This document shows positions 1 to 64,000 of a stretch of DNA of 64,000 nt, piece by piece. This DNA comes from Hyphomicrobiaceae bacterium. GTDB lineage: Bacteria > Pseudomonadota > Alphaproteobacteria > Rhizobiales > Hyphomicrobiaceae. How positions within the stretch are numbered: the first letter of the stretch is position 1; each line of letters starts with the position of its first letter. The stretch spans positions 25,793-89,792 of the forward strand of contig WBUN01000013.1 of assembly GCA_008933705.1 (NCBI GenBank). The letters run 5' to 3'. Made by a program: the position numbers and the translations under genes. Under the pieces are notes generated by a model, which worked only from the letters and a program-made list of their open reading frames with translations, did no database searches and was not told the origin of the DNA.

Positions 1-842
1 GGCAGGCGCCGCGCAATGCGGGGCAAGCGCGCCCACAACTTCAACGTTCCGCCGAGCCGCGGCGGCGCAGCACCTTTCAGCGTCGGACAGCCCCGCGCCG
101 TGCGGCTTCGAGCCGACAGGCTGCTCCGAAACGGGATCTGCGCAAGCAGGCCACGCCGAAGCGGGAACTGTCGAGGCAGGCGGTACCCAAGCAGGTCCCC
201 ACGCAGAAGCAGGCTGCACCCAAGCCATCGCAGCAGCCCGATGTCCGCCGGCGCGACCGTCGCGTGGATCGGGGCGGCGATGTACCCCGCACCGTCAGCC
301 GCATCCAGGCCAGCAACGAGCAGCGCATGCGCGTCCGTGAGCGGATCTTCCGCGACCGGCGCGTCGAGCGCATTCCGCGCAACCGGCTCAATGTCGCCCT
401 CGCGGTCGGCAGCCGCATCCCGCGCCGCCATCGCCTGCATCGCCTGACGCCGGCTATCCTTGCCCTCGCACCGGTCTATGCCGGCTACAGCTACCTGGTC
501 GTGGATGACACGGTTTGCATCGTCGATCCTGAGACGTACGTCATCGTCGACGTGCTGCCTGCGCCGATCGAGCGCGCCGAGGAAACCCGCCCGACGCTTG
601 CGCTCTCGGCCGAGCAGATGCATTTCATCTACGTCAGCGTGCCGAGAGACCGCCGCGAGGATGTGCGCGTCAGCCTGGCGCTTGGTGCCGAGATTCCGCG
701 CGGCATCCGGCTGCTCAGGTTCCCGGAACACGTGATCGAGCACGTGCCGGCGGTCGAGGCCTTCCGCTTCATCATCGTGAGGGAGGATGTCGTCATCGTC
801 GATCCTGCGGACCGCGCCGTGGTTCTGGTGATCACCGAATAG
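1..842 (+). CDS. DUF1236-like repeat protein, 5' end upstream of window
   Basis: Frame open from base 3 to TAG at 840-842. A K/Q/P-rich low-complexity part is followed by two hydrophobic repeats (YLVVDDTVCIVDPETYVIVDVL and FIIVREDVVIVDPADRAVVLVI) typical of DUF1236. High GC3. Confidence 0.7.
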   Translation, partial: QAPRNAGQARPQLQRSAEPRRRSTFQRRTAPRRAASSRQAAPKRDLRKQATPKRELSRQAVPKQVPTQKQAAPKPSQQPDVRRRDRRVDRGGDVPRTVSRIQASNEQRMRVRERIFRDRRVERIPRNRLNVALAVGSRIPRRHRLHRLTPAILALAPVYAGYSYLVVDDTVCIVDPETYVIVDVLPAPIERAEETRPTLALSAEQMHFIYVSVPRDRREDVRVSLALGAEIPRGIRLLRFPEHVIEHVPAVEAFRFIIVREDVVIVDPADRAVVLVITE

Positions 843-950
843 TCGAGCTCAAGCTCCGTCACGCGATTGTGACAACGCACTTCTCGCTGCAATGCGGCAT
901 GGCGGTGCCGCCACATAATTGACGAGGCACGTCAAGGTCCTTACCCTCCA

Positions 951-1817
951 TTGACGGCAACGGCGCGTGTGGCCCGTTGCGCAAGTGCGAAACCCACGGG
1001 GAAGCCCGGCCGCGAGGCCGTCCGATTGGGGGGTATCTTGAAAATTCTCGTGCTGGGCCTGCTCGCGGGGCTCGTCTGCGCGATGGGCGGAGCTGCTGCC
1101 TCGGAGGCAGCGGACTTCAAAGTCCTCAAGCTCGACGGCCACAACGTGCGCTGGCCGTTGCCGGCGAACGGCGCCGGCCCTGTCGTCTCCTACAGCATCG
1201 TCACCGCCACGCACGACTCTCCCGGCGCGCGCAACTGCCGGAGGATCACGGGCTTGGAAGAGTTGACGGCGGCATCGCAGCTGACGATGGCCGATGCTCG
1301 CGCCGAGATCGCTGCCGCGTTCGCCATGTGGGAAGCGGTTGCCAATATCTCGTTCCGAGAGGCGCCGGCGGGGACAAGGGCCGACATCCTGATCGGCGCA
1401 CAGGTGGACCCGGAAGGGTGGGCCTTTGCGGACGTGTTCTACGATGCGCTGTCGCCCGAGCCGGTGAAGCCTATCTCGCAGGGGCTGATCTGCCTCAATC
1501 CTGCCAAGCGCTGGAAGATCGGCTTTGACGGCGACCTGAAGACCTACGATCTGCGCTACACCATCGCGCACGAGATCGGCCATGCCATCGGCCTCGACCA
1601 TCCGAGCGGTGCGATGACAATCATGGGCTATCGTTACGAGGAGCGCTTCCGCCGCCTGCAGCCCGGCGACGTGCACGGCGCCGTTGCACTGTATGGCGAG
1701 CACCGCCCCGCAACGGTCGCCGCGACGTCCGAACCGCAGCGAAAGGCGCATCCTTCCGCAGTGCGCCGTTTCGCCAAGCGCTGGGGAACGAGAGCCTTCA
1801 CCGCACGTTCTCCATGA
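951..1817 (+). CDS. secreted matrixin-type (M10) zinc metalloprotease
   Basis: HEIGHAIGLDHP (HExxHxxGxxH) zinc motif. Signal-like LKILVLGLLAGLVCAMGG near the N-terminus. True start uncertain (951-1036). Confidence 0.8.
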   Translation: MTATARVARCASAKPTGKPGREAVRLGGILKILVLGLLAGLVCAMGGAAASEAADFKVLKLDGHNVRWPLPANGAGPVVSYSIVTATHDSPGARNCRRITGLEELTAASQLTMADARAEIAAAFAMWEAVANISFREAPAGTRADILIGAQVDPEGWAFADVFYDALSPEPVKPISQGLICLNPAKRWKIGFDGDLKTYDLRYTIAHEIGHAIGLDHPSGAMTIMGYRYEERFRRLQPGDVHGAVALYGEHRPATVAATSEPQRKAHPSAVRRFAKRWGTRAFTARSP

Positions 1818-2186
1818 GCTCTCCATCATCGCTCAGGGAGCGCGGCATGGAGCGCGGGCAGCTCATGGGCTGCCCGGAATACCGCCTGCCCCTCTTCGGT
1901 CGTCAGATGCATTGAGGCCGCCAGGTTGCGGTGCCGGCAGATCTCGTTTCTTCGTCGCCGGGCGCGCCGTCGGTCGCGTTCCTGTTCGTCGCGCTGCACC
2001 AGGTCAAGAAATGTTGCAGCGGTTTCAGCAGATTGCGCGATAAGGGCCGAATGAAAAGAGAGCGGCCATGATGCCGCTCAGTTGTCCAGGGAGGATACGG
2101 GGTCGGCGCAGCCCGATCGGGCTTGTGGGTGCGCCGGTCAACCCGGGAACGACAACGCGGGCCATTTGTTCCTCAAGTCCAAGCGG

Positions 2187-2211
2187 GGAACACGCGGAGG
2201 GGGCTGGCGTT
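2187..2211 (+). promoter_or_regulatory. EcfG-type (GSR) promoter box GGAAC-N16-CGTT upstream of the M48 peptidase
   Basis: GGAAC at 2187-2191, exactly 16 nt, CGTT at 2208-2211, 42 nt before the ORF start at 2253. A second imperfect box (GGAAC-N16-TGTT) lies at 2146-2170. Confidence 0.5.
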
Positions 2212-2252
2212 TGTGCGATGCAATGTGGCCACTGGCGATTTGAGGCAGGAGC

Positions 2253-2936
2253 TTGGTTTTCATGAGATTTGGCGAAGAGCGGCGCGCCATCTACCCCGGC
2301 GTCGGTCAGTGGGGCATGCCGGCGATCAGCTATTCCCGTACGCGCGATGCAGCCGGGACAGTTCTGGAGGCGCGGCTGCACGCCCTCGCGCAGGTCGTGG
2401 CACGGCTGTGCCGCAAGCTGCGGCTGCCGATGCCGGCCCTCACTTTCGACCACTGCGAGGAGATCAATGCAGGCGTCACAGGCACAAGCCCGCACGATGC
2501 AGTGCTCTATTTCTCGGCCGGCGCACTTCTGAAGCTCACGCCGCGCGAGGCGGCCGCTGTAGCCGCACATGAGCTTGCCCACATAGCGGCGCGCGACTTC
2601 GACGACGGCATGGCCGGCCTTGCAACGCATCGGCATGGCACCTCGCCGCTGCGGCGTATGGTCGATTGGCTGCACATCGTCCGTTGGACCGTAGCCAAGC
2701 GCCGCCGCGAGTACGCGGCAGACCGGCTGGCAGCCCGGCTGATCGGCGCAACCCCGCTCATCTCCGCCCTGCGCAAGACGGCGCGGGATGTGCCGCGCTC
2801 GACGCGACCTTGGCTTGCCACGCATCCGCATCCGCGGCGACGCATTCGCGCGCTCGAGAAGCTGCAGCATGCTCGCGCCGACAAGCCTCGCCGGGTGCGT
2901 GTTGCGCGGAACCGCCGCCCTTCCCGGACGTTTTGA
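2253..2936 (+). CDS. M48-family (HtpX-like) zinc metalloprotease
   Basis: HELAH (HExxH) motif, downstream EYAADRLAA, and the C-terminal THPHPRRRIRAL signature seen in M48 peptidases. Confidence 0.75.
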   Translation: MVFMRFGEERRAIYPGVGQWGMPAISYSRTRDAAGTVLEARLHALAQVVARLCRKLRLPMPALTFDHCEEINAGVTGTSPHDAVLYFSAGALLKLTPREAAAVAAHELAHIAARDFDDGMAGLATHRHGTSPLRRMVDWLHIVRWTVAKRRREYAADRLAARLIGATPLISALRKTARDVPRSTRPWLATHPHPRRRIRALEKLQHARADKPRRVRVARNRRPSRTF

Positions 2937-3049
2937 TCATCGTACGGGTTCGAAAGTAGCCTGCGGCCCTGCAGGGCCGGGGCCACAGGGGCTCGCGGTC
3001 GATGGCTTCCCGCGGGCCCCTTCAATGCGCGCGTGCGCGCAAGTCCGCG

Positions 3050-3859
3050 TCACGCCGTGGCAAGGCGAGGCCGCTCGGGACGGCCGCGGATGTCGAAGAA
3101 CAGCGCTTGACTGATGATGGCCTTTACGTTGTCGGGATGAAACGGCTTGGTGATGAGGAAGGTCGGCTCCGGCCGCGTACCCGTCAGCAGTCGTTGCGGA
3201 TAGGCCGTGACGAAGATCACGGGAACGGAGAATGTGCGCAGGATCTCGTTCACCGCGTCGAGCCCGGAGCTGCCGTCCGCAAGCTGGATGTCTGCAAGGA
3301 TGAGGCCTGGCTGCGAGCGCTGCACCGCCTCGATCGCCTGGCGCTTTGTGCGGGCAATCTTGATCACACGATGACCGAGGCTGGTGACCAGACGCTCCAG
3401 GTCGAGCGCGATCAAGGGCTCATCCTCGATGATCACGACGTCGGTCGCGATCTGGCGTGCGATCTCGCGCCCGGCCTCGTCGATCAGGGCCTGAAGCTCT
3501 GCTTGATCCACGCCCAGCGCAAGGGCGGCATCTGCGGGCGGGAATTCCTCGACAGCGACGAGCAGGAATGCCTGCCGCGCTGGCGGGGCGAGACGCTCCA
3601 AATTGCGCTCGGCGGCCTGCAGCGCCGGCTCGTCCGCTTTTGCATGGCCGTTCAGCGGAACGGTATTCAGGATCATGAGGAACGCTCGGTAAAGAGCAAC
3701 CCGGGGCGGCAGATCCGCGGAGAAGATGGACGGATCGGCCAGCAGCGCCTCCAGCGTGGAGACCACATAGGCGTCGCCGCTTCTCTGGCTGCCCGTCACG
3801 GCCCGGGCGAATCGCCGGAGAAACGGCAGATGCGGGCCCACCTGTTCCGCAATCGACAT
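3050..3859 (-). CDS. phyR: PhyR anti-anti-sigma response regulator (sigma-like domain + receiver)
   Basis: N-terminal ECF-sigma-like domain (LPFLRRFARAVTGS) and C-terminal receiver (VVIIEDEPLIA, ILADIQLADGSSG, ITKPF). Divergent from nepR-ecfG as in canonical GSR loci. Confidence 0.9.
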   Translation of the reverse strand: MSIAEQVGPHLPFLRRFARAVTGSQRSGDAYVVSTLEALLADPSIFSADLPPRVALYRAFLMILNTVPLNGHAKADEPALQAAERNLERLAPPARQAFLLVAVEEFPPADAALALGVDQAELQALIDEAGREIARQIATDVVIIEDEPLIALDLERLVTSLGHRVIKIARTKRQAIEAVQRSQPGLILADIQLADGSSGLDAVNEILRTFSVPVIFVTAYPQRLLTGTRPEPTFLITKPFHPDNVKAIISQALFFDIRGRPERPRLATA

Positions 3860-3900
3860 GAGGTGCCCTCCGCACGATGCTGCCTACAGCCGGTTAGATT

Positions 3901-3925
3901 AACGCCTGGACGCGAACCTAGTTCC
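3901..3925 (-). promoter_or_regulatory. EcfG-type promoter for phyR (GGAAC-N16-CGTT on minus strand)
   Basis: Plus strand reads AACG(3901-3904)-N16-GTTCC(3921-3925), which is GGAAC-N16-CGTT on the minus strand. It lies 42 nt upstream of the phyR ATG (3859). Confidence 0.65.
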
Positions 3926-3932
3926 ATTGGAG

Positions 3933-3957
3933 GGAACCTTATGGAGGCCAGGGAGTT
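3933..3957 (+). promoter_or_regulatory. EcfG-type promoter for nepR-ecfG (GGAAC-N16-AGTT)
   Basis: GGAAC 3933-3937, 16-nt spacer, AGTT 3954-3957. It is back-to-back with the phyR box. Confidence 0.5.
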
Positions 3958-4017
3958 TGGACACAGGGGGCGATGGAGCGGCCATAGGCCCCCGGGGCAC
4001 CAGAAGGGATCACTAAC

Positions 4018-4359
4018 ATGTCGGGTAAGGATGGCGCGGCTCAACTCACGGTAATTGATGGGGTCCCTGCAGCCGGCGAGCCCGTGCAGCTACTTCCCCC
4101 AGTGATAGGCGAGCGAAAGCTGCATATCGTGCACGACAGGAATGCACACGACGGAAAGCAGAGGACGCAGGCCCGCGTGCCCCCGGCCCCTACGCCTTCG
4201 CATGCTTCCGGCAAGCGGCGGGGCATGCTGGACAGGTCGCTGCAGGCGCAGCTCGGCCGGCAGTTGAGGGCCATATTCTCCGATGTGGCGGAGGAGCCGG
4301 TGCCCGAGCGCTTCATCAAGCTGCTCGAGGCGCTGGAGGCAAAGGAGAAGCAACGGTGA
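4018..4359 (+). CDS. nepR: NepR anti-sigma factor
   Basis: C-terminal LGRQLRAIFSDVAEEPVPERFIKLLEALE helix typical of NepR. Its stop overlaps the ecfG GTG start (GTGA at 4356-4359). The true start may be internal (e.g. ATG 4225). Confidence 0.8.
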   Translation: MSGKDGAAQLTVIDGVPAAGEPVQLLPPVIGERKLHIVHDRNAHDGKQRTQARVPPAPTPSHASGKRRGMLDRSLQAQLGRQLRAIFSDVAEEPVPERFIKLLEALEAKEKQR

Positions 4360-4922
4360 GCACCAAGCCCGTGCCTGTCAAGCAGGCGCTCCTTGCGCTG
4401 ATCCCCAATCTGCGTGCGTTCGCGGTCTCCCTGTGCGGAGACATCGAGCGCGCCGACGATCTCGTGCAGGAAACCCTGCTCAAGGCGTGGGACCACCTGG
4501 ACAGCTTCCAGGAAGGTACGAATCTCCGCGCCTGGCTGTTCACAATCCTGCGCAACACCTACTTCTCGGAGTGCCGGCGCCGGCGCCGTGAGGTCGAGGA
4601 CCGCGACGGCTCCAAGGCGGCCGATCTTGCCGTGCACCCCGGACAGCACGGCCATCTCGACATGCAGGATTTCCGCCGCGCCCTCAGCCTCCTGCCGCCC
4701 GACCAGCGAGAAGCTCTCGTCCTCGTTGGCGCGGCCGGGTTCTCCTACGAGGAGGCGGCTGCGGTATCACAATGTGCCGTGGGCACAATCAAGAGCCGCG
4801 TCAACCGGGCGCGCGCGAAGCTGACCGACATGCTCGGCGTCGACACGCCGCGCGAGTTCGGGCCCGATTCCGCGACCGAGGCCATCGTTGCGCGCACCGT
4901 CGGAAGCTCCCGGCAGTCCTAG
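4356..4922 (+). CDS. ecfG: ECF sigma factor EcfG (general stress response sigma)
   Basis: Sigma-70 region 2 (DDLVQETLLKAWDHLDSF, RAWLFTILRN) and region 4 (REALVLVGAAGFSYEEAAAVSQCAVGTIKSRVNRAR). Translationally coupled to nepR. Confidence 0.9.
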   Translation: MSTKPVPVKQALLALIPNLRAFAVSLCGDIERADDLVQETLLKAWDHLDSFQEGTNLRAWLFTILRNTYFSECRRRRREVEDRDGSKAADLAVHPGQHGHLDMQDFRRALSLLPPDQREALVLVGAAGFSYEEAAAVSQCAVGTIKSRVNRARAKLTDMLGVDTPREFGPDSATEAIVARTVGSSRQS

Positions 4923-4932
4923 AGCCCGTCCC

Positions 4933-5112
4933 CTACCCGCCGCCTCGCACAACACGGCAGCCCGAGAGCATCAGCAGGCACATGGCGACCACATAGGCCA
5001 TCTGGCCAGCGTCGCTGGCCGTCTTCGCGGTCGCCACGTAGCCGAGCGGTTCGGCAACGGCAGCGGCGGCGGCGAGTGTGGCGGACCAAGCAAGAGCTGC
5101 CAGCGCAAACAT
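4933..5112 (-). CDS. small hydrophobic protein (59 aa)
   Basis: Internal ATG of the 4933-5355 ORF. Sequence MFALAALAWSATLAAAAAVAEPLGYV...MCLLMLSGC is membrane-like. An EcfG-like box lies 29 nt upstream. The RBS is weak. Confidence 0.4.
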   Translation of the reverse strand: MFALAALAWSATLAAAAAVAEPLGYVATAKTASDAGQMAYVVAMCLLMLSGCRVVRGGG

Positions 5113-5140
5113 ACAGGTGCCCCATTGTTCTGACGGCGTA

Positions 5141-5165
5141 AACGCCGGCGGCACGCAAAGGTTCA
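5141..5165 (-). promoter_or_regulatory. EcfG-like box (TGAAC-N16-CGTT, minus strand)
   Basis: Plus strand reads AACG(5141-5144)-N16-GTTCA(5161-5165). One mismatch in the -35 element. Confidence 0.4.
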
Positions 5166-5421
5166 CTCCGGCGGCGCCAAATGTCCCGCCGCAACTTGCC
5201 GCAGCCAAATTTGCCGCAGCCGAAGCGGCAGGCGCGCCTTTCGGTCTCGGCGGGCCAGCATTGCTCGGGCGCGATCGTTCTCGTTGGAAGCGGCGGTCCG
5301 CTCCGGTTCGAGAACGTGAATCTCGCCCTATACCGAGGAAGTAGTGTTCAGACACCGACGTTTGGTACCCACGCTGTCATGGTCGGGTCTGCTTGCCCCT
5401 GACAAGTCGCGAGGGTTTCGG

Positions 5422-6228
5422 CTATCGAGGCGTGGCGCGGCCGGAGCGTCGCCGCCTCGCCTGCTGATCAAAGAACAATACCTGGCTGACGATGGCGCGC
5501 ACGGCATCGTCCCGGAACGGCTTGGCGATGAGGAAGGTCGGCTCGGGCCTTTCCCCCGTCATGAGCTTCTCGGGGTAGGCGGTGATGAATACGACCGGCA
5601 CGCTGAAGCGCCCGAGCAGATCATTGACCGCATCCAGTCCCGAGCTGCCGTCGGCCAGCCGGAGGTCTGCCAGGATCAGGCCGGGCTCGTGCAGTGCTGC
5701 CGCCCGTAGGGCGTCGTCGTAGGTTCGCGCGATCGACATCACGCGGTGGCCGAGGTCGGTCATAAGCCTCTCGAGCTCGACAGCGATCAGCGGTTCGTCC
5801 TCGATGATGAGGACATCGGTGGAGATCTGCCGGCCGATGACCGTGCCGACCTCCTCCAGCAACGCCCCGACATCACTCTCGGAAACGTCGAGAATCCGCG
5901 CGACCTCGAATCTGGTGAAATCCTCGACCGTCGCCAGCAGAAACGCTTCGCGTGCCCGAGGCTCGAGCGCGGCAAGCGAGCGCGTGGCGGTGGCGCCCAA
6001 GGCCTCTACGCCGGCGTCGGGCTCGTCGTAGTCGACGGCAACAGTGGTGAGGAAGCACTTGTAGAGCGCAGCTCTAGGCGGCAGATCGGGGAAGGCCGAG
6101 GGGTCCGTGACAATGGCCTCCAGCACGCGGGCGACCGCGGCGTCTCCGGTCTTTTGGCTGCCCGTCAGGAGGCGCGCAAATCTGCGCAGGTGCGGCAGGA
6201 ATGGAGCAATGCTCTCAGCTAGGGACAT
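5422..6228 (-). CDS. second PhyR-type response regulator (paralogue)
   Basis: Same two-domain layout as phyR: LPHLRRFARLLTGS sigma-like N-domain, then a receiver with VLIIEDEPLIA, ILADLRLADGSSG and IAKPF. Confidence 0.85.
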   Translation of the reverse strand: MSLAESIAPFLPHLRRFARLLTGSQKTGDAAVARVLEAIVTDPSAFPDLPPRAALYKCFLTTVAVDYDEPDAGVEALGATATRSLAALEPRAREAFLLATVEDFTRFEVARILDVSESDVGALLEEVGTVIGRQISTDVLIIEDEPLIAVELERLMTDLGHRVMSIARTYDDALRAAALHEPGLILADLRLADGSSGLDAVNDLLGRFSVPVVFITAYPEKLMTGERPEPTFLIAKPFRDDAVRAIVSQVLFFDQQARRRRSGRATPR

Positions 6229-6377
6229 GACACAATACCGACTGGCTTCTTGGACGCTTCGACGACGAGTGGCCGGCTCGCAGCGTCGGCCGTCCCCGCG
6301 AGCCGAGAGCTGTCATATTGAGCAAGCACGAGCGTTGGCGCATATGTAAGGCGCGCGCGAGCAAAGAGAAAGAGAAC

Positions 6378-6590
6378 ATGGTTAAGCGGGGGAAGCGGAA
6401 ACGGCCCGGCGCATCGCGGGCCAACCGGTCCGCACGACTGCCTAAGGATGCGGCAAGGAAGGCATTTCCGCTGCATGAGCACATAGGCCGGCAGCTCAAG
6501 GCGATGTTCGACGATGTTGCCAAGGAGCCGGTGCCGGAGAAGCTCATCGCACTGCTCGAGAAGCTCGAGCGCAAGCAAACGAAGTCGTGA
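6378..6590 (+). CDS. second NepR-type anti-sigma factor (paralogue)
   Basis: IGRQLKAMFDDVAKEPVPEKLIALLEKLE matches the NepR helix. ATG 6378 is preceded by a purine-rich AAGAGAAAGAGAAC. Divergent from the PhyR paralogue. Confidence 0.7.
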   Translation: MVKRGKRKRPGASRANRSARLPKDAARKAFPLHEHIGRQLKAMFDDVAKEPVPEKLIALLEKLERKQTKS

Positions 6591-6671
6591 AGACGGGTGG
6601 GGTCCCAACTCCGGAACGAATTCCCATTTCTCAGGTTGAGCATCGCAGCTCCCGGGACTTGGGGACGTGTC

Positions 6672-6818
6672 ATGAGTTCGTGGAACGCAGTGAAGACGGA
6701 GCTTCGGGAGGTCGTCTGGCTCGCCTCCATCGTCGGCGGCCTGTCCGTGCTCGGCGTGGGCGCCGCTGTCGCTCTGGCGATGGCATTCGACATATGGAGC
6801 CCGGTGGTCCACGTGTAG
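6672..6818 (+). CDS. small membrane peptide (48 aa) following nepR paralogue
   Basis: MSSWNAVKTELREVVWLASIVGGLSVLGVGAAVALAMAF has one clear TM helix. GGGGA lies 8 nt upstream of the ATG. Confidence 0.4.
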   Translation: MSSWNAVKTELREVVWLASIVGGLSVLGVGAAVALAMAFDIWSPVVHV

Positions 6819-6882
6819 CCAGGGGCCTCGGCAGCGGACTGAACTTCGTTCAGGTGCGCACCCGGCAATTTCGGCTGGCTGG

Positions 6883-6907
6883 GGAACCCTGAAGAGACGC
6901 CGGCGTT
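6883..6907 (+). promoter_or_regulatory. perfect EcfG-type promoter GGAAC-N16-CGTT
   Basis: GGAAC 6883-6887, 16 nt, CGTT 6904-6907. No ORF follows before an intrinsic terminator. Confidence 0.65.
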
Positions 6908-6913
6908 ATTCGT

Positions 6914-7002
6914 CCAAGACGGGCGCGCAAATTCCCCCCCTGCTTCCCTCACGCGCCCGTCGCGACCCGCGGTTCCCCCAAAGCCGCGGGTCATTCCTTT
7001 TT
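6914..7002 (+). ncRNA. candidate EcfG-dependent sRNA with C-rich loops (GsrN-like architecture)
   Basis: Stem 1 is 6918-6927/6952-6961 (10 bp perfect), with a 24-nt loop carrying CCCCCCC and CUUCCCUC. Stem 2 is 6964-6972/6984-6992 (9 bp), loop UUCCCCCAAAG, followed by AUUCCUUUUU. Ends are approximate. Confidence 0.55.
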
Positions 7003-7170
7003 GGCGCATATGGAGGGCCGGCGCCCCTTTCCCGTCCGTTAACGCTGCCCATCGGGACCGGCGCCGAGCGCGAGCGGACGCGCGTAAACCCGGTGGTTCG
7101 ACGCGTGAGCGCAAGCAGGTAAGATGGCGCGTGCACGCGGGGTGTACTCGTATTCGGGGCATAGCAGGAG

Positions 7171-8046
7171 TTGGCAATGGCGCCGCGGCCGAACTGGAAA
7201 GGCTACCTGAAGCTTTCGCTCGTCTCGTGCGCGGTCGCGCTGTATCCGGCCACAACCACCTCCGAGCGCGTCTCCTTCCGCACCCTCAATCGCGCCACCG
7301 GCAACCGCGTCCGGCGCCAGTACGTCGACGAGCAGACCGGAGAGCCCGTCGAGGCAGACCAGCAGGCCAAAGGCTACGAGGTCGCCAAGCACGAGTACAT
7401 CATGATCGACGACGACGAGCTGAAGGCCGTGCAGCTCGAAAGCAATCACACCATCGACATCGAGCGCTTCGTGCCGCGCTCGGAGATCGACGAGCTCTAT
7501 CTCGACACCCCCTACTACATGGCCCCGACCGACCGCGTTGGCGAGGAAGCGTTCGCCGTCATCCGCGATGCGATGCGCGCGCAGAAGATGGTGGGCCTGG
7601 CACGCGTGGTGCTGTATCGGCGCGAGCGCCTGCTGATGCTCGAGCCGCGCGGCAAAGGCCTGGTGGCGGTCAGCCTGCGATACGGCAGCGAGGTGCACGC
7701 CGGCGACGCCTACTTCGACGAGATTCCCGATACGGATCTGCCCAAGGAGATGACGGAGCTGGCCAAGCACATCATCGCCAAGATGACCGGCAGGTTCGAG
7801 CCCGACAAATACGAGGACCGTTACGAGAATGCGCTCATCGAGCTGATCCGCTCCAAGCAGAAGGGCGAGCCGATCAAGCCACAGCCGACGCATCGTCAGG
7901 CCAACGTGATCAACCTCATGGATGCGCTGCGCCGGAGCGTCGACGCCGAGCAGAAGGCCGATGCCGACCGCAGTGCAGCCAGGAAGCCGGTCGGCCGCGC
8001 CACGCGTACTGCCAAAGCCAAGAGCCGCGCGAGGAAGGCCGGCTGA
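7171..8046 (+). CDS. ku: Ku protein (NHEJ)
   Basis: N-terminus WKGYLKLSLVSCAVALYPA and the overall Ku core. Basic C-terminal tail. Directly upstream of ligD. Confidence 0.93.
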   Translation: MAMAPRPNWKGYLKLSLVSCAVALYPATTTSERVSFRTLNRATGNRVRRQYVDEQTGEPVEADQQAKGYEVAKHEYIMIDDDELKAVQLESNHTIDIERFVPRSEIDELYLDTPYYMAPTDRVGEEAFAVIRDAMRAQKMVGLARVVLYRRERLLMLEPRGKGLVAVSLRYGSEVHAGDAYFDEIPDTDLPKEMTELAKHIIAKMTGRFEPDKYEDRYENALIELIRSKQKGEPIKPQPTHRQANVINLMDALRRSVDAEQKADADRSAARKPVGRATRTAKAKSRARKAG

Positions 8047-8056
8047 CTGAATCGCC

Positions 8057-10576
8057 ATGGCCGCACCGGCACTCCGCGAGTACCACAGGAAGCGCAATTT
8101 CACCCGCACCAGGGAACCGCGCGGGACGCCGCGCCGCAGCGGCGGCAGCCTCTTCGTCGTGCACAAGCACGCCGCCCGGCGGCTGCACTACGATCTGCGG
8201 CTGGAGCTCGACGGCGTTCTGAAGAGCTGGGCCGTGACCAGGGGGCCGAGCCTCTCGCCCGACGACAAGCGTCTGGCTGTGCGTGTGGAGGACCATCCGC
8301 TGAGCTATGCCGAGTTCGAGGGCCGCATCCCCGAAGGCGAGTACGGCGCGGGCAGCGTCATCGTCTGGGATCGCGGGCGCTGGTCGACCGAAGGCGATCC
8401 GCATCAGCAGCTTGCCAAGGGGCACCTCACCTTCGAGCTGCAAGGCAGCAAGCTAAAGGGCCGCTGGCACCTCGTGCACATGAAGGCGCGTGAGCGGGCG
8501 GACAAGGAGAACTGGCTGCTGATCAAGGCCGACGACGAGTTCGCGCAAAGGTCGGCCAAGAGCAGTCTGCTGGAGGCCAGTCCCCGGTCGGTCAAGACGG
8601 GCCGCACCGTCGAGGACGTGGCGAGCAGCAAGGTGCGCGTCAGGCGCAAGGCGCGCGCCGCGCCTTACAAGAAGGACAACCCCGGCACCGCGGCGGCGAC
8701 GGCCGATGTGGGCGTGCGTGCCGGCCAAATCAGGGGCGCCCGCCGCCAACCGCTCCCCGCCTTCATCGAGCCGGCCCTCGCCACGCTGGTCGACGCGCCG
8801 CCGATGGGCGATCAATGGGTGCACGAGGTGAAGTTCGACGGATATCGCCTCATCGCGCGCATCGATCGCGGCCGCGTGCGACTGAAGACACGCAGCGGCC
8901 TCGACTGGACCGACAAGTTCCCCTCAGTGCAGAAGGCCCTGCAGGCGCTGCCCGCGGACGCCGCGCTCATCGACGGCGAGGTCGTGGTCGAGACCGAGGC
9001 CGGCGTGCCCGATTTCGCCTCCCTGCAGGCCGACCTCAGCGAAGGCCGCAGCGACCGCTTCCGCTACTACATGTTCGACCTGCTCCATCTTGACGGCTGG
9101 GATTTGACCGGCGCCGCGCTGCTCGACCGCAAAGGCGCCCTGGCGCATCTCATGCGCGGCCGCTCGGGTGACGTGCTCCGATGCAGCGAGCATTTCACCG
9201 GCAGGGGTGACGTCGTCCTCAAGCATGCCTGCCGTCTGGGCCTCGAAGGCATCGTCTCCAAGCTTGGGACAGCGCCCTATCGCACCGGCCGATCGAAAGC
9301 CTGGCTCAAATCCAAATGCACCGACAGCCAGGAGCTCGTCGTTGTGGGCTATGTGCCTTCGACCACGCAGCGCCGTGCGATCGGCTCGCTGGCGCTCGGC
9401 TACTACGACAAAGGCACGCTCATCTATGCCGGCCGGGTCGGCTCGGGATTCTCCTCCACCGTCGCCGAGCAGCTCTGGCAGAAGCTCGACGGACTGCGAG
9501 TCGCCGAGCCCGCGCTGGTCACGCCGCCGCCGGCCGAAGCACGGCGCAACGTGCGCTGGACCAAGCCGAACCTGGTCGCCGAGATCGAGTTTCGCGGATG
9601 GACGGCCGACAACATCGTACGGCATGCCGTGTTCAAGGGGCTGCGGCAGGACAAGCGGGCACCCGAGATCGTGCGCGAGGCCACGGCCATGACCAAAGCT
9701 CCGAGCGATGCCGGCCACAGTAGCAAGGCCCTTGCCGTCGCCCTGACGCATCCCGACCGCGTTCTGTGGCCCGATGCCGGCGTGACCAAGCAGGGGCTGG
9801 CCGAGTTCTATGCGCAGATCTGGCCGTGGATCGCGCCGTGGGTGATCGGCCGGCCGCTGGCCCTGTTGCGCTGTCCCGGCGGCATCGAGAGCGGCTGCTT
9901 CTTCCAGAAGCATGCATGGGCCGGCATCGCCGACAGCATCATCCGCGCCAAAGACCCCGAGGACGGTGAGGAGCTGCTTGCCATCCGCGATGTGGAGGGC
10001 CTGCTGGCCCTCACGCAGGCATCGGTGCTCGAGATTCACGTGTGGGGCGCCACGCTCGACAACATCGAGAAGCCGGACGGCATCACCTTCGATCTCGATC
10101 CTGCCCCCGAGGTAGCATGGGATGAGCTGGTCGACGCGGCTGCCGAGGTGCGCGACCGCCTGAAGGCGCGCGGGCTCGACAGCTTCGTCAAGACCACCGG
10201 CGGCAAGGGTCTTCACGTCTATGCGCCGCTCAAACCTCACGCCGATTGGAGCGCCGTCAAGACCTTCGCGCACGACCTGGCAAGGGCCATGGCCAAGGAC
10301 AGTCCCCGCAAGTTCCTGGCCACGGCATCGAAGGTGCAGCGCCGCGGCCGCATCTTCATCGACTACCTGCGCAACGGCCGCGGCGCCACAGCGGTTGCGC
10401 CCTACTCGACGCGCGCGCGCAGCGGCGCCACGGTTTCCACGCCGCTGGCCTGGAGCGAGCTGGGACCGGAGATGCGGCCCGATCGCTTCACCGTTGCCAA
10501 TCTGCTGCACCGCCTGTCCCGCGTGGACGACCCTTGGCAAGACGTGCGCAAGAAGGCGCGCCGCCTGCCGTCATAG
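8057..10576 (+). CDS. ligD: ATP-dependent DNA ligase D (phosphoesterase-ligase-polymerase)
   Basis: 839 aa. PE domain (FVVHKHAARRLHYDLRLE), ligase domain (VHEVKFDGYR lysine motif), and a C-terminal primase-polymerase domain (FDLDP, KTTGGKGLHV). Confidence 0.95.
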   Translation: MAAPALREYHRKRNFTRTREPRGTPRRSGGSLFVVHKHAARRLHYDLRLELDGVLKSWAVTRGPSLSPDDKRLAVRVEDHPLSYAEFEGRIPEGEYGAGSVIVWDRGRWSTEGDPHQQLAKGHLTFELQGSKLKGRWHLVHMKARERADKENWLLIKADDEFAQRSAKSSLLEASPRSVKTGRTVEDVASSKVRVRRKARAAPYKKDNPGTAAATADVGVRAGQIRGARRQPLPAFIEPALATLVDAPPMGDQWVHEVKFDGYRLIARIDRGRVRLKTRSGLDWTDKFPSVQKALQALPADAALIDGEVVVETEAGVPDFASLQADLSEGRSDRFRYYMFDLLHLDGWDLTGAALLDRKGALAHLMRGRSGDVLRCSEHFTGRGDVVLKHACRLGLEGIVSKLGTAPYRTGRSKAWLKSKCTDSQELVVVGYVPSTTQRRAIGSLALGYYDKGTLIYAGRVGSGFSSTVAEQLWQKLDGLRVAEPALVTPPPAEARRNVRWTKPNLVAEIEFRGWTADNIVRHAVFKGLRQDKRAPEIVREATAMTKAPSDAGHSSKALAVALTHPDRVLWPDAGVTKQGLAEFYAQIWPWIAPWVIGRPLALLRCPGGIESGCFFQKHAWAGIADSIIRAKDPEDGEELLAIRDVEGLLALTQASVLEIHVWGATLDNIEKPDGITFDLDPAPEVAWDELVDAAAEVRDRLKARGLDSFVKTTGGKGLHVYAPLKPHADWSAVKTFAHDLARAMAKDSPRKFLATASKVQRRGRIFIDYLRNGRGATAVAPYSTRARSGATVSTPLAWSELGPEMRPDRFTVANLLHRLSRVDDPWQDVRKKARRLPS

Positions 10577-10587
10577 GAATTTTTTGG

Positions 10588-10612
10588 GGAACCGCGGCCG
10601 CAGCCGGCGGTT
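10588..10612 (+). promoter_or_regulatory. EcfG-like box GGAAC-N16-GGTT upstream of KGG protein
   Basis: GGAAC 10588-10592, 16 nt, GGTT 10609-12, 48 nt before the ATG at 10660. Confidence 0.45.
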
Positions 10613-10659
10613 GACTCGTTGGGACGGCAACCACGTTCGCAAACGAGGAGATCGATTCG

Positions 10660-11007
10660 ATGGCTCGGGAGCGCACCGGCCAGAACCCTGGCACACCTCG
10701 TGGCTTCGCCTGCATGGATCAGGAAAAGCAGCGCGAGATCGCGCGCAAAGGCGGCGCCAATGTTCCACACGACAAGCGCAGCTTCGCGCAGGACCGCCTG
10801 CTGGCGGCCGAGGCCGGCCGAAAAGGCGGCCGCTCGGTGGCGCCGCAAGACCGCAGCTTCGCTCAAAACCGTGCCCTGGCGGCCGAAGCGGGGCGCAAGG
10901 GCGGACAGGCCTCTCAGAGCCGGCGCCTGCAGCGTACCGCGATGGGTCATCATCACGGCAATGACAACGGCAGCGGCAACGGCAGCAGCACGCATCGCCA
11001 GGAGTAG
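10660..11007 (+). CDS. KGG-repeat general stress protein
   Basis: Three repeats of the KGG motif (ARKGGANV, GRKGGRSV, GRKGGQAS) in FAQDR/FAQNR contexts. Confidence 0.85.
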   Translation: MARERTGQNPGTPRGFACMDQEKQREIARKGGANVPHDKRSFAQDRLLAAEAGRKGGRSVAPQDRSFAQNRALAAEAGRKGGQASQSRRLQRTAMGHHHGNDNGSGNGSSTHRQE

Positions 11008-11016
11008 TGCCCGACC

Positions 11017-11316
11017 ATGGCCAGCCCATCGAGCTTTGCTGCGGAGGCCGTCGCAAATCCCAAGCGATTCTATGACCGGCCGGGGCAGGTTCTGCTGGAT
11101 CGGCGCCTGAAGCGCCAGGAGAAGCTCGCGATCCTGGAAGCCTGGGAGCTCGAGGCACGCTCACTTGCGGTGGCGACCGAAGAGAACATGAGCGGCGGAG
11201 AGCCCGACATGCTGTCCGAGGTCGTGCAGGCGCGCATTGCGCTGGGCAAAGACACCCCACCCGACGACGGCGCCGCGGCGCCGACAAAGCACGGCGTGCG
11301 CAGACAGGAGCGGTAA
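11017..11316 (+). CDS. conserved hypothetical protein (99 aa)
   Basis: Good GC3. Follows the KGG gene by 9 nt, so co-transcription is likely. Confidence 0.6.
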   Translation: MASPSSFAAEAVANPKRFYDRPGQVLLDRRLKRQEKLAILEAWELEARSLAVATEENMSGGEPDMLSEVVQARIALGKDTPPDDGAAAPTKHGVRRQER

Positions 11317-11326
11317 GACGCCGGCG

Positions 11327-12112
11327 CTACGACTGGCCCTGCGCCGTCGTCCTTCCGAACGACAGATCGATGGGCATGCGGAGCTGCCAGCGCGCGGGTG
11401 CGGGCGTCTGCCCCACCATCGCGAGCTGATGGCGCCCGCTGTACATCAGCGTCCTGAAATGGCCGGCCTCCAGCTTCACGACCTGCGCGTTCGCAACATG
11501 CGCCTCGATGGCACGCACGAACGCGGTGCGCCGCCGCGGCGGCACGAACGGATCGCGGCGGCCCAGTACGAACACGCTGTCTGCCGCCACGCCGGCCAGG
11601 TTGTGCGCCGGATGATAGCCGAACATGGCCTTCGAGTAGTGCGCGAGCTGATAGCCCTTCTGCTGCGCCCGGCGCTTGACGATGCGCGCGGCCGGACTTT
11701 GCCACACCATGAAGTCGGCACGATCCGCCGGCGCCACCGCGCACAGCCGCGCGCCGATGCGATTGGCGAGATAGGTCGCTGCGAAGCTGCCGACGCTGAG
11801 CCCGATGATCACCGCATCGGCCGGCGCCACACCGCTTTGGGCCAGCACGGCTTCGGCATCGGCGACGAGACCGAGCATGGCCTGGACGCACAGCTCCGGC
11901 TCCGAGCTGACGATGGCCGGCGGCATCTCATAGGCGGCAAGGAAATCGAGCGGCACGAAGCCGGCCTGCCGCGCCACGCCCAGAGGCGTATTCCAAGGCA
12001 GGAAATAGATCACCTTCGACTGCGGATTGCCGTCGATGCGCCGGAACGCCAGCGTCCGATCGTCCGCGGGCACGCCGCGCTTGAGCAGGATGAGATCGAG
12101 CAGGTCCAGCAT
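11327..12112 (-). CDS. alpha/beta-hydrolase-fold protein
   Basis: GLSVG (GxSxG) nucleophile elbow. Start chosen at MLDLLDL; the ORF extends to 12184. Confidence 0.6.
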   Translation of the reverse strand: MLDLLDLILLKRGVPADDRTLAFRRIDGNPQSKVIYFLPWNTPLGVARQAGFVPLDFLAAYEMPPAIVSSEPELCVQAMLGLVADAEAVLAQSGVAPADAVIIGLSVGSFAATYLANRIGARLCAVAPADRADFMVWQSPAARIVKRRAQQKGYQLAHYSKAMFGYHPAHNLAGVAADSVFVLGRRDPFVPPRRRTAFVRAIEAHVANAQVVKLEAGHFRTLMYSGRHQLAMVGQTPAPARWQLRMPIDLSFGRTTAQGQS

Positions 12113-12173
12113 GGCAATCACAAAACTGTGTGAGCGAAGTGTATGTTCCAAAATTACTGCTGCAGCTAAGCAG

Positions 12174-12198
12174 GGAACAATCACGTTGCACTACCGTT
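12174..12198 (+). promoter_or_regulatory. perfect EcfG-type promoter GGAAC-N16-CGTT directly upstream of egtB
   Basis: GGAAC 12174-12178, 16 nt, CGTT 12195-12198. The egtB TTG start is at 12219. Confidence 0.65.
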
Positions 12199-12218
12199 GA
12201 ACCAAGAACGCGTGAGGA

Positions 12219-13520
12219 TTGCGAGGAAATGTGACGGCGTTAGTAAACCACGACGTTCCAACCACTTCCCCTTCAAGCCTCAGCAGACGCCTCGCCGAGA
12301 CGCGGCGGCTCTCGCTCGAGCTGGCCGCGCCCCTGAGCGCCGAGGATCAGGTCGTCCAGCCCATGGACGATGCGAGCCCGACCAAATGGCACCTGGCACA
12401 TACGACGTGGTTCTTCGAGACGTTCCTGTGCAGGCCTCACGTCGCCGGATATCGCGTGCTCGATGAGCGCTTTGCCTACTGCTTCAACTCCTATTACGAG
12501 GCCGCGGGGCCCAGGCATCCGCGTCCCAAGCGCGGACTGCTGACGCGGCCGAGCCTGGACGAGGTGTTGGAATACCGGGAGCATGTCGATGCTGCACTCG
12601 CGACGCTGCTCGAGCAAGGGATGCCTCTCAGCGATCCCGCGCTCCGCGGTCTGTTCGATCTCGGCATTAATCACGAGCAGCAACACCAGGAGCTGGTCCT
12701 GACGGATATTCTCGCGCTGTTCGCCGCCAACCCGCTGCGCCCCGTCTACAAGCCGGCGCAGCCGACCGCGGTGGGCGGTGAGATGCACGCCGCCCGCTGG
12801 CTGGAGTTTCCCGGCGGCATTCACGGCGTCGGGCACCGTGATGGCTCCTTCTGCTACGACAACGAATGCCCACGACACGAGGCGTTGCTGCGCGACTACC
12901 GGTTGGCCGACCGCCTCGTCACCAACCGCGAGTGGATGGAGTTCATGGCAGACGGCGGCTATACCACGCCGGCCCACTGGCTGGCCGATGGCTGGGCCGC
13001 TGTGAACGCCAATGGCTGGACGGCGCCCGGCTATTGGGAGGGCAAGGACGGCGACTGGCGGCAGATGACGCTCAGAGGACTTCTGCCCGTCGATCCCAAC
13101 GCGCCCGTCTGCCACGTCAGCTATTTCGAAGCTGATGCCTTCGCACGCTGGGCCGGCAAACGGCTGCCGACCGAGTTCGAGTGGGAAGCAAGCGCTGCCG
13201 GCATCCCCGTGCGCGGCAATACGCTGAGCTCAGGCGCGTTGCGGCCCATGCCTGCTCCTGCCGGAAGCGCCGACGGCCTTGTCCAGATGTTCGGCGACGT
13301 GTGGCAGTGGACGCAGAGCGCCTACAGCGCCTACCCGGGCTTCCGCGCCGGCCCGGGTGCCATCGGCGAATACAACGGCAAGTTCATGAACGGGCAGTAC
13401 GTGCTGCGCGGGGCGTCGTGCGCAACGCCGGAAGGGCATTCGCGCGCGACCTATCGCAACTTCTTCTATCCGCATCAGCGCTGGCAGTTCACCGGTCTTC
13501 GCCTGGCGGACGACGCATGA
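12219..13520 (+). CDS. egtB: ergothioneine biosynthesis sulfoxide synthase EgtB
   Basis: DinB-like N-domain (WHLAHTTWFFETF, INHEQQHQEL) plus an FGE-sulfatase-like C-domain (GDVWQWT). Its stop overlaps the egtD ATG (ATGA). Confidence 0.85.
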   Translation: MRGNVTALVNHDVPTTSPSSLSRRLAETRRLSLELAAPLSAEDQVVQPMDDASPTKWHLAHTTWFFETFLCRPHVAGYRVLDERFAYCFNSYYEAAGPRHPRPKRGLLTRPSLDEVLEYREHVDAALATLLEQGMPLSDPALRGLFDLGINHEQQHQELVLTDILALFAANPLRPVYKPAQPTAVGGEMHAARWLEFPGGIHGVGHRDGSFCYDNECPRHEALLRDYRLADRLVTNREWMEFMADGGYTTPAHWLADGWAAVNANGWTAPGYWEGKDGDWRQMTLRGLLPVDPNAPVCHVSYFEADAFARWAGKRLPTEFEWEASAAGIPVRGNTLSSGALRPMPAPAGSADGLVQMFGDVWQWTQSAYSAYPGFRAGPGAIGEYNGKFMNGQYVLRGASCATPEGHSRATYRNFFYPHQRWQFTGLRLADDA

Positions 13521-14497
13521 CGCGGCATGAGAGGAATATCCGCGCGCAGGCGGCGGCAAGTCATGCGGCGGGCGACTTCGCGTGCGAGGTGATCGCCGGC
13601 CTGTCGGCGTCGTACAAACGTCTGCCCTGCCGCTATTTCTACGACGCACCCGGAAGCCGGCTGTTCGAAGAGATCACGGCGCTCGACGAGTACTATCCGA
13701 CGCGCACCGAAACGGCGATCCTGCGCGCGCACGGGGCCGGCATGGCGAAATCGGCAGGTCGCGGGGCTGCGCTGATCGAGTTCGGCTCGGGCTCTAGCCG
13801 CAAGACGGAGCTGCTGCTGGCGGCTCTCGAAGCGCCCCGCGCCTATGTGCCCATCGATGTGTCGATCGCGGCGCTGGACGATGCGGTCGTGCGCCTCAGG
13901 AACCGCATGCCGCGTCTGAAAGTCATCCCCGTGCATGGTGATTTCTGCGAGGCTCTGGCGCTTCCGTCGGCGCTGCTCGACGGCGCCAGATTGGGCTTCT
14001 TCCCCGGCTCGACGATCGGCAATTTCGACCCCGCGTCCGCCGTACGGCTGCTGCGGCATTTCGGGGGCGTGCTCGGAGCCGGTGCGCGTTTCATCGTCGG
14101 CGTCGATCTGGAGAAGAATCCGCAACGGCTGATCGCCGCCTACAACGATGCCAAGGGCGTGACCGCGCAGTTCAACCTGAACCTGCTTGCGCGCATCAAC
14201 CGCGAGCTTGGCGGAGATTTCGATCTCTCCCGTTTCCGGCACGTCGCCATCTACGATCAGCAGCACAAGCGTATCGAGATGCATCTCGTCAGCCTTGGGA
14301 CGCAGAACGTGCGCGTGCTTGGCCACGTGTTCTCGTTCGCGCCGGGAGAGAGCATCCATACCGAGAACTCCTACAAGTATTCGATCGAACGCTTCCAGGC
14401 GCTGGCGGGAGAGGCCGGGTGGAGATCTTCGGAGGTGTGGCTCGATGCCCGCCGCGACTTCAGCGTGCACGAGCTGATCCTGCCGGGCGCTGCCTGA
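13517..14497 (+). CDS. egtD: L-histidine N-alpha-methyltransferase EgtD
   Basis: LPCRYFYDAPGSRLFEEITALDEYYPTRTE and IEFGSGSSRKT SAM-binding motifs characteristic of EgtD. Confidence 0.85.
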   Translation: MTRHERNIRAQAAASHAAGDFACEVIAGLSASYKRLPCRYFYDAPGSRLFEEITALDEYYPTRTETAILRAHGAGMAKSAGRGAALIEFGSGSSRKTELLLAALEAPRAYVPIDVSIAALDDAVVRLRNRMPRLKVIPVHGDFCEALALPSALLDGARLGFFPGSTIGNFDPASAVRLLRHFGGVLGAGARFIVGVDLEKNPQRLIAAYNDAKGVTAQFNLNLLARINRELGGDFDLSRFRHVAIYDQQHKRIEMHLVSLGTQNVRVLGHVFSFAPGESIHTENSYKYSIERFQALAGEAGWRSSEVWLDARRDFSVHELILPGAA

Positions 14498-14515
14498 CCG
14501 GCAAATCGTGAACAG

Positions 14516-15886
14516 CTAGCTCTTGGCGAACGGATTGTCGCCTTTGCGCAGCTTGAAGCGCAGCGGTACGCCGGCAAGCCCAAATGTGTCACGCAGGCTG
14601 TTGGCGAGATAGCGCAGGTAGGCCTTGGGCAGTGCGTCCGGCCGCGAGCAGAAGGCTATGAACGTCGGCGGCCGCGACGACGGCTGGGTCATGAAACGGA
14701 TCTTGATGCGGCGGCCCTTCGCGGCGGGCGGTGCGTGCCGCTCAAGCGCCTCGTGGAGCCAGCGGTTGAGGTCGGGCGTCGACACCCGGCGGTTCCAGAT
14801 GTCGTAGCTGTCGAGCACGGCTTGCATCAGCTTGTCGAGGCCGCGCCCGGCGATCGCCGAGATGGCAACGAGCGGCACGTCGGGCAGCTGCGCCAGGCGC
14901 TCCTCCAGCGTCTCGCGCAGCTCCTTGAGCTTCCTTTGCTTGTCCTGCACAAGGTCCCACTTGTTGACCGCGACGACGAGGGCGCGGCCTTCCTCCTCCA
15001 CCAGATCGCCGATGGTGAGATCCTGATGCTCGAGCGGCCGCTCGGCATCGATGACCAGCACCACGACCTCGGCAAAGCGGATGGCGCGCACGGCATCGCC
15101 GGCGGCAAGCTTCTCGGCCGTCTCGAAGATGCGCGCCTTGCGCCTGAGACCGGCGGTGTCGAACAGGCGCACCGGCCGCCCCTGCCAGACGAAGTCGGTG
15201 GCGATGGCATCCCGCGTCAGGCCGGGCTCCGGCCCGGTGATCATGCGTTCCTCGCCGATCAATGCGTTCACCAAGGTGGACTTGCCGGCGTTCGGGCGCC
15301 CGACGATGGCGATGCGGATCGGCTGCGCTTCCCGCACGGGCGCTTCAGGCTCGGGGCTGTCGCTGTCCTTTCGCCGCTTCTTCGCGGCTTCGAGCCCGAC
15401 GGCCGCCAGCATGGTGTCCGCCAGCTCACCGATACCCTCGCCGTGCTCGGCGGAGATGGCGATCGGCTCCCCGAAGCCGAGCTGGAACGCCTCGTAGAAG
15501 CCGCTCGCTGCTGCACGGCCCTCGCACTTGTTGGCGACGAGGATCACCGGCACGCCGGAAGCGCGCACCACGCGCGCGAAGGCGGCGTCCGCCGGCACGA
15601 CACCGTCGCGCGCATCGATGACGAACAGGACGAGGTCGGCCCGGCGCAGCGCGGCCTCGCTCTGGGCGCGCATGCGGGCGGCGATCGACCCCGGCGCCGC
15701 CTCCTCCAGACCCGCCGTATCGACGATCTTGAGCTTGTGCCCGCCGATCTCGGCCTCGCCCTCGCGACGGTCGCGCGTCAGGCCCGGCACGTCCGAGACC
15801 AGCGCCGTGCGCTTGCCGGTCAGGCGATTGAAAAGGGTCGACTTGCCGACATTCGGCCGGCCGACGATGGCGATGGTGGGCGGCAT
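14516..15886 (-). CDS. der: ribosome-associated GTPase Der/EngA
   Basis: Two GTPase domains (GRPNVGKSTL and GRPNAGKSTL, DTAGL twice, NKCE/NKWD) plus a KH-like C-terminus. Start at MPPTIAIVG. Confidence 0.93.
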   Translation of the reverse strand: MPPTIAIVGRPNVGKSTLFNRLTGKRTALVSDVPGLTRDRREGEAEIGGHKLKIVDTAGLEEAAPGSIAARMRAQSEAALRRADLVLFVIDARDGVVPADAAFARVVRASGVPVILVANKCEGRAAASGFYEAFQLGFGEPIAISAEHGEGIGELADTMLAAVGLEAAKKRRKDSDSPEPEAPVREAQPIRIAIVGRPNAGKSTLVNALIGEERMITGPEPGLTRDAIATDFVWQGRPVRLFDTAGLRRKARIFETAEKLAAGDAVRAIRFAEVVVLVIDAERPLEHQDLTIGDLVEEEGRALVVAVNKWDLVQDKQRKLKELRETLEERLAQLPDVPLVAISAIAGRGLDKLMQAVLDSYDIWNRRVSTPDLNRWLHEALERHAPPAAKGRRIKIRFMTQPSSRPPTFIAFCSRPDALPKAYLRYLANSLRDTFGLAGVPLRFKLRKGDNPFAKS

Positions 15887-16092
15887 GGGTGCTCGCGGTG
15901 GATCGGGCTCGAGAGCCGAGCGCTGGAGCGAGATCGTTCTTGATTGAAGCGGCTCGCCTCCAATCAAGAACGTGAATCTCACTCCAAGACCAGGAAGACA
16001 GAGCAGGATTCACGCTTCAGCCGCACCGTTGCTCGTGCGGCGGCGTGATACCATTTGAAGGGATCCTGCTCCAGCGCGAATTGCGCCTGAGT

Positions 16093-17499
16093 TCAATTGA
16101 GCGCGATCAGCTTGGCTTTGTCGGTGAGCACATACATGCGCGAGCCGGCCACGATCGGCGCGATCAGCACCGGCTGGCCGAGATCCTGGCTCGTCTCCAC
16201 CTTTCCGGTGACGGCGTCGACGCCAACAAGGTGCCCCTTGTTGGAGGCAAGCCAGAGCCTGTTGCCGGCAAGCACAGGGCCGGACCAGGTGGAGGAGCCC
16301 GTGAGCTTGGTGGTCCACTGGACCTTGCCGTCGCGCCGCGTAATGGCCATCAGCTGACCGCTTGTGTCGACCACGAACACGGATTCTCCGGCAACCCACG
16401 GCGCCTGGATGCTCGGAACCGTGAGAGACCAGAGCCGCTCGCCCGTCTTCTGCTGGGTCGCGACGATGCGCCCGGCATGGCCGACCGCGAACACGACACC
16501 GCTGTCGATGGCCGGCCGCGCCGCATCGCTCATGGAGGCGAGCGACGACGCCGTGCGCGTGCGCGCCAGCGATTCGGACCAGACCGGCTGACCGTTCGAG
16601 ATCCTGAGCGCCACCACCTCTCCGGTCGCAAACGGGAATACGGCAACATCACCGTCGACCGCCGGGCTGGCATTGGAGAGGATGCTGGCCCGCTCCGGTA
16701 TGCCGCGGAAATTCCACAGCTCGGCGCCATCGGAGCCGGACAGGCAATAGGCCTGGCCATCCTTGGTGACGACAAACACGCGCTCGCCGTGGGCGGTGGG
16801 CGAGGTGCGGATCGGCGAGCCCAGGTACTTCTCCCACAGCTTCTTGCCGCTCGCCGGGTCGAGCGCCACCACGTAGCCGAACCCCGTCGCGGCGTAGACG
16901 CGTCCGCCGTCGGCAGCCAGGCCGCCGCCGAAGCCTTCGTGATCCTTTTCGTTGGGAGGCGTCGTCGACACGCGCCAGACGGCCGATCCGCCCGAGGTGT
17001 TGAAGGCGCTGACCTTGCCTGCCGCGTCGAGCGTGAACACCTTGTTGGCGTACACGATCGGGCTTGCCGTCAGCTTGCCGTAGAAGCTGGAGCCGGAGCC
17101 GGCATCGGCCGTCCAAACCGGTTTGACGGAGCTGCCGAGCGCCAGATGCCCCAGGACGTTGGTCGGCCCGCCTCCCGGCTGGCTCCACTCGTCGTTCTGC
17201 CTCGGCGGCGGCAGGCTGATGGGCTTGTCCGCGCTGGCCAGGTTGCTGGCGATGTTCTCCTGCTGCTGCATCACCGACACGCGCTTGCCGGGCAGTGGCG
17301 CCTCTTTCTCGGCAAACGGGTTGAGATCCTGGATCTTCGGCAAGCTGGGCAGGCTCATGCCGGCGAGGCTGTCGGCGCAACCCGATAACGCGACGGCACA
17401 GAGCAACGCAACGCCAGCAGCGCCAAGCCGCCTGCTGCGATCGCTTTCCCTGCCCGTCATTCCGCTCCCCTCGCCTCGGCTTGCTGTGTGACGCCTCAC
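16093..17499 (-). CDS. bamB: outer membrane assembly lipoprotein BamB (PQQ-like beta-propeller)
   Basis: Lipobox LLCAVALSGC and repeated beta-propeller blades. The GTG at 17499 overlaps the upstream stop; an alternative ATG is at 17460. Confidence 0.8.
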   Translation of the reverse strand: MRRHTASRGEGSGMTGRESDRSRRLGAAGVALLCAVALSGCADSLAGMSLPSLPKIQDLNPFAEKEAPLPGKRVSVMQQQENIASNLASADKPISLPPPRQNDEWSQPGGGPTNVLGHLALGSSVKPVWTADAGSGSSFYGKLTASPIVYANKVFTLDAAGKVSAFNTSGGSAVWRVSTTPPNEKDHEGFGGGLAADGGRVYAATGFGYVVALDPASGKKLWEKYLGSPIRTSPTAHGERVFVVTKDGQAYCLSGSDGAELWNFRGIPERASILSNASPAVDGDVAVFPFATGEVVALRISNGQPVWSESLARTRTASSLASMSDAARPAIDSGVVFAVGHAGRIVATQQKTGERLWSLTVPSIQAPWVAGESVFVVDTSGQLMAITRRDGKVQWTTKLTGSSTWSGPVLAGNRLWLASNKGHLVGVDAVTGKVETSQDLGQPVLIAPIVAGSRMYVLTDKAKLIALN

Positions 17500-18254
17500 T
17501 TCGGCTTCTTGTCGGCCGGCTTCACTTTTGCCTTCTCGTCCGTCGGAGCCGCCGCCGGCTGCGGCGCTGGGGTCGCCGGCGCCGCCCGCGCCAGGTCGGC
17601 CTCGGTCAGCACCGCCATCATGATGCGCGCACGCTCGGCAATTCCCGGTGGCGTGTTGCGATCACTGAGCAGCCGCTGGAACTCCCGGCGCGCCTCCTCG
17701 GCCTTGCCTGCCTTGTGCGCGGCCAGTCCCAGCAGCTCGCGCGCGCTGAAACGCCAAGCATTCTCCTCAGCGACGAGATCGATGAGGCGATTCTGCATGT
17801 CCGTCCAGCCGGCCGTATCCAATCTCAACATCGCCGCCTGCAGCCTCGCGTAGTCGCTGAGCAGGAGGTCGATGCCGCGCTGCGTCGAAATGGTTTCATA
17901 CGCCGCTGCGGCCTCGGCCGTCTTGCCGGCCGCCTGATCCGCCGCCGCAAGGCGCAGGCGGGCGAGCGTGGCATAGCCGGGCGGCCCATTGGCCGCTATG
18001 TCCTCGAGCGTCTTCTGCGCCTCGGCCGTCTTCTTCTGCGCAGCGTCCCTGCTCGCTGCAACGAAGCGGGCGCCGGCCGCTTCCGCTGCGACCGCGGCAC
18101 GATGCTCGAGGTACTTGTATCCGCCGACGCCGATGACGATCAAAGCGAAGGCGGCAATGACGAAGATGCCGTACTTTTCCCAGAGCTTGAGCAGTTGCTC
18201 GCGCCGCAACTCCTCGTCGACCTCTCTGGCCAATACGTCCCTTTGGTCGACCAT
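17496..18254 (-). CDS. YfgM-like membrane-anchored TPR protein
   Basis: N-terminal TM helix (IFVIAAFALIVIGVGGY), then Ala-rich TPR-like helices. Conserved position upstream of bamB-der. Confidence 0.7.
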   Translation of the reverse strand: MVDQRDVLAREVDEELRREQLLKLWEKYGIFVIAAFALIVIGVGGYKYLEHRAAVAAEAAGARFVAASRDAAQKKTAEAQKTLEDIAANGPPGYATLARLRLAAADQAAGKTAEAAAAYETISTQRGIDLLLSDYARLQAAMLRLDTAGWTDMQNRLIDLVAEENAWRFSARELLGLAAHKAGKAEEARREFQRLLSDRNTPPGIAERARIMMAVLTEADLARAAPATPAPQPAAAPTDEKAKVKPADKKPK

Positions 18255-18432
18255 ATGCGCTCAGCGTCCTAACTTGTTGATTCCAGGCGGCGGGCCATTG
18301 ATAGCGCGCGGCCGCGCCGTCCGAAAGGGCCGACCATGCCGCGGCGCATCGGCCCAACGGCGATGTGGTGGTGCGTTTCCGGCTTTTTTGCGGCCCGGAC
18401 CGCAGGAAAGCGGGCCGCCGGTTGGCCGCTGG

Positions 18433-18915
18433 CTAGCCCGGCAGGCGTGGCCAGACCTCGGGCGGCCTCACCAGAACCTCAACGGGGTCGCCGAGGCGCA
18501 GGCGCCCGCCGGTCACCACCCGGCAGGTCACACCGCCGCGCCAATTCCTTGCGAGAGCGGTCAGAAGGCCGTTGCAGGCCTGCTCCATGCGTGCGCAGGG
18601 GTAGGTTTGAGCGGTGACTTCCAGATCGACCGCCCCAATCCGGATGAGCCCGCCCCTGGCTCGGGGCAGCACCACGCCCTCCACCAGAAGGTTTGCGCGC
18701 CGAACGGTCCAAGGCACTGGCGGCGCGGAGATTTCTGCGAGCGCTGCCTGCCAAGCCTCCTTTTCCAAGATCGTGATCTGCCGGCGCGGATAGCGCGCTC
18801 CTTTGCAGTCGCCATCGAGACCGGCGGCCACCGAGACGAGGCCCTCCGCGATCTCCTGCATCGGTTGCCGCGGCCGCTCGCGGCGGGCCATGCCCGTCAG
18901 GCGGCCAACGGTCAT
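18433..18915 (-). CDS. MOSC domain protein
   Basis: 160-aa C-terminal part of the 18433-19290 ORF starting at MTVGRL. The GVTCRVVTGGRLRLGDPV beta-barrel ending is typical of MOSC. The ATG overlaps the upstream stop. Confidence 0.75.
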   Translation of the reverse strand: MTVGRLTGMARRERPRQPMQEIAEGLVSVAAGLDGDCKGARYPRRQITILEKEAWQAALAEISAPPVPWTVRRANLLVEGVVLPRARGGLIRIGAVDLEVTAQTYPCARMEQACNGLLTALARNWRGGVTCRVVTGGRLRLGDPVEVLVRPPEVWPRLPG

Positions 18916-19493
18916 GGCAGGAGCGGCACGCCGATGAATTTTCCGTGCGCCCAGAACAGGATGATCATGTAGGTGCCCAGACCGGCTGCGATCACCAGGG
19001 CGTCCTGCAGAACGCCGCCCTGCGCGTTGCCGAGGGGACCGAGCGCCGCGCGCCGGCCTACTGAGATGCGATCGTAGACGGCGAAGGCAAGGAAGCCCCC
19101 GAACAGCAGCACGGAGGCAAGATCGCCGTTGGCCAGCAGGTGCGCGAAGGCCCAGATCGTCACCGCCGCGAGCATCGGATGGCCGACCGCGGTGCGCACG
19201 CGCGAGGGTACGTAGGCCGCCACCAGCAGCACGACGGCCGGGATCATCAGCAGCAGGACGAGGTGCCTGATCCAGATTGGTGGAGCCCACAGCTCGGGAT
19301 TGCCGCGACCCTGCCCCTGCATCTGGGCGTAGCCCATCACGATCAGGACCAAGCCGATGAGGGAGAGAAGGGAGAAGACGCCGCTGTATGCGCCCCGCCC
19401 CAACCGGCTCACCAGGGCCGCCCGGACGGCCGGCAGCGTCGGCAGCAGATGCACGAGAAAGAACAGCACAAGGCCGCTGACAAGCATGGTCAT
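18912..19493 (-). CDS. NnrU family membrane protein
   Basis: Multi-TM protein with LVLFFLVHLLP and WAFAHLLANGD motifs typical of NnrU. Confidence 0.75.
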   Translation of the reverse strand: MTMLVSGLVLFFLVHLLPTLPAVRAALVSRLGRGAYSGVFSLLSLIGLVLIVMGYAQMQGQGRGNPELWAPPIWIRHLVLLLMIPAVVLLVAAYVPSRVRTAVGHPMLAAVTIWAFAHLLANGDLASVLLFGGFLAFAVYDRISVGRRAALGPLGNAQGGVLQDALVIAAGLGTYMIILFWAHGKFIGVPLLP

Positions 19494-19890
19494 CCGCGCA
19501 AGGTCTCCCTGCTATCCACCCGCGCCAATTTGCCTGGCCGGCTTTCCTCTGTCATGTGCCCCCTTGCCATAATTTGCACCACATTGGGCAGGTCTATTTC
19601 ACGCTGAGGTTGCGAGGGATCACGCAGCCTTCCGGATCAACGGGGACGACCTGCTTCGATCAGCTTGCTCGGCAAGTGCGGCTGCCATTGGTGGCCGCGG
19701 CTCAGGCTTGAAAATCGGCAGGCTTGCCGCCGAACATTAACCGGGTCCGGCGATGCAGATACGACAATTCCTGCAGCAATGCTGGCCGTCCGGATAATCG
19801 GCACGCGTGTTGCAGTGACATTTGTACAATTAGCGATGGACGGTGAATCTCGCGTTGGTATAAACCCACGCATTCCCTTTTGTGTAGCGT

Positions 19891-20913
19891 ATGAGGGCGA
19901 CCATGGTGAGAGACGCGTCTTCGGCAAATGGTGACAACATGCCGGATGAGTCCAGCCCCGGTGCCCCGCACGCGCAATTTCCTCAATCCCAGACCGCGAC
20001 CAGCAACCTGACGCAGGAGCTTGCGCAGCTTCTCGCCGCGACCATCGCGCACAATCAGGCGACGCGCGGCATTCCCGGCGGTGTGCCGACGGGCGCCGAG
20101 CTTGCGAGCCTCGCTTCCCTGATGACGGCCGCCTCCTCCCAGCGCACTTTGGCACCCGCGTTTCAGGACGGCCTTTCCGCGCTTGCCTATTCGCAGCCGC
20201 GTCCGGGCCCTCAGCACGGCCCGCTCGATCACGATCCCCATCACGACGACGAGCCGATGCCGATTCCCTCCACTTGGCGCCAGCCCCCGGCCGGCGACGA
20301 CGACAAGTGGTACCGCCAACAGATGGGCGCTGCGTTCATGGGCCTGGCTGCCGGCCTCGTCATCGTCGTGCCCACCGTGCTTTGGCTGAGCGGCTGGGTC
20401 GGCGGCGCCCAGAAAGCCAAGTCCACCCCCACCCCGCCCGTGCAGACCGCGGCGGTCACCAGCGACGCGGTGAGAAGCCCCGAGATAAGAACGGTCAAGG
20501 TCCAGCCTCGCCCGATCGAGAGAGCCGACACGGCGGCGCAGTTCGTGACCGGAAGCACGGAGAGCCGCCTTGGCGTTGAGATCGCCAGGCCGGCGGAGCC
20601 GCCGAAGGTTACCGTTGCGACCACGAGGCCGGTGGAGCCGCAGCAGCCGCGCATCGAGGAGTTCCTGGCGCAGGCCAATCGTCGCATCGAGAACGGCGAC
20701 ATCATGGGCGCACGCGAGATCCTTGCGGGCGCCGATCCCAATACCCAGGGCATGGCGACATTCGCGCTGGCCGAGACCTACGATCCCAACATGCTGGCGG
20801 CCTGGGGAACGCGCGGCGTTGCTGCCGACGTCGCCAGGGCGCGCGCACTCTACACCAAGGCGCTGGACCTGGGTGTCAGCAAGGCACAGACCCGCCTGGA
20901 CGGCCTGAGGTAG
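19891..20913 (+). CDS. membrane-anchored protein with C-terminal Sel1/TPR-like repeats
   Basis: Central TM (AAFMGLAAGLVIVVPTVLWL). The C-terminus GDIMGAREIL...ARALYTKALDLG is Sel1-like. Start uncertain. Confidence 0.5.
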   Translation: MRATMVRDASSANGDNMPDESSPGAPHAQFPQSQTATSNLTQELAQLLAATIAHNQATRGIPGGVPTGAELASLASLMTAASSQRTLAPAFQDGLSALAYSQPRPGPQHGPLDHDPHHDDEPMPIPSTWRQPPAGDDDKWYRQQMGAAFMGLAAGLVIVVPTVLWLSGWVGGAQKAKSTPTPPVQTAAVTSDAVRSPEIRTVKVQPRPIERADTAAQFVTGSTESRLGVEIARPAEPPKVTVATTRPVEPQQPRIEEFLAQANRRIENGDIMGAREILAGADPNTQGMATFALAETYDPNMLAAWGTRGVAADVARARALYTKALDLGVSKAQTRLDGLR

Positions 20914-21001
20914 CCCCACGCGAGCTTGTTGCAATCGCCGGGCGCTGAGGCTATCCCTGGGCCCCGACATGCCCTGTCGGCCCAGCCGGGCCGCGTGGTC
21001 G

Positions 21002-21076
21002 GCCGCAATAGCTCAGGGGTAGAGCAACGCATTCGTAATGCGTGGGTCGGGGGTTCAAATCCCTCTTGCGGCACCA
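21002..21076 (+). tRNA. tRNA-Thr (anticodon CGU)
   Basis: Manual cloverleaf: acceptor GCCGCAA/TTGCGGC, D arm GCTC-AGGGGTA-GAGC, anticodon arm ACGCA-TTCGTAA-TGCGT, T arm GGGGG-TTCAAAT-CCCTC, encoded ACCA. Confidence 0.9.
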
Positions 21077-22659
21077 TCGTTACCACCCGACGTGTAGCGC
21101 CCGTTGGGAGGGATTTGCGGGGCATTCAGCAGGTGGGCGAGGTAACCCCTGATTTCGATGTCCAACGGCGCCCGTGCCGGGACGGGGTGCACAATCACCC
21201 GTTCAATAAGGGTCCTCAGGTGCTCGCCATCCTTGCCGGCCACACCCCCGGCCCCCGCTCTTAGCGAGCTTGCGAGCTGGTCCACCACATCGAGGTAACG
21301 GGTGATGGCCGCAGGGTGCAGGGCTATCGGCTCGACGGCCGCCGCGGCCATGGCCGCCTCCCCTTCCAGCTTGCGGCGTTCAGCTTCAAGGGCCGCCAGC
21401 TTTTCCTTTACCGCGTCGGCCTTGAGGAGGCCATCGGCCAGGGCATCAACCAGGCGCGCGATTCGGCCTTTCGTCTTGGACAGATCGCGCTCGATCCTGG
21501 CCCTGTCGCTGGCACCATTCGCGGCCAGCCGCCGGCGCTCCGCATGGTACGTCCTGACGAACTCGCCGATCAGCTGGGGGTCGCGTAACTCTTGGCGCAG
21601 GCCGTTGAGCGTCTCTTCCTCGATCGATTGTAGGTTGTATTTGCGGCGGTGATCGCATGTCCCGCTCTCGACGGCACGAATACAACGCACCCTCACCACG
21701 CCGCCGCGGCCCTTCCCGGCCGTTGTCATGCCGCCGCCGCAGCTCCCGCACTTCAGCAGCCCAGAGAGCAGGCGTTTGGCGCGCCGGGCATGCTCCGGCC
21801 GCGCGCTGCCTTTGGTCGACTTGAGGGCTTGCGCGGCCTGAAATGTTTCCTCGGAAATGATCGCCAAGTGCGGCGCGGCAGCCGTGTGGAGCTGGTCCCC
21901 GGAGTTCAGGCGCGGCACGCGCTTGCCGGTGTCAGGGTCCTTGATCTTCCGCGTCTTATTCCAGACGATTCGGCCGATGTAGATTTCGTTCTGCAGGATG
22001 CCGGTGCGCCGCTTGCGCGAGCCATTGATGGTCGACGAGCTCCACACCGCCCCACGTGGGGGCGGCACGCCGTCGCTGTTGAGGGCACACACGATCTCCC
22101 GTGGCGTGAGCCCGGCCAGGTAGTCGTCGAAGATGCGCCGGACCACAGCGGCCTGCGCCTCGTCAATCTCGGTCACGCCGGGCTGTCCCGGTACCAGCTT
22201 GTAGCCATAGGCCCGGCCGCCAGCGTGGCGGCCATCGCGGACCACACCGGCCTGGCCGCGGTGGATCTTGTGCGCGAGGTCCTCGAGGTAGAGCGCACCG
22301 ACAAGACCGCGCACGCCGACCTGGATGGCGTCGGCGCGACCCTCATGCACGGCGCGGAGCTCGATGCCGAGGAACCGCAGCCGCTTCCAGATGCGGGCAA
22401 GGTCCTCTTGGTCGCGCGAGACGCGGTCGAGCGCTTCGACTACGACAACATCGAACACGCCTTTTCCTGCCTCATCCATCATGCGGGCGAGGCCGTCACG
22501 ACCGTGCACCGACGCGCCCGATCGCGCGCGGTCCGCGAATTCCACGACAACGGTTAGGCTGTTTCGTGAGCAGTAGGTGCGGCAGAGCGCGACCTGATCG
22601 TCAATCGACCGGTCGCTTTGCAGGTCGGTCGAGTAGCGCGCGTAGATCGCTGCCCTCAT
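21055..22659 (-). CDS. large serine recombinase (phage integrase)
   Basis: N-terminal resolvase domain (AAIYARYSTDLQSDRSIDDQ), recombinase domain, zinc-ribbon (CGSCGG...C...C) and coiled-coil tail. The last ~7 codons overlap the tRNA-Thr 3' end. Confidence 0.9.
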   Translation of the reverse strand: MRAAIYARYSTDLQSDRSIDDQVALCRTYCSRNSLTVVVEFADRARSGASVHGRDGLARMMDEAGKGVFDVVVVEALDRVSRDQEDLARIWKRLRFLGIELRAVHEGRADAIQVGVRGLVGALYLEDLAHKIHRGQAGVVRDGRHAGGRAYGYKLVPGQPGVTEIDEAQAAVVRRIFDDYLAGLTPREIVCALNSDGVPPPRGAVWSSSTINGSRKRRTGILQNEIYIGRIVWNKTRKIKDPDTGKRVPRLNSGDQLHTAAAPHLAIISEETFQAAQALKSTKGSARPEHARRAKRLLSGLLKCGSCGGGMTTAGKGRGGVVRVRCIRAVESGTCDHRRKYNLQSIEEETLNGLRQELRDPQLIGEFVRTYHAERRRLAANGASDRARIERDLSKTKGRIARLVDALADGLLKADAVKEKLAALEAERRKLEGEAAMAAAAVEPIALHPAAITRYLDVVDQLASSLRAGAGGVAGKDGEHLRTLIERVIVHPVPARAPLDIEIRGYLAHLLNAPQIPPNGRYTSGGNDGAARGI

Positions 22660-22961
22660 TGTCGCCCCGAGCCCCCTTTGCTACCAACTCGGCGGCATGA
22701 TCCTCTCTGGCGAGCCTTTCTGCAAGCAGGCGCACGAAAGTAACCAGTTGAGGATCTGGGGCTCGGTCGCCACGCGGTGTGGTGGCCCGGCTCATGGGGC
22801 GTCCGGTCGCCTCGGGGTTGGCAGGTTGTGCAGCCGCTCACGAGCTTCTGTGCGCAGCACTGGATGCACTCCAGGCTTTTGATCGAACACCCACCGATCG
22901 GATTCCAGTGGCATTCGTCCACTCGATTGGACTTGGCCCGCTCACGGCAGCGGCTCTGCAC
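22656..22961 (-). pseudogene. DUF5131 (Gp37/Gp68) N-terminal remnant with unrelated tail
   Basis: Residues 11-41 (SNRVDECHWNPIGGCSIKSLECIQCCAQKLV) mirror the Cys-rich N-terminus of the intact copy at 25676. After that the sequence is low-quality. Its stop overlaps the recombinase ATG. Confidence 0.35.
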
Positions 22962-23289
22962 CGTGCGCGGCCAGCGCCTCGCGAAGGCGGTTCAGATGGA
23001 CCACCGAGCCCTGGATGTTGCATGCCAGAGTCGCGTTGTGCGGGTCGCTGATCGCCCGGCGCCAAGCCTTCTCCGCTTCGCGCAGGACCCCAACCAGAGC
23101 GCCGTGGCCGATAGCCTTCAGGGCGGCATCGGCAATGGCGTACGACGATCCGTTGGCGTGCGCGTAGCGCTGGCACGCAGCCTGGAAGGCGGCGTCGGCC
23201 GCCACGGTCTCATACGGCTCGGGCGTGACTTGACCAGCCGCGGCCGGCCGGCCAAGAGCGCGCTCGCTATGCGTCGATATGTTGATCAT
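22942..23289 (-). CDS. hypothetical phage protein (115 aa)
   Basis: ORF with good GC3 in the leftward operon. Confidence 0.55.
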   Translation of the reverse strand: MINISTHSERALGRPAAAGQVTPEPYETVAADAAFQAACQRYAHANGSSYAIADAALKAIGHGALVGVLREAEKAWRRAISDPHNATLACNIQGSVVHLNRLREALAAHGAEPLP

Positions 23290-23304
23290 GCGATGTCCCT
23301 TCGT

Positions 23305-23862
23305 TCAGGCGGCAATCGCCGCCGTTTCTGCACGCCAGTGACTGCACAGCGCCGCCCACGGGCCATGCCAGAAGGCTCGCGCCTGGGGGCTGTCGCGCAT
23401 CTCGATGGGTGGGTAGGTGTCGTAAAGCTTGGAAAACCAGTCGTGCGTCATCAGGCGCTCGGCGAACATGTGCTCTGACCCGGTGTCGGCGCACAGGTCC
23501 AATTCGTCCCGCCATTCGTGCGCGATCTCGCGATCGATCCGGCCATCGCGGACCAACTGGAAGATGTCGGCCTTGATCGTGCGGATGGTCTTCTCTTCGT
23601 CGAATTCCCGGTAGCCGGGGAACGCCTTGTTCATGAAGTAGTCGAAGTTGAGCCCGCACAGGAACTCGCGCAGCGTTCGGTCGCCGATTGCGGTCCAGGC
23701 GTAGGCGTAGTTGCCAAAGTCGCTCTGCACGTCGATCTGGCCGCCGCGCGGCCATTCGCGGATCGTCGCGATTGCCCAGCCCCATCCATGCCGGGGCACG
23801 CGGGCGCGAACCTTGTAGACGCTGGCGATATCGAGCGAGATGGCGTAGCGCGGCTTCAGCAT
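23305..23862 (-). CDS. hypothetical phage protein (185 aa)
   Basis: Start at MLKPRY, 6 nt after the upstream stop. Normal composition. Confidence 0.6.
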   Translation of the reverse strand: MLKPRYAISLDIASVYKVRARVPRHGWGWAIATIREWPRGGQIDVQSDFGNYAYAWTAIGDRTLREFLCGLNFDYFMNKAFPGYREFDEEKTIRTIKADIFQLVRDGRIDREIAHEWRDELDLCADTGSEHMFAERLMTHDWFSKLYDTYPPIEMRDSPQARAFWHGPWAALCSHWRAETAAIAA

Positions 23863-23867
23863 GGCAC

Positions 23868-24530
23868 TCACCACCCAGAATACAAGGCGATCAGCTGCGC
23901 CCAATCGCGCAGCGCGTCGTTGTGCTTGAGGGTGTTGACGGCGTCGGCCGCGTGCCAGCCGCAAGGCAGCCGATGCAGCCAGAACTTCTTGATCAGTTTC
24001 TCGTCGCTGTTGTAGAGCCAGAGGATGGTGGCGATCAGCATCTGCCGCACCGGCGGCTCATCCTTGTAGGCCTTGCGCCAGGCCGCCATGGCTGGCGGGT
24101 CGGTTTGGTCGGTGTGGTAGTCAATGCCGCCCGGGCGCACGTCGATGCCATGGCACGCTGGGCGCCCCGGCATGAAGAACTTCCCGAGGCCGTAGTGATC
24201 GATGATGTGACGCAGCTGAGCAGTGAACCGCGTCGCGTCGATCGCCCCAAGGTTGTCGACGCCGACCACGGCCGCTAGCGCGAGCTTCTCCATGGCGTCC
24301 ATGCTCGGCGCCTTCGCGATGAGATCGACCAGGCGCGTCTTGGGAAATCGCCCCTTCGCGAACGCCGGCGACACGATGGCGAACGCAGTCAGCGCGACCG
24401 GAATGCGCGAGTGATAGATGTAGGCGTGCTCTGCCTTGTCCATGTCGCTCAGAACGACGAGACCGCCGGGGCCCATCTCGACGCCGAATTCGTTCAAGAG
24501 CGATTCCGGCTTCTGCACGGTGGCTAGCAT
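23868..24530 (-). CDS. hypothetical phage protein (220 aa)
   Basis: ORF with good GC3. No motif recognised. Confidence 0.6.
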   Translation of the reverse strand: MLATVQKPESLLNEFGVEMGPGGLVVLSDMDKAEHAYIYHSRIPVALTAFAIVSPAFAKGRFPKTRLVDLIAKAPSMDAMEKLALAAVVGVDNLGAIDATRFTAQLRHIIDHYGLGKFFMPGRPACHGIDVRPGGIDYHTDQTDPPAMAAWRKAYKDEPPVRQMLIATILWLYNSDEKLIKKFWLHRLPCGWHAADAVNTLKHNDALRDWAQLIALYSGW

Positions 24531-24584
24531 GTGGCGTCTCCAATGGTTTCGTCTCGGAGATATGACCGGGGAAGAGGAAGCCGG

Positions 24585-25676
24585 TCATGCGACAGGCTCC
24601 GTCACGCGCTGGGTGGCGACATGGGCAGTCCGTGGGGGCCGGCCCCGTTCTCCTGGCAGATCGTTGTGCTCGCGGCCGTCGAGCAGCCGGCCGGCGGTCT
24701 CCTTGCCGACGCGACGCATCGTGACAGAGCGTTCGTAACCATCCGCCAGATCGCCCCCCATGCGGGCGTTGTGGAAGCCCTGCCACGTCATCGCTGAGCC
24801 CCAGGGCGTGATGACCGTGGTGCTCTCGTCGGACCACTCCAGTCGCCAGCCGAGGCCATCGCATGCGGGAGCCCAGGCGCCCCACTGCTTGAAGAAGTAG
24901 GCGCTGCCGACGGTGTGGCAGAACTCGCGCGTGGCCCGATGCCAGGCGGGGTGGCTCGGCCGGGCCCGTGCGCCGGATTCGCCGCCGGAAATGACCTGGT
25001 CGACGAACTCCCAGCCCTTCCAGTCCACCGGCCCGAGCGCGGGCTCATAGGACACGAAGGTGGTGAAGCCCATCTCCGACAGCGCGCGCAGATCCTCGCG
25101 GCGCCGATCGGCCTCGGCCTGTCGCTCGACGGACGTGCCAAGCCACAGGCGGCTCACAATCGCGTCGAATGTGGCGACCATCGGGTCGAAATTGGATCTG
25201 CCGAAGATCGGGTGCGGCCACATCAGCCAGCGCGCCGAACGCCGGAGCTCCTCGAAGTAGGCGCGCATCACAGCGGGGCGCTTGGTGAGCAGCTGGCCGA
25301 TGTGGTGCGAGTAGACGATGGAGGCGAGGACGCGGTCGATCGCCTCGGCGGGGCGATCGGGGTGGAAGAGGTCGGCCATGTCGGCGACGAAGATCAGCGA
25401 CGGCTGCCCGGGTCCGAGCAGCGGCTCCTTGAGACCGCGCCAGCGGACCGGCCAGCTCCAGGTCGGGTGCTCGGGTGCGGCAACAGTCATTGTGCCGTTG
25501 AAGACCGGACGCCCCTTCCCATCGTCGGTCGTGCCGGCGTACAGCGGATGCTTGCGCAGCCGCGTGCCGGCCAGCTGCTGCGCATAGCAATGGATGCAGC
25601 CGGGGCTCTCGATCGAGCAGCCGCCGACCGTGCTCCACGTCGCGTCGCACCATTCGATGGGAGTATTGGCGCCCAT
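24585..25676 (-). CDS. phage Gp37/Gp68 family protein (DUF5131)
   Basis: N-terminus MGANTPIEWCDATWSTVGGCSIESPGCIHCYAQ is the hallmark of DUF5131. At 363 aa it is longer than usual at the C-terminus. Confidence 0.85.
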   Translation of the reverse strand: MGANTPIEWCDATWSTVGGCSIESPGCIHCYAQQLAGTRLRKHPLYAGTTDDGKGRPVFNGTMTVAAPEHPTWSWPVRWRGLKEPLLGPGQPSLIFVADMADLFHPDRPAEAIDRVLASIVYSHHIGQLLTKRPAVMRAYFEELRRSARWLMWPHPIFGRSNFDPMVATFDAIVSRLWLGTSVERQAEADRRREDLRALSEMGFTTFVSYEPALGPVDWKGWEFVDQVISGGESGARARPSHPAWHRATREFCHTVGSAYFFKQWGAWAPACDGLGWRLEWSDESTTVITPWGSAMTWQGFHNARMGGDLADGYERSVTMRRVGKETAGRLLDGREHNDLPGERGRPPRTAHVATQRVTEPVA

Positions 25677-25678
25677 GG
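25568..25678. repeat. DUF5131 5'-end segment, copy 1 (within intact gene)
   Basis: Two blocks, cggccagctgctgcgcAtagca (25568-25589) and ttcgatgggagtattggcgcccatgg (25653-25678), recur at 26047-26172. Confidence 0.85.
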
Positions 25679-25684
25679 CTCGGC

Positions 25685-26170
25685 CTATCCCGCGGTATCG
25701 CGTTGCTCGCGCCTGGTCTCGAGGCGCAACTGTGCGACGCCCGGGACGCGATTGCGCAACAGCCGCTCAACGCGCTCGGCTGCCTCCAGCGCGATGCGCA
25801 GGACCTCGCCACCTTGCTCCGTCACCTCGATCTCGTAGGCGCGCGCGTCCTGCTTTTTGCGCCTGCGCTTCAGCCATCCTTTGCGCGCCAGGCGGCGGCA
25901 GATGTCGGCGACGGTGGAGCGGTCGATTTCTATCATGTCGATGGTCGCCGCCTGTGAAAGGCCTGGATGCTCGGCGACCGCGGCGAGCACCGCCGTCTGG
26001 GGCAGCGTGATGTCGAGATCGCCGACGAAGGTCGCGAAGCTCGCGTCGGCCAGCTGCTGCGCGTAGCATAGAGTTTTGAGCAGTCGCATCGGCGCTCTCC
26101 TGGAAGGGGATTTCGTCATCGAGGGCTTTGCTCCAGGCGGAGTTGATTCGATGGGAGTATTGGCGCCCAT
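25685..26170 (-). CDS. MarR-family winged-helix regulator (possible chimeric N-terminus)
   Basis: The wHTH (LSQAATIDMIEIDRSTVADICRRLARKGWLKR) is MarR-like. The first 41 codons reuse MGANTPIE and CYAQQLA of DUF5131. An alternative start is ATG 26089. Confidence 0.8.
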   Translation of the reverse strand: MGANTPIESTPPGAKPSMTKSPSRRAPMRLLKTLCYAQQLADASFATFVGDLDITLPQTAVLAAVAEHPGLSQAATIDMIEIDRSTVADICRRLARKGWLKRRRKKQDARAYEIEVTEQGGEVLRIALEAAERVERLLRNRVPGVAQLRLETRREQRDTAG

Positions 26171-26172
26171 GG
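26047..26172. repeat. DUF5131 5'-end segment, copy 2 (forms N-terminus of MarR ORF)
   Basis: Block 1 matches 21/22 at 26047-26068. Block 2 matches 26/26 at 26147-26172. The middle part is unrelated. Confidence 0.85.
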
Positions 26173-26409
26173 AGGCTCAGTCCTGTGGTCGGTTGACATG
26201 GGGAGGTGGACGCGCGGCTCTGTCGGCATCCGATGGTCGGCCGCAACAGAGAGGCGGTGGCCATTGTCGGTGTAAACGAAGGCCGCGGGCGCCTTCACGT
26301 CTTCAGCGGTGGCCCCCTCCGACAGGTGGATGGTGGCGGTCCCCGCGCGGATCTCGGGCGAAACATCGCGCCGAGTCGCATCTTCGGCATGAGCCATGGT
26401 CTGCGTCAT
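26116..26409 (-). CDS. hypothetical phage protein (97 aa)
   Basis: The ORF start overlaps the upstream stop. The 3' end runs into the duplicated DUF5131 segment, so the C-terminus is uncertain. Confidence 0.45.
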   Translation of the reverse strand: MTQTMAHAEDATRRDVSPEIRAGTATIHLSEGATAEDVKAPAAFVYTDNGHRLSVAADHRMPTEPRVHLPMSTDHRTEPPWAPILPSNQLRLEQSPR

Positions 26410-26951
26410 GTTCCGCCCCGATTGCGCGCGTCCTTGTCGGTGCCGGATTGCCGTTGCAGCTCGCGCAGGACCTCATGCCGATCGGGCAGAGGCATCCAGA
26501 ACACCGGCACGAAATCGTCCTGATCGTCGATGGTCAGCCAGCGCGCGGCGTCCGACAGCGGCTCGACGAACTGGATGGCGCGGATGCGGCCTGCGGCATC
26601 CATGCCGACGATCTCGGTTTGCACCTCGGGCCGCAATTCCATGAGCTGCCATCCGGCGGCGGCGCCGGCGTTCGGCACCCACGTGTCGTGCTTCGGCCCC
26701 GGCCACGAGCCGTGATCGGTGAGGATCTTGTGGTAGTGGTGCGTGCTGCAATGGTGCCAGAGGTCGATCGGCGCGTCCTTCAGCCAGCGGCGGACGATCT
26801 CCATGCTGACATCCATCACGAGGCATCCGGCCTCGGCATCGGCATGCGGCGCCGGGTTGGCCTGGGCGATGTGCCAGAGCGCGGCCAGGGACCGATCGCC
26901 GATCGTCTCCAGGCCGCTGGTGTCGATCTCGAACGTGATCGTCGTCTTCAT
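26406..26951 (-). CDS. hypothetical phage protein (181 aa)
   Basis: Start MKTTITFEID; its ATG overlaps the upstream TGA (ATGA). The C-terminus has an FWMPLP motif. Confidence 0.6.
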   Translation of the reverse strand: MKTTITFEIDTSGLETIGDRSLAALWHIAQANPAPHADAEAGCLVMDVSMEIVRRWLKDAPIDLWHHCSTHHYHKILTDHGSWPGPKHDTWVPNAGAAAGWQLMELRPEVQTEIVGMDAAGRIRAIQFVEPLSDAARWLTIDDQDDFVPVFWMPLPDRHEVLRELQRQSGTDKDARNRGGT

Positions 26952-27118
26952 TGCGTGCCTCGGTGCCTGTTGATGTCGTCGACTCGACCAACGCACTTGG
27001 GAGGCGCCGGCCGCTGCGACCGGGTGATGGCGCGCCAAAAGCTGAACCAGCCGAGCGCCAGCACGCCGCCCCAGAGTACCCATTCGTATTGCGCCAGCGC
27101 GGCGAGACTGATGGTCAC
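26948..27118 (-). CDS. small membrane protein (56 aa, GTG start)
   Basis: GTGA overlap with the upstream gene and ATGA overlap with the downstream gene. TM helix WVLWGGVLALGWFSFW. Confidence 0.5.
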   Translation of the reverse strand: MTISLAALAQYEWVLWGGVLALGWFSFWRAITRSQRPAPPKCVGRVDDINRHRGTQ

Positions 27119-27372
27119 AGATGCGCCCCCTCGGCTAGGGTCGCCCGCACGGCGGCGATTTCCGCCCCCGGGAAGGCCGCCATGACGGTGGCCACCTCCG
27201 GGATCTGACGGATGATCAGCACCTCGGTCGCGAGCTGGCGGAACACCGCCTCGTGCCGGGCGAAGAACTCCAGCGTGCGGATGATGACCGCCAGGTCGGC
27301 GCGCTGATTGGCCGGAATGGCGCCCTCGATGCGCCGGGCCATGGCGACCTGGTGGCGGAGGTCGACGCTCAT
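27115..27372 (-). CDS. hypothetical phage protein (85 aa), first gene of leftward operon
   Basis: ORF with reasonable GC3, divergent from the coiled-coil array. Confidence 0.55.
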   Translation of the reverse strand: MSVDLRHQVAMARRIEGAIPANQRADLAVIIRTLEFFARHEAVFRQLATEVLIIRQIPEVATVMAAFPGAEIAAVRATLAEGAHL

Positions 27373-27461
27373 ACCGCCCCCGGATCGCTGCTGGCGCGCG
27401 CGACATGAACAGAGCGACGCGCCCCATGACGAGCCGCCAGCCTGCGTGCTACGATGCCGCC

Positions 27462-27698
27462 ATGGCCGACGAAGCCGACAACCTGGTGCTGCACTATCTG
27501 CCCCGCCTCGACGAGAAGGTCGATCAGCTGCACGAGGACATGCGCGAGGTGAAGGCGCGCCTGGGCCGGCTGGAGACCGGGCAGGCTGATCTGCAGGTGC
27601 AGCTGGCCGAGCATTCCGTGCGCTTTGACCGCCTCAACGCCCGTCTCGACCGCATCGAGCGCCGGCTGGAGCTGGCCGACCCGGCCACTCCGGGCTAG
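27462..27698 (+). CDS. small coiled-coil protein, paralogue 1 (78 aa)
   Basis: MADEADNLVLHYLPRLDEKVD...RLDRIERRLELADPATPG. TGACGA-N17-TACGAT ends 6 nt before the ATG. No SD sequence. Confidence 0.65.
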   Translation: MADEADNLVLHYLPRLDEKVDQLHEDMREVKARLGRLETGQADLQVQLAEHSVRFDRLNARLDRIERRLELADPATPG

Positions 27699-27707
27699 GA
27701 TGCCGCC

Positions 27708-27923
27708 ATGGCCGATGACCTCAAGGAGTTCGTGCACGAGCGCTTCCGTCGCACCGACGAGAAGCTCGACCGGGTGATCGAGCTTCTCGGGGACCTGCGC
27801 ATGCGGATCGGTATCCTCGAGCAACAGGGTGCTTCTCTCTCCAACCGCATTGACCGCATGGAGAGCCGCCTGGAGCGCATCGAGCGACGGCTCGATCTGA
27901 GCGACCCCGTCGTTTCCGGCTGA
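27708..27923 (+). CDS. small coiled-coil protein, paralogue 2 (71 aa)
   Basis: MADDLKEF...RLERIERRLDLSDPVVSG. It is preceded by TAGGATGCCGCC, whose TAG is the stop of paralogue 1. Confidence 0.65.
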   Translation: MADDLKEFVHERFRRTDEKLDRVIELLGDLRMRIGILEQQGASLSNRIDRMESRLERIERRLDLSDPVVSG

Positions 27924-28055
27924 ACCGACGATACGCCCGGGGCGGATTCCCGCCGCCGCCACCCTCAGATCGCTGCTGGCATACGCGAGCATGGGCGAGA
28001 GGCCGCCGCGACGCGCCCCATGACGAGCCATGCGCCGGCGTGCTAGGATGCCGCC

Positions 28056-28271
28056 ATGGCCGACACGCCCGATAACCTGATGCTGCATTATCTGCGCCGC
28101 CTCGACGAGAAGGTCGATCGGCTCGCCGAGGACGTGCGCGAGATCAGGACAACGCAGGCGGCCATGCTGCAGCTGCTCGCCAGCCACGACACCCATATGC
28201 CGCGCATTGAAATGCGGCTGGGCCGGCTGGAAGCCCGCCTCGGGTTGGCCGACCCGGCCATTCCGGGCTGA
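28056..28271 (+). CDS. small coiled-coil protein, paralogue 3 (71 aa)
   Basis: MADTPDNLMLHYLRRLDEKVDRL...RLEARLGLADPAIPG. TGACGA(28021)-N17-TAGGAT(28044), then 6 nt to the ATG. Confidence 0.65.
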   Translation: MADTPDNLMLHYLRRLDEKVDRLAEDVREIRTTQAAMLQLLASHDTHMPRIEMRLGRLEARLGLADPAIPG

Positions 28272-28388
28272 GCCCGCGCCGGCCGCACGGACAGAATGCC
28301 ACGGAATAGGCCCGGGGCGGGTTCCAGCCGCCGCCGGGCGTCTGCGCAGGCACTTGCGCAGGCCATCTGGATGCCCCACAATTAACAA

Positions 28389-28652
28389 ATGGCAGAAGTT
28401 CCCGACAACGCCTTGCTGCTCGCGGTCCTGCAGGAAATCAGGCAGGAGCAGAATAAGCAGCGCGCGCTGTTGCTGCAGACGGTCGATTATCTGCGCAAGA
28501 TGGAGCAGCGTCTCGATGCCCGGATCGTGGCGGCGCGCGATGATCTCGAGTTGATGCTGAAAAGCGAGCTGATGGGCAGTCTGACGCATTTTGAGACCAA
28601 GATTGAGGGCCTGTTGGCCCGGCATCTGGGCGCTGTTGAGAAGACGAATTAG
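28389..28652 (+). CDS. small coiled-coil protein, divergent paralogue 4 (87 aa)
   Basis: The MAEVPDNALLL start resembles the family. Heptad-rich. Confidence 0.55.
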   Translation: MAEVPDNALLLAVLQEIRQEQNKQRALLLQTVDYLRKMEQRLDARIVAARDDLELMLKSELMGSLTHFETKIEGLLARHLGAVEKTN

Positions 28653-28789
28653 AGAGAACCCCCTGTCGCGCCCCTCGCATGGCCCGGTAACGGCTGGAAC
28701 CGCTGCCGAGCCTTGGTGGGACAGGCTATGAATGTGCATATGCACGTTCATGCGAGGCCCCCTTGACGCCTGATGATGGCGCGCGACGC

Positions 28790-29005
28790 TCACGCGACGT
28801 TCTCCGTGCGGATGAGCCGCAGGCCGCCCTTGGTGGCCGCCAGCGTCTCCAGCTTGATCTCGTCGATCTCGCCGGCCAGGAGCTTCTTCAGCTCCGCCAG
28901 GGCCTCCGGACGCCGCTTCGCCTCGCCGATGTCGTCGCGGATGCGGGTGAGCAGGCGGTCGGTCGTGAGCGCCTTGGCGGACGGGATGGAAACGCGGATG
29001 GTCAT
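28790..29005 (-). CDS. hypothetical protein (71 aa)
   Basis: ATG 29005 is preceded by GAGGAC. Sequence MTIRVSIPSAKAL...; convergent with paralogue 4. Confidence 0.55.
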   Translation of the reverse strand: MTIRVSIPSAKALTTDRLLTRIRDDIGEAKRRPEALAELKKLLAGEIDEIKLETLAATKGGLRLIRTENVA

Positions 29006-29070
29006 TGTCGTCAGGTCCTCATTTGAGTTGCAGAGGACGCCCCCTGTGGCGCGACGCATGAACAGGGCAA

Positions 29071-29089
29071 TGTTGCAGAAAATGCAACA
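29071..29089. promoter_or_regulatory. candidate operator, perfect palindrome TGTTGCA-N5-TGCAACA
   Basis: GTTGC-N7-GCAAC core. The same half-sites and spacing occur at 30818-30834 in the CI/Cro intergenic region. Confidence 0.5.
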
Positions 29090-29224
29090 ATAGGTCAAGC
29101 GCAGAATTGCGCATTGTACAACTCAAGCGGTGGCAATTGCCGCTGTCGGCGCTACGCGCAGCTCCTCTAGGTAGGCGAGCGCGGGAATGGAATGCAGCGT
29201 TGACGTGCTGTGCTAAAGTGGGCC

Positions 29225-29491
29225 GTGGCTGACACGATCGAAAAGCGCGTTGCCGATCTGGAGCAGATCCTGGCGCACCTTCCGCAGGACCTGGACGCGC
29301 GCTTTGCGGGCGCCGATGCCCGCGCGGGCGCACGCTTCGATCGGCTGAACGTTCAGCTGCAGGCGCTCAAGGCGGAAGTGCAGCAGGGTCAAGTCGCCAC
29401 CGCCGGGCAGATTGCGGCCCTCGACCGCCGCATCGAAGGCATCGAGAGCAAGATCGATGAGCTGCTCGCGCGCTTGGGTCCGAAGCCCTAG
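29225..29491 (+). CDS. small coiled-coil protein, paralogue 5 (GTG start)
   Basis: The upstream GTGCTAAAGTGGGCC-GTGGCTGAC parallels GTGCTAGGATGCCGCC-ATGGCCGAC of the other copies. C-terminus RRIEGIESKIDELLARLG. Confidence 0.6.
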   Translation: MADTIEKRVADLEQILAHLPQDLDARFAGADARAGARFDRLNVQLQALKAEVQQGQVATAGQIAALDRRIEGIESKIDELLARLGPKP

Positions 29492-29494
29492 CCG
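29424..29494. repeat. 71-nt direct repeat, copy 1 (3' end of coiled-coil paralogue 5)
   Basis: accgccgcatcgaaggcatcgagagcaagatcgatgagctgctcgcgcgcttgggtccgaagccctagccg. Confidence 0.9.
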
Positions 29495-30087
29495 TGAAGA
29501 GCGCGGTGGGAGGAGACAATCACCCCCACGATCTGCGCATCGTCCGTTTCCATGTCAATCGAAGATGCGTTGCGCCCGGCGCTGTTCGTGATCAGCAGCG
29601 ATGGCGGAACAAATTGGCGCATCAGTGTGACAGCCTTGCCCGGCCTCTTGGAGTCATAATGATACTGAACACGGACCGCTGACAGGGCTGGGGGATTGGA
29701 GCAGATTTCGGCAGAACCATCTACAACCACGACATCTCCGTTTCTGATGCCCATCCGCGCAAGCGCGTCTGTGTGCACAGTCATCAGATAGCGGTTGCGC
29801 GTCTTGAGGCCTGCAAATGGATCGCTGGGGCCGAGCTCATAGGGCGTCAGCTCCTCGCGAAAACCTTTGAAATCCGCGGCAGAACTCTTGCCGTCATCCA
29901 GCCCAAGAACTTCAGCGGCGCGCCGCTCCAAGGCGGCGGCAATCTTCCGTGCATTCTCGCGTGACACGCCCCTCTTGCCATTCTCCATGCGCGAAATGTG
30001 TGCCACTGAAATGCCGGTCCTCTCCGCAAGTTCCTCTTGAGTAAGGCCCTTTGCCTCCCGCAGCTCGCGAATCCGGTTGTCTGTCAT
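29488..30087 (-). CDS. XRE-HTH / S24(LexA-CI)-fold repressor-like protein 1
   Basis: N-terminal HTH (LTQEELAERTGISVAHISRMENGKR). C-terminal beta-domain with GIRNGDVVVVD. Shares TLMRQFVPPSLLITNS and VGVIVSSH with the next gene. Confidence 0.8.
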   Translation of the reverse strand: MTDNRIRELREAKGLTQEELAERTGISVAHISRMENGKRGVSRENARKIAAALERRAAEVLGLDDGKSSAADFKGFREELTPYELGPSDPFAGLKTRNRYLMTVHTDALARMGIRNGDVVVVDGSAEICSNPPALSAVRVQYHYDSKRPGKAVTLMRQFVPPSLLITNSAGRNASSIDMETDDAQIVGVIVSSHRALHG

Positions 30088-30157
30088 ACCGCCATATCGA
30101 AGGCATCGAGAGTAAGCTCGATGAGCTGCTCGCGCGCTTGGGCCGAAGCCCTAGCCG
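30088..30157. repeat. 70-nt direct repeat, copy 2 (orphan 3' fragment)
   Basis: Four substitutions and a 1-nt deletion versus 29424-29494. Starts 1 nt after the ATG of repressor-like gene 1. Confidence 0.9.
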
Positions 30158-30179
30158 CCGAATCAAACAGGTCCAATGC

Positions 30180-30776
30180 TCAGGTCAGCTTTCCACCGTG
30201 CCAAGACACGATGACCCCTGTGATCCTGGCATCCTCAACTTCCATGTTGATCGGCGGGTAGTTCTCATCACGGCTGTTCGTGATCAATAGGCGGGGCGGG
30301 ATGAACTGGCGGATCAGTGTTGTAGGCTTCGCTCGCTCCTGTTTGTCATAGAGCTGCGCTACGACAGGATCCATGGCCTTCAACTTTCTTATGGCCTCCA
30401 CCGAAGTATCCAATACCGCCACGTAGCCGGCAAAAATACCGAGTTCGCTGAGTACGTTCGTTTTGATCTGGATGAGGCTCTGATTGGGTTTGAGCAGGCG
30501 GCTGAGGCCCTCCGAAGGGTCGGCTTCATAGTCGGCAGCATCTTCTCTGAGGGCAGGCGTGTCGATCCCCAGCACCTCGAACAGGCTGACGTCGAGGGCT
30601 TGCGCGATCTTGCGTGCCATATCGAGGTTCAGGCGCGTCTCCCCCGATTCCAGCCTCGAAACCTGGGACTTCGATATCAGCAACGCCTCGCCGAGCTCCT
30701 CCTGAGAGAGGCCGTGGCGTTCCCGCAAAGCTCTGATCCGACTCGCATGCATAAGCGCATTTTGCGTGCCGGGCAT
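30180..30776 (-). CDS. XRE-HTH / S24-fold repressor-like protein 2 (CI-like, divergent from cro-like)
   Basis: HTH (LSQEELGEALLISKSQVSRLESGE). C-domain TLIRQFIPPRLLITNS, TGVIVSWH. Alternative ATG at 30752. Confidence 0.8.
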   Translation of the reverse strand: MPGTQNALMHASRIRALRERHGLSQEELGEALLISKSQVSRLESGETRLNLDMARKIAQALDVSLFEVLGIDTPALREDAADYEADPSEGLSRLLKPNQSLIQIKTNVLSELGIFAGYVAVLDTSVEAIRKLKAMDPVVAQLYDKQERAKPTTLIRQFIPPRLLITNSRDENYPPINMEVEDARITGVIVSWHGGKLT

Positions 30777-30796
30777 CTCTTTGCAGGCCCGAAATA

Positions 30797-30834
30797 TGCA
30801 ACGTAATGTTGACAAATGTTGCAAATAACGCAAC
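30797..30834. promoter_or_regulatory. CI/Cro switch region: GCAAC/GTTGC inverted repeats and perfect TTGACA
   Basis: TGCAACgtaatGTTGAC (30797-30813), TTGACA (30809-30814), GTTGCaaataacGCAAC (30818-30834). AT-rich 85-bp divergent intergenic region. Confidence 0.5.
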
Positions 30835-30861
30835 TTTGCTTGAACACAAGGAGTGTGGCCG

Positions 30862-31089
30862 ATGCGGCTATGCGATTGGCTGAAAGCGGGAAATATGTCC
30901 GGCGTTGAGTTCGCCGACAAGATCGGGGTGCACCGATCAACGGTGAGCAGATGGCTAGCGGGCACCGCCAAGCCCAGATGGGACGAACTCCCCAAGATCG
31001 AAAGGGCTACCGACGGCAAGGTCATGGCCAACGACTTCGTGAGCATTGGCGCTCCGGTGTCGGCGCCACCGGCGCAGCCTGAGCGTTAG
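30862..31089 (+). CDS. Cro/YdaS-like small HTH protein
   Basis: AAGGAG lies 8 nt upstream. LCDWLKAGNMSGVEFADKIGVHRSTVSRWLAG is HTH-like. Divergent from the CI-like gene. Confidence 0.75.
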   Translation: MRLCDWLKAGNMSGVEFADKIGVHRSTVSRWLAGTAKPRWDELPKIERATDGKVMANDFVSIGAPVSAPPAQPER

Positions 31090-31147
31090 ATCGAGATTCA
31101 GAGGCAGATGCCGCATGACCCGCCCCGTTCGCCAGGACAGCTCAGCC

Positions 31148-31196
31148 AAGCGCAGCCCGGCCAGCCGGTCGCCGCGGCCGGTCAGCGCTTCGCCGG
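31148..31196. repeat. 49-nt repeat, copy 1 (3' end/terminator of 48-aa micro-ORF)
   Basis: aagcgcagcccggccagccggtcgccgcggccggtcagcgcttcgccgg. 47/49 identical to 31912-31960. Confidence 0.85.
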
Positions 31197-31328
31197 TGGC
31201 GCCTGGGGCAGCAGCTTCATCACGAGTTTCGTCAGTCTGCTCACTTGTTCCTCGAGAAGCGCAACGCGGGTGCGCAAATCCTGAAATTGCCTGTTCAGTT
31301 TCTGGAGGTCTGCGTCGGCAGAGGCCAT
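31182..31328 (-). CDS. micro coiled-coil protein (48 aa)
   Basis: Not in the ORF track (<60 aa). GGGAGGAACCC-ATG. Sequence MASADADLQKLNRQFQDLRTRVALLEEQVSRLTKLVMKLLPQAPPAKR. Confidence 0.45.
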   Translation of the reverse strand: MASADADLQKLNRQFQDLRTRVALLEEQVSRLTKLVMKLLPQAPPAKR

Positions 31329-31502
31329 GGGTTCCTCCCGGGAGAGGTTGCTCCCCGCCAGCCGATCTTAGGCGATCGAGGCGGGTGCTGAGCAAGTGGG
31401 GACCCGTCCTGCAAGGTGCGTCGTAGCGTTGCGTTCCCAACAACAGAGGGAGATGCAGCATGAACGGCCAGGAGGTGTGGCCACAGTCCGCGCCCTCGAC
31501 CT

Positions 31503-31757
31503 TCAGCGAGGCGGTTCGGATCTGTCGGGAGGCGAGAGCGGCGTCAGCAGGTCGCAAGCGAACATCCATACCGGCTGAGAAGCGACTGTCTCATCCGGTG
31601 GCTCCTGCTGTGCGAGGTTCTTCAGCTTGCTCCAAATCTGTTCAATGGCGGCAGCGCGGTTGGGAGCAGGCGGAAGAAGTGCGTCTAGCATTGCCTGGAG
31701 CACCAGCTCCAAGGCGGCAACGCGCTTTTGCAGAATGGTGGCTTCGAGCTCAGTCAC
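31503..31757 (-). CDS. small protein with N-terminal coiled coil (84 aa, GTG start)
   Basis: GGAGA lies 5 nt upstream of the GTG. TELEATILQKRVAALELVLQAML. GC3 about 70 percent. Overlapped on the opposite strand by the 31460 ORF. Confidence 0.45.
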   Translation of the reverse strand: MTELEATILQKRVAALELVLQAMLDALLPPAPNRAAAIEQIWSKLKNLAQQEPPDETVASQPVWMFACDLLTPLSPPDRSEPPR

Positions 31758-31911
31758 GTGCGTTCTCCGTCGGCTCGGCGCTTGCGCGCCTGTGGCGTCG
31801 CACCTTCAGGATAGGCCGAGTCGCCCAGCCGACGGATCGTCTCAACTCCGCGGCCAAGGAGACCGACGCGGCATGATCGCTCATCGTCCCTTACGTAACG
31901 CGAGCGCGCCG

Positions 31912-31960
31912 AAGCGCAGCCCGGCCAGCCGGCCGCCGCGGCCGGTCAGCGTTTCGCCGG
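31912..31960. repeat. 49-nt repeat, copy 2 (orphan)
   Basis: Same sequence with 2 substitutions. No intact upstream micro-ORF. Confidence 0.85.
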
Positions 31961-31984
31961 CGCCAGCGGTTCAGGAGAGCAACT

Positions 31985-32239
31985 ATGTCGGGTAATCCTA
32001 GCATCGCGGAATTCTTCCATGCAGAGAACGGGATGACGCGGTTCCCGGCGAATGTTGAGCAATTGCGCGTCGAGAGCGGTCCCGCGCACTGCTGGCTGAT
32101 CGCGCGCCGGAATGATGTCGAGCTCCGGTTCCTGCTCCGCGAGCAGGATAGACGATTCCTGGCTGGGCTTCTTGTGGCTGGTTTGGCCGACAGCCAAGCC
32201 TTGCGGCGGCCTGACGAGATTGCGGCGGACGACTGGTGA
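31985..32239 (+). CDS. hypothetical protein (84 aa)
   Basis: AGGAGAGCAACT-ATG. Normal composition. Ends 55 nt before tRNA-Met. Confidence 0.55.
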   Translation: MSGNPSIAEFFHAENGMTRFPANVEQLRVESGPAHCWLIARRNDVELRFLLREQDRRFLAGLLVAGLADSQALRRPDEIAADDW

Positions 32240-32294
32240 TCCCGCCGCCGAGTGTAACCAGTAGCGTGCTGTGGCGTCGCGTTCCCCCGCTTGG

Positions 32295-32372
32295 TGCAGG
32301 GTGGAGCAGTCCGGTCAGCTCGCGTGGTTCATACCCATGAGGTCGCCGGTTCGAATCCGGCCCCTGCTACCA
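32295..32372 (+). tRNA. prophage tRNA-Met (CAU) with initiator-like features
   Basis: Manual fold: TGCAGGG-TG-GAGC-AGTCCGGTCA-GCTC-G-CGTGG-TTCATAC-CCATG-AGGTC-GCCGG-TTCGAAT-CCGGC-CCCTGCT-A-CCA. Collinear with E. coli tRNA-fMet. Confidence 0.75.
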
Positions 32373-32419
32373 GCGTCCTGTCGTAGCGTTGCGTTCCTGA
32401 CAACAGAGGGAGATGCAGC

Positions 32420-32803
32420 ATGACCCGCGCAGAACTTATCGATGCGATCCTGGCCGGGGCCGCGTACGGCGCTACGCAGCGGGCGCTCAGGTCTGCGGTG
32501 GCGGCTTGCGCGATCATGAACCGTCCGAAACGCGTGGCACTCAAGCCGAAGTACCGGCCCAAGCGGCCATTCTCCCCCCGCAGCCGGGGCCGGCGCATCG
32601 GCCCGGCCTACGAGCCGCGCATCATTCTGCCGCCCGAGTTTCCGACGAACTACGAATACATGGCGGCCGGTTACCCCGACCAGCGCTTCACCGCCGCACA
32701 AGAGGCGGTCGAGGGACGACCCTTGCGGCGGCGCGCTTCGCATCTCTCAGTTATTGCTCAAGATCCGTCACCCGCTTTTGAAGGCGGCGGACCTGTTCCT
32801 TGA
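32420..32803 (+). CDS. hypothetical protein (127 aa)
   Basis: Preceded by the conserved leader with GAGGGAG. High GC3 for about 95 codons. The tail overlaps a convergent micro-ORF. Confidence 0.55.
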   Translation: MTRAELIDAILAGAAYGATQRALRSAVAACAIMNRPKRVALKPKYRPKRPFSPRSRGRRIGPAYEPRIILPPEFPTNYEYMAAGYPDQRFTAAQEAVEGRPLRRRASHLSVIAQDPSPAFEGGGPVP

Positions 32804-32852
32804 GCGCAGTCAGCTCGGTGTTCACGTCGGTCGTATCGGTAGGTGCAGACAT
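32751..32852 (-). CDS. micro coiled-coil protein (33 aa)
   Basis: CCTAGGAGAATTCCC-ATG. Sequence MSAPTDTTDVNTELTALKEQVRRLQKRVTDLEQ. Below the ORF-track size cutoff. Confidence 0.4.
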   Translation of the reverse strand: MSAPTDTTDVNTELTALKEQVRRLQKRVTDLEQ

Positions 32853-32893
32853 GGGAATTCTCCTAGGTTTGGTTGGTACTTCTCCAGGGTGAC

Positions 32894-32984
32894 CATCCTA
32901 GGTGATTCGGGCGGGGGCTGAAGTTCGGCACCCGCCCGATTGGGGGGCGGCGGACGACCGTTGCTCCCGCCGGCGCTTGTTCCA
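32894..32984. repeat. ~91-nt intergenic repeat with two hairpins, copy 1
   Basis: catcctaggtgattCGGGCGGGgGC-N9-GCACCCGCCCGattgg...ccgttgctcccgccggcg.ttgttcca. About 92 percent identical to copy 2. Confidence 0.85.
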
Positions 32985-33022
32985 AGTGGTGTCGTAGAGT
33001 CAATGTAGAAGGTTCAGAGGTT

Positions 33023-33223
33023 CTACTTGAGCAGGCGCCAAAGGACGGCGAGGGAAATGGCGATGTTGGTGCCCACCATCCACTTCAGGACGGCCATCTC
33101 GGCTTCGATCCTGGCAAAGCGCGCATCGAAGGTGGCGACGGACTCGGCGGCCTTGAGGGCCTTGTCCTCGCTGACATTGGCCTCCTTCAAGGCCTCGTAT
33201 ATCTCGCGGTTCATGGTCGCCAT
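33023..33223 (-). CDS. DUF1640-like small protein (coiled coil + C-terminal TM)
   Basis: MATMNREIYEALKEANVSEDKALKAAE...MAVLKWMVGTNIAISLAVLWRLLK resembles DUF1640. Confidence 0.65.
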   Translation of the reverse strand: MATMNREIYEALKEANVSEDKALKAAESVATFDARFARIEAEMAVLKWMVGTNIAISLAVLWRLLK

Positions 33224-33442
33224 GATTGAATGTGGCAGCGGGCTTGCCGGATTGCAAGCACCTCCCTCCCGGGAGGCCGAGGCCGCCTAATCAGGTCGCC
33301 GGCGGATGACCGTTGTTCCCGCCGGCAGCGTTCCCAGTAGCGTCGTGGCGTTGCGTTCCCAACAACAGAGGGAGAAGCCGCATGAGCCCCGCCGAGCAAC
33401 CTGAGCCGCGTCCCCGGGCGTTGCCGGGCCAGTTCATGATCC

Positions 33443-33802
33443 TCAATGGGGATCAGAGCGATTGGGTGTTTGCGCTGCGGCCTGCAGCATGTCCGCGAGC
33501 AGGCATGCAACCAATACTATCTCGCTTACTGTCTCGATGGCTACGTCATCGTTTCGAACGAGATGCCGCGCATCGCGATCAAGGTAGTCGAGAAACTGCT
33601 GATCTGCCGGTGCAGGCAGACGGGCACAGAGGTTCGCAATGAGTGAGATCAGCACGGCCCGTTCGCCCGCCGCAGCGGAGCGCAGCAGGATGGCTTCGCC
33701 AGCGGTGCGGAGCTTTTCGAGCGCGGCTCGGATGGTCTCGGCCTTGGTCTTGTCGAGGACAATCTCGTGCATCCGGTCCGTGAGGTCTGGGGCGTCGGGC
33801 AT
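33443..33802 (-). CDS. hypothetical protein (119 aa)
   Basis: CCTAGGAGATACCCTG-ATG. Helical composition. The C-terminal end overlaps the 33382 plus-strand start. Confidence 0.55.
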   Translation of the reverse strand: MPDAPDLTDRMHEIVLDKTKAETIRAALEKLRTAGEAILLRSAAAGERAVLISLIANLCARLPAPADQQFLDYLDRDARHLVRNDDVAIETVSEIVLVACLLADMLQAAAQTPNRSDPH

Positions 33803-33840
33803 CAGGGTATCTCCTAGGGGTTGGTTGCTTTCGCAAGGGC

Positions 33841-33931
33841 CATCCTAGGTGATTCGGGCGGGTGCTGAAGTTCGGCACCCGCCCGATTGGAGAGCCGGCG
33901 GAGACCGTTGCTCCCGCCGGCGTTTGTTCCA
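33841..33931. repeat. ~91-nt intergenic repeat with two hairpins, copy 2
   Basis: 11-bp perfect stem 33855-33865/33875-33885. A partial third copy lies at about 33296-33336. Confidence 0.85.
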
Positions 33932-33939
33932 GGTAGCGT

Positions 33940-34830
33940 CGTGGCGTTGTGTCCGTGCCCGTTCGTCAGCACGCGTGCGACGTGTCCGGAGCAGCCCTCT
34001 ACCCCAGGGCTGCCGAGGAAGGCGCTGCAACCGCCTGGGCCTTGCCAGCCCGCGTAAGCGTCGCACGCGTGGTGCCGAAGGGCACCGCTGCGATTGCCTG
34101 GGCCAACTGGGGGGAGGTGCATCGCTTCCTGCACCTCTCTCCGGTCCGGGCGGGAGAATTCCTAGCGGCTCCGCGTTCCGCCGAACCCTGGGCTGGGTAA
34201 GGCAGGTGTCTAAGGCGCGGAAGCCGGCGTGCCCCGGGCGAACGGGGACGGAGGCGCGAGGATGGCCACGCCCTCGCGCCTCCGACAGGCAGCACGTTCG
34301 TGGATGGCCTAGGAGGTGAGAACCGTGATGGAAGAGACCGTAGACCGCCGCATCGAGGATGGGCCAGAGGCCATCCTGCCGCTCGCAAGGCTTTCTCGCG
34401 TGCAGCGATTTTGGCGAGCAGTCGCCCGGGCACTTCGGATCATCTGAGTAGCAGTGCGTAGCCCGGCGTCGGCGCCGGGCCGAGAGGGGCGTTCGCGCGC
34501 CTAAGGTCATCGTCGCTTCCAACGACGAGGGCCGCATCTCGGCCCAGCCCTGCCGCAAGGCAGAGCGGATGAAGGAATAACCCGCGGGAGCTCCGGCACG
34601 GCTCGCAAGGCCTCCGGCACCAGAGAGGGACGGCGCGGTCGCGTTACGCCGTAGGGGTTCAGCCCGGCTCCCCTCACCGCAGTGTGCGTGCATCGGCGTA
34701 CGCCGCAGAGGGGCTGCGCACCCCTTTGCGGCGAACGGTGACGCATACCCAAAGCGCAGCCGATCGCCGGGGCCTGTCCGGCGCTGAATGGACTTGCCGG
34801 AGCTCAGCGGCTCCGGCGCTGGGGGTTCAC
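33940..34830 (+). ncRNA. candidate large structured RNA / ORF-poor hairpin-dense segment
   Basis: No credible CDS; the only long ORFs are R/P/A-rich. There are more than 10 strong helices, e.g. 33970-33982/34059-34071 (13 bp, long-range), 34249-34261/34272-34284 (13 bp), 34461-34480, and 34550-34563 with a GCAA loop. A promoter-like GTAGCGT motif lies at 33933. Confidence 0.4.
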
Positions 34831-35385
34831 ATGGACGTCAGTACAAGCACGGTTGCCCTTCTGATGGGCTTCTTCGGCTTTCGGTCGCGGCGCGTCGCGG
34901 ACAAGGTGCGCGCCGGCGCTCAAAGCCGCCACCTGCTCCCGTCTCCCGACATGGCGCCGACTCCGGTCCGGCCAGCTGCCGGCGATCGGCCGGCGTGCCG
35001 TCTGCCCGACCTGCCGCCACGCGAGATGGCCAGGCTCCACGCCGAGCACCTGCTCGCGTGGCTGCTCGATGCGGCCGAGTTCGAGCCGGGCACAGTCATG
35101 GATGCCGGCGAAATGACGCTGACCTACCTGCTGCTGTGCGAGCGCAATGGCTGGAAGGCGCGGCCCTGGAATTCGGTGGCGGTCACCATGAACCGCGCGC
35201 TGGGCGGCAAGCGCTACATGCGGCGCGCGGACCGCCAGGGCATCGAGACACAGGTGCGGGTCTACATCGTCCCGCCTCTCAATCACCGGCTGCGCAAGCC
35301 GAGGAAACCCAAGGCCGATCGCAAGCCGGCGCCACAGGGACTCCAAGGCGGCATGCGGTCGGCAGAGCTCGGGAGGGCCGCATGA
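34831..35385 (+). CDS. hypothetical protein (184 aa)
   Basis: ATG after a hairpin and GGGGG. Basic C-terminus. First gene of a run of ATGA-coupled genes. Confidence 0.55.
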   Translation: MDVSTSTVALLMGFFGFRSRRVADKVRAGAQSRHLLPSPDMAPTPVRPAAGDRPACRLPDLPPREMARLHAEHLLAWLLDAAEFEPGTVMDAGEMTLTYLLLCERNGWKARPWNSVAVTMNRALGGKRYMRRADRQGIETQVRVYIVPPLNHRLRKPRKPKADRKPAPQGLQGGMRSAELGRAA

Positions 35386-35798
35386 CCGTCCGTCTCAAGG
35401 TGGCGATGCTCATCGGAGCCATCTGCGTCGGCGGGGCTGGCGCGATCGCCGTCAAGCTGACGGCGCCAGAACAGCCGAACGCGATGCAGGCCGCCCTCAG
35501 CCTGGCGGTCGCCGACCACCTGTCCCAATCCAGAGCCAGGCTTTGGTCGGGGCGCACGCGCATGGCTCTCTACGGTGGCGCGGAGGACCTCGACGGCCGG
35601 TTCATCGTGTGGGGGGAGCTGTTCGGTCCCGAGGACGACGGTGTGCGCCGGCGCGCGCACCTGCAGGCGCTGCTCTCCCGCGTGTGCGACGACGTCGTTG
35701 CGCACTGCTTCAGCATCGCGCACGTGCTGGTCGATGGGGTGCCCCTTCCGAGCTCCCCGCCCGAGCCTGCCTCCGAGCTGCGCGGAGGCAGCCTATGA
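35382..35798 (+). CDS. hypothetical protein with N-terminal TM (138 aa)
   Basis: ATGA overlap. MTVRLKVAMLIGAICVGGAGAIAV. Confidence 0.55.
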   Translation: MTVRLKVAMLIGAICVGGAGAIAVKLTAPEQPNAMQAALSLAVADHLSQSRARLWSGRTRMALYGGAEDLDGRFIVWGELFGPEDDGVRRRAHLQALLSRVCDDVVAHCFSIAHVLVDGVPLPSSPPEPASELRGGSL

Positions 35799-35914
35799 CC
35801 AGGTCGGACAAGGCGCTGTTCTGGGTCGTGCACATCGGCGCCTCGCCGCTGGCGATCGGCGGCGTCCTCACCGCCGGCTTCCTCGCTCTGGTGCTTGCGG
35901 AGGCGCTGCGATGA
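35795..35914 (+). CDS. small membrane protein (39 aa)
   Basis: ATGA overlaps on both sides. ALFWVVHIGASPLAIGGVLTAGFLALVLA. Confidence 0.4.
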   Translation: MTRSDKALFWVVHIGASPLAIGGVLTAGFLALVLAEALR

Positions 35915-36327
35915 CGGGATCGGCAGCAGTGCTGGCCAAATCGGCCCAGACGTCGGCGGACGGTGGGTTACGCAACCTGCTGCGCAGCCGGATGAGCGAG
36001 AGCGAGATCCATCACGCCGTGGTCGCGCATCTGGCGCATCGATGTGCAGCCAACGTGTTCTGGACGCACATTCCCGCCGGCGAGCTGCGGCCCAGGGGCG
36101 TCGGCGGCAAGATCAAGGGCATGGGCCTCAAGCCCGGGGTGCCGGACATCCTGCTGGTGATCGGCGGGCGCGCGCACTTCCTCGAGCTCAAGAAGACCGA
36201 CGGCCGGCTGAGCGACAGCCAGAAGGCCGCCATCTCCGACCTGCAACGCGCGGGCGCCGCGGTGGCCGTTGCCTTCGGGCTCGATGCCGCCATCGCGCAG
36301 CTCGAAGCCTGGGGAGCCCTGCGATGA
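35911..36327 (+). CDS. VRR-NUC domain nuclease
   Basis: GVPDILLVIGGRAHFLELKKTDGRLSDSQK matches the VRR-NUC D-ExK core. Confidence 0.75.
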   Translation: MTGSAAVLAKSAQTSADGGLRNLLRSRMSESEIHHAVVAHLAHRCAANVFWTHIPAGELRPRGVGGKIKGMGLKPGVPDILLVIGGRAHFLELKKTDGRLSDSQKAAISDLQRAGAAVAVAFGLDAAIAQLEAWGALR

Positions 36328-36578
36328 GCCTGAAGCACGACCACGACAATCCCGACGTGATGCTGCGCTGCCTTTGGCTGGCGGGTCGGCCGGCGTCCTT
36401 CATCCGTGATGTGACGGGCCTCGGCGTGGGCGCGCTGGGGGCGCGCTGCGCGCTCCTCGGCCTGCCGGTGCGCGACCACAGGATGCGGCCTGTGATGGGC
36501 GTGCCGTGCGGCGCCCTGCCGAGGCTCGGCATCGACGCGTGGGTGCACCACCGACGAGGAGCGAAGGCCATGACGTAG
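36324..36578 (+). CDS. GcrA-like N-terminal-domain protein (84 aa)
   Basis: DVMLRCLWLAGRPASFIRDVTGLGVGALGARCALLGLPVRD resembles the GcrA DNA-binding domain (W..G.SA..IA..LG...NAV.GK..RLGL). Confidence 0.5.
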   Translation: MSLKHDHDNPDVMLRCLWLAGRPASFIRDVTGLGVGALGARCALLGLPVRDHRMRPVMGVPCGALPRLGIDAWVHHRRGAKAMT

Positions 36579-36780
36579 CCAGAAACGCTGAGACCTCAGA
36601 GCGGTGCCTCCGAGGTCTCGAGAGATAGATCGCGCAGATCTGAAGGTGCGTCGCTCCGTCGGAGCGAGTGCCGGGCGGAGCGTTGTCCGGACGTGCGTTT
36701 GTCCGGGTACCGCGTTTCTAACACCAGCCGAGTCGTCGAGCAAGCATCGGCCACTCGGCACCTGTGGATCGAGGAAAACC

Positions 36781-37809
36781 ATGAGCGGGAAACCGAAGAC
36801 CGCCGGCGAGGATCGGACGATCCTTCGCGTGGCATTCCGCAACAACCGGCCTTACTCGCAGCTGGGCAACGCGATGATCCGCGACAATCGCCTCAGCCCC
36901 GAGGCGGTCGGCATCCTCGTGTTCATCCTGAGCTATCCCGACAACTGGCACTTCAGCCTGGCGTGGCTGTGTCGCACGCGCAACGTTGGCAGGGACCGCG
37001 CCTATCGCATCATCAAAGAGCTCGTCGAATTCGGCTACTGCACCCGGTTCCGGGCCAGGAAAGAGGATGGAACGCTAGGGGCTTACGAGTACGTCTTCAC
37101 GGATGAGCCGGAGGGGGCAACGCCACCACTTCCTGAAAACCCGGAAGTGGATGAAGAAGGGGCGCCGAAGCCAACCACTTCCTGGAAACCAGTAACTGGT
37201 CAGCCAGATCTGGCAATCAGGACACCTACAAAGAATGTCAGTCCTACAAAGAAGGTAACAAACAGAAAGGCGCGACGATTTTTTGAAGTGCCTTCGGGGA
37301 CTGACTTTGCTGCCGACCTCCTCGCGGCGGCGCAAGCGGCGCGCGCCGCTGGCTTGGCGAGAGGTGCGAGCGGCGAGCGCCTGCCCTTCACGCCGGCGGT
37401 GCTGACGGAGCTGGTGCAACTCGGTATCGACGTGGAGGCGCTGGTACGGCGCTACGCCGAGAAGACCAAGGGCCGTCGCATCGCGGATCCGAGCGCCTAC
37501 CTGCTGCGCATGGGCCGCGACGAAGCGGCGAAGATGCATGGCGTCACCGCCGAGGCGCTGACGAAGATCGCCACCCGCAACAGATCGGCCCGCAAGCACG
37601 CGATGGCTGCCGCGGTCGGCGCCTGCGCCGAGCCGTCCAAGATCATCCTGCGGGGGTTCATCCGGCGCGCGAAGGTTCGCGGCGACGACCCGGACGCATT
37701 GCTGAGGCGGTGGCGACAGGCGATCGGCGGCCAGGCGTTCCGCTCGACGGGCGAGGCCGACCGCAGCCTGAGCTTGTTCGAGGCGAGCCATCGTGAGGCC
37801 GCGCGATGA
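36781..37809 (+). CDS. phage replication initiator-like protein (N-terminal wHTH)
   Basis: GAGGAAAACC-ATG. The N-terminal third (NAMIRDNRLSPEAVGILVFILSYPDNWHFSLAWL...AYRIIKELVEFGY) is typical of phage/plasmid Rep or O-like HTH proteins. Confidence 0.65.
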   Translation: MSGKPKTAGEDRTILRVAFRNNRPYSQLGNAMIRDNRLSPEAVGILVFILSYPDNWHFSLAWLCRTRNVGRDRAYRIIKELVEFGYCTRFRARKEDGTLGAYEYVFTDEPEGATPPLPENPEVDEEGAPKPTTSWKPVTGQPDLAIRTPTKNVSPTKKVTNRKARRFFEVPSGTDFAADLLAAAQAARAAGLARGASGERLPFTPAVLTELVQLGIDVEALVRRYAEKTKGRRIADPSAYLLRMGRDEAAKMHGVTAEALTKIATRNRSARKHAMAAAVGACAEPSKIILRGFIRRAKVRGDDPDALLRRWRQAIGGQAFRSTGEADRSLSLFEASHREAAR

Positions 37810-38168
37810 ACGTCACGGCCCTCGAGATCGCAGCCATGTGCGCCCGCCACTTCGGCGTCAGCCCGCGCGCGCTGGCGTTCGGCGAGCCGTCGGTGATCTG
37901 GGGCCATGCCGACGAGGCGCGGGCGGTGGCGATCCACCTGATCCGCCGCAGAACGGCGACGCCGTGCCAGGTCATCGCCAACCTGTTCGGCGTTGGCGCC
38001 AGCAGCAACCGCTTCGCGCTCATCGAAGCGATCGATCGACAGACATCAGGGCGGGCGCGTACGGACGACCTGCTGCTCGCCGCCATCGTCCAGATCGGCT
38101 GCCAGATCCGCGCCCTGCACGAGGTGCGGGAGCGCGCCGATCCGGCCATCCCAGGGAGAGCCGCATGA
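37806..38168 (+). CDS. DnaA domain-IV-like HTH protein (120 aa)
   Basis: EARAVAIHLIRRRTATPCQVIANLFG resembles the DnaA C-terminal DNA-binding helix pattern. Confidence 0.5.
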   Translation: MNVTALEIAAMCARHFGVSPRALAFGEPSVIWGHADEARAVAIHLIRRRTATPCQVIANLFGVGASSNRFALIEAIDRQTSGRARTDDLLLAAIVQIGCQIRALHEVRERADPAIPGRAA

Positions 38169-38833
38169 AGAAATTCGAGGAGAACATCCGGGCGACGCTG
38201 GATGAGGAAATCCGGGCGATCTTCTGCCTGGTCGCCATCATCGCGGGCTTGTCGGCGGAGCAGGTGTTTGGACGATCGAAGGCGAAGCATGTCACCGCCG
38301 TGCGGCAGCTCGCCATGCTCATCGCCCACCGGTGGACCGGGGCCAGCCTGGTGGCGGTGGGCGGGGTGAGCGACCGCGATCATACGACGGTCCTGTTTGG
38401 CATCCGCGCCGCCACCGCACGGATGGAGTCGCATCCGGAATTCCAGGTGCTGACCGATCGCGTCCTGGCGCTGCTCGAGGCCGGCGGCAAGCCCAAGGCG
38501 ATCGCGGAGCAGGCCGAGGAGGAGGCGCGCCAGCAACGCAAGGAATGGGCGAGCCGCGCTGAGACCGTTCTGGCGGTTGAGCATTTCAACCTGCGGCAGG
38601 CCGAGCGCCGGCGGCGGATGCGAGAGGCCAGGCGCGCCGCGGCCAAGATGGCGGCCAGCGCCGCTCTCGATGAACGGAAACGCGTCCGTGCGGCCGCGGC
38701 GGTCGAGGCCGACGTGCCGTTTGCCGAGAGGGGCCCGCTCACGAGGCAATTGGGCTTCGAGGTGCAGAACGCGATGTTCTGCGAGGCCATGCGAGCGGCC
38801 GGCTACCCGCAGAAGCCGGCGAGCAAGACCTAG
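38165..38833 (+). CDS. DnaA domain-IV-like HTH protein (222 aa)
   Basis: GRSKAKHVTAVRQLAMLIAHRWTGASLVAVGGVSDRDHTTVLFGIR matches DnaA domain IV (R...ARQ.AMYL....T..S...IG..FG.RDHTTV). Confidence 0.6.
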   Translation: MKKFEENIRATLDEEIRAIFCLVAIIAGLSAEQVFGRSKAKHVTAVRQLAMLIAHRWTGASLVAVGGVSDRDHTTVLFGIRAATARMESHPEFQVLTDRVLALLEAGGKPKAIAEQAEEEARQQRKEWASRAETVLAVEHFNLRQAERRRRMREARRAAAKMAASAALDERKRVRAAAAVEADVPFAERGPLTRQLGFEVQNAMFCEAMRAAGYPQKPASKT

Positions 38834-38898
38834 CGTGCAGTCCATCCGGTAGCGTCTGTTGCGTCTGCGTTCCCACAACTCCCACTTCGAGGGACGCA

Positions 38899-40872
38899 AT
38901 GCACGCGCCTGCCATCGCCATCAAGACCTATCGCCACGGCCACATCTTCTGCGGCCTCGGCGGCGGCGCCCGCGGCTTCAACCGCGGCAAGGCCCGCGTC
39001 GGCAATATCGAGGCGCGCTTCGAGTGCGCCGGCGGCATCGACAGCGACCCGGCGGCGCTGGCCGACTTCGAGCGCCTGGCCGGCGTGCCCGGCACGCAGA
39101 TGGACCTGTTCTCGCGCGAGCAGTACATCGCCTTCCACGGCCACGAGCCGCCGAAGGGCTGGCGCGAGGCAGCACCGGCCAACGTCCGCGCCGCGCTGGG
39201 CCACCTCGACATCGCCTTCACCTCTTCGCCATGTAAGGGCTTCTCGGGGCTGCTCTCCGAGACGGCCTCGCGCATGGCTAAGTACCAGGCGCTGAACGGC
39301 CTCACGCTGCGCGGCGTTTGGCTGCTGCTGGAGGCCTACAAGGATGATCCGATCAAGCTGATCCTGTTCGAGAACGTGCCGCGCATCGCCACGCGCGGCC
39401 GCCACCTGCTCGATCAGATCATCGCCCTGCTACGCGCCTACGGCTACGCGGTCGCCGAGACGACGCACGACTGCGGCGAGCTCGGCGGCCTGGCGCAGAG
39501 CCGCAAGCGCTTCCTGCTGGTCGCCCGCCATGCCGCGTTGGTGCCCCCGTTCCTGTACGAGCCGCCGAAGATGCGTCTGCGCGGCGTCGGCGAGGTGCTG
39601 GAGCGCCTGCCGGTGCCCGGGCCCGGGACCACGCTACCCATGCACCGCATGCCGGCCCTGCAGTGGCGCACGTGGGTGCGGCTCGCCTTCGTCGAGGCCG
39701 GCAGCGACTGGCGCTCGCTCAACAAGCTTGCCGTCGAGAACGGCTTCCTGCGCGACTATGGCATTGCGCCGGGCTGCAACTGGAATTCGGACGTGCTCGG
39801 GGTACGCCGCTGGGATGAGCCGAGCGGCACGGTGACGGGCAGAGCCGGGCCGATGAACGGTGCCTTCTCCGTTGCCGATCCGCGCGTCGATGGACACGAG
39901 AAATCGGTGCAGATGGGTGTCGGCACATGGGACCAACCCGCGGCCGTGATCAAGGGCGACGTGTCCGTCGGCACCGGGCGCTACGCGGTGGCAGATCCCA
40001 GGATCCCGGGCAAGCCGCGCTTCAACACCACCTTTCGCATAGTGCGCTGGGGCGAGACTTCGCCCGCAGTGGCAGGACCTGGTGGTCCGGCCGGTGGGTT
40101 GGCGGTGGCAGATCCACGCGCCGACGGCGGTTTCGGTGGCAAGGGGAAGTACCGCGTCACCGCCTATGATGAGCCGGCCGGCTCGGTCATCGGGGCCTCG
40201 ACCACGGGGCAGGGAGCATGCGCCGTTGCCGATCCGCGCACGGATTGGCCGGCCGGCACACACCAGAGCAAGCTTGCGGTGCAGGATTGGCAGGAGCCGT
40301 CCAAGACGGTGACGGGTTCCGATCGCGTCGGCTCGGGCGCGCTGAGCGTCGCCGACCCGCGGCCGCGCGCCCTAACGCGTGAGGACCGCGACGGCTATCT
40401 GACGCAAGGCCACTACGGCGTGGTGCCATGGGAGAAGCCGAGCGGCGCGGTCACGGCCAACGGGCAGCACGACAACGGGCGCTGGTCGGTGGCCGATCCG
40501 AGGCCGGCGGAGGGCGAGACGCTGCCCGGGCCGGACGATCGCCTGGTTGCCGTCATCATTGCCCGCGACGGCACCTGGCACCGGCCCTTCACGCTGCTGG
40601 AGCTGGTCTGCCTGCAGAGCCTCATCGATCCCGACGAGGTGGTCGACCTGCATGGCCAGTCTGAGAGCGCCAAGCGCGAGCGCGTGGGCAACGCCGTGCC
40701 GTCCGACAGTGCCGCGGCCATTGCCGGTGTGATGGGCCGCACGCTGCTGCTCGCCGAGCTAGGCGAGACCTTCATGCTGTCGGCCGAGCCGATCTGGGTG
40801 CGCCCGATGATCGCCGGCCTGATGGCGGCGATAGCGGAGGACTTGGAGACCTATGGGAGGGCGCACTCGTGA
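38899..40872 (+). CDS. DNA (cytosine-5) methyltransferase with expanded repeat-containing variable region
   Basis: Motif I FCGLGGG, IV SPCKGFS, VI ENVP, VIII QSRKRFLLVA, IX RPFTLLELVCLQS, X GNAVP. There are six VADPR-containing modules between VIII and IX. Confidence 0.9.
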   Translation: MHAPAIAIKTYRHGHIFCGLGGGARGFNRGKARVGNIEARFECAGGIDSDPAALADFERLAGVPGTQMDLFSREQYIAFHGHEPPKGWREAAPANVRAALGHLDIAFTSSPCKGFSGLLSETASRMAKYQALNGLTLRGVWLLLEAYKDDPIKLILFENVPRIATRGRHLLDQIIALLRAYGYAVAETTHDCGELGGLAQSRKRFLLVARHAALVPPFLYEPPKMRLRGVGEVLERLPVPGPGTTLPMHRMPALQWRTWVRLAFVEAGSDWRSLNKLAVENGFLRDYGIAPGCNWNSDVLGVRRWDEPSGTVTGRAGPMNGAFSVADPRVDGHEKSVQMGVGTWDQPAAVIKGDVSVGTGRYAVADPRIPGKPRFNTTFRIVRWGETSPAVAGPGGPAGGLAVADPRADGGFGGKGKYRVTAYDEPAGSVIGASTTGQGACAVADPRTDWPAGTHQSKLAVQDWQEPSKTVTGSDRVGSGALSVADPRPRALTREDRDGYLTQGHYGVVPWEKPSGAVTANGQHDNGRWSVADPRPAEGETLPGPDDRLVAVIIARDGTWHRPFTLLELVCLQSLIDPDEVVDLHGQSESAKRERVGNAVPSDSAAAIAGVMGRTLLLAELGETFMLSAEPIWVRPMIAGLMAAIAEDLETYGRAHS

Positions 40873-40973
40873 GGCCGAAACCCATATTGATGTCGCCTGC
40901 CATGGTCCGCGCTCTCGTCGAGGGCAAGAAGACGCAGACGCGGCGCCTCCTTAAGGCCGAGGTGCTGGCATGA
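40869..40973 (+). pseudogene. 34-codon fragment resembling the N-terminus of 'MVRA..G.KTQTRR' phage proteins
   Basis: GTGA overlap with the MTase and ATGA overlap with the next gene. SPAMVRALVEGKKTQTRRLLK normally opens 130-200-aa ASCH-like phage proteins. Confidence 0.3.
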
Positions 40974-41833
40974 CCATCCATCCAGCCTATTGCATCGATG
41001 GGCCTGCGCTCGTCAGCTTCAGCGGTGGCCGGACCTCAGCCTACATGCTGCACGAAATCACACGCGCGCACGATGGGAAGCTGCCCGACGATGTCTACGT
41101 CTGTTTTGCCAACACCGGCAAGGAACGCGAGGAAACGCTGCACTTTGTTCAAGAGTGCGGCTCGCGCTGGGGTGTGCGCATACAGTGGCTTGAGTGGCGC
41201 GATACCACAGATGGCTTCGAGGAAGTCGGCTTCAACTCGGCCAGTCGCGCTGGCGAGCCGTTTGCCGCACTCATCGCCAAGAAGAATTTCCTGCCCAATG
41301 CGGTGACGCGCTACTGCACGAGCACGCTCAAGGTGCGGACGATCAGCAGTTTCGCCAAGCAGGCCCTTGGTTGGAAACACTGGACCAGCGTCATTGGCCT
41401 TCGCTACGACGAAGGCCACAGAGTGCTGAAGGCAATTGACCGCAATGAGCAGCGCAAGGACCCCTGGCGCACGGTCATGCCGCTATCCAAAGCGAAGATC
41501 ATCAAGGCCGATGTACTGGCCTTTTGGGCACGGCAGCCGTTCGACCTCGCGCTCAAGAGCTACGAGGGTAACTGCGACCTGTGCTTCTTGAAGGCGCGAG
41601 CAAAGCTCGCCGCGCTTATGCGCGAAAATCCGGGCATGGAAGGCTGGTGGATCGAGCAGGAAGCCAGCATTGCCCCCAATAAACCAAGCGGCGCCCGCTT
41701 TGTAACCGAGTACGCATACGCGGATCTCGCGCGCCAAGTGCGGGAGCAAGGACATCTGTTCGATGGCTTTGTCGATGACAACGAAGAGCACGACGCGGAG
41801 TGCGGGCTGACCTGCATGGGGGCCGTGGCATGA
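40970..41833 (+). CDS. PAPS-reductase-like PP-loop ATP pyrophosphatase family protein
   Basis: SFSGGRTS PP-loop (SGGxDS-like), with C-terminal CDLCF and CGLTC cysteines. Confidence 0.75.
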   Translation: MTIHPAYCIDGPALVSFSGGRTSAYMLHEITRAHDGKLPDDVYVCFANTGKEREETLHFVQECGSRWGVRIQWLEWRDTTDGFEEVGFNSASRAGEPFAALIAKKNFLPNAVTRYCTSTLKVRTISSFAKQALGWKHWTSVIGLRYDEGHRVLKAIDRNEQRKDPWRTVMPLSKAKIIKADVLAFWARQPFDLALKSYEGNCDLCFLKARAKLAALMRENPGMEGWWIEQEASIAPNKPSGARFVTEYAYADLARQVREQGHLFDGFVDDNEEHDAECGLTCMGAVA

Positions 41834-42489
41834 CCACCCTGCCGAAAGGCGGCGCTGCCGTCATGGCCCAACGCCGCGAACCGCCGGACTCCTTGGATTT
41901 CTTTTGCACACCGCCATGGGCCACGCGGGCCTTGTGCGAAATCGTGCTCGGCAAACGTCCGTGGATCAGTAGTGCGAACCGCAAGGCGCATGGCGAGACC
42001 TGTTGGGAGCCCGCCTGCGGTGAAGGCCACATGGCGGAAGTTCTCGGCGAATACTTCCCCGAAGTGCAGGCCTCCGACGTGCATGACTACGGCAAGGGCT
42101 ATCTGATCGGCTCCTTCATTGGGCATGGCCCCGATGTGATGCGTATGGCGGGCGGGGTAGATTGGGTCGTCACCAATCCCCCCTTCAACCTCGGGGTCGA
42201 ATTCGCCTTGCGGGCGCTGGAGACCGCCAAGGTCGGGGTGGCACTGCTGCTGCGCACAGTGTGGGCCGAGGGTGGCGACCGCTATCTCAAAATCTTCCGC
42301 ACGTCGCCGCCAAGCCTCATCGCGCAGTTCTGCGAGCGCGTACCCATGACGAAGGGGCGCTGGGATCCCGACGCGTCCACGGCCACGAGCTACAGCTGGT
42401 TTGTGTGGCGGCGATACCTCGCCCGGCACGCGCACATCGTTCATGTGGATCCCGCCAGGTCTGCGCACGGCGCTGGAGCACCCAGATGA
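41830..42489 (+). CDS. amino-MTase (N6-adenine/N4-cytosine type) with NPPF motif
   Basis: Motif I-like WEPACGEGHM and motif IV TNPPF. ATGA-coupled to the upstream gene. Confidence 0.7.
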   Translation: MTTLPKGGAAVMAQRREPPDSLDFFCTPPWATRALCEIVLGKRPWISSANRKAHGETCWEPACGEGHMAEVLGEYFPEVQASDVHDYGKGYLIGSFIGHGPDVMRMAGGVDWVVTNPPFNLGVEFALRALETAKVGVALLLRTVWAEGGDRYLKIFRTSPPSLIAQFCERVPMTKGRWDPDASTATSYSWFVWRRYLARHAHIVHVDPARSAHGAGAPR

Positions 42490-42599
42490 TCGCCGCCGGT
42501 TCGGCCCGAAGCCGGAGCCGATGACTTTGTTCGAAGAGGAGCCGGCGTGACGCAGTGGGGATGGTGCCGATTGGAACAGGCAAACTGAGGAGAGGCAAC

Positions 42600-42983
42600 A
42601 TGGATATCCCGGACAAACTGGAAGAGCTCGGCAGTAACAGCGCTCAGCAGCTCATCAAGTTCGTTGAGCGCATTGAGAGCCTCGAGGCCGAGAAGGCGCA
42701 GACTGCGGCGAACATAAAAGCCGAGAAGGAGCTTGCGAAGGCGGCCGGCTTCGAGGTCAAGGCCATCAATCAAATGCTGAAGGACCGCAAGGCTGACTTG
42801 GCCAAGACCACGAGGTTGCGCGCCGTTGTCCAAACGTACCTGCGCGCCGTCGGACAGTATGCAGACACCGAACTCGGCCAATGGGCGCTGCAATTCATCA
42901 GAGAACAGGCGGCGACGAAGCTGGAGTCGGCAAGAGCGCAATTCCGCGGTGAGCGGGCCAAGACGAACGATCCGCTGAATTAG
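42600..42983 (+). CDS. GapR/DUF2312-like nucleoid-associated protein
   Basis: GAGGAGAGGCAAC-ATG. NSAQQLIKFVERIESLEAEKAQTAANIKAEKELAKAAGFEVKAINQMLKDRK matches the DUF2312 core. Confidence 0.75.
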   Translation: MDIPDKLEELGSNSAQQLIKFVERIESLEAEKAQTAANIKAEKELAKAAGFEVKAINQMLKDRKADLAKTTRLRAVVQTYLRAVGQYADTELGQWALQFIREQAATKLESARAQFRGERAKTNDPLN

Positions 42984-42992
42984 GAGCCTGCC

Positions 42993-43439
42993 ATGTCCCA
43001 CAAGTGGGATGAGCGGTTTATGGGTCTCGCCCGGAATGTCGCCGCCTGGTCGAAGGATCCGTCGACGAAGGTTGGCAGCATCATCGTCCGGCCTGACCGG
43101 ACGGTCGCATCGCAGGGCTACAACGGCTTCCCGCGCGGGGTGCTGGATCTGCCGGCGCTCTTGCATGATCGGCCGGCCCGTCTCCTTCGCACCGTCCATG
43201 CCGAGGCGAATGCGATCGTTGCCGCAGCCGAAAAGCTGCACGGCTGCACGCTCTACGTTTGGCCGTTTCCGCCATGCGCGACCTGCGCTGGCCTGATCAT
43301 TCAGGCTGGCATCAGCCGGGTTGTCACATGTGAACCGGAGGCCACGCTCGCCGAACGGTGGGAGGCCAGCCTCGAGGCTTCAAAGACGCTGTTTCGGGAA
43401 GCCGGCGTCGCCTTCGAAATGCTGGGGCGATCCGCATGA
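42993..43439 (+). CDS. dCMP (deoxycytidylate) deaminase
   Basis: HAEANAI and PCATCAGLIIQAGI zinc motifs (HAE...PCxxC). Confidence 0.85.
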   Translation: MSHKWDERFMGLARNVAAWSKDPSTKVGSIIVRPDRTVASQGYNGFPRGVLDLPALLHDRPARLLRTVHAEANAIVAAAEKLHGCTLYVWPFPPCATCAGLIIQAGISRVVTCEPEATLAERWEASLEASKTLFREAGVAFEMLGRSA

Positions 43440-44404
43440 CCGATTCAGGCCACGTCTACCCCGTCACGAAAGAGCATCCGCCTCTGCGGGTGCGCGTGCT
43501 CGTGCAGTGGAATAACCGCCTCTACAAGGCGGCCCGCGTCTATCACCCGACAAGCAAGAAGCTGGTCTGGGCGGCCACGCGCGGTGATGGCTCGACCATG
43601 TATTTGCCGCCGCGCAGAAAGGCCAGGGAAGGCCTGTGGGCCGAGAACCCGGAGTGGTGGCGACCAGAGCAGCCGGAGCTTTGGAAGGCACCCCTGCCGG
43701 CGCCCAAGCCCTTCAATGGCGTCATCAAGCCGGAGGGGGTGATGGTCAATATCCGCGCCAAGCCGCGCCGGCGCCGGGCGCTGGTGCACCTGCCGAGAGG
43801 ACCGGATCTCCCCTGGTGGTGGCTGATCGATCCCGACGCGCCGCGCCTGGTCTACCAGCCGCCCGGGGATGTCACCCGTGACATGGCCGAGGGCCGCGTC
43901 ATGCGGGCTCTGTCGGCCTCGGGGGCAGGCGCCTGGGAGGGATTGCCCGCCGTGTGCGGATCACCTGTCCTCCGCCTGACCGAGGAGGTGGAGAAGTTCA
44001 TCCGCAATGAGGCGACCAGGCGGCAGGAGCAGCCCGCATCGGTCTGGCTGCAGCGCCTGCAACTCGACAATGCCGATCGGAGCGACTGGCTGGTGGCCAT
44101 GTCATGGTTCGCGGCGCTCAACCCGCCCGAGCTGCATTCCGACGTGCCTTGGCAACTCAACAATACCCAGGTGGTGCTGATCTGGCGCGCACGTGCCGCC
44201 GGCGGACCGCTGTCATGGCGTGCGATTGCCCGCGAGCTCGGGCGGACGCATGTGCGCTGCCTGCAGATCTACGAGGCGGGCATTGATCGCGTGCACCGGG
44301 CCGCCAATGGCCTGCCGGTCTTCGGTCACATCGCTGTCGCCGATCACATGAAGGCGCTCCGAGAGCGCAACCGAGGTTTCAGGAGAGGGAAACATGACCA
44401 GTGA
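43436..44404 (+). CDS. hypothetical protein with C-terminal sigma-r4-like HTH
   Basis: ATGA overlap. The C-terminus LSWRAIARELGRTHVRCLQIYEAGIDRV is HTH-like. Confidence 0.55.
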   Translation: MTDSGHVYPVTKEHPPLRVRVLVQWNNRLYKAARVYHPTSKKLVWAATRGDGSTMYLPPRRKAREGLWAENPEWWRPEQPELWKAPLPAPKPFNGVIKPEGVMVNIRAKPRRRRALVHLPRGPDLPWWWLIDPDAPRLVYQPPGDVTRDMAEGRVMRALSASGAGAWEGLPAVCGSPVLRLTEEVEKFIRNEATRRQEQPASVWLQRLQLDNADRSDWLVAMSWFAALNPPELHSDVPWQLNNTQVVLIWRARAAGGPLSWRAIARELGRTHVRCLQIYEAGIDRVHRAANGLPVFGHIAVADHMKALRERNRGFRRGKHDQ

Positions 44405-45146
44405 CGCCGTGCGGCGGCTTGCCGACAAGTACAGGCTGAAGACCGGCGACCAGGTGCCCCAGCCTCCCCCGCGTGCCGAGACGACGCCGGCCGTGAAGCG
44501 GCGCAGCCGCCGATCGCCCGAATGGACCAGAACCTTTGAGGCTCTGCAGCCGGCGGCCGTGTACATCGCCGGCTACGCGGCTCCCGTTCCGCGCGGCTTT
44601 GCCGACAACCGCGGGGTCTGGCCGATCCGCATCGGCATCACAACGCGCTGGGTGGACTCGCTCACCAAGGAGATGGACAGGCATCAGCCCGTGCATTGGA
44701 TGGGCGTGTGGTTCCGCGTGTGGACGCTGAGCTTCGAGAGCGCCGGGCAACTCGCCTTCGCCGTCGCGAACAGCATTGCCGACATGCTCGAGCCTGGCAG
44801 CCAGGGAGGCGAAGACCCGCTCTCTCAGATGCATCGCGAGATCGTGCGCTGGGTGCGGGCGGAGAAGCTCAGGAACGCCTTCCTCGATCTGGGACCGGAT
44901 TTCGACCTGGAGCAGATCAACACCCAAGCCGTCGTCAGGGATCTTGCCCTAGCGGATCCCCAGACTGCCGAAGAGAACCGCGAGCAGCACTTCAGGATCG
45001 TGCGCCGCAAGTTCGAGCTGGCCATCCATCACCTGGCCGGGGATCTCTGCATCCAGGCCTGGGATGGCGAGGCTTTCGATGCTTACATCGACGGCCTCGT
45101 GCGGCAGCAGAATGCGCGCGTTATCGGGCAACGGCCCCGGCGATGA
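44394..45146 (+). CDS. hypothetical protein (250 aa)
   Basis: ORF with good GC3. No motif recognised. Confidence 0.55.
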   Translation: MTSDAVRRLADKYRLKTGDQVPQPPPRAETTPAVKRRSRRSPEWTRTFEALQPAAVYIAGYAAPVPRGFADNRGVWPIRIGITTRWVDSLTKEMDRHQPVHWMGVWFRVWTLSFESAGQLAFAVANSIADMLEPGSQGGEDPLSQMHREIVRWVRAEKLRNAFLDLGPDFDLEQINTQAVVRDLALADPQTAEENREQHFRIVRRKFELAIHHLAGDLCIQAWDGEAFDAYIDGLVRQQNARVIGQRPRR

Positions 45147-45160
45147 GGGGAGCATCGGAC

Positions 45161-45535
45161 ATGGACGCCTGCTGCTGCCCAGACCTTGATGGGCCATCAG
45201 TCTTTGACGAGCGGCTCGTCAAGGCAAAGAAAGCGCACAAATGCACCGAGTGCTGCGGCGTGATCTTGCCCGGCGAAATGTATCTGAAGACGTGGGGCAT
45301 CTGGGAAGGCGAAGCGCACACATTCAAGCGGTGCGCTGATTGCATCGACCTCGTGAAGTGGGCAGAGGCACACGTGCCCTGCATCTGCTGGCTGTACGGC
45401 GAGACGCATTCGAACATCAGGGACGCGATGGATGAATGGGACCGGGAGTGCCCCGGCCTGGCGGCAGAGGCCGACGCGAAGATCAAGGCCGTACGCGCCA
45501 AGCGTCGAGAGTTGCAAATTTCAGCGACAGCGTAG
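45161..45535 (+). CDS. cysteine-rich hypothetical protein (124 aa)
   Basis: MDACCCPD..., CTECCG, CADC and CICW suggest metal-binding clusters. Confidence 0.55.
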   Translation: MDACCCPDLDGPSVFDERLVKAKKAHKCTECCGVILPGEMYLKTWGIWEGEAHTFKRCADCIDLVKWAEAHVPCICWLYGETHSNIRDAMDEWDRECPGLAAEADAKIKAVRAKRRELQISATA

Positions 45536-45544
45536 GGAAACCCC

Positions 45545-45799
45545 ATGACCGACTGGCAATCAATGGAAACGGCGCCGCGCGACGGAACTGCGATTCAGGC
45601 CGAGATACCCGGCCACGGCAGCGACAACATCATTGCCTGGATGTCGGGGTTCGCCGACATCAACGGTGACGATTGCTCATGCTGGGTGTTCGTCGAAGAT
45701 CAGGAGCCGCCGTCCTGCTGGACGGATGGTGTTTGCTGGGAGCGGAACGAGGATGGCGAGCGTTCTGTTCAACCGACACGGTGGAAACCTCTGAACTGA
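45545..45799 (+). CDS. hypothetical phage protein with ETAPxDGT motif (84 aa)
   Basis: WQSMETAPRDGTAIQ is an N-terminus common in small alphaproteobacterial phage proteins. Confidence 0.55.
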   Translation: MTDWQSMETAPRDGTAIQAEIPGHGSDNIIAWMSGFADINGDDCSCWVFVEDQEPPSCWTDGVCWERNEDGERSVQPTRWKPLN

Positions 45800-45813
45800 T
45801 GAGCGCATGACAA

Positions 45814-46074
45814 ATGGACACGCTTGACATGGTTCGCCCAACAACCAGCGACGTCGCACATCCGGAGGAGCTGATTGGCTCGCGCGGCATCATTCAAGGC
45901 GCCTCCGGCGCCGGGAAGAGCTACGCGCTGCGCCGGATCCTGGAGGAGACGCATGGGCGCATGCAGCACCTCGTGCTCGATGTCGAGGACATGTCACGCG
46001 AAAAGTGGTCACGTGAGTGCTTCCCCAATCATGGTTGGCGAAGGGATTGCAGAACCATACAACCCATCACATGA
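45814..46074 (+). pseudogene. truncated P-loop ATPase (N-terminal ~60 aa only)
   Basis: Walker A GASGAGKS and LVLDVED (Walker-B-like) are followed by an out-of-character tail. The composition break into lower-GC DNA starts near 45990. Confidence 0.45.
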
Positions 46075-46534
46075 GTGCAATTGTCAGTGCGCAAGCCGCT
46101 TCGCTGGCGGGTTGTGTTGCGCCGAGGCGGCGTGCGCCCAGGCGCTTTCCCTCAAGAAGATTCGTTTGGCCCCGTCCCAGATCAATTGCAGTCGATCTGT
46201 TGTCTGATCTACCGTGGGGGTCTGCTTATCCCCAAGAAATGATGCCGTTGGCCTGGCGGACCCAGGCAGGTTCTCCGACGCTGGTGTCTCGGTAGTGTCT
46301 CAGACCACTTGATGAGACCGTGGGGATCAGGGATTGGCGATGACGCCGACGTCCGGCGTCGCGAACCATTGCAGGACAGAGGATAGTGAATTGCTCAACA
46401 GCTGTGGGCGAAGGTGCTTTTCCACCCGCATAACCTCTTGAACCTGGAGCGGCTCCAGGTTCTAGCATCGTCGGCGCCGCGAAAAGGAGACCAACGCGCG
46501 GAATGCGTTACTCGAATGTTGGAGCTGACGAAGA

Positions 46535-46987
46535 ATGCACCGGGGGGATGAGAAGGATCGTGGCGACGCCAAGGGGAGGCGCGCTGCACAAGACGCCGTG
46601 AGTCCGGCGGCTTCAGAGATGACTGGCACCAGTACGCGGGCTGAAAGGCGCAGGGCGACGCGTCGGCTTGTCCTGAAGGCCGGCATCGTGGCCTTCAATG
46701 ATCGCCACTCGACCCTGCCCTGCAGGGTGCGCAACATTTCCGAGACGGGCGCGCGCCTCGAAATTGGCGGTTCACTCAATGCGCCCGACACGTTCGACCT
46801 CATCATCGAGATCGATGGGCTGGAAGCCCGTTGCGAAGTGATACGGCGTAACGGCAACCAAATCGCAGTCAGATTCGTGTCGCCTCCACGCATCACGGCA
46901 TCGCGACGGGTGCAGGTGATCAAGGCTTATGTGCCGGTGCAGCCGCCTTCGCTTCGACGCAAGTCGAAACCCGGTGAACCATGTTGA
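46535..46987 (+). CDS. PilZ domain protein (c-di-GMP receptor type)
   Basis: RRRATRR (RxxxR) and NISETGARL (D/NxSxxG) motifs. Alternative start at 46619. Confidence 0.7.
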   Translation: MHRGDEKDRGDAKGRRAAQDAVSPAASEMTGTSTRAERRRATRRLVLKAGIVAFNDRHSTLPCRVRNISETGARLEIGGSLNAPDTFDLIIEIDGLEARCEVIRRNGNQIAVRFVSPPRITASRRVQVIKAYVPVQPPSLRRKSKPGEPC

Positions 46988-47021
46988 AGCCCCAACGAAT
47001 CCCAGGGCGTGGGTGTTCTCG

Positions 47022-47246
47022 ATGATCCGTCGGCCCAGCATCATGGCGATCATGTTAGGTGCGGCGATCTACGCCTGGGCAATCGTAATGCTGGGCGTGG
47101 CTGGTGTGGCGCGGCACCTTGCTCATGACTCGGCGGCGGATATGCTCGATGCCGTCGCGGCAGCTGCGTTCATTGTGGGGACGCTCATCATGCTGGTTTC
47201 CTCAGCGGCAAGATCGGTCAAGAAGCCTGACCAAGCGTCCGGCTGA
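47022..47246 (+). CDS. small membrane protein (74 aa)
   Basis: Two TM helices (IMAIMLGAAIYAWAIVMLGVAGV and AAAAFIVGTLIMLV). Confidence 0.45.
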   Translation: MIRRPSIMAIMLGAAIYAWAIVMLGVAGVARHLAHDSAADMLDAVAAAAFIVGTLIMLVSSAARSVKKPDQASG

Positions 47247-47291
47247 TGGGGCATCCCCTCTGCGGCAGTCGGACGTGAGGTGAGCGCTTGC

Positions 47292-48728
47292 TCAGTTTGT
47301 GAGCCTGAGAATGGAGATCTTAAGCGCGATGTCGCGGTAGGCCTGGCGCAGCTGGTCACCGTTCTCGGCCAAATAGAAATGGCTCTCGTCTGTTGCACAT
47401 CGACGCAACGTTTCAATCGCCTTCGCTTCGTGAAGATCGAAGCCGACCGTGAAGACCTCGATTCCTGCGGCCTTGATGTTGGCGCAAACTTGTCGGGCCT
47501 GAGCATCCGACAAGCCGTTCATTGCCCCCGCTCCGTTGTCACGGGTCGCGATGCCGGAGGCGTCATATTGGAGGTTGTACTCTCCGTCCGTCATCAGAAT
47601 GGCGATCTTGCGGGTTGACTTATCCCCATAAGGAGCCGGCGCGCTTTCATTGGGCCAGACACTGCCCCAATTCGGGGAAATCAGATACCAGGCCCAAGCT
47701 GTTCCGAGGTGGCCAGCTGTCCAGCCGCCCGCCGTCAAGCGGTCGACCGTTCCCTTCAGCAGGACTTTGTCTTGCGTCAAAGGCACGACCTGTGATTGCG
47801 GATTGCACGAGCCGGATTTCGTGTAGACCGGCCCTAGCTTGTCGTTGCCGATGGGAGCAGCATCCGTGTAGGCGGCCTGGCCGTCACGCTCCGAGACGCA
47901 GTCGGTGAGCTTATAGATCTGCCAACGACCTTGTTTGTCTCGGAACCTGTTGGTGGCAGGCGGCAGACCACGAACCTGCTGCAGGAAAGGACCCGGCCGC
48001 ACGGCATCGGCGAACGGGGCGAGAGCCACCCTCGACGTGTACTGGCTCTGGTTATCCAGGATGACGACGTCGATCAGGTCCTTGGCTGCGGCCTTGAGGT
48101 CGGCAAGCTTCTGGCCGGCCATCGAGCCGGTAACGTCGAGCATCAGCGCAATTTCCACGTTCGACGCCTGGCTACCACCAATCGTGACCTTTGCGGTGGC
48201 GGTCGTGATCATCTTCACGCAGCTGTAGGAGTTGCAGCTGGCTGGCGCATCCGGGTCCGCGCCCTGGGGGAACCAGGTCTTGAGGACACCGAGGAAGGGC
48301 GTCTTGACCCACGTCGTAGCGGTCACCGTGAATTCCGTGTTTGCGGCATTGGGCGTGAATACGAACGAGCTGACGGTCGCATTGGTGGGCTTGGCCTGGT
48401 TGAAGAACGCGCTTGCGGCCGCGGCGGCCTTGTTGACGCTGTCCGTCTTCTCAACCTGAGCGACGCGACCGGCGGCGAGCGCTGCCGCATCCAGAGCCGC
48501 CTGCGTCTTGGTGTTCACGCTGTAGGCACGTCCATAGTCGACGGCAAGGCCGACGAACGCTGTCAGCGGGACGATCGCCAAGGCAAAGATGAGAGCAACG
48601 CTTCCCGAGCGATCGTTGCTGAAGCGTCGAAGAACGGGCCCGCCGTTTCGCCCCGTGCGCCAGGCTGCTGCGGATCCGATCTGGCGAGCCCCGCCAAAGG
48701 AGTTGACCTGCTTGGACGACGCAGACAT
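47292..48728 (-). CDS. TadE/TadG-like N-terminus + von Willebrand factor A domain protein
   Basis: GSVALIFALAIVPLTAFVGLAVDYGR (TadE-like) and the vWA MIDAS DVTGS (DxSGS-type). Start at MSASSKQ. Confidence 0.75.
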   Translation of the reverse strand: MSASSKQVNSFGGARQIGSAAAWRTGRNGGPVLRRFSNDRSGSVALIFALAIVPLTAFVGLAVDYGRAYSVNTKTQAALDAAALAAGRVAQVEKTDSVNKAAAAASAFFNQAKPTNATVSSFVFTPNAANTEFTVTATTWVKTPFLGVLKTWFPQGADPDAPASCNSYSCVKMITTATAKVTIGGSQASNVEIALMLDVTGSMAGQKLADLKAAAKDLIDVVILDNQSQYTSRVALAPFADAVRPGPFLQQVRGLPPATNRFRDKQGRWQIYKLTDCVSERDGQAAYTDAAPIGNDKLGPVYTKSGSCNPQSQVVPLTQDKVLLKGTVDRLTAGGWTAGHLGTAWAWYLISPNWGSVWPNESAPAPYGDKSTRKIAILMTDGEYNLQYDASGIATRDNGAGAMNGLSDAQARQVCANIKAAGIEVFTVGFDLHEAKAIETLRRCATDESHFYLAENGDQLRQAYRDIALKISILRLTN

Positions 48729-49032
48729 GACGCATACCTCGAAGCAGCAAGTGTTAGATATGCATGGAGACTGATCTGACCAAGCGAAGAGGCGAGGAAA
48801 TCGAGTCAACGAACTAATGATGTCAATCTATTTGTGGTGCGATTTTCGCTTAATCCGAAGAATTCCATTAAGGAGCGGGTAATCAAAGCGGAACTTGGAA
48901 GACCAGGTTCTGCAATCGGAGCGGACTCGCCAGGAAGTGAGTCCTTTCTTGCTCGCGGCGTTCGCGGGAAATTCCGAGCGAACAGCTCAGCGATTGGAGT
49001 GGTGAGTGGGCATTTTGTTTGATCGAGCGCGC

Positions 49033-49818
49033 CTACCGCAGGAGGGGGAAGGACGAGCGGCGCATGCCACATTCCGTCACCCACTCGCATTTCGTGCTGT
49101 TGAAGTTGCAGTATTGGACTCTCTCGCACTGCGTCGGGTAGAACTCGCCCGTCTTACAGTTCTCCCCCACCGGTTTGTTGAGACACATCGGCTGGTGTTG
49201 TGGATCAGCGCATCGTCTCGGTACCCATTGGCCAGACTCGTTGCACAGGCAGCCGCATTGCTGTCGTTGATCGCCGCGCAGTCCGGCCGGCTCTTGCTCC
49301 CATCGCGCCTGGCTCGCGCGCCAGTAGGCGATCTCGTCGGCAAATCCCTTTTGAATTTCCGGCGCTTTGACCGACGCACTCAACCAGGTCTGCGCCCAGC
49401 TTGGTCCGATGGGCGTCACAGCGCCGAGCAGCCTTCCGTTCAAGTCGGTCAAATAGAACGCATCTCCAACTTCCTCGAACTTCCGCCGGGAGATGATGAT
49501 GCGAACCGGCTTGCTCGGCTGCGTCAGCACACTGAACGCATGGACCCAGCCATCGTTCTCTCGCCACGACAATCCAGTGGCGTAACAGTCGGCCGGAAGA
49601 TCGAACGCCCTGCACACGTTAAATGGTGGAATATCTTTGTCGCCCTTTTGCTGCGCAAGCTCGATAAACCGCGCCCACGGAAATGGCTGCTGCGCGAGCG
49701 TGGCGGTGACGAGCCATGCGGACGCGACCAGCGTCGTTAGAGCGAGAGCCGCAAACCTCTTGCCCCATGCGCTTGTATCCACTGCCGCCCTCTCTGTGAC
49801 GATCGTCAATTCAAGCAT
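49033..49818 (-). CDS. secreted cysteine-rich hypothetical protein
   Basis: Signal-like ALALTTLVASAWLVTATLA. The C-terminal third holds 10+ cysteines. Confidence 0.55.
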   Translation of the reverse strand: MLELTIVTERAAVDTSAWGKRFAALALTTLVASAWLVTATLAQQPFPWARFIELAQQKGDKDIPPFNVCRAFDLPADCYATGLSWRENDGWVHAFSVLTQPSKPVRIIISRRKFEEVGDAFYLTDLNGRLLGAVTPIGPSWAQTWLSASVKAPEIQKGFADEIAYWRASQARWEQEPAGLRGDQRQQCGCLCNESGQWVPRRCADPQHQPMCLNKPVGENCKTGEFYPTQCERVQYCNFNSTKCEWVTECGMRRSSFPLLR

Positions 49819-50208
49819 CCAACGCGTCTTTATTTATTTCCGCTGGAATTTCGCGAACCTTTCGGCGACGTCGGCCTTGACCGACATTTCCCCAAGTACC
49901 CCCGTGGCGACCCGAGACTACCCAGCCAACCGTGCATCTGCAACCGCCATCACACGGTCCTGGCCGTTGCGGTCGTGCCCCGTGGCGCTCCCGCGTCGTG
50001 ATCCTGGACGTCCGGTAGCGGCGCGGTAACCCGCACACCCCCTTCGACCGATCAAATCGCTCACTGCATTTGCCATGGTGCAGTGGCTCGCCGACGGTCG
50101 TTGCGGGTAGCTGCCGGGACCCACGATCGAAGATGCTTGAGTGCTGTGAACAAGAAACCCCGGCCAGGAAACTGGCCGGGGTTCATCAACTCAGCAACCG
50201 ACGCTCCG

Positions 50209-51246
50209 CTACGGACGCCCGATCACCTTGCAGCGCCCGGAGCGACCGCGGGCGATCTGGCCGTCGCACTCCCATTGCAGGAGCCACTTGGAGACAGCGC
50301 TCTTGCTGACGCCGGCCCAGGCGGCCAGGTGATCCTGGCTCGGGATGATGCGACCGGCGGTGAGCTCTGCCCGCACGTACGCGAGCGTGATCTCGCTGCT
50401 CTTCGGCTTCACGGGAAACACGAGAACTGACGCCGACGGTTTCCGAGTTTCTGCTTTGTTGCTCGGTTTCCGGCGCTTGGATGGCCCGCCAGCGCTGGGC
50501 CCAGACGGGACGGTTTCCATGCTGACGGTTTCCGAGGCCACCGCGCTGGTCCCGGAAACCCGGCGACCGAGACCGATACCCAGAAACACGATGGTCGCGA
50601 TCTCCAGGAACATCGCCTTCACGAACGGGAAGAACAGGAGCAAGGCCCGCTCGATCGCTGGCGCCTCGGCGGTCACGAACGGCAACGCGGCGAACACCTT
50701 GGCCGCATGCTTGATGTCGGCGTTCTCCACCTGCTCGGCCTTCATGTTCGAGAGACGCGCCTCGAGCAGCAGAACGTGGCTGTAGGCCCGATCCTGCACC
50801 TTCGTTACGCCCTTGCACTTCGGCCCCTCGCCGCTGGCGCATTCCTTGGTCACGGCGAGCGTCACCTTGCGGAGATCCTCCTTGGCCTCGACGATATCCG
50901 CCTCGAGCTTATGGCGCTCACCATTGCTCTTCTGAGTCTCACTCGACTTGACGACCACCACGACCGCATTGCGGCCGGCGCTGGTGGTGACGCAGTAGAA
51001 GGTGCCGGCCAGGAACAGAACCGCCAGGCCGAGCGACGGGCCCACGTGGAACGCGCGGGCCTGGTGCCAGAACATGTGGCCGGACGAGATCGTGCCGATC
51101 AGCACCAGCAGCGTCATGACGTGGTCTGTGGTGACGCCGGCGCCCTGCCGGAGCACGTCCTCGAAGAGCACGTAGCACGTGCCCAACGCAAACAGCGCCC
51201 CCAGACCGATTGCCGGCCAGGAGCGAATGGTAGTATGTATAGACAT
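50209..51246 (-). CDS. membrane protein with coiled coil and C-terminal wHTH
   Basis: Four N-terminal TM segments and a central coiled coil. C-terminus SQDHLAAWAGVSKSAVSKWLLQWECDGQI is HTH-like. Confidence 0.6.
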   Translation of the reverse strand: MSIHTTIRSWPAIGLGALFALGTCYVLFEDVLRQGAGVTTDHVMTLLVLIGTISSGHMFWHQARAFHVGPSLGLAVLFLAGTFYCVTTSAGRNAVVVVVKSSETQKSNGERHKLEADIVEAKEDLRKVTLAVTKECASGEGPKCKGVTKVQDRAYSHVLLLEARLSNMKAEQVENADIKHAAKVFAALPFVTAEAPAIERALLLFFPFVKAMFLEIATIVFLGIGLGRRVSGTSAVASETVSMETVPSGPSAGGPSKRRKPSNKAETRKPSASVLVFPVKPKSSEITLAYVRAELTAGRIIPSQDHLAAWAGVSKSAVSKWLLQWECDGQIARGRSGRCKVIGRP

Positions 51247-51458
51247 GTGATGTTCCTTCCTATGCGTGGTTGGGGTGTCGCATCGGCCCGGAGCGGTTGC
51301 AGCCGCTGCCGGGCCACTTCATTTCGACGCCATGCACTGACGCTGACTTGTCGGGATACGCCGACCAGCGGGGCAGCAGCTCTGCGTGATCCTTCTCGCC
51401 ACCGACCTGCTGTAGGCAACTACAATATATGTGAAACGGCTACGAAATTAAAGGAGGA

Positions 51459-51725
51459 ATGGCGGCTACAAAATCAAATCTTCGTGATTTTACGTCATGT
51501 GAGCGGCTACGTTATAGATGTGGCATGAGCAAGCCAAAGAAAGGTCGTCCGCCGAAGGCTGGAAAAGCCATGCTTGTTCCAATCACCATTCGCCTCCCTG
51601 CCCAGATGAACGAGGAGATCGAGGCGATTGTTATGGAGAAGGCGCTGGAGGGCGCCGACAAGTCCACCGTTATGCGAGAGTTGTTGGCTATTGGGTTGCG
51701 GGAGCGCGCCAAGCAGAAGGCGTGA
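51459..51725 (+). CDS. ribbon-helix-helix (CopG-like) protein
   Basis: VPITIRLPAQMNEEIEAIV...KSTVMRELLAIGL is an RHH pattern. Alternative start ATG 51525. Three CGGCTAC repeats lie upstream or overlap. Confidence 0.65.
   Translation: MAATKSNLRDFTSCERLRYRCGMSKPKKGRPPKAGKAMLVPITIRLPAQMNEEIEAIVMEKALEGADKSTVMRELLAIGLRERAKQKA
51621..51725. repeat. 105-nt repeat, copy 1 (3' end of RHH gene)
   Basis: gaggcgattgttatggagaaggcgctggag...aagcagaaggcgtga. Confidence 0.8.
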
Positions 51726-51767
51726 TGCGAGGTGGAAGCGAGGTCGCCGTTAGGATAGGCTGCTATC

Positions 51768-52016
51768 ATGGCTGACGAGCCCGACAACATCGTGCGGGAG
51801 CATCTGCGGACCATCCGCGCTGGCATAGATGCGCTGCGCGAGGACAACCGCGAGATCAAGACGCGGCTTGGCTCTGTCGAGAGCAGGATGACGACGCTCG
51901 AAGGCGCCATCGTGCATGTGCACGAGCGCATGGATGGTTTGCAGAAGCAGGTCGACCGCATCGAAGGCCGGCTGGATCGTATCGAACGCCGACTGGACCC
52001 GGTCGGGGCGCCGTGA
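51768..52016 (+). CDS. small coiled-coil protein, paralogue 6 (82 aa)
   Basis: MADEPDNIVREHLR...RLDRIERRLDPVGAP belongs to the same family as 27462-29491. TAGGAT at 51751. Confidence 0.65.
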   Translation: MADEPDNIVREHLRTIRAGIDALREDNREIKTRLGSVESRMTTLEGAIVHVHERMDGLQKQVDRIEGRLDRIERRLDPVGAP

Positions 52017-52120
52017 GGCGATTGTTGTCGAGGAAGCGCCGGAAGGTGCCGACAAGTCCGCAGTGGTGCGTGAACTCTTGGCTATGAGGTTGCGGGGGCG
52101 GGGGTAAGCAGAAGGGCTGA
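52015..52120. repeat. 106-nt repeat, copy 2 (orphan RHH 3' fragment)
   Basis: About 78 percent identical to copy 1. Encodes EAIVVEEAPEGADKSAVVRELLAMRLRGRG versus EAIVMEKALEGADKSTVMRELLAIGLRERA. Confidence 0.8.
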
Positions 52121-52125
52121 CGCCC

Positions 52126-52401
52126 ATGCAGAAGGTACATCCGGCAATCGGCCATGGTTTGCCGTCCGCGAGCTTTGGCTTCAGCCACTACGTCCTTTTC
52201 GTCTATGAGCCCCGCACCGACCGCACGGTCCGCTTCGTCAATCACGTTCGCGGTGACCACAAATTCCCGCATCACATCCTCGCCAGGGATGTCCTGGACA
52301 TCTATGTCCGGCATCGCTGCTGCTGGCATCGGGACGCAGCTCGTGAGGTCTGGCAGCGCTATCTGCAGTGGAAGCGGGCGCAGACCGAGGAGGCGGCGTG
52401 A
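52126..52401 (+). CDS. hypothetical protein (91 aa)
   Basis: High GC3. No motif recognised. Confidence 0.5.
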   Translation: MQKVHPAIGHGLPSASFGFSHYVLFVYEPRTDRTVRFVNHVRGDHKFPHHILARDVLDIYVRHRCCWHRDAAREVWQRYLQWKRAQTEEAA

Positions 52402-52441
52402 AGCGCGCGCAATCGAGAGTCGCGGCGCGGGGCAGTTTCAT

Positions 52442-52666
52442 TTACAGCAGAGCAAGGAACTGCTCGACGGTCAGGCGGGCGTCGGCAATGATCCGCCGCA
52501 AAGTGCCCGGCCGGATCTGCTTGTGGTCGGGCACGACCACGCGAGCGGGCGGCATATCCCGTCGAAGAATCATGTGGCTTCCGCTCTGCCGACGGAAAAC
52601 GAAACCGGCTCGCTCCAGGGCCGCGCGCACTTGCCTGCCAGAGAGGTCCGTGGGCAGCTTGGCCAC
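52442..52666 (-). CDS. hicA: HicA toxin (mRNA interferase)
   Basis: LSGRQVRAALERAGFVFRRQSGSHMIL...VVVPDH is the HicA dsRBD-like fold signature. Confidence 0.85.
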   Translation of the reverse strand: MAKLPTDLSGRQVRAALERAGFVFRRQSGSHMILRRDMPPARVVVPDHKQIRPGTLRRIIADARLTVEQFLALL

Positions 52667-52882
52667 CTAGGCGGCCTCGATCTCGACGAACTCTTTGCCC
52701 TCTTCGGTCGGCACAGGGTCGCCCGCCTCGCGGCAATCCTCGATGTAGAGCGCGATGGCTTCTCGGATGTTGGCCAGCGCCTGTGCACGCGTGTCGCCCT
52801 GGCTGATGCAGCCGGGCAATGCAGGAACGCTGGCGACGTAGCCCCCATCGCCTTCTCTTTCGAGCACGACTGTGTATCGCAT
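52667..52882 (-). CDS. hicB: HicB antitoxin
   Basis: MRYTVVLEREGDGGYVASVPALPGCISQGDTRAQALANIREAI is the classic HicB N-domain. Abuts hicA. Confidence 0.85.
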   Translation of the reverse strand: MRYTVVLEREGDGGYVASVPALPGCISQGDTRAQALANIREAIALYIEDCREAGDPVPTEEGKEFVEIEAA

Positions 52883-53061
52883 TCGTCATGTCCTGTTGGC
52901 CGTCATACCTGCAGTCGGAATATACGCTGTTCGCCCCGGTGCGAGAAGGCTCACGGAGCGTGGACCGCTTCGATCTCCTTGTGCGATAGGCCGGCAATAC
53001 AAGCATCCCGAGAAGGCTGGCCGCGTCACGATAGCGGGCAAGCCATCGGCACTGTATCAGT

Positions 53062-53295
53062 TTAGCTGTGGCCCCCGATCGTGCCCCGTTTGGTGACGCG
53101 GCCACCCTCGGTCACCGCGTAGGTGATCTTTGCGTTCGAGCCCACGGCACGAACGTTTGTGTTCAGGTATTTCGCGACAGCCTCTGCCTGGGCTAGATCG
53201 GCGGGCTTTTGTAGCTCGAAGACCAGCTGACTGTCCTCGTCTATGACGAAGCACGCCTCATTGGGATTGCGTTCCTTTGCGACGAATTTCACCAT
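53062..53295 (-). CDS. hypothetical protein (77 aa)
   Basis: ORF of moderate GC3, divergent from 53353. Confidence 0.5.
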   Translation of the reverse strand: MVKFVAKERNPNEACFVIDEDSQLVFELQKPADLAQAEAVAKYLNTNVRAVGSNAKITYAVTEGGRVTKRGTIGGHS

Positions 53296-53352
53296 CTGCC
53301 CTCTCCGTTATCTAGCGGCGTCCCCTCGCGAACGTCGCGCGAACCATGTATA

Positions 53353-53583
53353 TTGGTCGACATGCCCAAGGGACCAAGAGGCGAGAAACGACCGGCCGAC
53401 GTGATTGGCGCAGCGATCAAGGTCGCGCGGATCGCGACCGGTGAGATTGAGGATGAGCGCGTGGGCGCTCGATCCAAGGGGGGAAAGAGAGGCGGCAAGG
53501 CACGATCTGCCTCCCTCACACCAGAGCAACGCTCCGACATCGCGAGAACTGCCGCCTCCGCACGATGGAAGAAGAAGGGCTAG
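53353..53583 (+). CDS. small basic protein (76 aa)
   Basis: PKGPRGEKRPADVIGAAIKVARIATGEIED...RSDIARTAASARWKKKG is a widespread small basic family in Rhizobiales. Function unknown to me. Confidence 0.55.
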   Translation: MVDMPKGPRGEKRPADVIGAAIKVARIATGEIEDERVGARSKGGKRGGKARSASLTPEQRSDIARTAASARWKKKG

Positions 53584-54059
53584 GCGGCCTCCCTGTCGTC
53601 GCCGCGCCAAGCCTCGCGTTCTGCAACGTCGTCCGTGAAATCAAGGACAAGCTGGATCGGGGGTTCCCCCTCGTTCATGTCGTTGTAGACGTCAACGTCA
53701 GTTTTCAGCTGCGCGCAGTCGCCGATGATCTGTTCTCGCCTCTGAGCGAAGGCCATCTGCATGTGTTCGCGCGGCGCAAAGCCCATGATTGCCCAGAAGG
53801 TATGCTGCACTCCGCCCTTGGTGACGCGCTCCGCGTGGTTCTTGCGATAGCGACGTCCCTGCGCGTCTGTCGCATATTCTTCGCGCAGAGCCCGCGCCAA
53901 ATCATCGGCCAGCAGGTCGTAGGGATCGATCTCCGGTAGCGGTATCCGCTTGGTATCAACGGCCCACTTGACGACATCTCTCGTTGTGACCGGAAGATGA
54001 CCGAACTCCTCATGGTACTGGCGCCAAAGCTTCTGCAAATGCTCAGTTTTCGTCGCCAT
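53580..54059 (-). CDS. hypothetical protein (159 aa), third gene of HigB/Xre-peptidase operon
   Basis: Starts 11 nt after the ImmA-like stop. Acidic C-terminus. Confidence 0.55.
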   Translation of the reverse strand: MATKTEHLQKLWRQYHEEFGHLPVTTRDVVKWAVDTKRIPLPEIDPYDLLADDLARALREEYATDAQGRRYRKNHAERVTKGGVQHTFWAIMGFAPREHMQMAFAQRREQIIGDCAQLKTDVDVYNDMNEGEPPIQLVLDFTDDVAEREAWRGDDREAA

Positions 54060-54069
54060 GATTCACCTC

Positions 54070-55212
54070 TCACAGTGACACGGGTGCCACCTGCCCCCAA
54101 CCATCGACCATTGCTCCGGGCAGTACGTATTGCCTGATCTTCACCAAGTGCTTCCGCAGCAAATCCCAGCGGCCAGTCCGATGTTGAATCTGGCCTACGA
54201 TGATCCCGGGGTGCACTTGAACACGCTTAGCAAAACCTAGAATGTCCCTCTCCGCGAAGAAGGGAGTTTTGCGGGCTATGAAAGATGTCATGTCCTTCTG
54301 TGGCACACAAAATTCCGCAGCCGCAGCGTTCGCCAGCCCCTCCTCGTCGCTTTCGACAGGAGGAGTGTTGTGGCCCATCATCGACTTCCCTAAGTCGATG
54401 TCTATCACCTCCACTTCCATGCCATGTCGCCGCAGCACATGCTCAATCTCGTGCCTCAGCACGAACCAGAAATTGTCGATCCGGTCGTGAAGCAACGTGA
54501 TACCGATGACGGGTGATTGCGCGTCCAGCCAAAAGCACACTCCGTCGATTTTTCCGCCACTCAGCCCCTCAACGATGACGAGCCTGACGCCCGCTTCCAT
54601 TAGGAGACGAGGAACATGGCGTGCCTCCTCGGGATCAATAAGGAACGCCTTCAGACGCAGAAGTGCTTCGCGCAGCTTCTTCTCAGAATATGGAACGGAC
54701 GGCATTGCCTCTGCGATCTGCCTGACGCGGAACAGCCACGCCAACTGAGAAGGGGGGACGTCATCGTAGTGCGTCTTCTTCGCTGCATGAGCCATGCGGA
54801 CGTGCGGAAGATCGTTCGTGTTCGCGACCTTGAAGAAGCGAGACATCTGTACTTCGAGCATGTCCGCGTCTGTGTCCGTGAACCAGCAACGCTTGATCAT
54901 CTCACGCACTGGATACACGCTCTGCAGGCGTGCTCGTTTCCCAACGCCCGGATCAGGATCGCGGGCGCGCGCCATGTCGTAGGCCTTCTGCAGATTGGCA
55001 AAGAAATCCGGGTGCACCTCGAACGCTTCACCGAGCGCCTTCGCCATCTCTGGGCTAATGCCACGCTTGCCAGCAATGATCAGGTTCACGGCCTGCTCTG
55101 GCGTACCCAAGATGTACGCTAGGTCGCGCTGGTTCCACTCGCGGGCCTCCAACTCCTCGCGGATGAAGAAGCCCGGATGGGGCACGTCGATATGTTCGAT
55201 GGTGTCAGACAT
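54070..55212 (-). CDS. HigA-type XRE HTH fused to ImmA/IrrE (COG2856) zinc peptidase
   Basis: N-terminus HPGFFIREELEAREWNQRDLAYILG (HigA-like). HEIEHV zinc motif in the C-terminal domain. Confidence 0.85.
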   Translation of the reverse strand: MSDTIEHIDVPHPGFFIREELEAREWNQRDLAYILGTPEQAVNLIIAGKRGISPEMAKALGEAFEVHPDFFANLQKAYDMARARDPDPGVGKRARLQSVYPVREMIKRCWFTDTDADMLEVQMSRFFKVANTNDLPHVRMAHAAKKTHYDDVPPSQLAWLFRVRQIAEAMPSVPYSEKKLREALLRLKAFLIDPEEARHVPRLLMEAGVRLVIVEGLSGGKIDGVCFWLDAQSPVIGITLLHDRIDNFWFVLRHEIEHVLRRHGMEVEVIDIDLGKSMMGHNTPPVESDEEGLANAAAAEFCVPQKDMTSFIARKTPFFAERDILGFAKRVQVHPGIIVGQIQHRTGRWDLLRKHLVKIRQYVLPGAMVDGWGQVAPVSL

Positions 55213-55224
55213 GGTTTGTCTCGT

Positions 55225-55521
55225 TCAGTGTGGATCGCCGATATCAACGATTGTGGCAGTGGGTGGATCGGTACTCAGGTCCAACTCGAAGCGAATCCTG
55301 TACTGATCGTTGACGCGAATTTGTCGGAGTCCTTTCAGTTTGCCGCCTAGCGCCTTGTATTCGAGGCTTTTCCAGTTCCGCAGCGTCCGTTCGTCCGGAG
55401 CCGCCGCCATCAAGATGATCTTGTTCCTCGCAGACTTCACGACGCCAATCGGGAGCCCAAGTTCATGAGCCCTGTTGGTGCGTATGAGCGCGAGTCGAGC
55501 TGGTCGGAACGCGATCTTCAT
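55225..55521 (-). CDS. HigB-like (RelE/ParE superfamily) toxin
   Basis: LKGLRQIRVNDQYRIRFEL...IVDIGDPH parallels HigB at 57971 (HSIRINDQWRLCF...ITDYH). Confidence 0.75.
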   Translation of the reverse strand: MKIAFRPARLALIRTNRAHELGLPIGVVKSARNKIILMAAAPDERTLRNWKSLEYKALGGKLKGLRQIRVNDQYRIRFELDLSTDPPTATIVDIGDPH

Positions 55522-55625
55522 ACGCCCGACATATGCGCCCGCCCGCAGCAATTGTCAACATCGACTGGCGTTCATGCGTTAATCTGAGCGGATTGCTTGG
55601 CAACAGCGGGCACAACATCTAAGTT

Positions 55626-56486
55626 GTGGGCATGAACAAGCTCCCGACCCATAGACGTGTGCAAATCCTCAAGATGCTGGTGGAGGGCTCCAGCATGCGG
55701 TCCGTCGCACGCGTGGCGGACGTGAGCATCAACACGGTGGTCAAGCTGCTCATCGACGCCGGCAATGCTTGCACGACCTTCCACAGCGAATGCGTGCGTG
55801 GCCTCACCTGCCGGCGCATTCAATGCGACGAGATTTGGAGCTTCTGCTACAGCAAGGCCAAGAACGTGCCGACCGCGAAGGCAGCACCGGAAGGCGCCGG
55901 CGATGTGTGGACCTGGTCCAGCATTTGCGCCGACAGCAAGTTGATCTGCAATTGGATGGTTGGCGGCCGTGACGCCTACGTCGCGATGTTGCTGATGGAC
56001 GATCTGAAGACGCGACTTACCCACCGCGTCCAGCTCACTACGGACGGGCATCGCGCCTACCTCGAAGCCGTCGAAGGCGCTTTTGGCGACGATGTCGACT
56101 ACGCCATGCTCGTGAAGCTCTATGGCGCCGCGCCCAAGGGGCCGCAGGTGCGCTACTCGCCAGCGGAGTGCATCGGCATCCGCAAAACCCGGATCACGGA
56201 CAATCCCGATCCCGCGCACGTCTCAACCAGCTACAGTGAGGCGATGCACCGGCAGCTGCGAATGAGCATGAAGCGATTTGCGAGGCTGACCAATGCGCAC
56301 TCCAAGAAACTAGCCAACCATTGCCACGCGCTGGCGCTTTACTTCGTCGCCTACAACTGGATCAAAATCCACACCACGCTACGGGTGACACCAGCCATGG
56401 CCGCTGGCTTGACTGACAAGCTGATGGAGTGGGAAGGCCTCGTGGCCATCATCGACCAGTTGGAGGCGCGTCAGAAGTCAAACTGA
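55626..56486 (+). CDS. IS1-family-like DDE transposase
   Basis: N-terminal HTH (ILKMLVEGSSMRSVARVADVSINTV), CDEIWSF, TTDGHRAY and FARLTNAHSKK motifs as in IS1-type transposases. Terminal inverted repeats were not found by eye. Confidence 0.7.
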   Translation: MGMNKLPTHRRVQILKMLVEGSSMRSVARVADVSINTVVKLLIDAGNACTTFHSECVRGLTCRRIQCDEIWSFCYSKAKNVPTAKAAPEGAGDVWTWSSICADSKLICNWMVGGRDAYVAMLLMDDLKTRLTHRVQLTTDGHRAYLEAVEGAFGDDVDYAMLVKLYGAAPKGPQVRYSPAECIGIRKTRITDNPDPAHVSTSYSEAMHRQLRMSMKRFARLTNAHSKKLANHCHALALYFVAYNWIKIHTTLRVTPAMAAGLTDKLMEWEGLVAIIDQLEARQKSN

Positions 56487-56570
56487 TACAGTGCCAAGCC
56501 ATCCGATGACTTGGCGCCGGGCACATTGAATAGCATATTGAAGCAAGCTGGCCTGAAGGGGAGCGCGTGA
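56487..56570 (+). pseudogene. hicA 3' remnant (27 codons)
   Basis: YSAKPSDDLAPGTLNSILKQAGLKGSA is a HicA C-terminus. It begins immediately after the transposase stop, and its TGA overlaps the hicB ATG (TGATG). Confidence 0.5.
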
Positions 56571-56782
56571 TGCGTTACGCTGTCGTGATCGAGAAGGCAG
56601 ACGGGAACTATTCGGCCTACGTGCCCGACCTTCCGGGCTGCGTAGCGACCGGTAGGACGACGGCAGAAGCCGAAACCGAGATCCGCGCGGCCATTAGGTT
56701 CCACATCGATGGTCTGAAGGAGGATGGGCTGCCGTTGCCCGAGCCCCAAGCCACGCTCACCTATGTTGATGCCGAAGCATAG
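56570..56782 (+). CDS. hicB: HicB antitoxin (orphaned)
   Basis: MRYAVVIEKADGNYSAYVPDLPGCVATGRTTAEAETEIRAAI. Confidence 0.8.
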   Translation: MRYAVVIEKADGNYSAYVPDLPGCVATGRTTAEAETEIRAAIRFHIDGLKEDGLPLPEPQATLTYVDAEA

Positions 56783-56866
56783 CCTGGGCGACTTTGCTCA
56801 AGACGAGGCCCGGGGCGTTACCGAAACGTGGGGCAGACGCGCCCCATGTTTCCTAGTTGCACGGCA

Positions 56867-57337
56867 TCAGGCCGGCACAAGATTGCCACGCACTCTTCGC
56901 TTAGACTTCGTGATCGCACGCACGACCCGCATGCTTTCCTTGATCTTGGCGAATGCGACTTCTGCGAGGAATGCCGACCTTGTCGTGCCAGCCTCCTTCA
57001 CGAACGCATCGATGACTTCAAGTATGCCAGCATCCAACGACACGTTGATGCGCTTGGACGTCCCGCCAAACACCAACGGGACCTCGATGATGAAGGCAGC
57101 CTTCGCCATTTCGATCTTCTCGGTAGCATTTGCAGCCAAGTCGCCATGCGTCCGGGGAGCCGGCATATCCTTGCCGTCATCGTCCATGGCCTCAGCGTAC
57201 TCGCGAAGAGAGACCTTGGCATTCGCTATAGCCTCATCATAGGTGTCACCCGCGCCGTAGCATCCTGGAAGGTCCGGAAACGATACGCCGAATGCGCTAT
57301 CGGGGTCCTTGTAGACATAAGCCAGATAGGTCTTCAT
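56867..57337 (-). CDS. hicB: HicB antitoxin with C-terminal RHH domain
   Basis: YKDPDSAFGVSFPDLPGCYGAGDTYDEAIANA, plus a C-terminal KRINVSLDAGILEVIDAFVKEAGTTRSAFL (CopG-like). Confidence 0.8.
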   Translation of the reverse strand: MKTYLAYVYKDPDSAFGVSFPDLPGCYGAGDTYDEAIANAKVSLREYAEAMDDDGKDMPAPRTHGDLAANATEKIEMAKAAFIIEVPLVFGGTSKRINVSLDAGILEVIDAFVKEAGTTRSAFLAEVAFAKIKESMRVVRAITKSKRRVRGNLVPA

Positions 57338-57352
57338 CTCTCTCTCCAGCCC

Positions 57353-57568
57353 TTAACTCCACCAGCCAGCGTCTTTGTAGATCTGCCGCACAAGGCCAAT
57401 CGGAAGGTCTTTTTTCGGATGGGTGAGCACGATAGGATGCGTCGCGCCGGGCTTCTTCAAGGTATGATGACTGCCCTTGATCCGGACAACAGCCCAACCA
57501 TCTTTTTCCAGTAAGCGCATCAGCTTGCGGCTATTGCGCTCCATCTGTTCTTCAGGGTTCTTGGCCAT
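57353..57568 (-). CDS. hicA: HicA toxin
   Basis: SRKLMRLLEKDGWAVVRIKGSHHTLKKPG. Start uncertain (57544-57583). Confidence 0.8.
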   Translation of the reverse strand: MAKNPEEQMERNSRKLMRLLEKDGWAVVRIKGSHHTLKKPGATHPIVLTHPKKDLPIGLVRQIYKDAGWWS

Positions 57569-57657
57569 ATATATACACATCAATAGCGGCGAATCAAGAT
57601 ATCACGATACATCAAATGATACACACGGGCAGCATGGTGAACGAAACGTAACATCAC

Positions 57658-57957
57658 TCACGCGGTCTTGCGCGGTTTGATTGCGGAGATCTCCCCTTGA
57701 AGGCTCTTGCGCACCACCTCGACATCGTGGCGGGCCTGAATGCCGAGCCAGAAGTCCGGCGTGGTACCGAAATAGCGAGCGAGCCTCAGAGCCGTGTCCG
57801 GTGTAACTGCTGTCTCCTCCCGCACCAGGCGCTCTACGCGCGTGCGGGGCACACGCAGAGCCGCCGCGAGCGCATAGGGGCTCATGTGGAGCGGTGCAAG
57901 GAACTCCTCCCGCAAGATTTCACCTGGGTGGACAGGGGCCAACGGATTGCTGCTCAT
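57658..57957 (-). CDS. higA: HigA antitoxin (XRE HTH)
   Basis: VHPGEILREEFLAPLHMSPYALAAALRVPRTRVERLVRE...PDFWLGIQ is the canonical HigA/VapI pattern. Confidence 0.85.
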   Translation of the reverse strand: MSSNPLAPVHPGEILREEFLAPLHMSPYALAAALRVPRTRVERLVREETAVTPDTALRLARYFGTTPDFWLGIQARHDVEVVRKSLQGEISAIKPRKTA

Positions 57958-57970
57958 CGGTCGTATTCCT

Positions 57971-58255
57971 TCAGTGATAGTCGGTGATCTCGACATTCTC
58001 GGCATCACTTCCGCTCCAGATGAAGCAGAGCCGCCACTGATCATTGATCCTGATCGAATGTTGCCCAACTCGGTTACCCTTCAGCGCTTCCAAATGGTTA
58101 CCCGGAGGACTGCGCAAGTCTTTGAGCGCTCTCGCCTCGGCGAGCATGATCAGTTTGCGGCGGGCAAGTCGGATCAGATTGGCCGGAAAATTCTTGCCAG
58201 GATGGCGCCCTTCGAAAATCGCTTGGGCTTGCCGGTCCTTGAAGCTCTTGATCAT
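57971..58255 (-). CDS. higB: HigB toxin (plasmid maintenance killer family)
   Basis: MIKSFKDRQAQAIFEG...LEALKGNRVGQHSIRINDQWRLCFIW...ITDYH. Confidence 0.85.
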   Translation of the reverse strand: MIKSFKDRQAQAIFEGRHPGKNFPANLIRLARRKLIMLAEARALKDLRSPPGNHLEALKGNRVGQHSIRINDQWRLCFIWSGSDAENVEITDYH

Positions 58256-58397
58256 CGCCGCCTACGTATCACGACGTGATACGTGCGTCAAGACATGCCG
58301 AGCGTGGAGAGGTGGAAGCAGTGGCCGCGGCCGCGGCCTGATGCCAGCCCCCTCCCGGCGTAAGGCATTTACGTCGCATGCCTGCGACATACACTTT

Positions 58398-58940
58398 TCA
58401 GTGTGTTCTCCTGTCGCGCGAATTCAGCAGCGCCCGAAAGTCGAAGTCGTCGTACTTCAGCCGCGGCGCCTTCCGCCTGCCTTCACCCTCCTCGAACTCG
58501 ACAATCTCGAACTTCTCCAACATCACCAGAGAGCGCCGAACATCCGCCTTCGTGCGACCGACCGCGTTCGCGAGCTCGGTCACCGATCCAAGATCCTTCT
58601 GGCGCAGGGTCATGATGAGCATCATGTTTTGTCGCGAGAATACACGCGCGAGCGCCTCGAAGGATGTGAACCACACCCGGGGATCGGTCGGGAGCTGCTT
58701 CTTCTGGCTCTTCGCAATCGCCAGCATGCGGTTGTGGATGTACTCCCGGGACGCGATGCCGACGTGTAGGATGCGCTTGGTCAGAGCACGACCTCCTTCT
58801 TCGAAATCCTGTCTGAGCCGCTGCGCAACTTGCGAGTCGGGTCGGAAGAGCCTATCTGAGTCGCGTTCCCGCTCTGCTTCGGCATCGGGCTTAAGTCCCC
58901 GAGAGGGGCCTCTATGTGGCGGCGATAGCAAGCACTGCAT
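58398..58940 (-). CDS. wHTH transcriptional regulator-like protein
   Basis: ILHVGIASREYIHNRMLAIAKS...VWFTSFEALARVFS...LGSVTELANAVGRTKADVRRSLVMLEKFEIVE is a pattern seen in small MarR-like/antitoxin-like regulators. Start uncertain. Confidence 0.55.
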   Translation of the reverse strand: MQCLLSPPHRGPSRGLKPDAEAERERDSDRLFRPDSQVAQRLRQDFEEGGRALTKRILHVGIASREYIHNRMLAIAKSQKKQLPTDPRVWFTSFEALARVFSRQNMMLIMTLRQKDLGSVTELANAVGRTKADVRRSLVMLEKFEIVEFEEGEGRRKAPRLKYDDFDFRALLNSRDRRTH

Positions 58941-58991
58941 AGCGACTCGTTGGACCTCGACCTCCGAGGTCCCTGCTGGAGAATCGATGGT

Positions 58992-59028
58992 GAGGCCGAC
59001 GGCTCAGCTGGTCGGCCTCTTCCTTTTG
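58992..59028 (+). terminator. intrinsic-terminator-like hairpin
   Basis: GAGGCCGAC(58992-59000)-N10-GTCGGCCTC(59011-59019), followed by TTCCTTTTG. No plus-strand gene ends nearby, so its role is unclear. Confidence 0.4.
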
Positions 59029-59114
59029 CCGAGCAGCGTGCTCACCCTCTGGAATTTTCTGCGGCCGCCCTTAACACTTAAGCCAGTTTCGTGTATACGA
59101 ATCACTAGACTTGC

Positions 59115-59224
59115 GCGCAGCGCACGCCCGGACGATCCCAGATCGCTCCGGGTTTTGTGTTTTCAGGGCTGGAAGCCCATGAACCTCGAGCAAATCGGCG
59201 GCTCCAATGTCGCGATCTACCTGG
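59115..59224. repeat. 110-bp direct repeat, copy 1
   Basis: gcgcagcgcacgcccggacgatcccagatcgctccgggttttgtgttttcagggctggaagcccATGaacctcgag...ctacctgg. 107/110 identical to 60820-60929. Confidence 0.9.
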
Positions 59225-59376
59225 TTGGCGCGGCTTGCGCCATTGCTGCGGCCGCGATCCAAGGTGGGTGGTTCGCGGCTCTGACCACGGCCAGCTCTCT
59301 GCTCATCGGTCTCTCGGGCGTTCGCGGTGCGGTCGCCGTCTATACGGGGTCGCAGACAACACCGCCAAGAGCATAG
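59179..59376 (+). CDS. small two-TM membrane protein (65 aa)
   Basis: MNLEQIGGSNVAIYLVGAACAIAAAAIQGGWFAALTTASSLLIGLSGV. Its first 46 nt lie in the 110-bp direct repeat. Confidence 0.5.
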   Translation: MNLEQIGGSNVAIYLVGAACAIAAAAIQGGWFAALTTASSLLIGLSGVRGAVAVYTGSQTTPPRA

Positions 59377-59405
59377 GGCCGCTGCCTTCTGTTCTCGCGC
59401 CGTGA

Positions 59406-59612
59406 GACCTGGAGGCCTTCGTCGCGGAGAGGGCCGCAGATCTGACGTTTAGCAAAACAGCGACGATGTTGCGGGTCAGCCCATCGACGCTGGAGCATCT
59501 CATCCGGAAAGATGCGGACTTTGCGGCACCGCACCTGCGGGAGCGCAGACGCTTCTTCGCGCGTGCTGCGCTCGCTGAGTATCTGGCGCACCCAACAAAG
59601 CACGCGCACTAA
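59406..59612 (+). CDS. excisionase/AlpA-like HTH ORF (no canonical start upstream of the HTH)
   Basis: DLTFSKTATMLRVSPSTLEHLIRKDADFAAP...RRFFARAALAEYL resembles Xis/AlpA. The frame is open from 59406. The only ATG (59466) falls inside the HTH. Confidence 0.45.
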   Translation, partial: DLEAFVAERAADLTFSKTATMLRVSPSTLEHLIRKDADFAAPHLRERRRFFARAALAEYLAHPTKHAH

Positions 59613-59652
59613 GTCCATTTCAGATCGGCCGGTAGGGCCCGGACAGGACGAC

Positions 59653-60687
59653 ATGCAACGCGAGTTCGAGACGAGCAAAAGGATCAGCCGCGACAGAGTC
59701 TTAGCGGCCTTCCGCTTCATCGCACCCGACGAGGATATCGACTTGGCCGAGGCCAAGGCGCCGAAGACCATTTTGCAGTACGCGAGCGTCTGGCGCTTGT
59801 ACACACAATGGTGTCAGGAGCGCGGCTTCTCCGCCGTGCCCGCGTCGCCGGCGCAGCTGCGGGAATACCTACGGCACCTGCAGGGCCTCGGCCACTCCCC
59901 CTCATCGTTGGATTCCTACCTGGCCGCCGTCGCCGCGGTTCACCGATATCGGGGATACCGGGTAGACCGCACGTTGCTGATCGAACCGCTGAAGGCCGCA
60001 CGCCGACGCGCGGGCCCGCCCCGACAGGCACGGGCGCTGATGGGAATGGAGCTCAAGAAGGTAGTGGGTGGGCTCAAGGCCGATCACCCGCGCGATGCCC
60101 GCGACGCCGTCATCCTGCTGTTGGGATTCGCCTGCGCGCTGCGCAGCGCGGAGATCGTGGGGCTCGACTGGCAGCGGCGCGGCAGCACCCTGGCCGGCGG
60201 CACGGGCACGCTCGGCTTCGAGCGCAGCGGCCTGCTCGTCGTGTTGGCGACCTCCAAGGCCTCGCAGGTGACTCCCGTGGAACTGCCCATCGCCGACAGG
60301 GAGATGCCATCGCTCACCGTTTGGGTGGAACGTTGGGTGGCTCTGGCACAGATCGGCGCCGGCGAGCCGATCTTCCGTCCCATTGACAACCGCGGGCGCA
60401 TTCTGGCCCGCCGGCTCGCGCCTCCAGCCATTGCCGAGATTGTCCGGGCCCGGATGCTTGCGCATGCCAAGGCCACCGGTATGCCCGAGACTGAGGCGAT
60501 CTTGCTCGCCAGGGCCTTCAGCGCGCACTCTCTAAGGCGCGGCTATTGCTCGACGGCGAGCGAGGCCAAGCTGCCGTTGGGCCAGATCCGGCGCCGTTCG
60601 CGCCACGGCTCCGACGAACTGCTGGCGCGCTACATCCGCACCGCCGAAGGCCGACGTCAGAGCGGCCTCGGCAAGATCGGGTTTTGA
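59653..60687 (+). CDS. tyrosine recombinase/integrase
   Basis: SAM-like N-domain (YASVWRLYTQWCQERG...YLRHLQ). Catalytic domain with ALRSAE (Arg), HSLRRG (H-x-x-R) and LLARYIR (Tyr). Confidence 0.85.
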   Translation: MQREFETSKRISRDRVLAAFRFIAPDEDIDLAEAKAPKTILQYASVWRLYTQWCQERGFSAVPASPAQLREYLRHLQGLGHSPSSLDSYLAAVAAVHRYRGYRVDRTLLIEPLKAARRRAGPPRQARALMGMELKKVVGGLKADHPRDARDAVILLLGFACALRSAEIVGLDWQRRGSTLAGGTGTLGFERSGLLVVLATSKASQVTPVELPIADREMPSLTVWVERWVALAQIGAGEPIFRPIDNRGRILARRLAPPAIAEIVRARMLAHAKATGMPETEAILLARAFSAHSLRRGYCSTASEAKLPLGQIRRRSRHGSDELLARYIRTAEGRRQSGLGKIGF

Positions 60688-60819
60688 GAGCGGAGATGCA
60701 ACACGAATCGGTCGCGCTCTTGTACCGTCACAGTCGCGCATGGTGCGCCCAGCGCCTCGGCAGCGCGCCACTCGTGCCCGCCGCCGTCGCCGAACGTGCC
60801 TCAACGCACGAGGTGATCA

Positions 60820-60929
60820 GCGCAGCGCGCGCCCGGACGATCCCAGATCGCTCCGGGTTTTGTGTTTTCAGGGCTGGAAGGCCATGAACCTCGAGCAAAT
60901 CGGCGGCTCCAATGTCGCGAACTACCTGG
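60820..60929. repeat. 110-bp direct repeat, copy 2
   Basis: Offset is exactly 1705 bp from copy 1. The pair brackets the xis-like ORF and the tyrosine integrase. Confidence 0.9.
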
Positions 60930-61332
60930 CTGCCGCGCTCGGCGATCAGGCGCCACGAGGACGGCGCCATCACAATGCCGCGCACGATGGCGCAGGCGAA
61001 GGGCCTGCTGCCGATCGAGACGAGCGCAGCCCCGCCGGCGTGACCGGAGGAACGAACGCTGTGGTCGCCATCGTCTACATCCGGCGAGCCTTGGCGGGAC
61101 TTCTGCAATGGGTTCCGCCGAGGCTGGCGCAGGTCGAGGGGCCGCTGACAGAGAGCCCGTACATTCCGCTTTCGTTCTGGCGTATGCGGAACGAATCAGC
61201 TACATTGACTCCATCGCGCCGTCTTCACTGCTGACGGCCCCCATGTTTCCCGCCTCGCTTGGGTCCTTCCCAGGCGAGATGAATGCGGGGAACAGAGGCG
61301 CTTTAGCCATCCAGCGACAGACCTGCAAACTG

Positions 61333-61965
61333 ATGCGACACCCGATCAAGGGCGGCGCGGCTGCCGGTGACCTCATCAGCATTCGTGCGGCCGCCAAGCA
61401 TCTCGATGTTGCGCTCCACCACAGCGTTCTGGCGAAGCACGTCAAGAGTGGGCAGGTCCGCTCCCACGGCGGGAAAGTACGGCTCTCGGAGGTCATCGAG
61501 GATCTCGCCAAGAACATCGATCACAGCCGTGCGCATCGCAGGCGCAAGCCGCTGCCGATCAGCTCCTCGGGCGATGCGACAGGCGTTGCGACACCCGATG
61601 AGACACAACCCGCCGATGGGGCAGCAAGGGCCATTGCGGCAAACGAGCGAAAGCCAGACAACGAACCCGACATGCTGCCCTACAACCAGGCGCGTGCGAA
61701 GAAGGAGACGTGGCTCGCACGGCTGCGGCGCCTCGAATTCCAGCTGAAGTCCGGTTCTCTGGTCGATGCTGAGGCGGTGAAGAAGGCCGTCTTCAACTGC
61801 GCCCGAGAGGAGCGTGATGCCCTCATGAACTGGCCGGCGCGCGTAACGCCATTGATCGCAGCGGAGGTAGGGGCAGACCCGGTCGCGCTCGCTGTTGCCT
61901 TGGAAAAGCATGTCAGAGAGCACCTCGCGGGACGGGCTACCCGCTTCAACATCGCCTCCGGTTGA
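61333..61965 (+). CDS. terminase small subunit (Nu1-like)
   Basis: N-terminal HTH-like ISIRAAAKHLDVALHHSVLAKHVKSG. YNQARAKKETWLARLRRLEFQLKSGSLVDAEAV is typical of lambda-type small terminases. Directly upstream of the gpA homologue. Confidence 0.7.
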   Translation: MRHPIKGGAAAGDLISIRAAAKHLDVALHHSVLAKHVKSGQVRSHGGKVRLSEVIEDLAKNIDHSRAHRRRKPLPISSSGDATGVATPDETQPADGAARAIAANERKPDNEPDMLPYNQARAKKETWLARLRRLEFQLKSGSLVDAEAVKKAVFNCAREERDALMNWPARVTPLIAAEVGADPVALAVALEKHVREHLAGRATRFNIASG

Positions 61966-63880
61966 TCAGTCACGGCCTGCCGAAGAAGCGTCGATCCGGT
62001 TCGTCCAGTCGATCTGGGCGGAGGGCATTGCCCCGGAGCCGACACTGACAGTCAGCCAATGGGCTGATGCGCACCGGGTGCTGTCTCAGAAGGCCGCGAG
62101 CGAGCCAGGTCCATGGCAAACAGCCCGGACGCCCTACCTGCGGGAAATCATGGACGCGCTGTCCACGAGCTCGCCAGCGCGCCGCATTGCGTTCATGAAG
62201 GGTGCGCAGATCGGAGCGACGGAGGCCGGCAACAACTGGATCGGCTACGTCATCCATCATGCGCCGGGGCCCATGCTGTCGGTCTCACCGACCATGGACC
62301 TCGCGAGACGCAATTCGAGGCAGCGCATAGCGCCGCTCATCGAGGAAAGCCCCGCTCTCCGCGGTCTGGTCAAGGAGAGCCGGGCGCGCGATAGCGGCAA
62401 CACCGTCTTCAGCAAGGACTTCCCCGGCGGCGTGCTGGTTTTGACCGGTGCGAATTCGGCCGTTGGCCTGCGCTCGATGCCGGCGCGCTACCTGTTCCTC
62501 GACGAGGTCGACGCGTATCCCGGCGATGTGGACGGTGAAGGTGAGCCGGTGGCCCTCGCGGAGGCCCGCACGCGCACCTTCCAGAGGCGGAAGGTCTTCA
62601 TCGTGTCCACGCCGACGATCGCCGGCAGGTCCCGCATCGAGAGGGAGTTCCTGAAATCCGATCAGCGCCGCTTCTTCGTGCCCTGCGCGCATTGCGATGC
62701 CTATCAGACGCTCAAGTTCGCCCAGCTGAAGTGGCCCAAAGGCGAGCCACGCAAGGCGAAATACGTCTGCGAGGTTTGCGGCGGGGCGCTTGGCGACGAG
62801 CACAAGACCGAAATGCTGCGGCGGGGGGAATGGCGCCCGACCGCAATAGGGGATGGCCAGACGATAGGGTTCCACCTCTCCAGCTTATACAGCCCCGTTG
62901 GGTGGATGAGCTGGGTGGATATCGCCGAGCGCTGGACGGCCGCGCAGGGCGATCCGGATCTGCTGAAGGAGTTCATCAATACGGTCCTGGGCGAGACCTG
63001 GCAGGCCAAGGGCGACGCGCCTGAATGGGACTTGATCTATCGCCGGCGCGAGCAATACCGCAGCGGAACCCTGCCGCGCGGTGTCCTGATCCTGTTCGGT
63101 GCGGCGGACGTCCAGAAGGATCGCATCGAGGTCGGCATCTGGGGGTTCGGTCGGAATAGGGAGCGCTGGTTCATCGAGAAGCGCATCCTGCCCGGCCCAA
63201 CCAATCGACCCGAGGTATGGGATGCCCTGGCGGGCATGCTGGATGATACCTGGCCGCACGAAAGCGGCGCCGAGCTGCAGGTCCGCGACTGGGGTATAGA
63301 CTCGGGTGCATTTGCCCCTGATGTCGGCGCCTTCGTGCGATCCCAGAGAGGGCGCGGGAACGTCCACGCCGTCGACGGCCGAGATGACTACACAGCCGCC
63401 TTCACGGGCCTCGGCCATCTCGACTTCACGGCCGCCGGCAAGAAGATCAAGCGCGGGCTGAAAACGCTGCGCATCGGCGTGTCCTATTGCAAGCAGGAAC
63501 TTATGGCGCAGCTTTCCCTTGAGCCGCCTGAGAAGAGCGATCTTCCGTTCCTGCCTGGGTACATCCACCTTCCGGGCGATGTGTCCGAAGACACGGTCAA
63601 GCAGTTGACCTCGGAATCGCTCGTCAGCACGACCGAGCGCGGAAAAGTGAAGCGCCGCTGGGTGGTGATCGAGGGCCGGCGCAACGAAGACCTGGACATC
63701 AGCAATTACTGTCGCGGGCTCGCGGCGATGCGCGGATGGGACAAGTGGCGGGAGAGCCGGTTTGCAGAGCTCGAAGCGCTCCTAAACATCAGTAACCCGA
63801 CGCCAGGCGGCAGCCATGCGCTACCGCCTGTCAAGCGCTTCCTGCGACGCGGCGGGACGTCCTCTTTCATGAAACGGTGA
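61895..63880 (+). CDS. terminase large subunit (lambda GpA family)
   Basis: SQWADAHRVLSQKAASEPGPWQTARTPYLREIMD, KGAQIGATE (Walker A-like) and LFLDEVD (Walker B). The start overlaps the small subunit (61895 or 61910). Confidence 0.9.
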   Translation: MPWKSMSESTSRDGLPASTSPPVDQSRPAEEASIRFVQSIWAEGIAPEPTLTVSQWADAHRVLSQKAASEPGPWQTARTPYLREIMDALSTSSPARRIAFMKGAQIGATEAGNNWIGYVIHHAPGPMLSVSPTMDLARRNSRQRIAPLIEESPALRGLVKESRARDSGNTVFSKDFPGGVLVLTGANSAVGLRSMPARYLFLDEVDAYPGDVDGEGEPVALAEARTRTFQRRKVFIVSTPTIAGRSRIEREFLKSDQRRFFVPCAHCDAYQTLKFAQLKWPKGEPRKAKYVCEVCGGALGDEHKTEMLRRGEWRPTAIGDGQTIGFHLSSLYSPVGWMSWVDIAERWTAAQGDPDLLKEFINTVLGETWQAKGDAPEWDLIYRRREQYRSGTLPRGVLILFGAADVQKDRIEVGIWGFGRNRERWFIEKRILPGPTNRPEVWDALAGMLDDTWPHESGAELQVRDWGIDSGAFAPDVGAFVRSQRGRGNVHAVDGRDDYTAAFTGLGHLDFTAAGKKIKRGLKTLRIGVSYCKQELMAQLSLEPPEKSDLPFLPGYIHLPGDVSEDTVKQLTSESLVSTTERGKVKRRWVVIEGRRNEDLDISNYCRGLAAMRGWDKWRESRFAELEALLNISNPTPGGSHALPPVKRFLRRGGTSSFMKR

Positions 63881-63885
63881 CTCTA

Positions 63886-64000
63886 ATGGCTACGCTCGAA
63901 GAGCTGCAGACCCGTCTTGCCGCCCTCAAGAAGGCGCTCGCTTCCGGCCACAAGTCGGTGTCCTACGGCGAGCACCGCGTGGACTATCGCAGCATCGACG
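63886..64000 (+). CDS. head-tail joining protein gpW-like (3' end beyond window)
   Basis: MATLEELQTRLAALKKALASGHKSVSYGEHRVDYRSID parallels lambda gpW. Position after Nu1-A matches lambda order. Confidence 0.6.
   Translation, partial: MATLEELQTRLAALKKALASGHKSVSYGEHRVDYRSID

Follow-up and report, generated by a model that had tools for sequence, protein, structure and literature searches.

The window, the whole 64,000-nucleotide stretch of DNA analysed here, holds the left end of a prophage, where a tRNA-Thr gene (21002-21076, + strand; ARAGORN and Rfam) and a gene for a large serine recombinase (21055-22659, - strand; Pfam Resolvase/Recombinase/Zn_ribbon_recom) overlap. About eight units in this prophage are bracketed by repeats of 23-118 nt with 77-100% identity. 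For repeat statistics we split the window into a prophage part (43 kb) and a host part (21 kb), and repeats were measured by local alignment and self-BLAST. The prophage part yields 15 self-matches at E<1e-3, against 0-1 in each of 20 first-order Markov simulations of these 43 kb, while the host part gives low-identity self-matches only, five of at most 77% and one of 40 nt at 87.5% inside an ORF. BLAST E-values of the repeats range from 4e-6 to 2e-48, and chance is excluded. That they are mis-assemblies or chance matches of a metagenome-assembled genome is hardly credible. The source is indeed a metagenome bin, and a Logan contig breaks at the repeat around the integrase gene; yet single contigs of one independent metagenome run (X1) cover 22963-26425 and 28724-31437, both repeat copies included, with zero differences, and X3 and X5 contigs span 30900-35100 equally unchanged. 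The DUF5131/MarR, repressor and 31-kb hairpin repeats have an identical arrangement in all metagenome assemblies, and the segment unique to the integrase interval, between the copies, is assembled alike in eight runs. Since independent assemblies reproduce the arrangements, the repeats are not assembly artefacts. Four of the five repeats listed in an earlier note on this DNA were recovered with the positions and identities it gave; the fifth, beside the MarR gene, was overstated. The note saw no IS or transposon footprint and we agree, as there is neither a transposase nor terminal inverted repeats, and its repeats measure 27-118 nt.

Repeats drawn from gene starts and gene ends

An intact DUF5131 gene (24585-25676, - strand; Pfam DUF5131, E 2e-61) neighbours a MarR gene on the same strand (25685-26172), which carries in frame, ahead of its MarR domain (Pfam, residues 54-111 of the fusion ORF), a degraded DUF5131 5' fragment (26027-26172) seen in the translations and by relaxed alignment. 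The 27 nt at the start of the DUF5131 gene (25652-25678, - strand), beginning 2 nt before its ATG, recur exactly at 26146-26172 (E 4e-6). A second patch matches over 24 nt with one mismatch, and the overall alignment of ~150 nt is 65% identical with many gaps; the ~110-bp copy claimed earlier comes down to these two patches. The fusion ORF has the MGANTPIE start and the CYAQQLA motif of DUF5131, and gene calls differ, NCBI giving a 161-aa fusion and ENA a 134-aa form. The start of DUF5131 is the source of the MarR N-terminus.

Small coiled-coil paralogues form a tandem array on the + strand (27462-29491; repeat families D1, D2, D9 and D10, protein alignment), consisting of CC1 (27462-27698), CC2 (27708-27923), CC3 (28056-28271), CC4 (28389-28652) and CC5 (29210-29491), with N- and C-terminal motifs common to all five. 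The CC5 3' end (29424-29494, + strand) overlaps the stop of repressor 1, a 199-aa protein with an HTH_3 and a C-terminal domain (29488-30087, - strand; Pfam), and recurs as an orphan 3' fragment at 30088-30157 on the + strand (71 nt, 93%, one indel, E 7e-22). This orphan starts 1 nt after the repressor 1 ATG, has no start codon, and its stop is shifted by a 1-nt deletion. Beyond it lie repressor 2 (198 aa; 30180-30776, - strand) and, divergently oriented, a cro-like HTH_3 gene (30862-31089, + strand). The two repressors share 43% protein identity, and nucleotide identity drops from 66/71 (93%) in the coiled-coil gene end to 297/565 (53%) in the adjoining repressor genes. Such a discontinuity is the expected look of diverged alleles joined through a conserved flank, and the locus is best read as two CI-like repressor alleles stacked up after a coiled-coil gene end of 93% identity. 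The order repressor 2, repressor 1, CC5 is found in seven contigs from metagenome runs.

Could slippage, or unequal crossing-over between sister copies, have produced all the repeats by tandem duplication within this genome, with later divergence and loss of parts and no foreign DNA? The coiled-coil genes are clearly tandem paralogues, as are the two repressors, but the drop in identity just described is impossible under a uniform clock. The MarR gene has no paralogue nearby, and no MarR homologue was found in the 10-kb flanks of 80 DUF5131 loci from other genomes. As an account of every repeat this is very unlikely; the MarR and integrase repeats, taken singly, may have originated by in-situ duplication and divergence.

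An RHH-like gene (51570-51728, + strand; gene call of 51 aa, stop at 51725) is followed by CC6 (51768-52016, + strand), which belongs to the CC1-CC5 family by protein alignment. The RHH 3' end (51621-51728, + strand) recurs as an orphan at 52015-52123 on the same strand (109 nt, 77%, E 2e-15), which begins on the CC6 stop, carries an L->P change and ends 3 nt before the ATG of a YozE-like gene (52126-52401). Elsewhere in this metagenome-assembled genome, contig_2200, here called L167, forms a second locus that is collinear with 50.1-59.5 kb of the window but mosaic, with block identities of 56% to 97%. Homology between the two breaks at a gene stop (50209), in the last 25 nt of RHH (51701) and 3 nt past an ATG (59517). 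L167 keeps both the orphan and the coiled-coil gene, with a different RHH allele upstream, and its coiled-coil gene is a CC2/CC6 chimera, the N-half CC2-like (56% to CC6) and the C-half CC6-like (90%). The swapped alleles and the chimeric gene show exchange at gene ends, and the unlike RHH alleles ahead of one and the same orphan also argue against tandem duplication. The presence/absence polymorphism to which the earlier note looked is not seen at this repeat, as L167 has the same bracketed gene and the same orphan, an outcome that the note itself had named as refuting its reading; the event is thus an old one, and it may have been a gain or an allele swap of the upstream RHH gene. Between the two loci the orphan differs at 9/109 positions and by a frame-breaking indel, so that its frame is not kept in L167, next to 8/276 differences in the YozE-like gene. 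Given these changes, and the frameshift and missing start of the orphan beside repressor 1, both orphans look unconstrained, and the one after CC6 represents what is left of an RHH gene in decay.

Terminator and ribosome-site cassettes

The repeat 59115-59232 versus 60820-60937 (+ strand; 118 nt, 96%, E 2e-48) appears to be a terminator and gene-start cassette duplicated around a xis/tyrosine-integrase module. Its first copy comprises a terminator-like hairpin with a T-run and, from the ATG at 59179 onwards, the opening 18 codons of a 65-aa two-helix membrane ORF that is intact (59179-59376). There follow an Xis-like HTH_17 reading frame with no canonical start before helix 1 (59406-59612, + strand; Pfam) and a tyrosine integrase gene (59653-60687, + strand; Pfam), whose catalytic residues are all conserved in an alignment with nine relatives. 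The second copy, an orphan cassette and gene start, is followed by an uncalled, non-hydrophobic ORF and then by the small (61108-61965) and large (61910-63880) terminase genes. Logan assembly contig breaks coincide with this repeat. In L167 the repeat occurs once, accompanied by the 65-aa gene and half of xis, and the integrase is absent; the unit of hairpin and ORF start is 97% conserved there, and homology reaches 47 nt left of the repeat and into the neighbouring gene. In this assembly the prophage and L167 agree at 97% over the 59068-59517 block, but at just 88% in the HVO_A0114 gene next to it. Contig depth is doubled in this block in runs X1-X5, which suggests that both loci are identical there in those runs, and exchange between the prophage and the remnant L167 may be continuing.

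In tyrosine-integrase elements, attL/attR duplications regenerate the end of the target gene, and imperfect direct repeats of ~100 bp around an integrase gene, with a gene end inside them, resemble these. The module could be a minimal integrative element, with the 118-bp repeats as attL and attR, in which xis and integrase inserted themselves site-specifically into terminator/gene-start sequence upstream of the terminase genes. The bracketed 1.7 kb does hold a catalytically complete integrase and an Xis-like frame, the repeats are long and 96% identical, and L167 might be a decayed copy. However, a usable start is missing ahead of helix 1 in that frame, and a unit of xis and int only would have no cargo. 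The integrase relatives (47-59% identity) all lie just upstream of small terminases of four different families, at the same position and with no flanking repeats, and so the position looks inherited rather than inserted; the homology to L167 beyond the repeat makes the first copy and the 65-aa gene look like resident sequence. Neither an excised form, in runs with depth 7-29, nor an empty site was seen. We regard this origin as quite unlikely. An X8 contig (depth 3-6) that 'goes back 1705', joining the left flank of the second copy to an L167-type right flank, was rejected as an excised circle; with nine L167-specific differences it is either a chimera of the assembly graph or the product of recombination with another locus.

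From the cro-like gene to the replication genes (31.1-34 kb), three copies of a P cassette, two of T1, two full copies of T2 and four of the T2 second hairpin were counted. T1, a GC-rich hairpin, lies between the cro-like gene and a convergent 48-aa ORF (31182-31328, - strand) at 31121-31196 and recurs at 31885-31960 (82%); within it, 31145-31196 and 31908-31960 match over 53 nt at 94% (E 2e-15). The promoter-proximal P cassette, a conserved leader with a GAGGGAG Shine-Dalgarno and an ATG, occurs on the + strand at 31418-31473, 32380-32433 and 33340-33395 (nhmmer, E about 1e-20). Its spacing of 960 and 962 nt would suit tandem duplication, but the ORFs between the copies are mutually unrelated. 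The double-hairpin T2 is present in full at 32859-33000 (+ strand; fold -56.7 kcal/mol, z -2.8) and 33810-33950, and in part, as the second hairpin, at 32217-32274 and 33293-33350 (nhmmer). The T1 repeat belongs to a local terminator/RBS cassette cluster that also brackets a 66-aa gene (33023-33223, - strand), between second-hairpin copies at 32948-32995 and 33300-33346 (84%), and a tRNA-Met (32295-32372, + strand), whose flanks carry 23-26-nt imperfect repeats (32263-32285 versus 32372-32397, 81%) corresponding to the 5' half of the P cassette. These two units and the three-copy P cassette are repeat examples beyond the five of the earlier note.

In T4-type phages, mobile regulatory cassettes known as promoter-early stem-loops (PeSLs) combine an intergenic terminator stem-loop, a promoter (PMC2839356), a Shine-Dalgarno sequence and a start codon. 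Copies recur on both sides of small ORFans in a plastic region, and single genes would be gained or lost when the copies on either side of them recombine (Arbiol et al. 2010, PMC2839356; Comeau et al. 2014, PMC4122927). A similar system could operate here, the cassettes serving as landing pads for single genes, the tRNA and the integrase module, which would move as mini-circles via a single crossover between two cassettes and end up bracketed by two copies. The T2-P, T1 and integrase-flanking cassettes match the PeSL grammar, the last with hairpin, T-run, Shine-Dalgarno and ATG, and cassettes flank small ORFs, the 66-aa gene and tRNA-Met. Unlike T4-type phages, with about 50 copies across plastic regions, this temperate, high-GC alphaproteobacterial prophage has about a dozen, P, T1 and T2 lying within 3 kb and only the integrase pair outside. 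The cassettes showed no sigma-70-like promoter; the MarR, repressor and RHH repeats use coding sequence instead; no mini-circle junction was found, the X8 contig included, and no relatives with cassette-bounded indels. A PeSL-like system is conceivable here, though unlikely.

Probable recombination between related sequences

The five cases are heterogeneous and differ in kind, and the single preferred route of gene gain proposed earlier is not supported. Nor is a dedicated cassette-insertion mechanism, for no dedicated enzyme was found, and gain is not demonstrable for all five events: the repressor locus stacks alleles and T1 repeats regulatory spacers. The pattern of one intact and one orphan copy describes the repressor and RHH repeats, and probably the integrase repeat; it fails where the orphan forms an in-frame fusion with MarR and where both T1 copies are essentially intergenic. 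No case yielded an empty site, and no excised circle was found for the bracketed units.

Ordinary mosaic evolution of phages, by recombination between related sequences, has probably left these repeats as its scars. The partners within one cell would be related phage genomes, remnants of prophages and gene paralogues, and segments would be exchanged, stacked or inserted. One crossover would fall in a short shared stretch, either the end of a gene or a terminator/ribosome-site spacer common to both partners, the second would often be non-homologous, and selection would retain only products with joints at gene boundaries; each event would leave a partial duplicate of the shared stretch beside the incoming gene. 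The repeats themselves, their placement on starts and stops, abrupt drops of identity at their edges and a second locus with swapped alleles and a chimera are all observed, in a region rich in short homologies from paralogue arrays and regulatory cassettes. The donors and the order of events are our reconstruction, and so are the enzymes, for which host RecA or a phage recombinase that escaped recognition would be candidates; the window shows no recognisable phage recombinase, Rad52-like or of another kind. No donor genome was found for any case and no close relatives in IMG/VR, GTDB genomes or JGI metagenomes; those window proteins that were looked up fall in 90%-identity clusters containing this genome alone. 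As a general process, such recombination is hard to falsify for single cases.

What defines a moron is a set of transcription signals of its own together with a shift in composition; partial duplications at its flanks are no part of the definition. Morons are said to have been described by Juhala et al. in 2000 as single genes with their own promoter and terminator between phage genes. The MarR gene, CC6 and the small ORFs between P and T cassettes are moron-like in sitting between otherwise adjacent genes; unlike morons, MarR and repressor 1 appear to have lost, not brought, their own upstream signals. Temperate phages recombine with defective prophages via diverged homology (De Paepe et al. 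2014, PMC3945230), and lambdoid phages and E. coli remnants present the same substrate and outcome as L167, with blocks of 88-97% and breakpoints at gene ends; as judged by contig depth, L167 blocks are possibly identical to the prophage in some samples. Unlike in that system, no Rad52-like recombinase was identified here, and transfer may have gone either way. In mycobacteriophage Island3, ~50 bp from the 3' end of the preceding gene are repeated beside gene 68, a layout explained by homologous recombination at short boundary sequences, intra- or intermolecular (2011, PMC3029335). This layout, a single small gene with a direct repeat from the upstream gene 3' end, is exactly that of the repressor and RHH repeats; there it is one example with a gene-less close relative, Brujita, whereas here no empty site was found and there are about eight bracketed units. 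Recombination between related phage sequences at gene ends, one of the candidates in the earlier note, is the best reading and is illustrated directly by L167; such boundary recombination has already been described in other phages.

Direct repeats around single genes of the prophage

The window is a chromosome segment with high GC (about 65%) from a metagenome-assembled Hyphomicrobiaceae genome, bin AWTP1-13 (genus-level), and belongs to ENA contig_369 of 156,699 bp. Its prophage begins at a tRNA-Thr gene (21002-21076), where a large serine recombinase is encoded (21055-22659), and continues beyond the end of the window. The early operon, which is leftward, includes DUF5131 and MarR genes. Then come small coiled-coil (CC) genes in tandem, a pair of CI-like repressors with a cro-like gene, and small ORFs over 3.7 kb. 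Replication and methylase genes occupy 34.8-45.5 kb, and the accessory region at 45.5-59 kb is lower in GC and rich in toxin-antitoxin pairs. It is followed by an xis/tyrosine-integrase module and by small terminase, large terminase and portal genes. Two integrases are thus carried, a serine one at the tRNA-Thr end and a tyrosine one inside.

Toxin-antitoxin-like pairs are dense at 52400-58950, with HicA/HicB at 52442-52882 and about 56867-57580 and HigB plus an HTH gene at 57658-58255. The accessory region also encodes, at 47292-48581 on the minus strand, a pilus-assembly-like TadE/VWA-domain protein. One contig of an independent metagenome run (X7, depth 13) skips 1490 nt at 53469-54960, with a 26-nt filler and a shorter side of only 20 nt; the skip, which would take out part of 53580-54059 and part of an HTH/M78-peptidase gene (54070-55212), may be a presence/absence variant.

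The earlier note had described five genes or gene pairs bracketed by direct repeats. Four of these stand where they were placed: case 2 around the repressor gene rep1 (copies from 29424 and 30088; 71 nt, 93% identity by local alignment), case 3 with two intergenic copies (31145 and 31908; 53 nt, 94%, extending to 31121 and 31885 at 82%), case 4 around the coiled-coil gene CC6 (51621 and 52015; 109 nt, 77%) and case 5 around xis/int (59115 and 60820; 118 nt, 96%), with self-BLAST E-values of 2e-15 to 2e-48. Case 1, around MarR, is not the 110-nt repeat that was claimed. The 43-kb prophage part yields 15 self-matches against 0-1 in simulated sequences of the same dinucleotide make-up, and the host part of the window only low-identity ones (five at no more than 77%, and one of 40 nt at 87.5% inside an ORF). 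The longest repeat of the host part is a pair of paralogous genes (3050-3859 and 5422-6228), about 70% identical and 2.4 kb apart. Given that contigs of independent metagenome runs span both copies of cases 1-3 with zero differences, and that seven contigs keep the order rep2-rep1-CC5, the repeats are no assembly errors; an artefact, be it chance match or mis-assembly, is an exceedingly improbable explanation.

Two further points of the earlier note agree with our findings, the first of them in part. The orphan copies of cases 2 and 4, and probably of case 5, are fragments: as genes we rejected the case-4 ORF at 51916-52107, whose frame is broken by an indel in L167 (a related locus of the same genome), the case-2 orphan, which has no start codon, and the case-5 orphan ORF, called by neither annotation. 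Likewise, the transposase, terminal inverted repeats and fixed-length target duplications of an IS or transposon are all absent from the bracketed units; no transposase domain occurs in the bracketed genes, the repeats are of unequal length (23-118 nt), and no inverted repeats of at least 40 nt were found.

Stacked repressors, MarR and the intergenic cassettes

In case 2 the bracketed rep1 (29488-30087) is followed by a paralogous repressor gene, rep2 (30180-30776; 43% protein identity), and therefore the unit of CC 3' end plus repressor is present twice. A unit present twice might bring to mind a purely internal duplication, which we hold to be a very unlikely explanation of the repeats; the CC piece is identical at 66/71 positions, whereas the repressor genes agree at 297/565. 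Case 2 looks like two diverged immunity alleles stacked via a conserved flank, the other joint being non-homologous. The orphan starts 1 nt past the rep1 ATG and is frameshifted. Rep2 has a single relative (52% identity), a lone repressor in its phage contig. The tandem CI-like pair and one divergent cro-like gene (30862-31089) together span 29488-31089; rep1 lacks its own upstream region and would share a transcript with rep2, and the tandem may give double immunity.

Case 1 consists of 27 exact nt over the DUF5131 start, a gap-rich diverged stretch and a 24-nt patch. On the minus strand a degraded DUF5131 start is followed by MarR, 8 nt and the intact DUF5131 gene. The long MarR frame opens with MGANTPIE and includes, likewise in frame, CYAQQLA; the two peptides are native to DUF5131. 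MarR is therefore placed within a duplicated 5' end of DUF5131 and may use a start derived from it. None of 80 DUF5131 loci of other genomes has a MarR homologue in the 10-kb flanks searched.

Case 3 had been read as a gene-end fragment, which it is not; it is one of several repeated intergenic cassettes in the interval from the cro-like gene to the replication genes. A profile search counts three copies of P, a leader with conserved GAGGGAG and ATG (spacing 960 and 962 nt), two of T1, two of the double hairpin T2, four of its second hairpin T2b (two of them extra to the full T2 copies) and two of C, the case-5 repeat. All lie within 31.1-34 kb except the C pair around the integrase. The cassettes of the case-3 region also bracket a 66-aa gene (33023-33223), and P half-copies of 23-26 nt bracket a tRNA-Met gene. 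This phage-borne tRNA-Met (32295-32372) lies inside the split P cassette, and its nearest DNA matches are Caulobacter phage tRNA-Met genes. The stretch 33850-34800, which separates the last T2 cassette from the replication genes, has a G+C content of about 70% and lacks a convincing coding frame; one annotation calls an arginine-rich ORF of 282 aa there, on the minus strand.

The cassettes invite comparison with the PeSL elements of T4-type phages, whose composite motif (stem-loop terminator, Shine-Dalgarno, start codon) is matched by T2-P at 33293-33395 and by the case-5 repeat. A consensus scan of 27-35 kb found no PeSL-like sigma-70 promoter, the E. coli consensus being one that may not fit this host. 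PeSLs occur in dozens of copies, far more than here (PMC2839356), and their spread over plastic regions is not matched, as P, T1 and T2 are confined to 3 kb and the sole cassette-like repeat elsewhere is the case-5 pair. Mini-circles or deletions between neighbouring cassettes have no counterpart here either, in that contigs of ten runs, which drop rare forms, hold no such joints. A PeSL-like mini-circle shuffling system is therefore unlikely, and the cassette-like insertion mechanism proposed as one of two candidates by the earlier note is not demonstrated. It is quite unlikely, too, that in this lineage of temperate Hyphomicrobiaceae phages a few conserved terminator/ribosome-site cassettes and gene-end homology boxes are landing pads for single-gene circles moving in and out at appreciable frequency, driven possibly by an unrecognised phage recombinase or the internal tyrosine integrase. 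If true, the circles would include the tRNA gene and the whole xis/integrase module, and the landing pads would represent PeSL-like shuffling outside the T4 superfamily. No phage recombinase was found among 40 prophage proteins in Pfam and PHROGs scans.

The remnant locus L167 and the integrase module

A search with the HVO_A0114-like protein adjoining case 5 led to L167, a remnant prophage some 5 kb long (5897-11054) that lies between host genes on contig_2200 of this bin. The HVO_A0114 gene of the window is without a TumE-like partner; L167 has one. L167 is collinear with 50.1-59.5 kb of the window, yet mosaic. A CC gene, the YozE-like gene and the same orphan of RHH are all present. The RHH gene upstream is another allele, with only the last ~25 nt in common with the window. 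CC6 and the genes of the CC array form one family, and the L167 CC gene is CC2-like in its first half and CC6-like in its second. Identity varies by block: 88% for the RHH end and spacer, 56% for the CC N-half, 90% for the CC C-half, 91.7% with one indel for the orphan, and 97.1% for the YozE-like gene. The mosaic breakpoints (50209, 51701 and 59517) coincide with gene ends. L167 is direct evidence that exchange took place at gene ends and also between paralogues. Because L167 shares the case-4 orphan, which matches no conserved frame and has an L-to-P change, this orphan predates the divergence of the two loci; therefore case 4 lacks the presence/absence polymorphism that had been expected, L167 keeping both the bracketed gene and the orphan.

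Further on, L167 matches the window at 97% over one case-5 unit, the 65-aa gene plus the first half of xis, then diverges 3 nt past an ATG into unrelated small genes, without an integrase. In this assembly the 59068-59517 block is 97% identical between window and L167, whereas its flanks reach only 88%. In other metagenomes the block differs at 8-9 positions between the loci, and in some its depth is about twice that of flanking prophage contigs, with no variant contig. The doubled depth suggests that the two loci are identical there in some metagenomes, which, if so, suggests that exchange between prophage and remnant is ongoing.

The search for empty sites, in relatives without a bracketed gene and one repeat copy, yielded no close relative in the collections covered, L167 being the only related locus. 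Exact-protein cluster look-ups returned this genome only; IMG/VR scans with the integrase, TerL, rep1 and rep2 gave terminases alone as common matches, at no more than 68% identity; a GTDB genome scan with DUF5131 gave a best match of 43% and no synteny; exact DNA patterns of the P cassette and the case-5 core had no match in viral and JGI metagenome contigs; and cultured phages have only tRNA-Met and a distant TerL in common with the prophage.

The 118-nt case-5 unit comprises a T-run hairpin and the start of a 65-aa membrane ORF. Copy 1 leads into the intact form of this ORF, then an Xis-like HTH_17 frame that lacks a proper start, then the integrase (59653-60687); copy 2 leads into the uncalled ORF and then the terminase genes. 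The integrase residues R164, K202, H292, R295, H318 and Y327 are invariant in an alignment with nine relatives. An enzyme with intact catalytic residues inside the repeats is what an attL/attR element has, whereas the excised form and the repeats in relatives are not matched: contigs of the metagenome runs and L167 hold neither an excised circle nor an empty target site, L167 not being an empty site because its single repeat copy has the 65-aa gene attached, and four loci with integrase relatives (L161, L163, L164 and L165) have no comparable flanking repeats. A joint in run X8 that goes back 1705 nt was rejected as a case-5 circle; it joins the copy-2 flank to L167 sequence, its right side has nine L167-specific differences and continues into L167, and four deeper runs lack it. 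Site-specific insertion is thus a rather doubtful explanation of case 5.

The integrase is of a rare family, with 13 relatives at 47-59% identity, every one of them metagenomic. In every relative with Pfam-called downstream genes the integrase lies directly upstream of a small terminase (Sf6_terminase, GP3_package or Terminase_4), and in the window upstream of one paired with a GpA-type large terminase, four terminase families in all. Given that the relatives adjoin terminases of other families without flanking repeats, the integrase position was probably inherited with the packaging module. That a second, tandem prophage begins at 59.1 kb was also considered, as integrase relatives adjoin terminases. 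A single mosaic phage would be the simpler reading, because in L167 the accessory region is still joined to the repeat block, in the same order; the contig, which bears on this choice, ends at about 65.7 kb, in the portal gene. A contig of runs X3-X5 agrees with the window from 60776 onward into repeat copy 2, but the sequence ahead of the match (CGCGTTCGCCGCGCACGTCGCGGCCTTCAC) is unrelated, which hints at a third community locus sharing the left flank of copy 2.

Origin of the bracketed units

The most likely mechanism, in which we have moderate confidence, is general recombination with selection for joints at gene boundaries. Recombination at gene ends, the first candidate of the earlier note, is backed by the L167 mosaic breakpoints and swapped alleles. 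One joint would arise by homologous or homeologous recombination at short common sequences and the other would be illegitimate; related phages, the resident remnant and paralogous genes would be the partners, and selection would keep the joints at gene boundaries. Exchange with defective prophages via diverged homology has been experimentally demonstrated (PMC3945230). The same signature has been reported once in mycobacteriophages, for Island3 gene 68 (PMC3029335), a single gene with repeats of tens of bp of which one copy is the end of a neighbouring gene. Cases 2 and 4 have this layout, whereas case 1 uses a 5' end; mosaic breakpoints at gene ends are likewise seen between window and L167.

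Our findings leave current understanding unchanged and extend known mechanisms to an uncultured alphaproteobacterial phage. Their value lies mainly in the density of the joints and in the companion remnant locus: about eight bracketed units, well preserved in one genome, are unusual, and with them come two stacked repressors and a chimeric regulator, while the same cell holds a matching remnant. Cases of this kind help to weigh short gene-end homology against random joining in phage mosaicism. Immunity and the stability of the prophage may be affected by the stacked repressors and by the second, internal integrase.

Follow-up and report, generated by a model that had tools for sequence, protein, structure and literature searches.

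The locus and its coding potential

The window, i.e. the whole 64-kb stretch of DNA that was analysed, contains a Hyphomicrobiaceae prophage in which a stretch of about 1 kb (33803-34830) carries no gene and lies 5' of the phage replication genes. As the first-pass annotation had stated, this segment belongs to the prophage early region and has a phage tRNA nearby (tRNA-Met, 32295-32372). It is bordered on the left by a divergent 119-aa gene and on the right by a 184-aa gene, the first of the replication module, with VRR-NUC, replication initiator, DnaA_C-like and methylase genes further downstream. Judged by sequence comparison, the gene-free stretch encodes structured and modular non-coding RNA, and its features are the following.

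33854-33886, strand not assigned: strong hairpin with 16-nt arms, terminator-like without a U-run, separating the RNA region from the divergent 119-aa gene
33894-33939, plus strand: repeated 'cassette header', delimited from repeat families, with the hairpin CGGCGG..CCGCCG (33895-33921), UUUGUUCCAG and GTAGCGT (33933-33939)
33970-34071, plus strand: A1 module, a multi-stem junction closed by a perfect 13-bp helix (33970-33982/34059-34071), junction sequence GCGUA
33991-34013, plus strand: hairpin Ha, inside A1
34021-34035, plus strand: hairpin Hb, inside A1, loop CUGCAAC
34037-34051, plus strand: hairpin Hc, inside A1, loop CUUGCCA
34071-34086, plus strand: A1 accessory hairpin GGUGCC-GAAG-GGCACC, with the counterpart GGUGCC-GAUCA-GCACC at the same position in locus L014
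34106-34145, plus strand: A1 accessory G-rich hairpin, with the counterpart GGGGGAGAGCAU..AUGCUCUCCCCC at the same position in L014
34146-34460, plus strand: window-specific filler of ~310 nt (z = -1.7), without a homologue in any related locus
34461-34480, plus strand: P0 hairpin GCCCGGCG-UCGG-CGCCGGGC, start of the core, present in 10/10 loci
34481-34541, plus strand: three-way junction with the closing helix CGAGA (34481-85)/UCUCG (34537-41), supported by covariation
34550-34563, plus strand: H1 hairpin CUGCC-GCAA-GGCAG with a GNRA loop, identical in 9/10 loci
34586-34672, plus strand: five-helix junction (3' domain), supported by compensatory changes and a covariance model (CM)
34586-91/34667-72, plus strand: helix P2 of the 3' domain
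34593-96/34614-17 plus 34600-03/34609-12, plus strand: helix P3, loop (U)CGCAA(G)
34620-22/34626-28, plus strand: helix P4 of the 3' domain
34630-37/34642-52, plus strand: helix P5 of the 3' domain
34655-58/34662-65, plus strand: helix P6 of the 3' domain
34673-34820, plus strand: variable 3' leader part, with hairpins up to the Shine-Dalgarno sequence (SD) and ATG 34831
34821-35385, plus strand: SD GGGGG (34821-25) and 184-aa gene (ATG 34831), first gene of the replication module

The first-pass annotation had seen no convincing gene in the segment, and our analysis agrees. Codon periodicity is absent from ~33800 to ~34860, where the maximum-minus-minimum GC per phase in a GC frame plot is 0.02-0.22, while the 119-aa and 184-aa genes on either side reach 0.35-0.43. 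Public gene callers (Logan assemblies) annotate a 282-aa ORF on the minus strand (33845-34693), which we rejected as a gene because relatives match by tblastn only at residues 5-54, which overlie the conserved RNA core, because the variable columns fall 25/14/18 on the three codon positions with no third-position excess, and because the indels in the conserved core (1, 2, 5, 6, 7 and 8 nt) are frame-breaking; the spurious gene in the public calls on this sequence is hereby corrected. An 83-aa ORF (33949-34200) was likewise rejected, since tblastn gave it no significant match in the related loci, nor in particular over the part of L014 that is homologous to A1. It had also been suggested that an embedded micro-ORF could make this a mixed coding and non-coding locus. 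Its SD and start are indeed present (34316/34328-34447), with AGGAGG at 8-11 nt before GTG/ATG and a weak trend of GC3>GC1>GC2, but the protein searches gave no homologue of the 39-43 aa product among 5.8 and 1.8 billion proteins. None of the signs of a coding gene that we looked for (periodicity, third-position variation, frame-preserving indels, protein homologues) is thus found in the segment.

The micro-ORF lies in the filler, together with a CCCCG/CGGGG hairpin, a perfect 13-bp hairpin (34249-34284) and a cluster of the motif GGCCATCCT, of which there are five copies in 540 nt. From its sequence the filler is not supported either as conserved RNA or as coding.

The 184-aa protein downstream is predicted to have a winged-helix core (AF2 block-mean pLDDT ~90), with winged-helix matches in Foldseek that are weak, and its homologues P0002-P0012 have the N-terminus in common. 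Given the winged-helix fold we rejected the idea that it is a lambda-N-like antiterminator, and no PHROG or Pfam antiterminator match was found among 10 neighbouring proteins.

Folding energy and searches for relatives

All the helices that the first-pass annotation had listed by eye are present in the sequence at the coordinates given, and its expectation that the segment would fold better than dinucleotide-shuffled controls was borne out: the minimum free energy (MFE) of 33940-34830 has z = -5.1 on the plus strand and -3.8 on the minus strand (100 shuffles). When 255 tiles of 250 nt were laid across the 64-kb window (mean z -0.44, sd 1.26), 33751-34000 had the lowest value of all (-6.06) and 34001-34250 the third-lowest (-4.04). 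The stretch 33956-34205 has z = -4.15, 34206-34455 is unremarkable (-1.7), and the best-conserved core reaches only about -0.2, so that the MFE z-score alone would miss the best-supported part of the element.

No Rfam family matches the element. With Rfam 15, the window gave two tRNAs only at the gathering threshold; 33700-35000 gave only chance miRNA/CRISPR-type matches of 12-20 bits at E<=10; 29000-34600 gave only tRNA at E<=1; and the homologous loci gave only tRNA and suhB, both outside the element. Exact-protein look-ups with the window's own genes returned identical copies only (L001-L007). A blastn search of phage and plasmid collections with the region gave nothing, and no relatives emerged from viral or genome contigs when these were scanned with the flanking proteins or with an alignment of them. 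A three-loop DNA pattern had no match in viral or genome contigs, and an A1 DNA pattern had none in viral contigs. Two pattern matches were rejected as chance, namely a three-loop match in metagenome contigs (L012), which lies inside a coding region, and a P0...H1 match (L020), which lies inside a Pro/Gly-rich gene.

A conserved core on the plus strand

Our comparison set consists of 10 related metagenomic phage loci. What they conserve best is a core of 212 nt on the plus strand (34461-34672), made up of a 5' domain and a 3' domain, which is 75-81% identical in eight loci, whereas identity in the adjacent coding sequence is only 67-68% at the nucleotide and 38-48% at the protein level. In 9/9 core-bearing loci the core is present in one copy, 65-160 nt 5' of the homologue of the 184-aa gene and on the same strand, and a search with the covariance model R1 found exactly one copy per locus. 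The proposal that the segment is a structured RNA thereby gains comparative support, as its secondary structure is conserved on the plus strand with compensatory substitutions in the relatives.

The strongest covariation comes from the 3' domain, tested together with H1 as a structure of 34 pairs (29 of them in the five-helix junction), 99.7% of which are paired. Compensatory changes were observed in eight pairs of the 3' domain, with at least one in each of helices P2-P6, and the covariation score of 0.199 compares with 0.091 for shuffled alignments (reached in 0/500 shuffles) and ~0 for slid controls; the statistics are thin, since the set holds 9-10 sequences from ~6 lineages and the CM effective sequence number is 1.22. 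The conserved helices contain ~30 G·U cells, which would be C·A on the other strand, versus five non-standard cells, and this argues for an RNA on the plus strand. The five-helix junction was missing from the helices first listed for this segment. Its P6 helix stacked on P2, with G-CCA after it in four loci, invites a tRNA-like reading, which we did not adopt because neither ARAGORN nor the Rfam tRNA model gives a match in the element and the window itself does not keep the CCA.

In the 5' domain P0 is paired in 96% of cells, and all of its variation is wobble-compatible on the plus strand. The closing helix of the three-way junction shows compensatory changes in four of its five pairs, and the junction holds the conserved CCUAAG and two variable hairpins, Pa (34487-34502) and Pb (34510-34528), which are kept in every locus with divergent sequences. 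One of the helices first seen by eye, GGGCCG/CGGCCC (34529-34545), is not kept in the relatives, where UCUCG pairs with CGAGA instead. H1 has one compensated pair, in L017.

The H1 sequence doubles as the 3' partner of P0 in a long helix spanning 34461-34560, and the comparisons indicate that the 5' domain can adopt two mutually exclusive, equally conserved pairings. In Fold A the P0 hairpin, the three-way junction and the GNRA hairpin H1 form side by side (97.8% paired over 10 loci), and in Fold B a single long interrupted helix uses up both P0 and H1 (98.0%). Double changes were found in 5-6 pairs of each fold, Fold B having six. Fold B is the MFE structure in 9/10 loci, with Fold A 1-17 kcal/mol higher. 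In L017 a single base change in H1 is compensated at both alternative partners, and H1 is directly followed by UUUUCUCUUUCU, a U tract found at H1 in this locus only, such that the choice between the folds would there be one between terminator and antiterminator. Part of the reason for two folds in this G+C-rich domain may be that its sequence is nearly palindromic.

Between the core and the SD lie hairpins of another kind. In the window these include 34701-34733, with an inner GGGG..CCCC followed by UUUG that is weakly terminator-like, and 34796-34817 just 5' of the SD, with further hairpins in 34673-34820, a stretch within which no canonical intrinsic terminator was called. All relatives have hairpins of different sequence at equivalent positions after the 3' domain, and several of these are G+C-rich with short U tracts (UCUUUCC, AUUUCCC). 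Across the relatives we found neither a conserved downstream canonical terminator nor a clear SD-sequestering helix.

The A1 module and an exchangeable ncRNA slot

The second structured part, A1, extends overall over ~175 nt (33970-34145) and is known in two loci, the window and L014, its sole homologue. At L014 5483-5582 the architecture is shared, with four compensatory changes (three in the closing helix and one in Hc). On this evidence we regard A1 as a conserved structured RNA, as read from the two sequences. It is absent from 7/8 other core-bearing loci (e.g. L009, L011, L016 and L019), and the 5' domain is present without the 3' domain in L015 and L017. No conserved long-range pairing was found across the modules.

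Upstream of A1 the cassette header is conserved in L008, L009, L011, L014 and L015. Its GTAGCGT motif, described previously as promoter-like, is indeed enriched (nine copies versus 3.1 expected), and GGTAGCGT is found immediately 5' of A1 in L014 and ~20 nt 5' of P0 in L016 and L019. We consider the header a candidate promoter, processing site or boundary signal before the RNA. A sigma-70 promoter scan of 31000-35500 found nothing, and the A1 closing helix of L014 includes part of GTAGCGT, an argument for placing the motif within the transcript. The terminator-like hairpin at 33854-33886 belongs to a 108-nt repeat (32893-33000 = 33840-33947) and has a homologue in L016 (1775-1815).

Other non-coding RNAs occupy the same place in the relatives. 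L009, L011 and L016, too, have the tRNA-Met gene upstream in the same orientation, and matches to the suhB/MmgR (alpha-r8) sRNA family RF00519 of 56-65 bits, where membership requires a CM score of at least 41 bits, lie just 5' of the new element in L009, L011 and L014; in L009 and L011 the sRNA terminator ends ~12 nt 5' of P0. RF00519 has no match in the window, and its model gives the new core no score, so although an alphaproteobacterial ncRNA carried by these phages sits in the same slot, directly 5' of the new RNA, it is a different RNA. The tRNA-Met, the MmgR-like sRNA and the A1 module make up the contents of an exchangeable 'ncRNA slot' that these phages maintain.

Discussion

Taken together, our analyses point to a long, modular, structured plus-strand leader RNA of the prophage replication-gene operon that would act in cis, an explanation to which we give about an even chance. 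Transcription would run from left to right, placing the segment as the 5' leader of the replication operon. Once the prophage is induced, a change between Fold A and Fold B, perhaps governed by the way the RNA folds during transcription or by a factor that binds it, would then control either read-through into the replication genes or their translation, the five-helix 3' domain being a likely binding or tertiary-docking module, and A1 and the unconserved 310-nt filler may be accessory cargo in a variable slot. That the core always lies directly 5' of, and on the same strand as, the winged-helix gene is the signature of a leader, not of a free-standing giant RNA, although conserved synteny alone could explain this constant position. 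Similar to riboswitch and attenuator leaders, the element is tied to one co-oriented gene family, has a covarying multi-helix junction with invariant junction and loop nucleotides, has mutually exclusive pairings in its 5' domain, and has hairpins of variable sequence between the conserved domain and the SD. It differs from them in matching no Rfam class, in that neither a conserved terminator nor a clear SD-sequestering helix was found across the relatives, in having its switch-like part 5' and not 3' of the junction domain, and in being unusually long (370-860 nt) and modular.

A possible though clearly less probable alternative is that the core, and separately A1, are stand-alone ncRNA genes whose stable products end ahead of the gene, by processing or termination, and act in trans, as cargo like the tRNA-Met or the MmgR-like sRNA; they might have host or phage targets, bind a protein or serve as sponge RNAs. 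The other ncRNA genes in the slot and the independent gain and loss of modules fit this idea, as do the G+C-rich hairpins with short U tracts after the 3' domain in most loci, and the exposed GNRA loops, of which there are several, and the invariant loop sequences look like binding surfaces. However, in L016 and L019 there is no terminator-like hairpin in the 65-70 nt between the 3' domain and the SD, pattern scans and the CM search of the loci never found the element apart from the 184-aa gene family, and the sigma-70 scan detected no promoter for it. Structured RNAs processed out of phage leader transcripts are known in the P4 CI and P1/P7 C4 immunity RNAs. Like these, the element would be embedded in a phage early leader, and the stacked P6/P2 with G-CCA faintly recalls an RNase P substrate; unlike them, it has no match to the C4 family in Rfam and no complementary target repeats were identified, and the window lacks a conserved CCA tail.

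It is improbable, in our estimate, that the element promotes processive antitermination like HK022 put or EAR, the folded nascent RNA binding the elongating RNA polymerase so that the many hairpin terminators of the early and replication operon are passed. Such a role would suit an element that lies in cis before the genes of a long operon, among many terminator-like hairpins, and is conserved independently of coding sequence, and relatives must read through the nearby sRNA terminator; that terminator, however, lies upstream of the element in L009 and L011, where the element cannot act on it. In a lambda-type nut site an unpaired boxA precedes boxB, a hairpin with a 5-bp stem and a GNRA-like loop, and the partner protein N carries an arginine-rich peptide for RNA binding; put is a pair of adjacent simple stem-loops (~65-70 nt) through which RNA polymerase is bound and terminators further downstream are suppressed. 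The element resembles both in its predicted position in an early transcript just 5' of the first gene of an operon, and H1, a 5-bp GNRA hairpin, is boxB-like in shape. However, the sole boxA-like stretch, CGCAUCUCG, is here the 3' strand of the helix with 4/5 covarying pairs, the downstream protein is a folded winged-helix protein and not an arginine-rich N peptide, and there is no likeness to put in sequence or architecture, a three-way junction plus a five-helix junction being far more complex than two stem-loops.

The first-pass annotation had proposed one large RNA of ~0.9 kb like GOLLD and ROOL, which are ornate RNAs of ~580-800 nt with many multistem junctions and pseudoknots that occur in prophages, often near tRNA genes (PMC5737381; PMC12286853). 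The likeness is real in that the element lies in a prophage near a same-strand tRNA gene and has several multistem junctions and GNRA loops, and in that the z-score is low over the whole 891 nt. Yet our results did not sustain the proposal, and we consider even a functional analogue of this class very unlikely: there is no CM match, the conserved units measure 175 nt (two loci) and 212 nt (nine loci) and are gained and lost independently (A1 is absent from 7/8 other core-bearing loci, the 3' domain from L015 and L017) with no conserved pairing between them, the middle 310 nt have no homologue, the core is tied to one downstream gene, and the element is known from a handful of alphaproteobacterial (Hyphomicrobiaceae-type) metagenomic phages only.

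We give very little credence to a DNA-level element, i.e. a replication origin or operator cluster whose palindromes mimic helices, or ssDNA hairpins. The segment adjoins the replication module and a predicted winged-helix DNA binder, GGCCATCCT is clustered, and the palindrome CACGCGTG lies in both arms of the 13-bp helix, but duplex DNA sites do not require the strand-specific excess of G·U over non-standard cells, the compensatory changes fall in irregular multi-helix junctions, and the conserved core has neither iterons nor an A+T-rich stretch. That a real gene lies here after all, be it the 282-aa ORF that gene callers list, the 83-aa ORF or the micro-ORF with its AGGAGG and faint codon pattern, is scarcely credible given the coding analysis above.

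Returning to the leader RNA, a good understanding of structured leaders controlling phage early or replication operons is, to our knowledge, confined to a handful of enterobacterial phages (nut, put and the P4/P1 immunity RNAs), and for phages of Hyphomicrobiales we are aware of almost nothing on such RNAs. The locus offers an RNA family with clear covariation and no counterpart in Rfam 15, a candidate two-state 5' domain, and a complex 3' junction exactly where a phage would control its replication. It is tempting to speculate further, although we think it rather unlikely, that the core is a new class of bistable RNA switch, its 5' domain flipping between a state that displays P0 and H1 and the single long helix and its 3' domain being the sensor or docking module, with which a temperate phage would couple the replication genes to a cellular signal or factor. 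If true, this would be a tractable system for RNA-based control of prophage induction, and would give the lysis/lysogeny programme of alphaproteobacterial phages a checkpoint that works through RNA, with exchangeable flanking modules such as A1.

Position and coding status of the segment

The structured segment lies between a leftward and a rightward gene of the prophage, in the following arrangement.

21002: tRNA-Thr, adjoining the prophage
about 29.5-31.1 kb: immunity genes (HTH_3 proteins)
33443-33802, leftward: 119-aa gene, flanking the segment on the left
33845-34693, minus strand: Arg/Pro/Ala-rich 282-aa ORF from public gene calls on Logan assemblies, overlapping the RNA
33970-34145, plus strand: upstream structured module A1
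34146-34460: filler, containing the micro-ORF (34328-34447)
34461-34672, plus strand: core, with a 5' domain (34461-34563) and a 3' domain (34586-34672)
34831-35385, rightward: 184-aa gene (ATG 34831), flanking the segment on the right

As the first-pass annotation had proposed, the segment is non-coding: GC content by codon phase is strongly periodic in the genes on either side (max-min 0.35-0.43), whereas from ~33800 to ~34860 there is no periodicity (0.02-0.22). The 282-aa minus-strand ORF was rejected as a gene and is a spurious product of high G+C content, since only its residues 5-54 match relatives, variable columns are spread 25/14/18 over its codon positions, and indels within the conserved block measure 1, 2, 5, 6, 7 and 8 nt. 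No homologue of the micro-ORF was found in two very large protein collections.

The helices listed in that annotation are indeed present in the sequence, and the folding energy of 33940-34830 is lower than that of 100 dinucleotide shuffles (z = -5.1 on the plus strand, -3.8 on the minus strand). Tiling of the whole 64 kb in 255 windows of 250 nt gave a mean z of -0.44 (sd 1.26). The lowest of all tiles is 33751-34000 (-6.06), and 34001-34250 ranks third (-4.04). At 34206-34455 folding energy is ordinary (-1.7). Further strong plus-strand outliers in the 250-nt tiling were 50001-50250 (-5.3), 53001-53250 (-3.7) and 28501-28750 (-3.4).

The 184-aa gene heads a replication module comprising a VRR-NUC nuclease, an HTH_36 replication initiator, a DnaA_C-like protein and a C5 methylase. 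AF2 predicts a confident winged-helix core at residues ~60-150 (block-mean pLDDT ~90); before it come a hydrophobic N-terminal segment and then a conserved (F)RSRR, and after it a basic C-terminal tail. Foldseek returned generic winged-helix domains only (e.g. Orc1/Cdc6, PadR), and neither Pfam nor PHROG matched this protein or its homologues P0002-P0012. Among the immunity genes, two neighboring HTH_3 repressor-like genes of ~199 aa have a 55-nt direct repeat of 93% identity (29424-29478 and 30088-30142) close to their junctions, which points to the immunity repressor having been duplicated in tandem.

A conserved RNA core

DNA searches of phage and plasmid collections with the region, and several pattern and protein scans for relatives, gave no match. 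The 184-aa protein belongs to a small metagenome family (36-48% identity), and the contigs of its homologues provided eleven further loci (L008-L011, L013-L019), ten of them informative for the leader because the upstream sequence of L013 is too short. Across these, blastn and nhmmer showed the spacer to be conserved in part only: 34533-34689 is 75-81% identical to relatives, above the neighboring coding sequence at 67-68%. The first gene after the RNA is always a member of the 184-aa family, and the place of the RNA in front of this one family does not vary.

The 3' domain, which is the best supported and which the first-pass annotation had missed, is a five-helix junction in which P2 encloses P3, P4, P5 and P6 (RNAalifold, nine sequences, together with hairpin H1). 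In this 34-pair structure 99.7% of cells are paired, and 8 pairs changed on both sides, at least one in each of P2-P6; the covariation score was 0.199 against 0.091 with shuffled partners (0/500), and the signal was lost when partners were slid by 1-3 columns. Hardly any variation is seen in two loops, (U)CGCAA(G) and CGGUYGCGUNA, or in the AGCAC bases of the junction. The 11-mer GCTCGCAAGGC of the P3 loop region (34601-34611) has an exact copy at 34381-34391 in the unconserved filler and micro-ORF, where its context CCUGCCGCUCGCAAGGC is also H1-like; this could be the decayed remnant of a duplicated piece of the core. The covariance model R1, made for the core, has a weak partial match (16 bits) at 46700-46799 on the plus strand that shares UCGC..CUCG.CCCUGC.CUG and a GGGCGC/GCGCCC stem and lacks most of the model, and is probably due to chance.

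The 5' domain was found in 10/10 informative loci, including L015 and L017, both of which are without the 3' domain. Its three-way junction is closed by a CGAGA/UCUCG helix (compensated in 4/5 pairs) and contains two hairpins whose sequence differs from locus to locus. The sequences flanking this junction are compatible with two folds: in Fold A they form hairpins P0 (34461-34480) and H1 (34550-34563, with a GNRA loop), and in Fold B P0 and its loop pair with the pre-H1 and H1 sequence as one long interrupted helix. Each is ~98% paired over the ten loci with 5-6 double-change pairs; the minimum free energy structure is Fold B in 9/10, with Fold A 1-17 kcal/mol higher. In L017, the most divergent relative, H1 has C in place of U, with compensation at each of the two alternative partners, and the H1 equivalent there, CCCCGUC-GCAA-GGCGGGG, runs straight into UUUUCUCUUUCU (735-775). 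From its sequence this looks like an intrinsic terminator, so that the choice of fold there would be a classic terminator/antiterminator switch. We propose a two-state element because such a dual constraint would explain why ~45 nt of the domain are almost invariant; a G+C-rich near-palindrome can satisfy both folds partly by construction.

About 30 cells of the conserved helices are G·U and 5 are non-standard. As G·U pairs would become C·A mismatches on the opposite strand, the functional molecule is the plus-strand RNA, co-oriented with the downstream operon.

An exchangeable slot upstream of the core

A structural homologue of A1 occurs in L014, between the GGTAGCGT motif and P0. All three positions that differ in the 13-bp closing helix are compensated, the inner hairpins keep the loops UGCAAC and CUUGCC on changed stems (one stem change in hairpin Hc is counted as compensated), and the GGUGCC hairpin and then the G-rich hairpin come next, in unchanged order. 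Pairing holds for 97.7% over the 22 pairs tested, 4 of which are compensated. A1 is absent from L009, L011, L016 and L019. L009 and L011 have an MmgR-like sRNA (Rfam suhB, alpha-r8; 65 bits) whose terminator stops ~12 nt short of P0, with a tRNA-Met farther upstream, and in L016 and L019 GTAGCGT lies ~20 nt before P0. The suhB/MmgR matches (56-65 bits; none in the window) are on the same strand, directly upstream of the leader RNA.

L009, 2673-2750: suhB/MmgR match
L011, 522-600: suhB/MmgR match
L014, 5384-5460: suhB/MmgR match

The region ahead of the core is thus a slot whose structured RNAs can be exchanged, filled in the window by A1 and ~310 nt (34146-34460) with no homologue among the related loci.

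The following repeats were also observed.

31420-31473, 32222-32267, 32380-32433, 32947-32992, 33300-33395, 33894-33947 and 38849-38855: 'cassette header', made up of a GCGGCGGA..CCCGCCGC hairpin followed by (U)UGUUCCAG and GTAGCGT
33838-33846 (+), 34259-34267 (-), 34301-34309 (-), 34356-34364 (-) and 34369-34377 (+): GGCCATCCT at <=1 mismatch

The header, sometimes with a shared 5' UTR and the SD GAGGGAG, precedes small plus-strand genes (ATG 31460, 32420, 33382), tRNA-Met, A1 and a methylase gene, is kept in L008, L009, L011, L014 and L015, and could be a promoter, processing site or recombination boundary. The five GGCCATCCT copies fall within 540 nt and include 3/4 of the exact copies in the window; within the micro-ORF, those at 34356-34364 and 34369-34377 make up an inverted repeat. 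The copies are possible protein-binding DNA sites, e.g. for the winged-helix or the 119-aa protein.

Discussion

Taken together, these data show conserved structured RNA modules on the plus strand, with compensated helices in relatives, and the first-pass annotation was right to call the segment structured. Between the core and an exposed, G-rich SD lie hairpins in every locus, their sequences unrelated from one to the next. Several of these hairpins are G+C-rich with short U tracts, and no canonical terminator was called downstream of the core. We consider it unlikely that the RNA is processed or terminated to act in trans, and a put-like processive antiterminator is more doubtful still. H1 resembles a boxB hairpin, but the boxA-like stretch is paired and an N-like protein is absent, the 184-aa protein having been rejected as an N-like peptide on its predicted winged-helix core. 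The element shares the prophage and tRNA context of GOLLD/ROOL (PMC5737381), but their defining size and conservation as a unit are not seen and no model matched; with A1 lacking a counterpart in four loci and the 3' domain missing from two, our data disfavor the annotation's single giant ornate RNA, a reading that we regard as improbable. They likewise speak against a DNA-level origin or operator cluster, given the compensated helices a very improbable reading, and against a coding sequence, which is scarcely credible.

Closest in behavior are riboswitch- and attenuator-type leaders, which the element resembles in where it lies, in its junction domain and in having alternative pairings, although it fits no class definition and any expression platform is a candidate only. 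The RNA family is real and matches nothing in Rfam 15, and is so far drawn from ~10 metagenomic phage loci. We suggest that it may be a cis-acting leader whose conformational switching gates the replication operon's expression, with the 3' junction perhaps serving as an effector-binding or docking domain.
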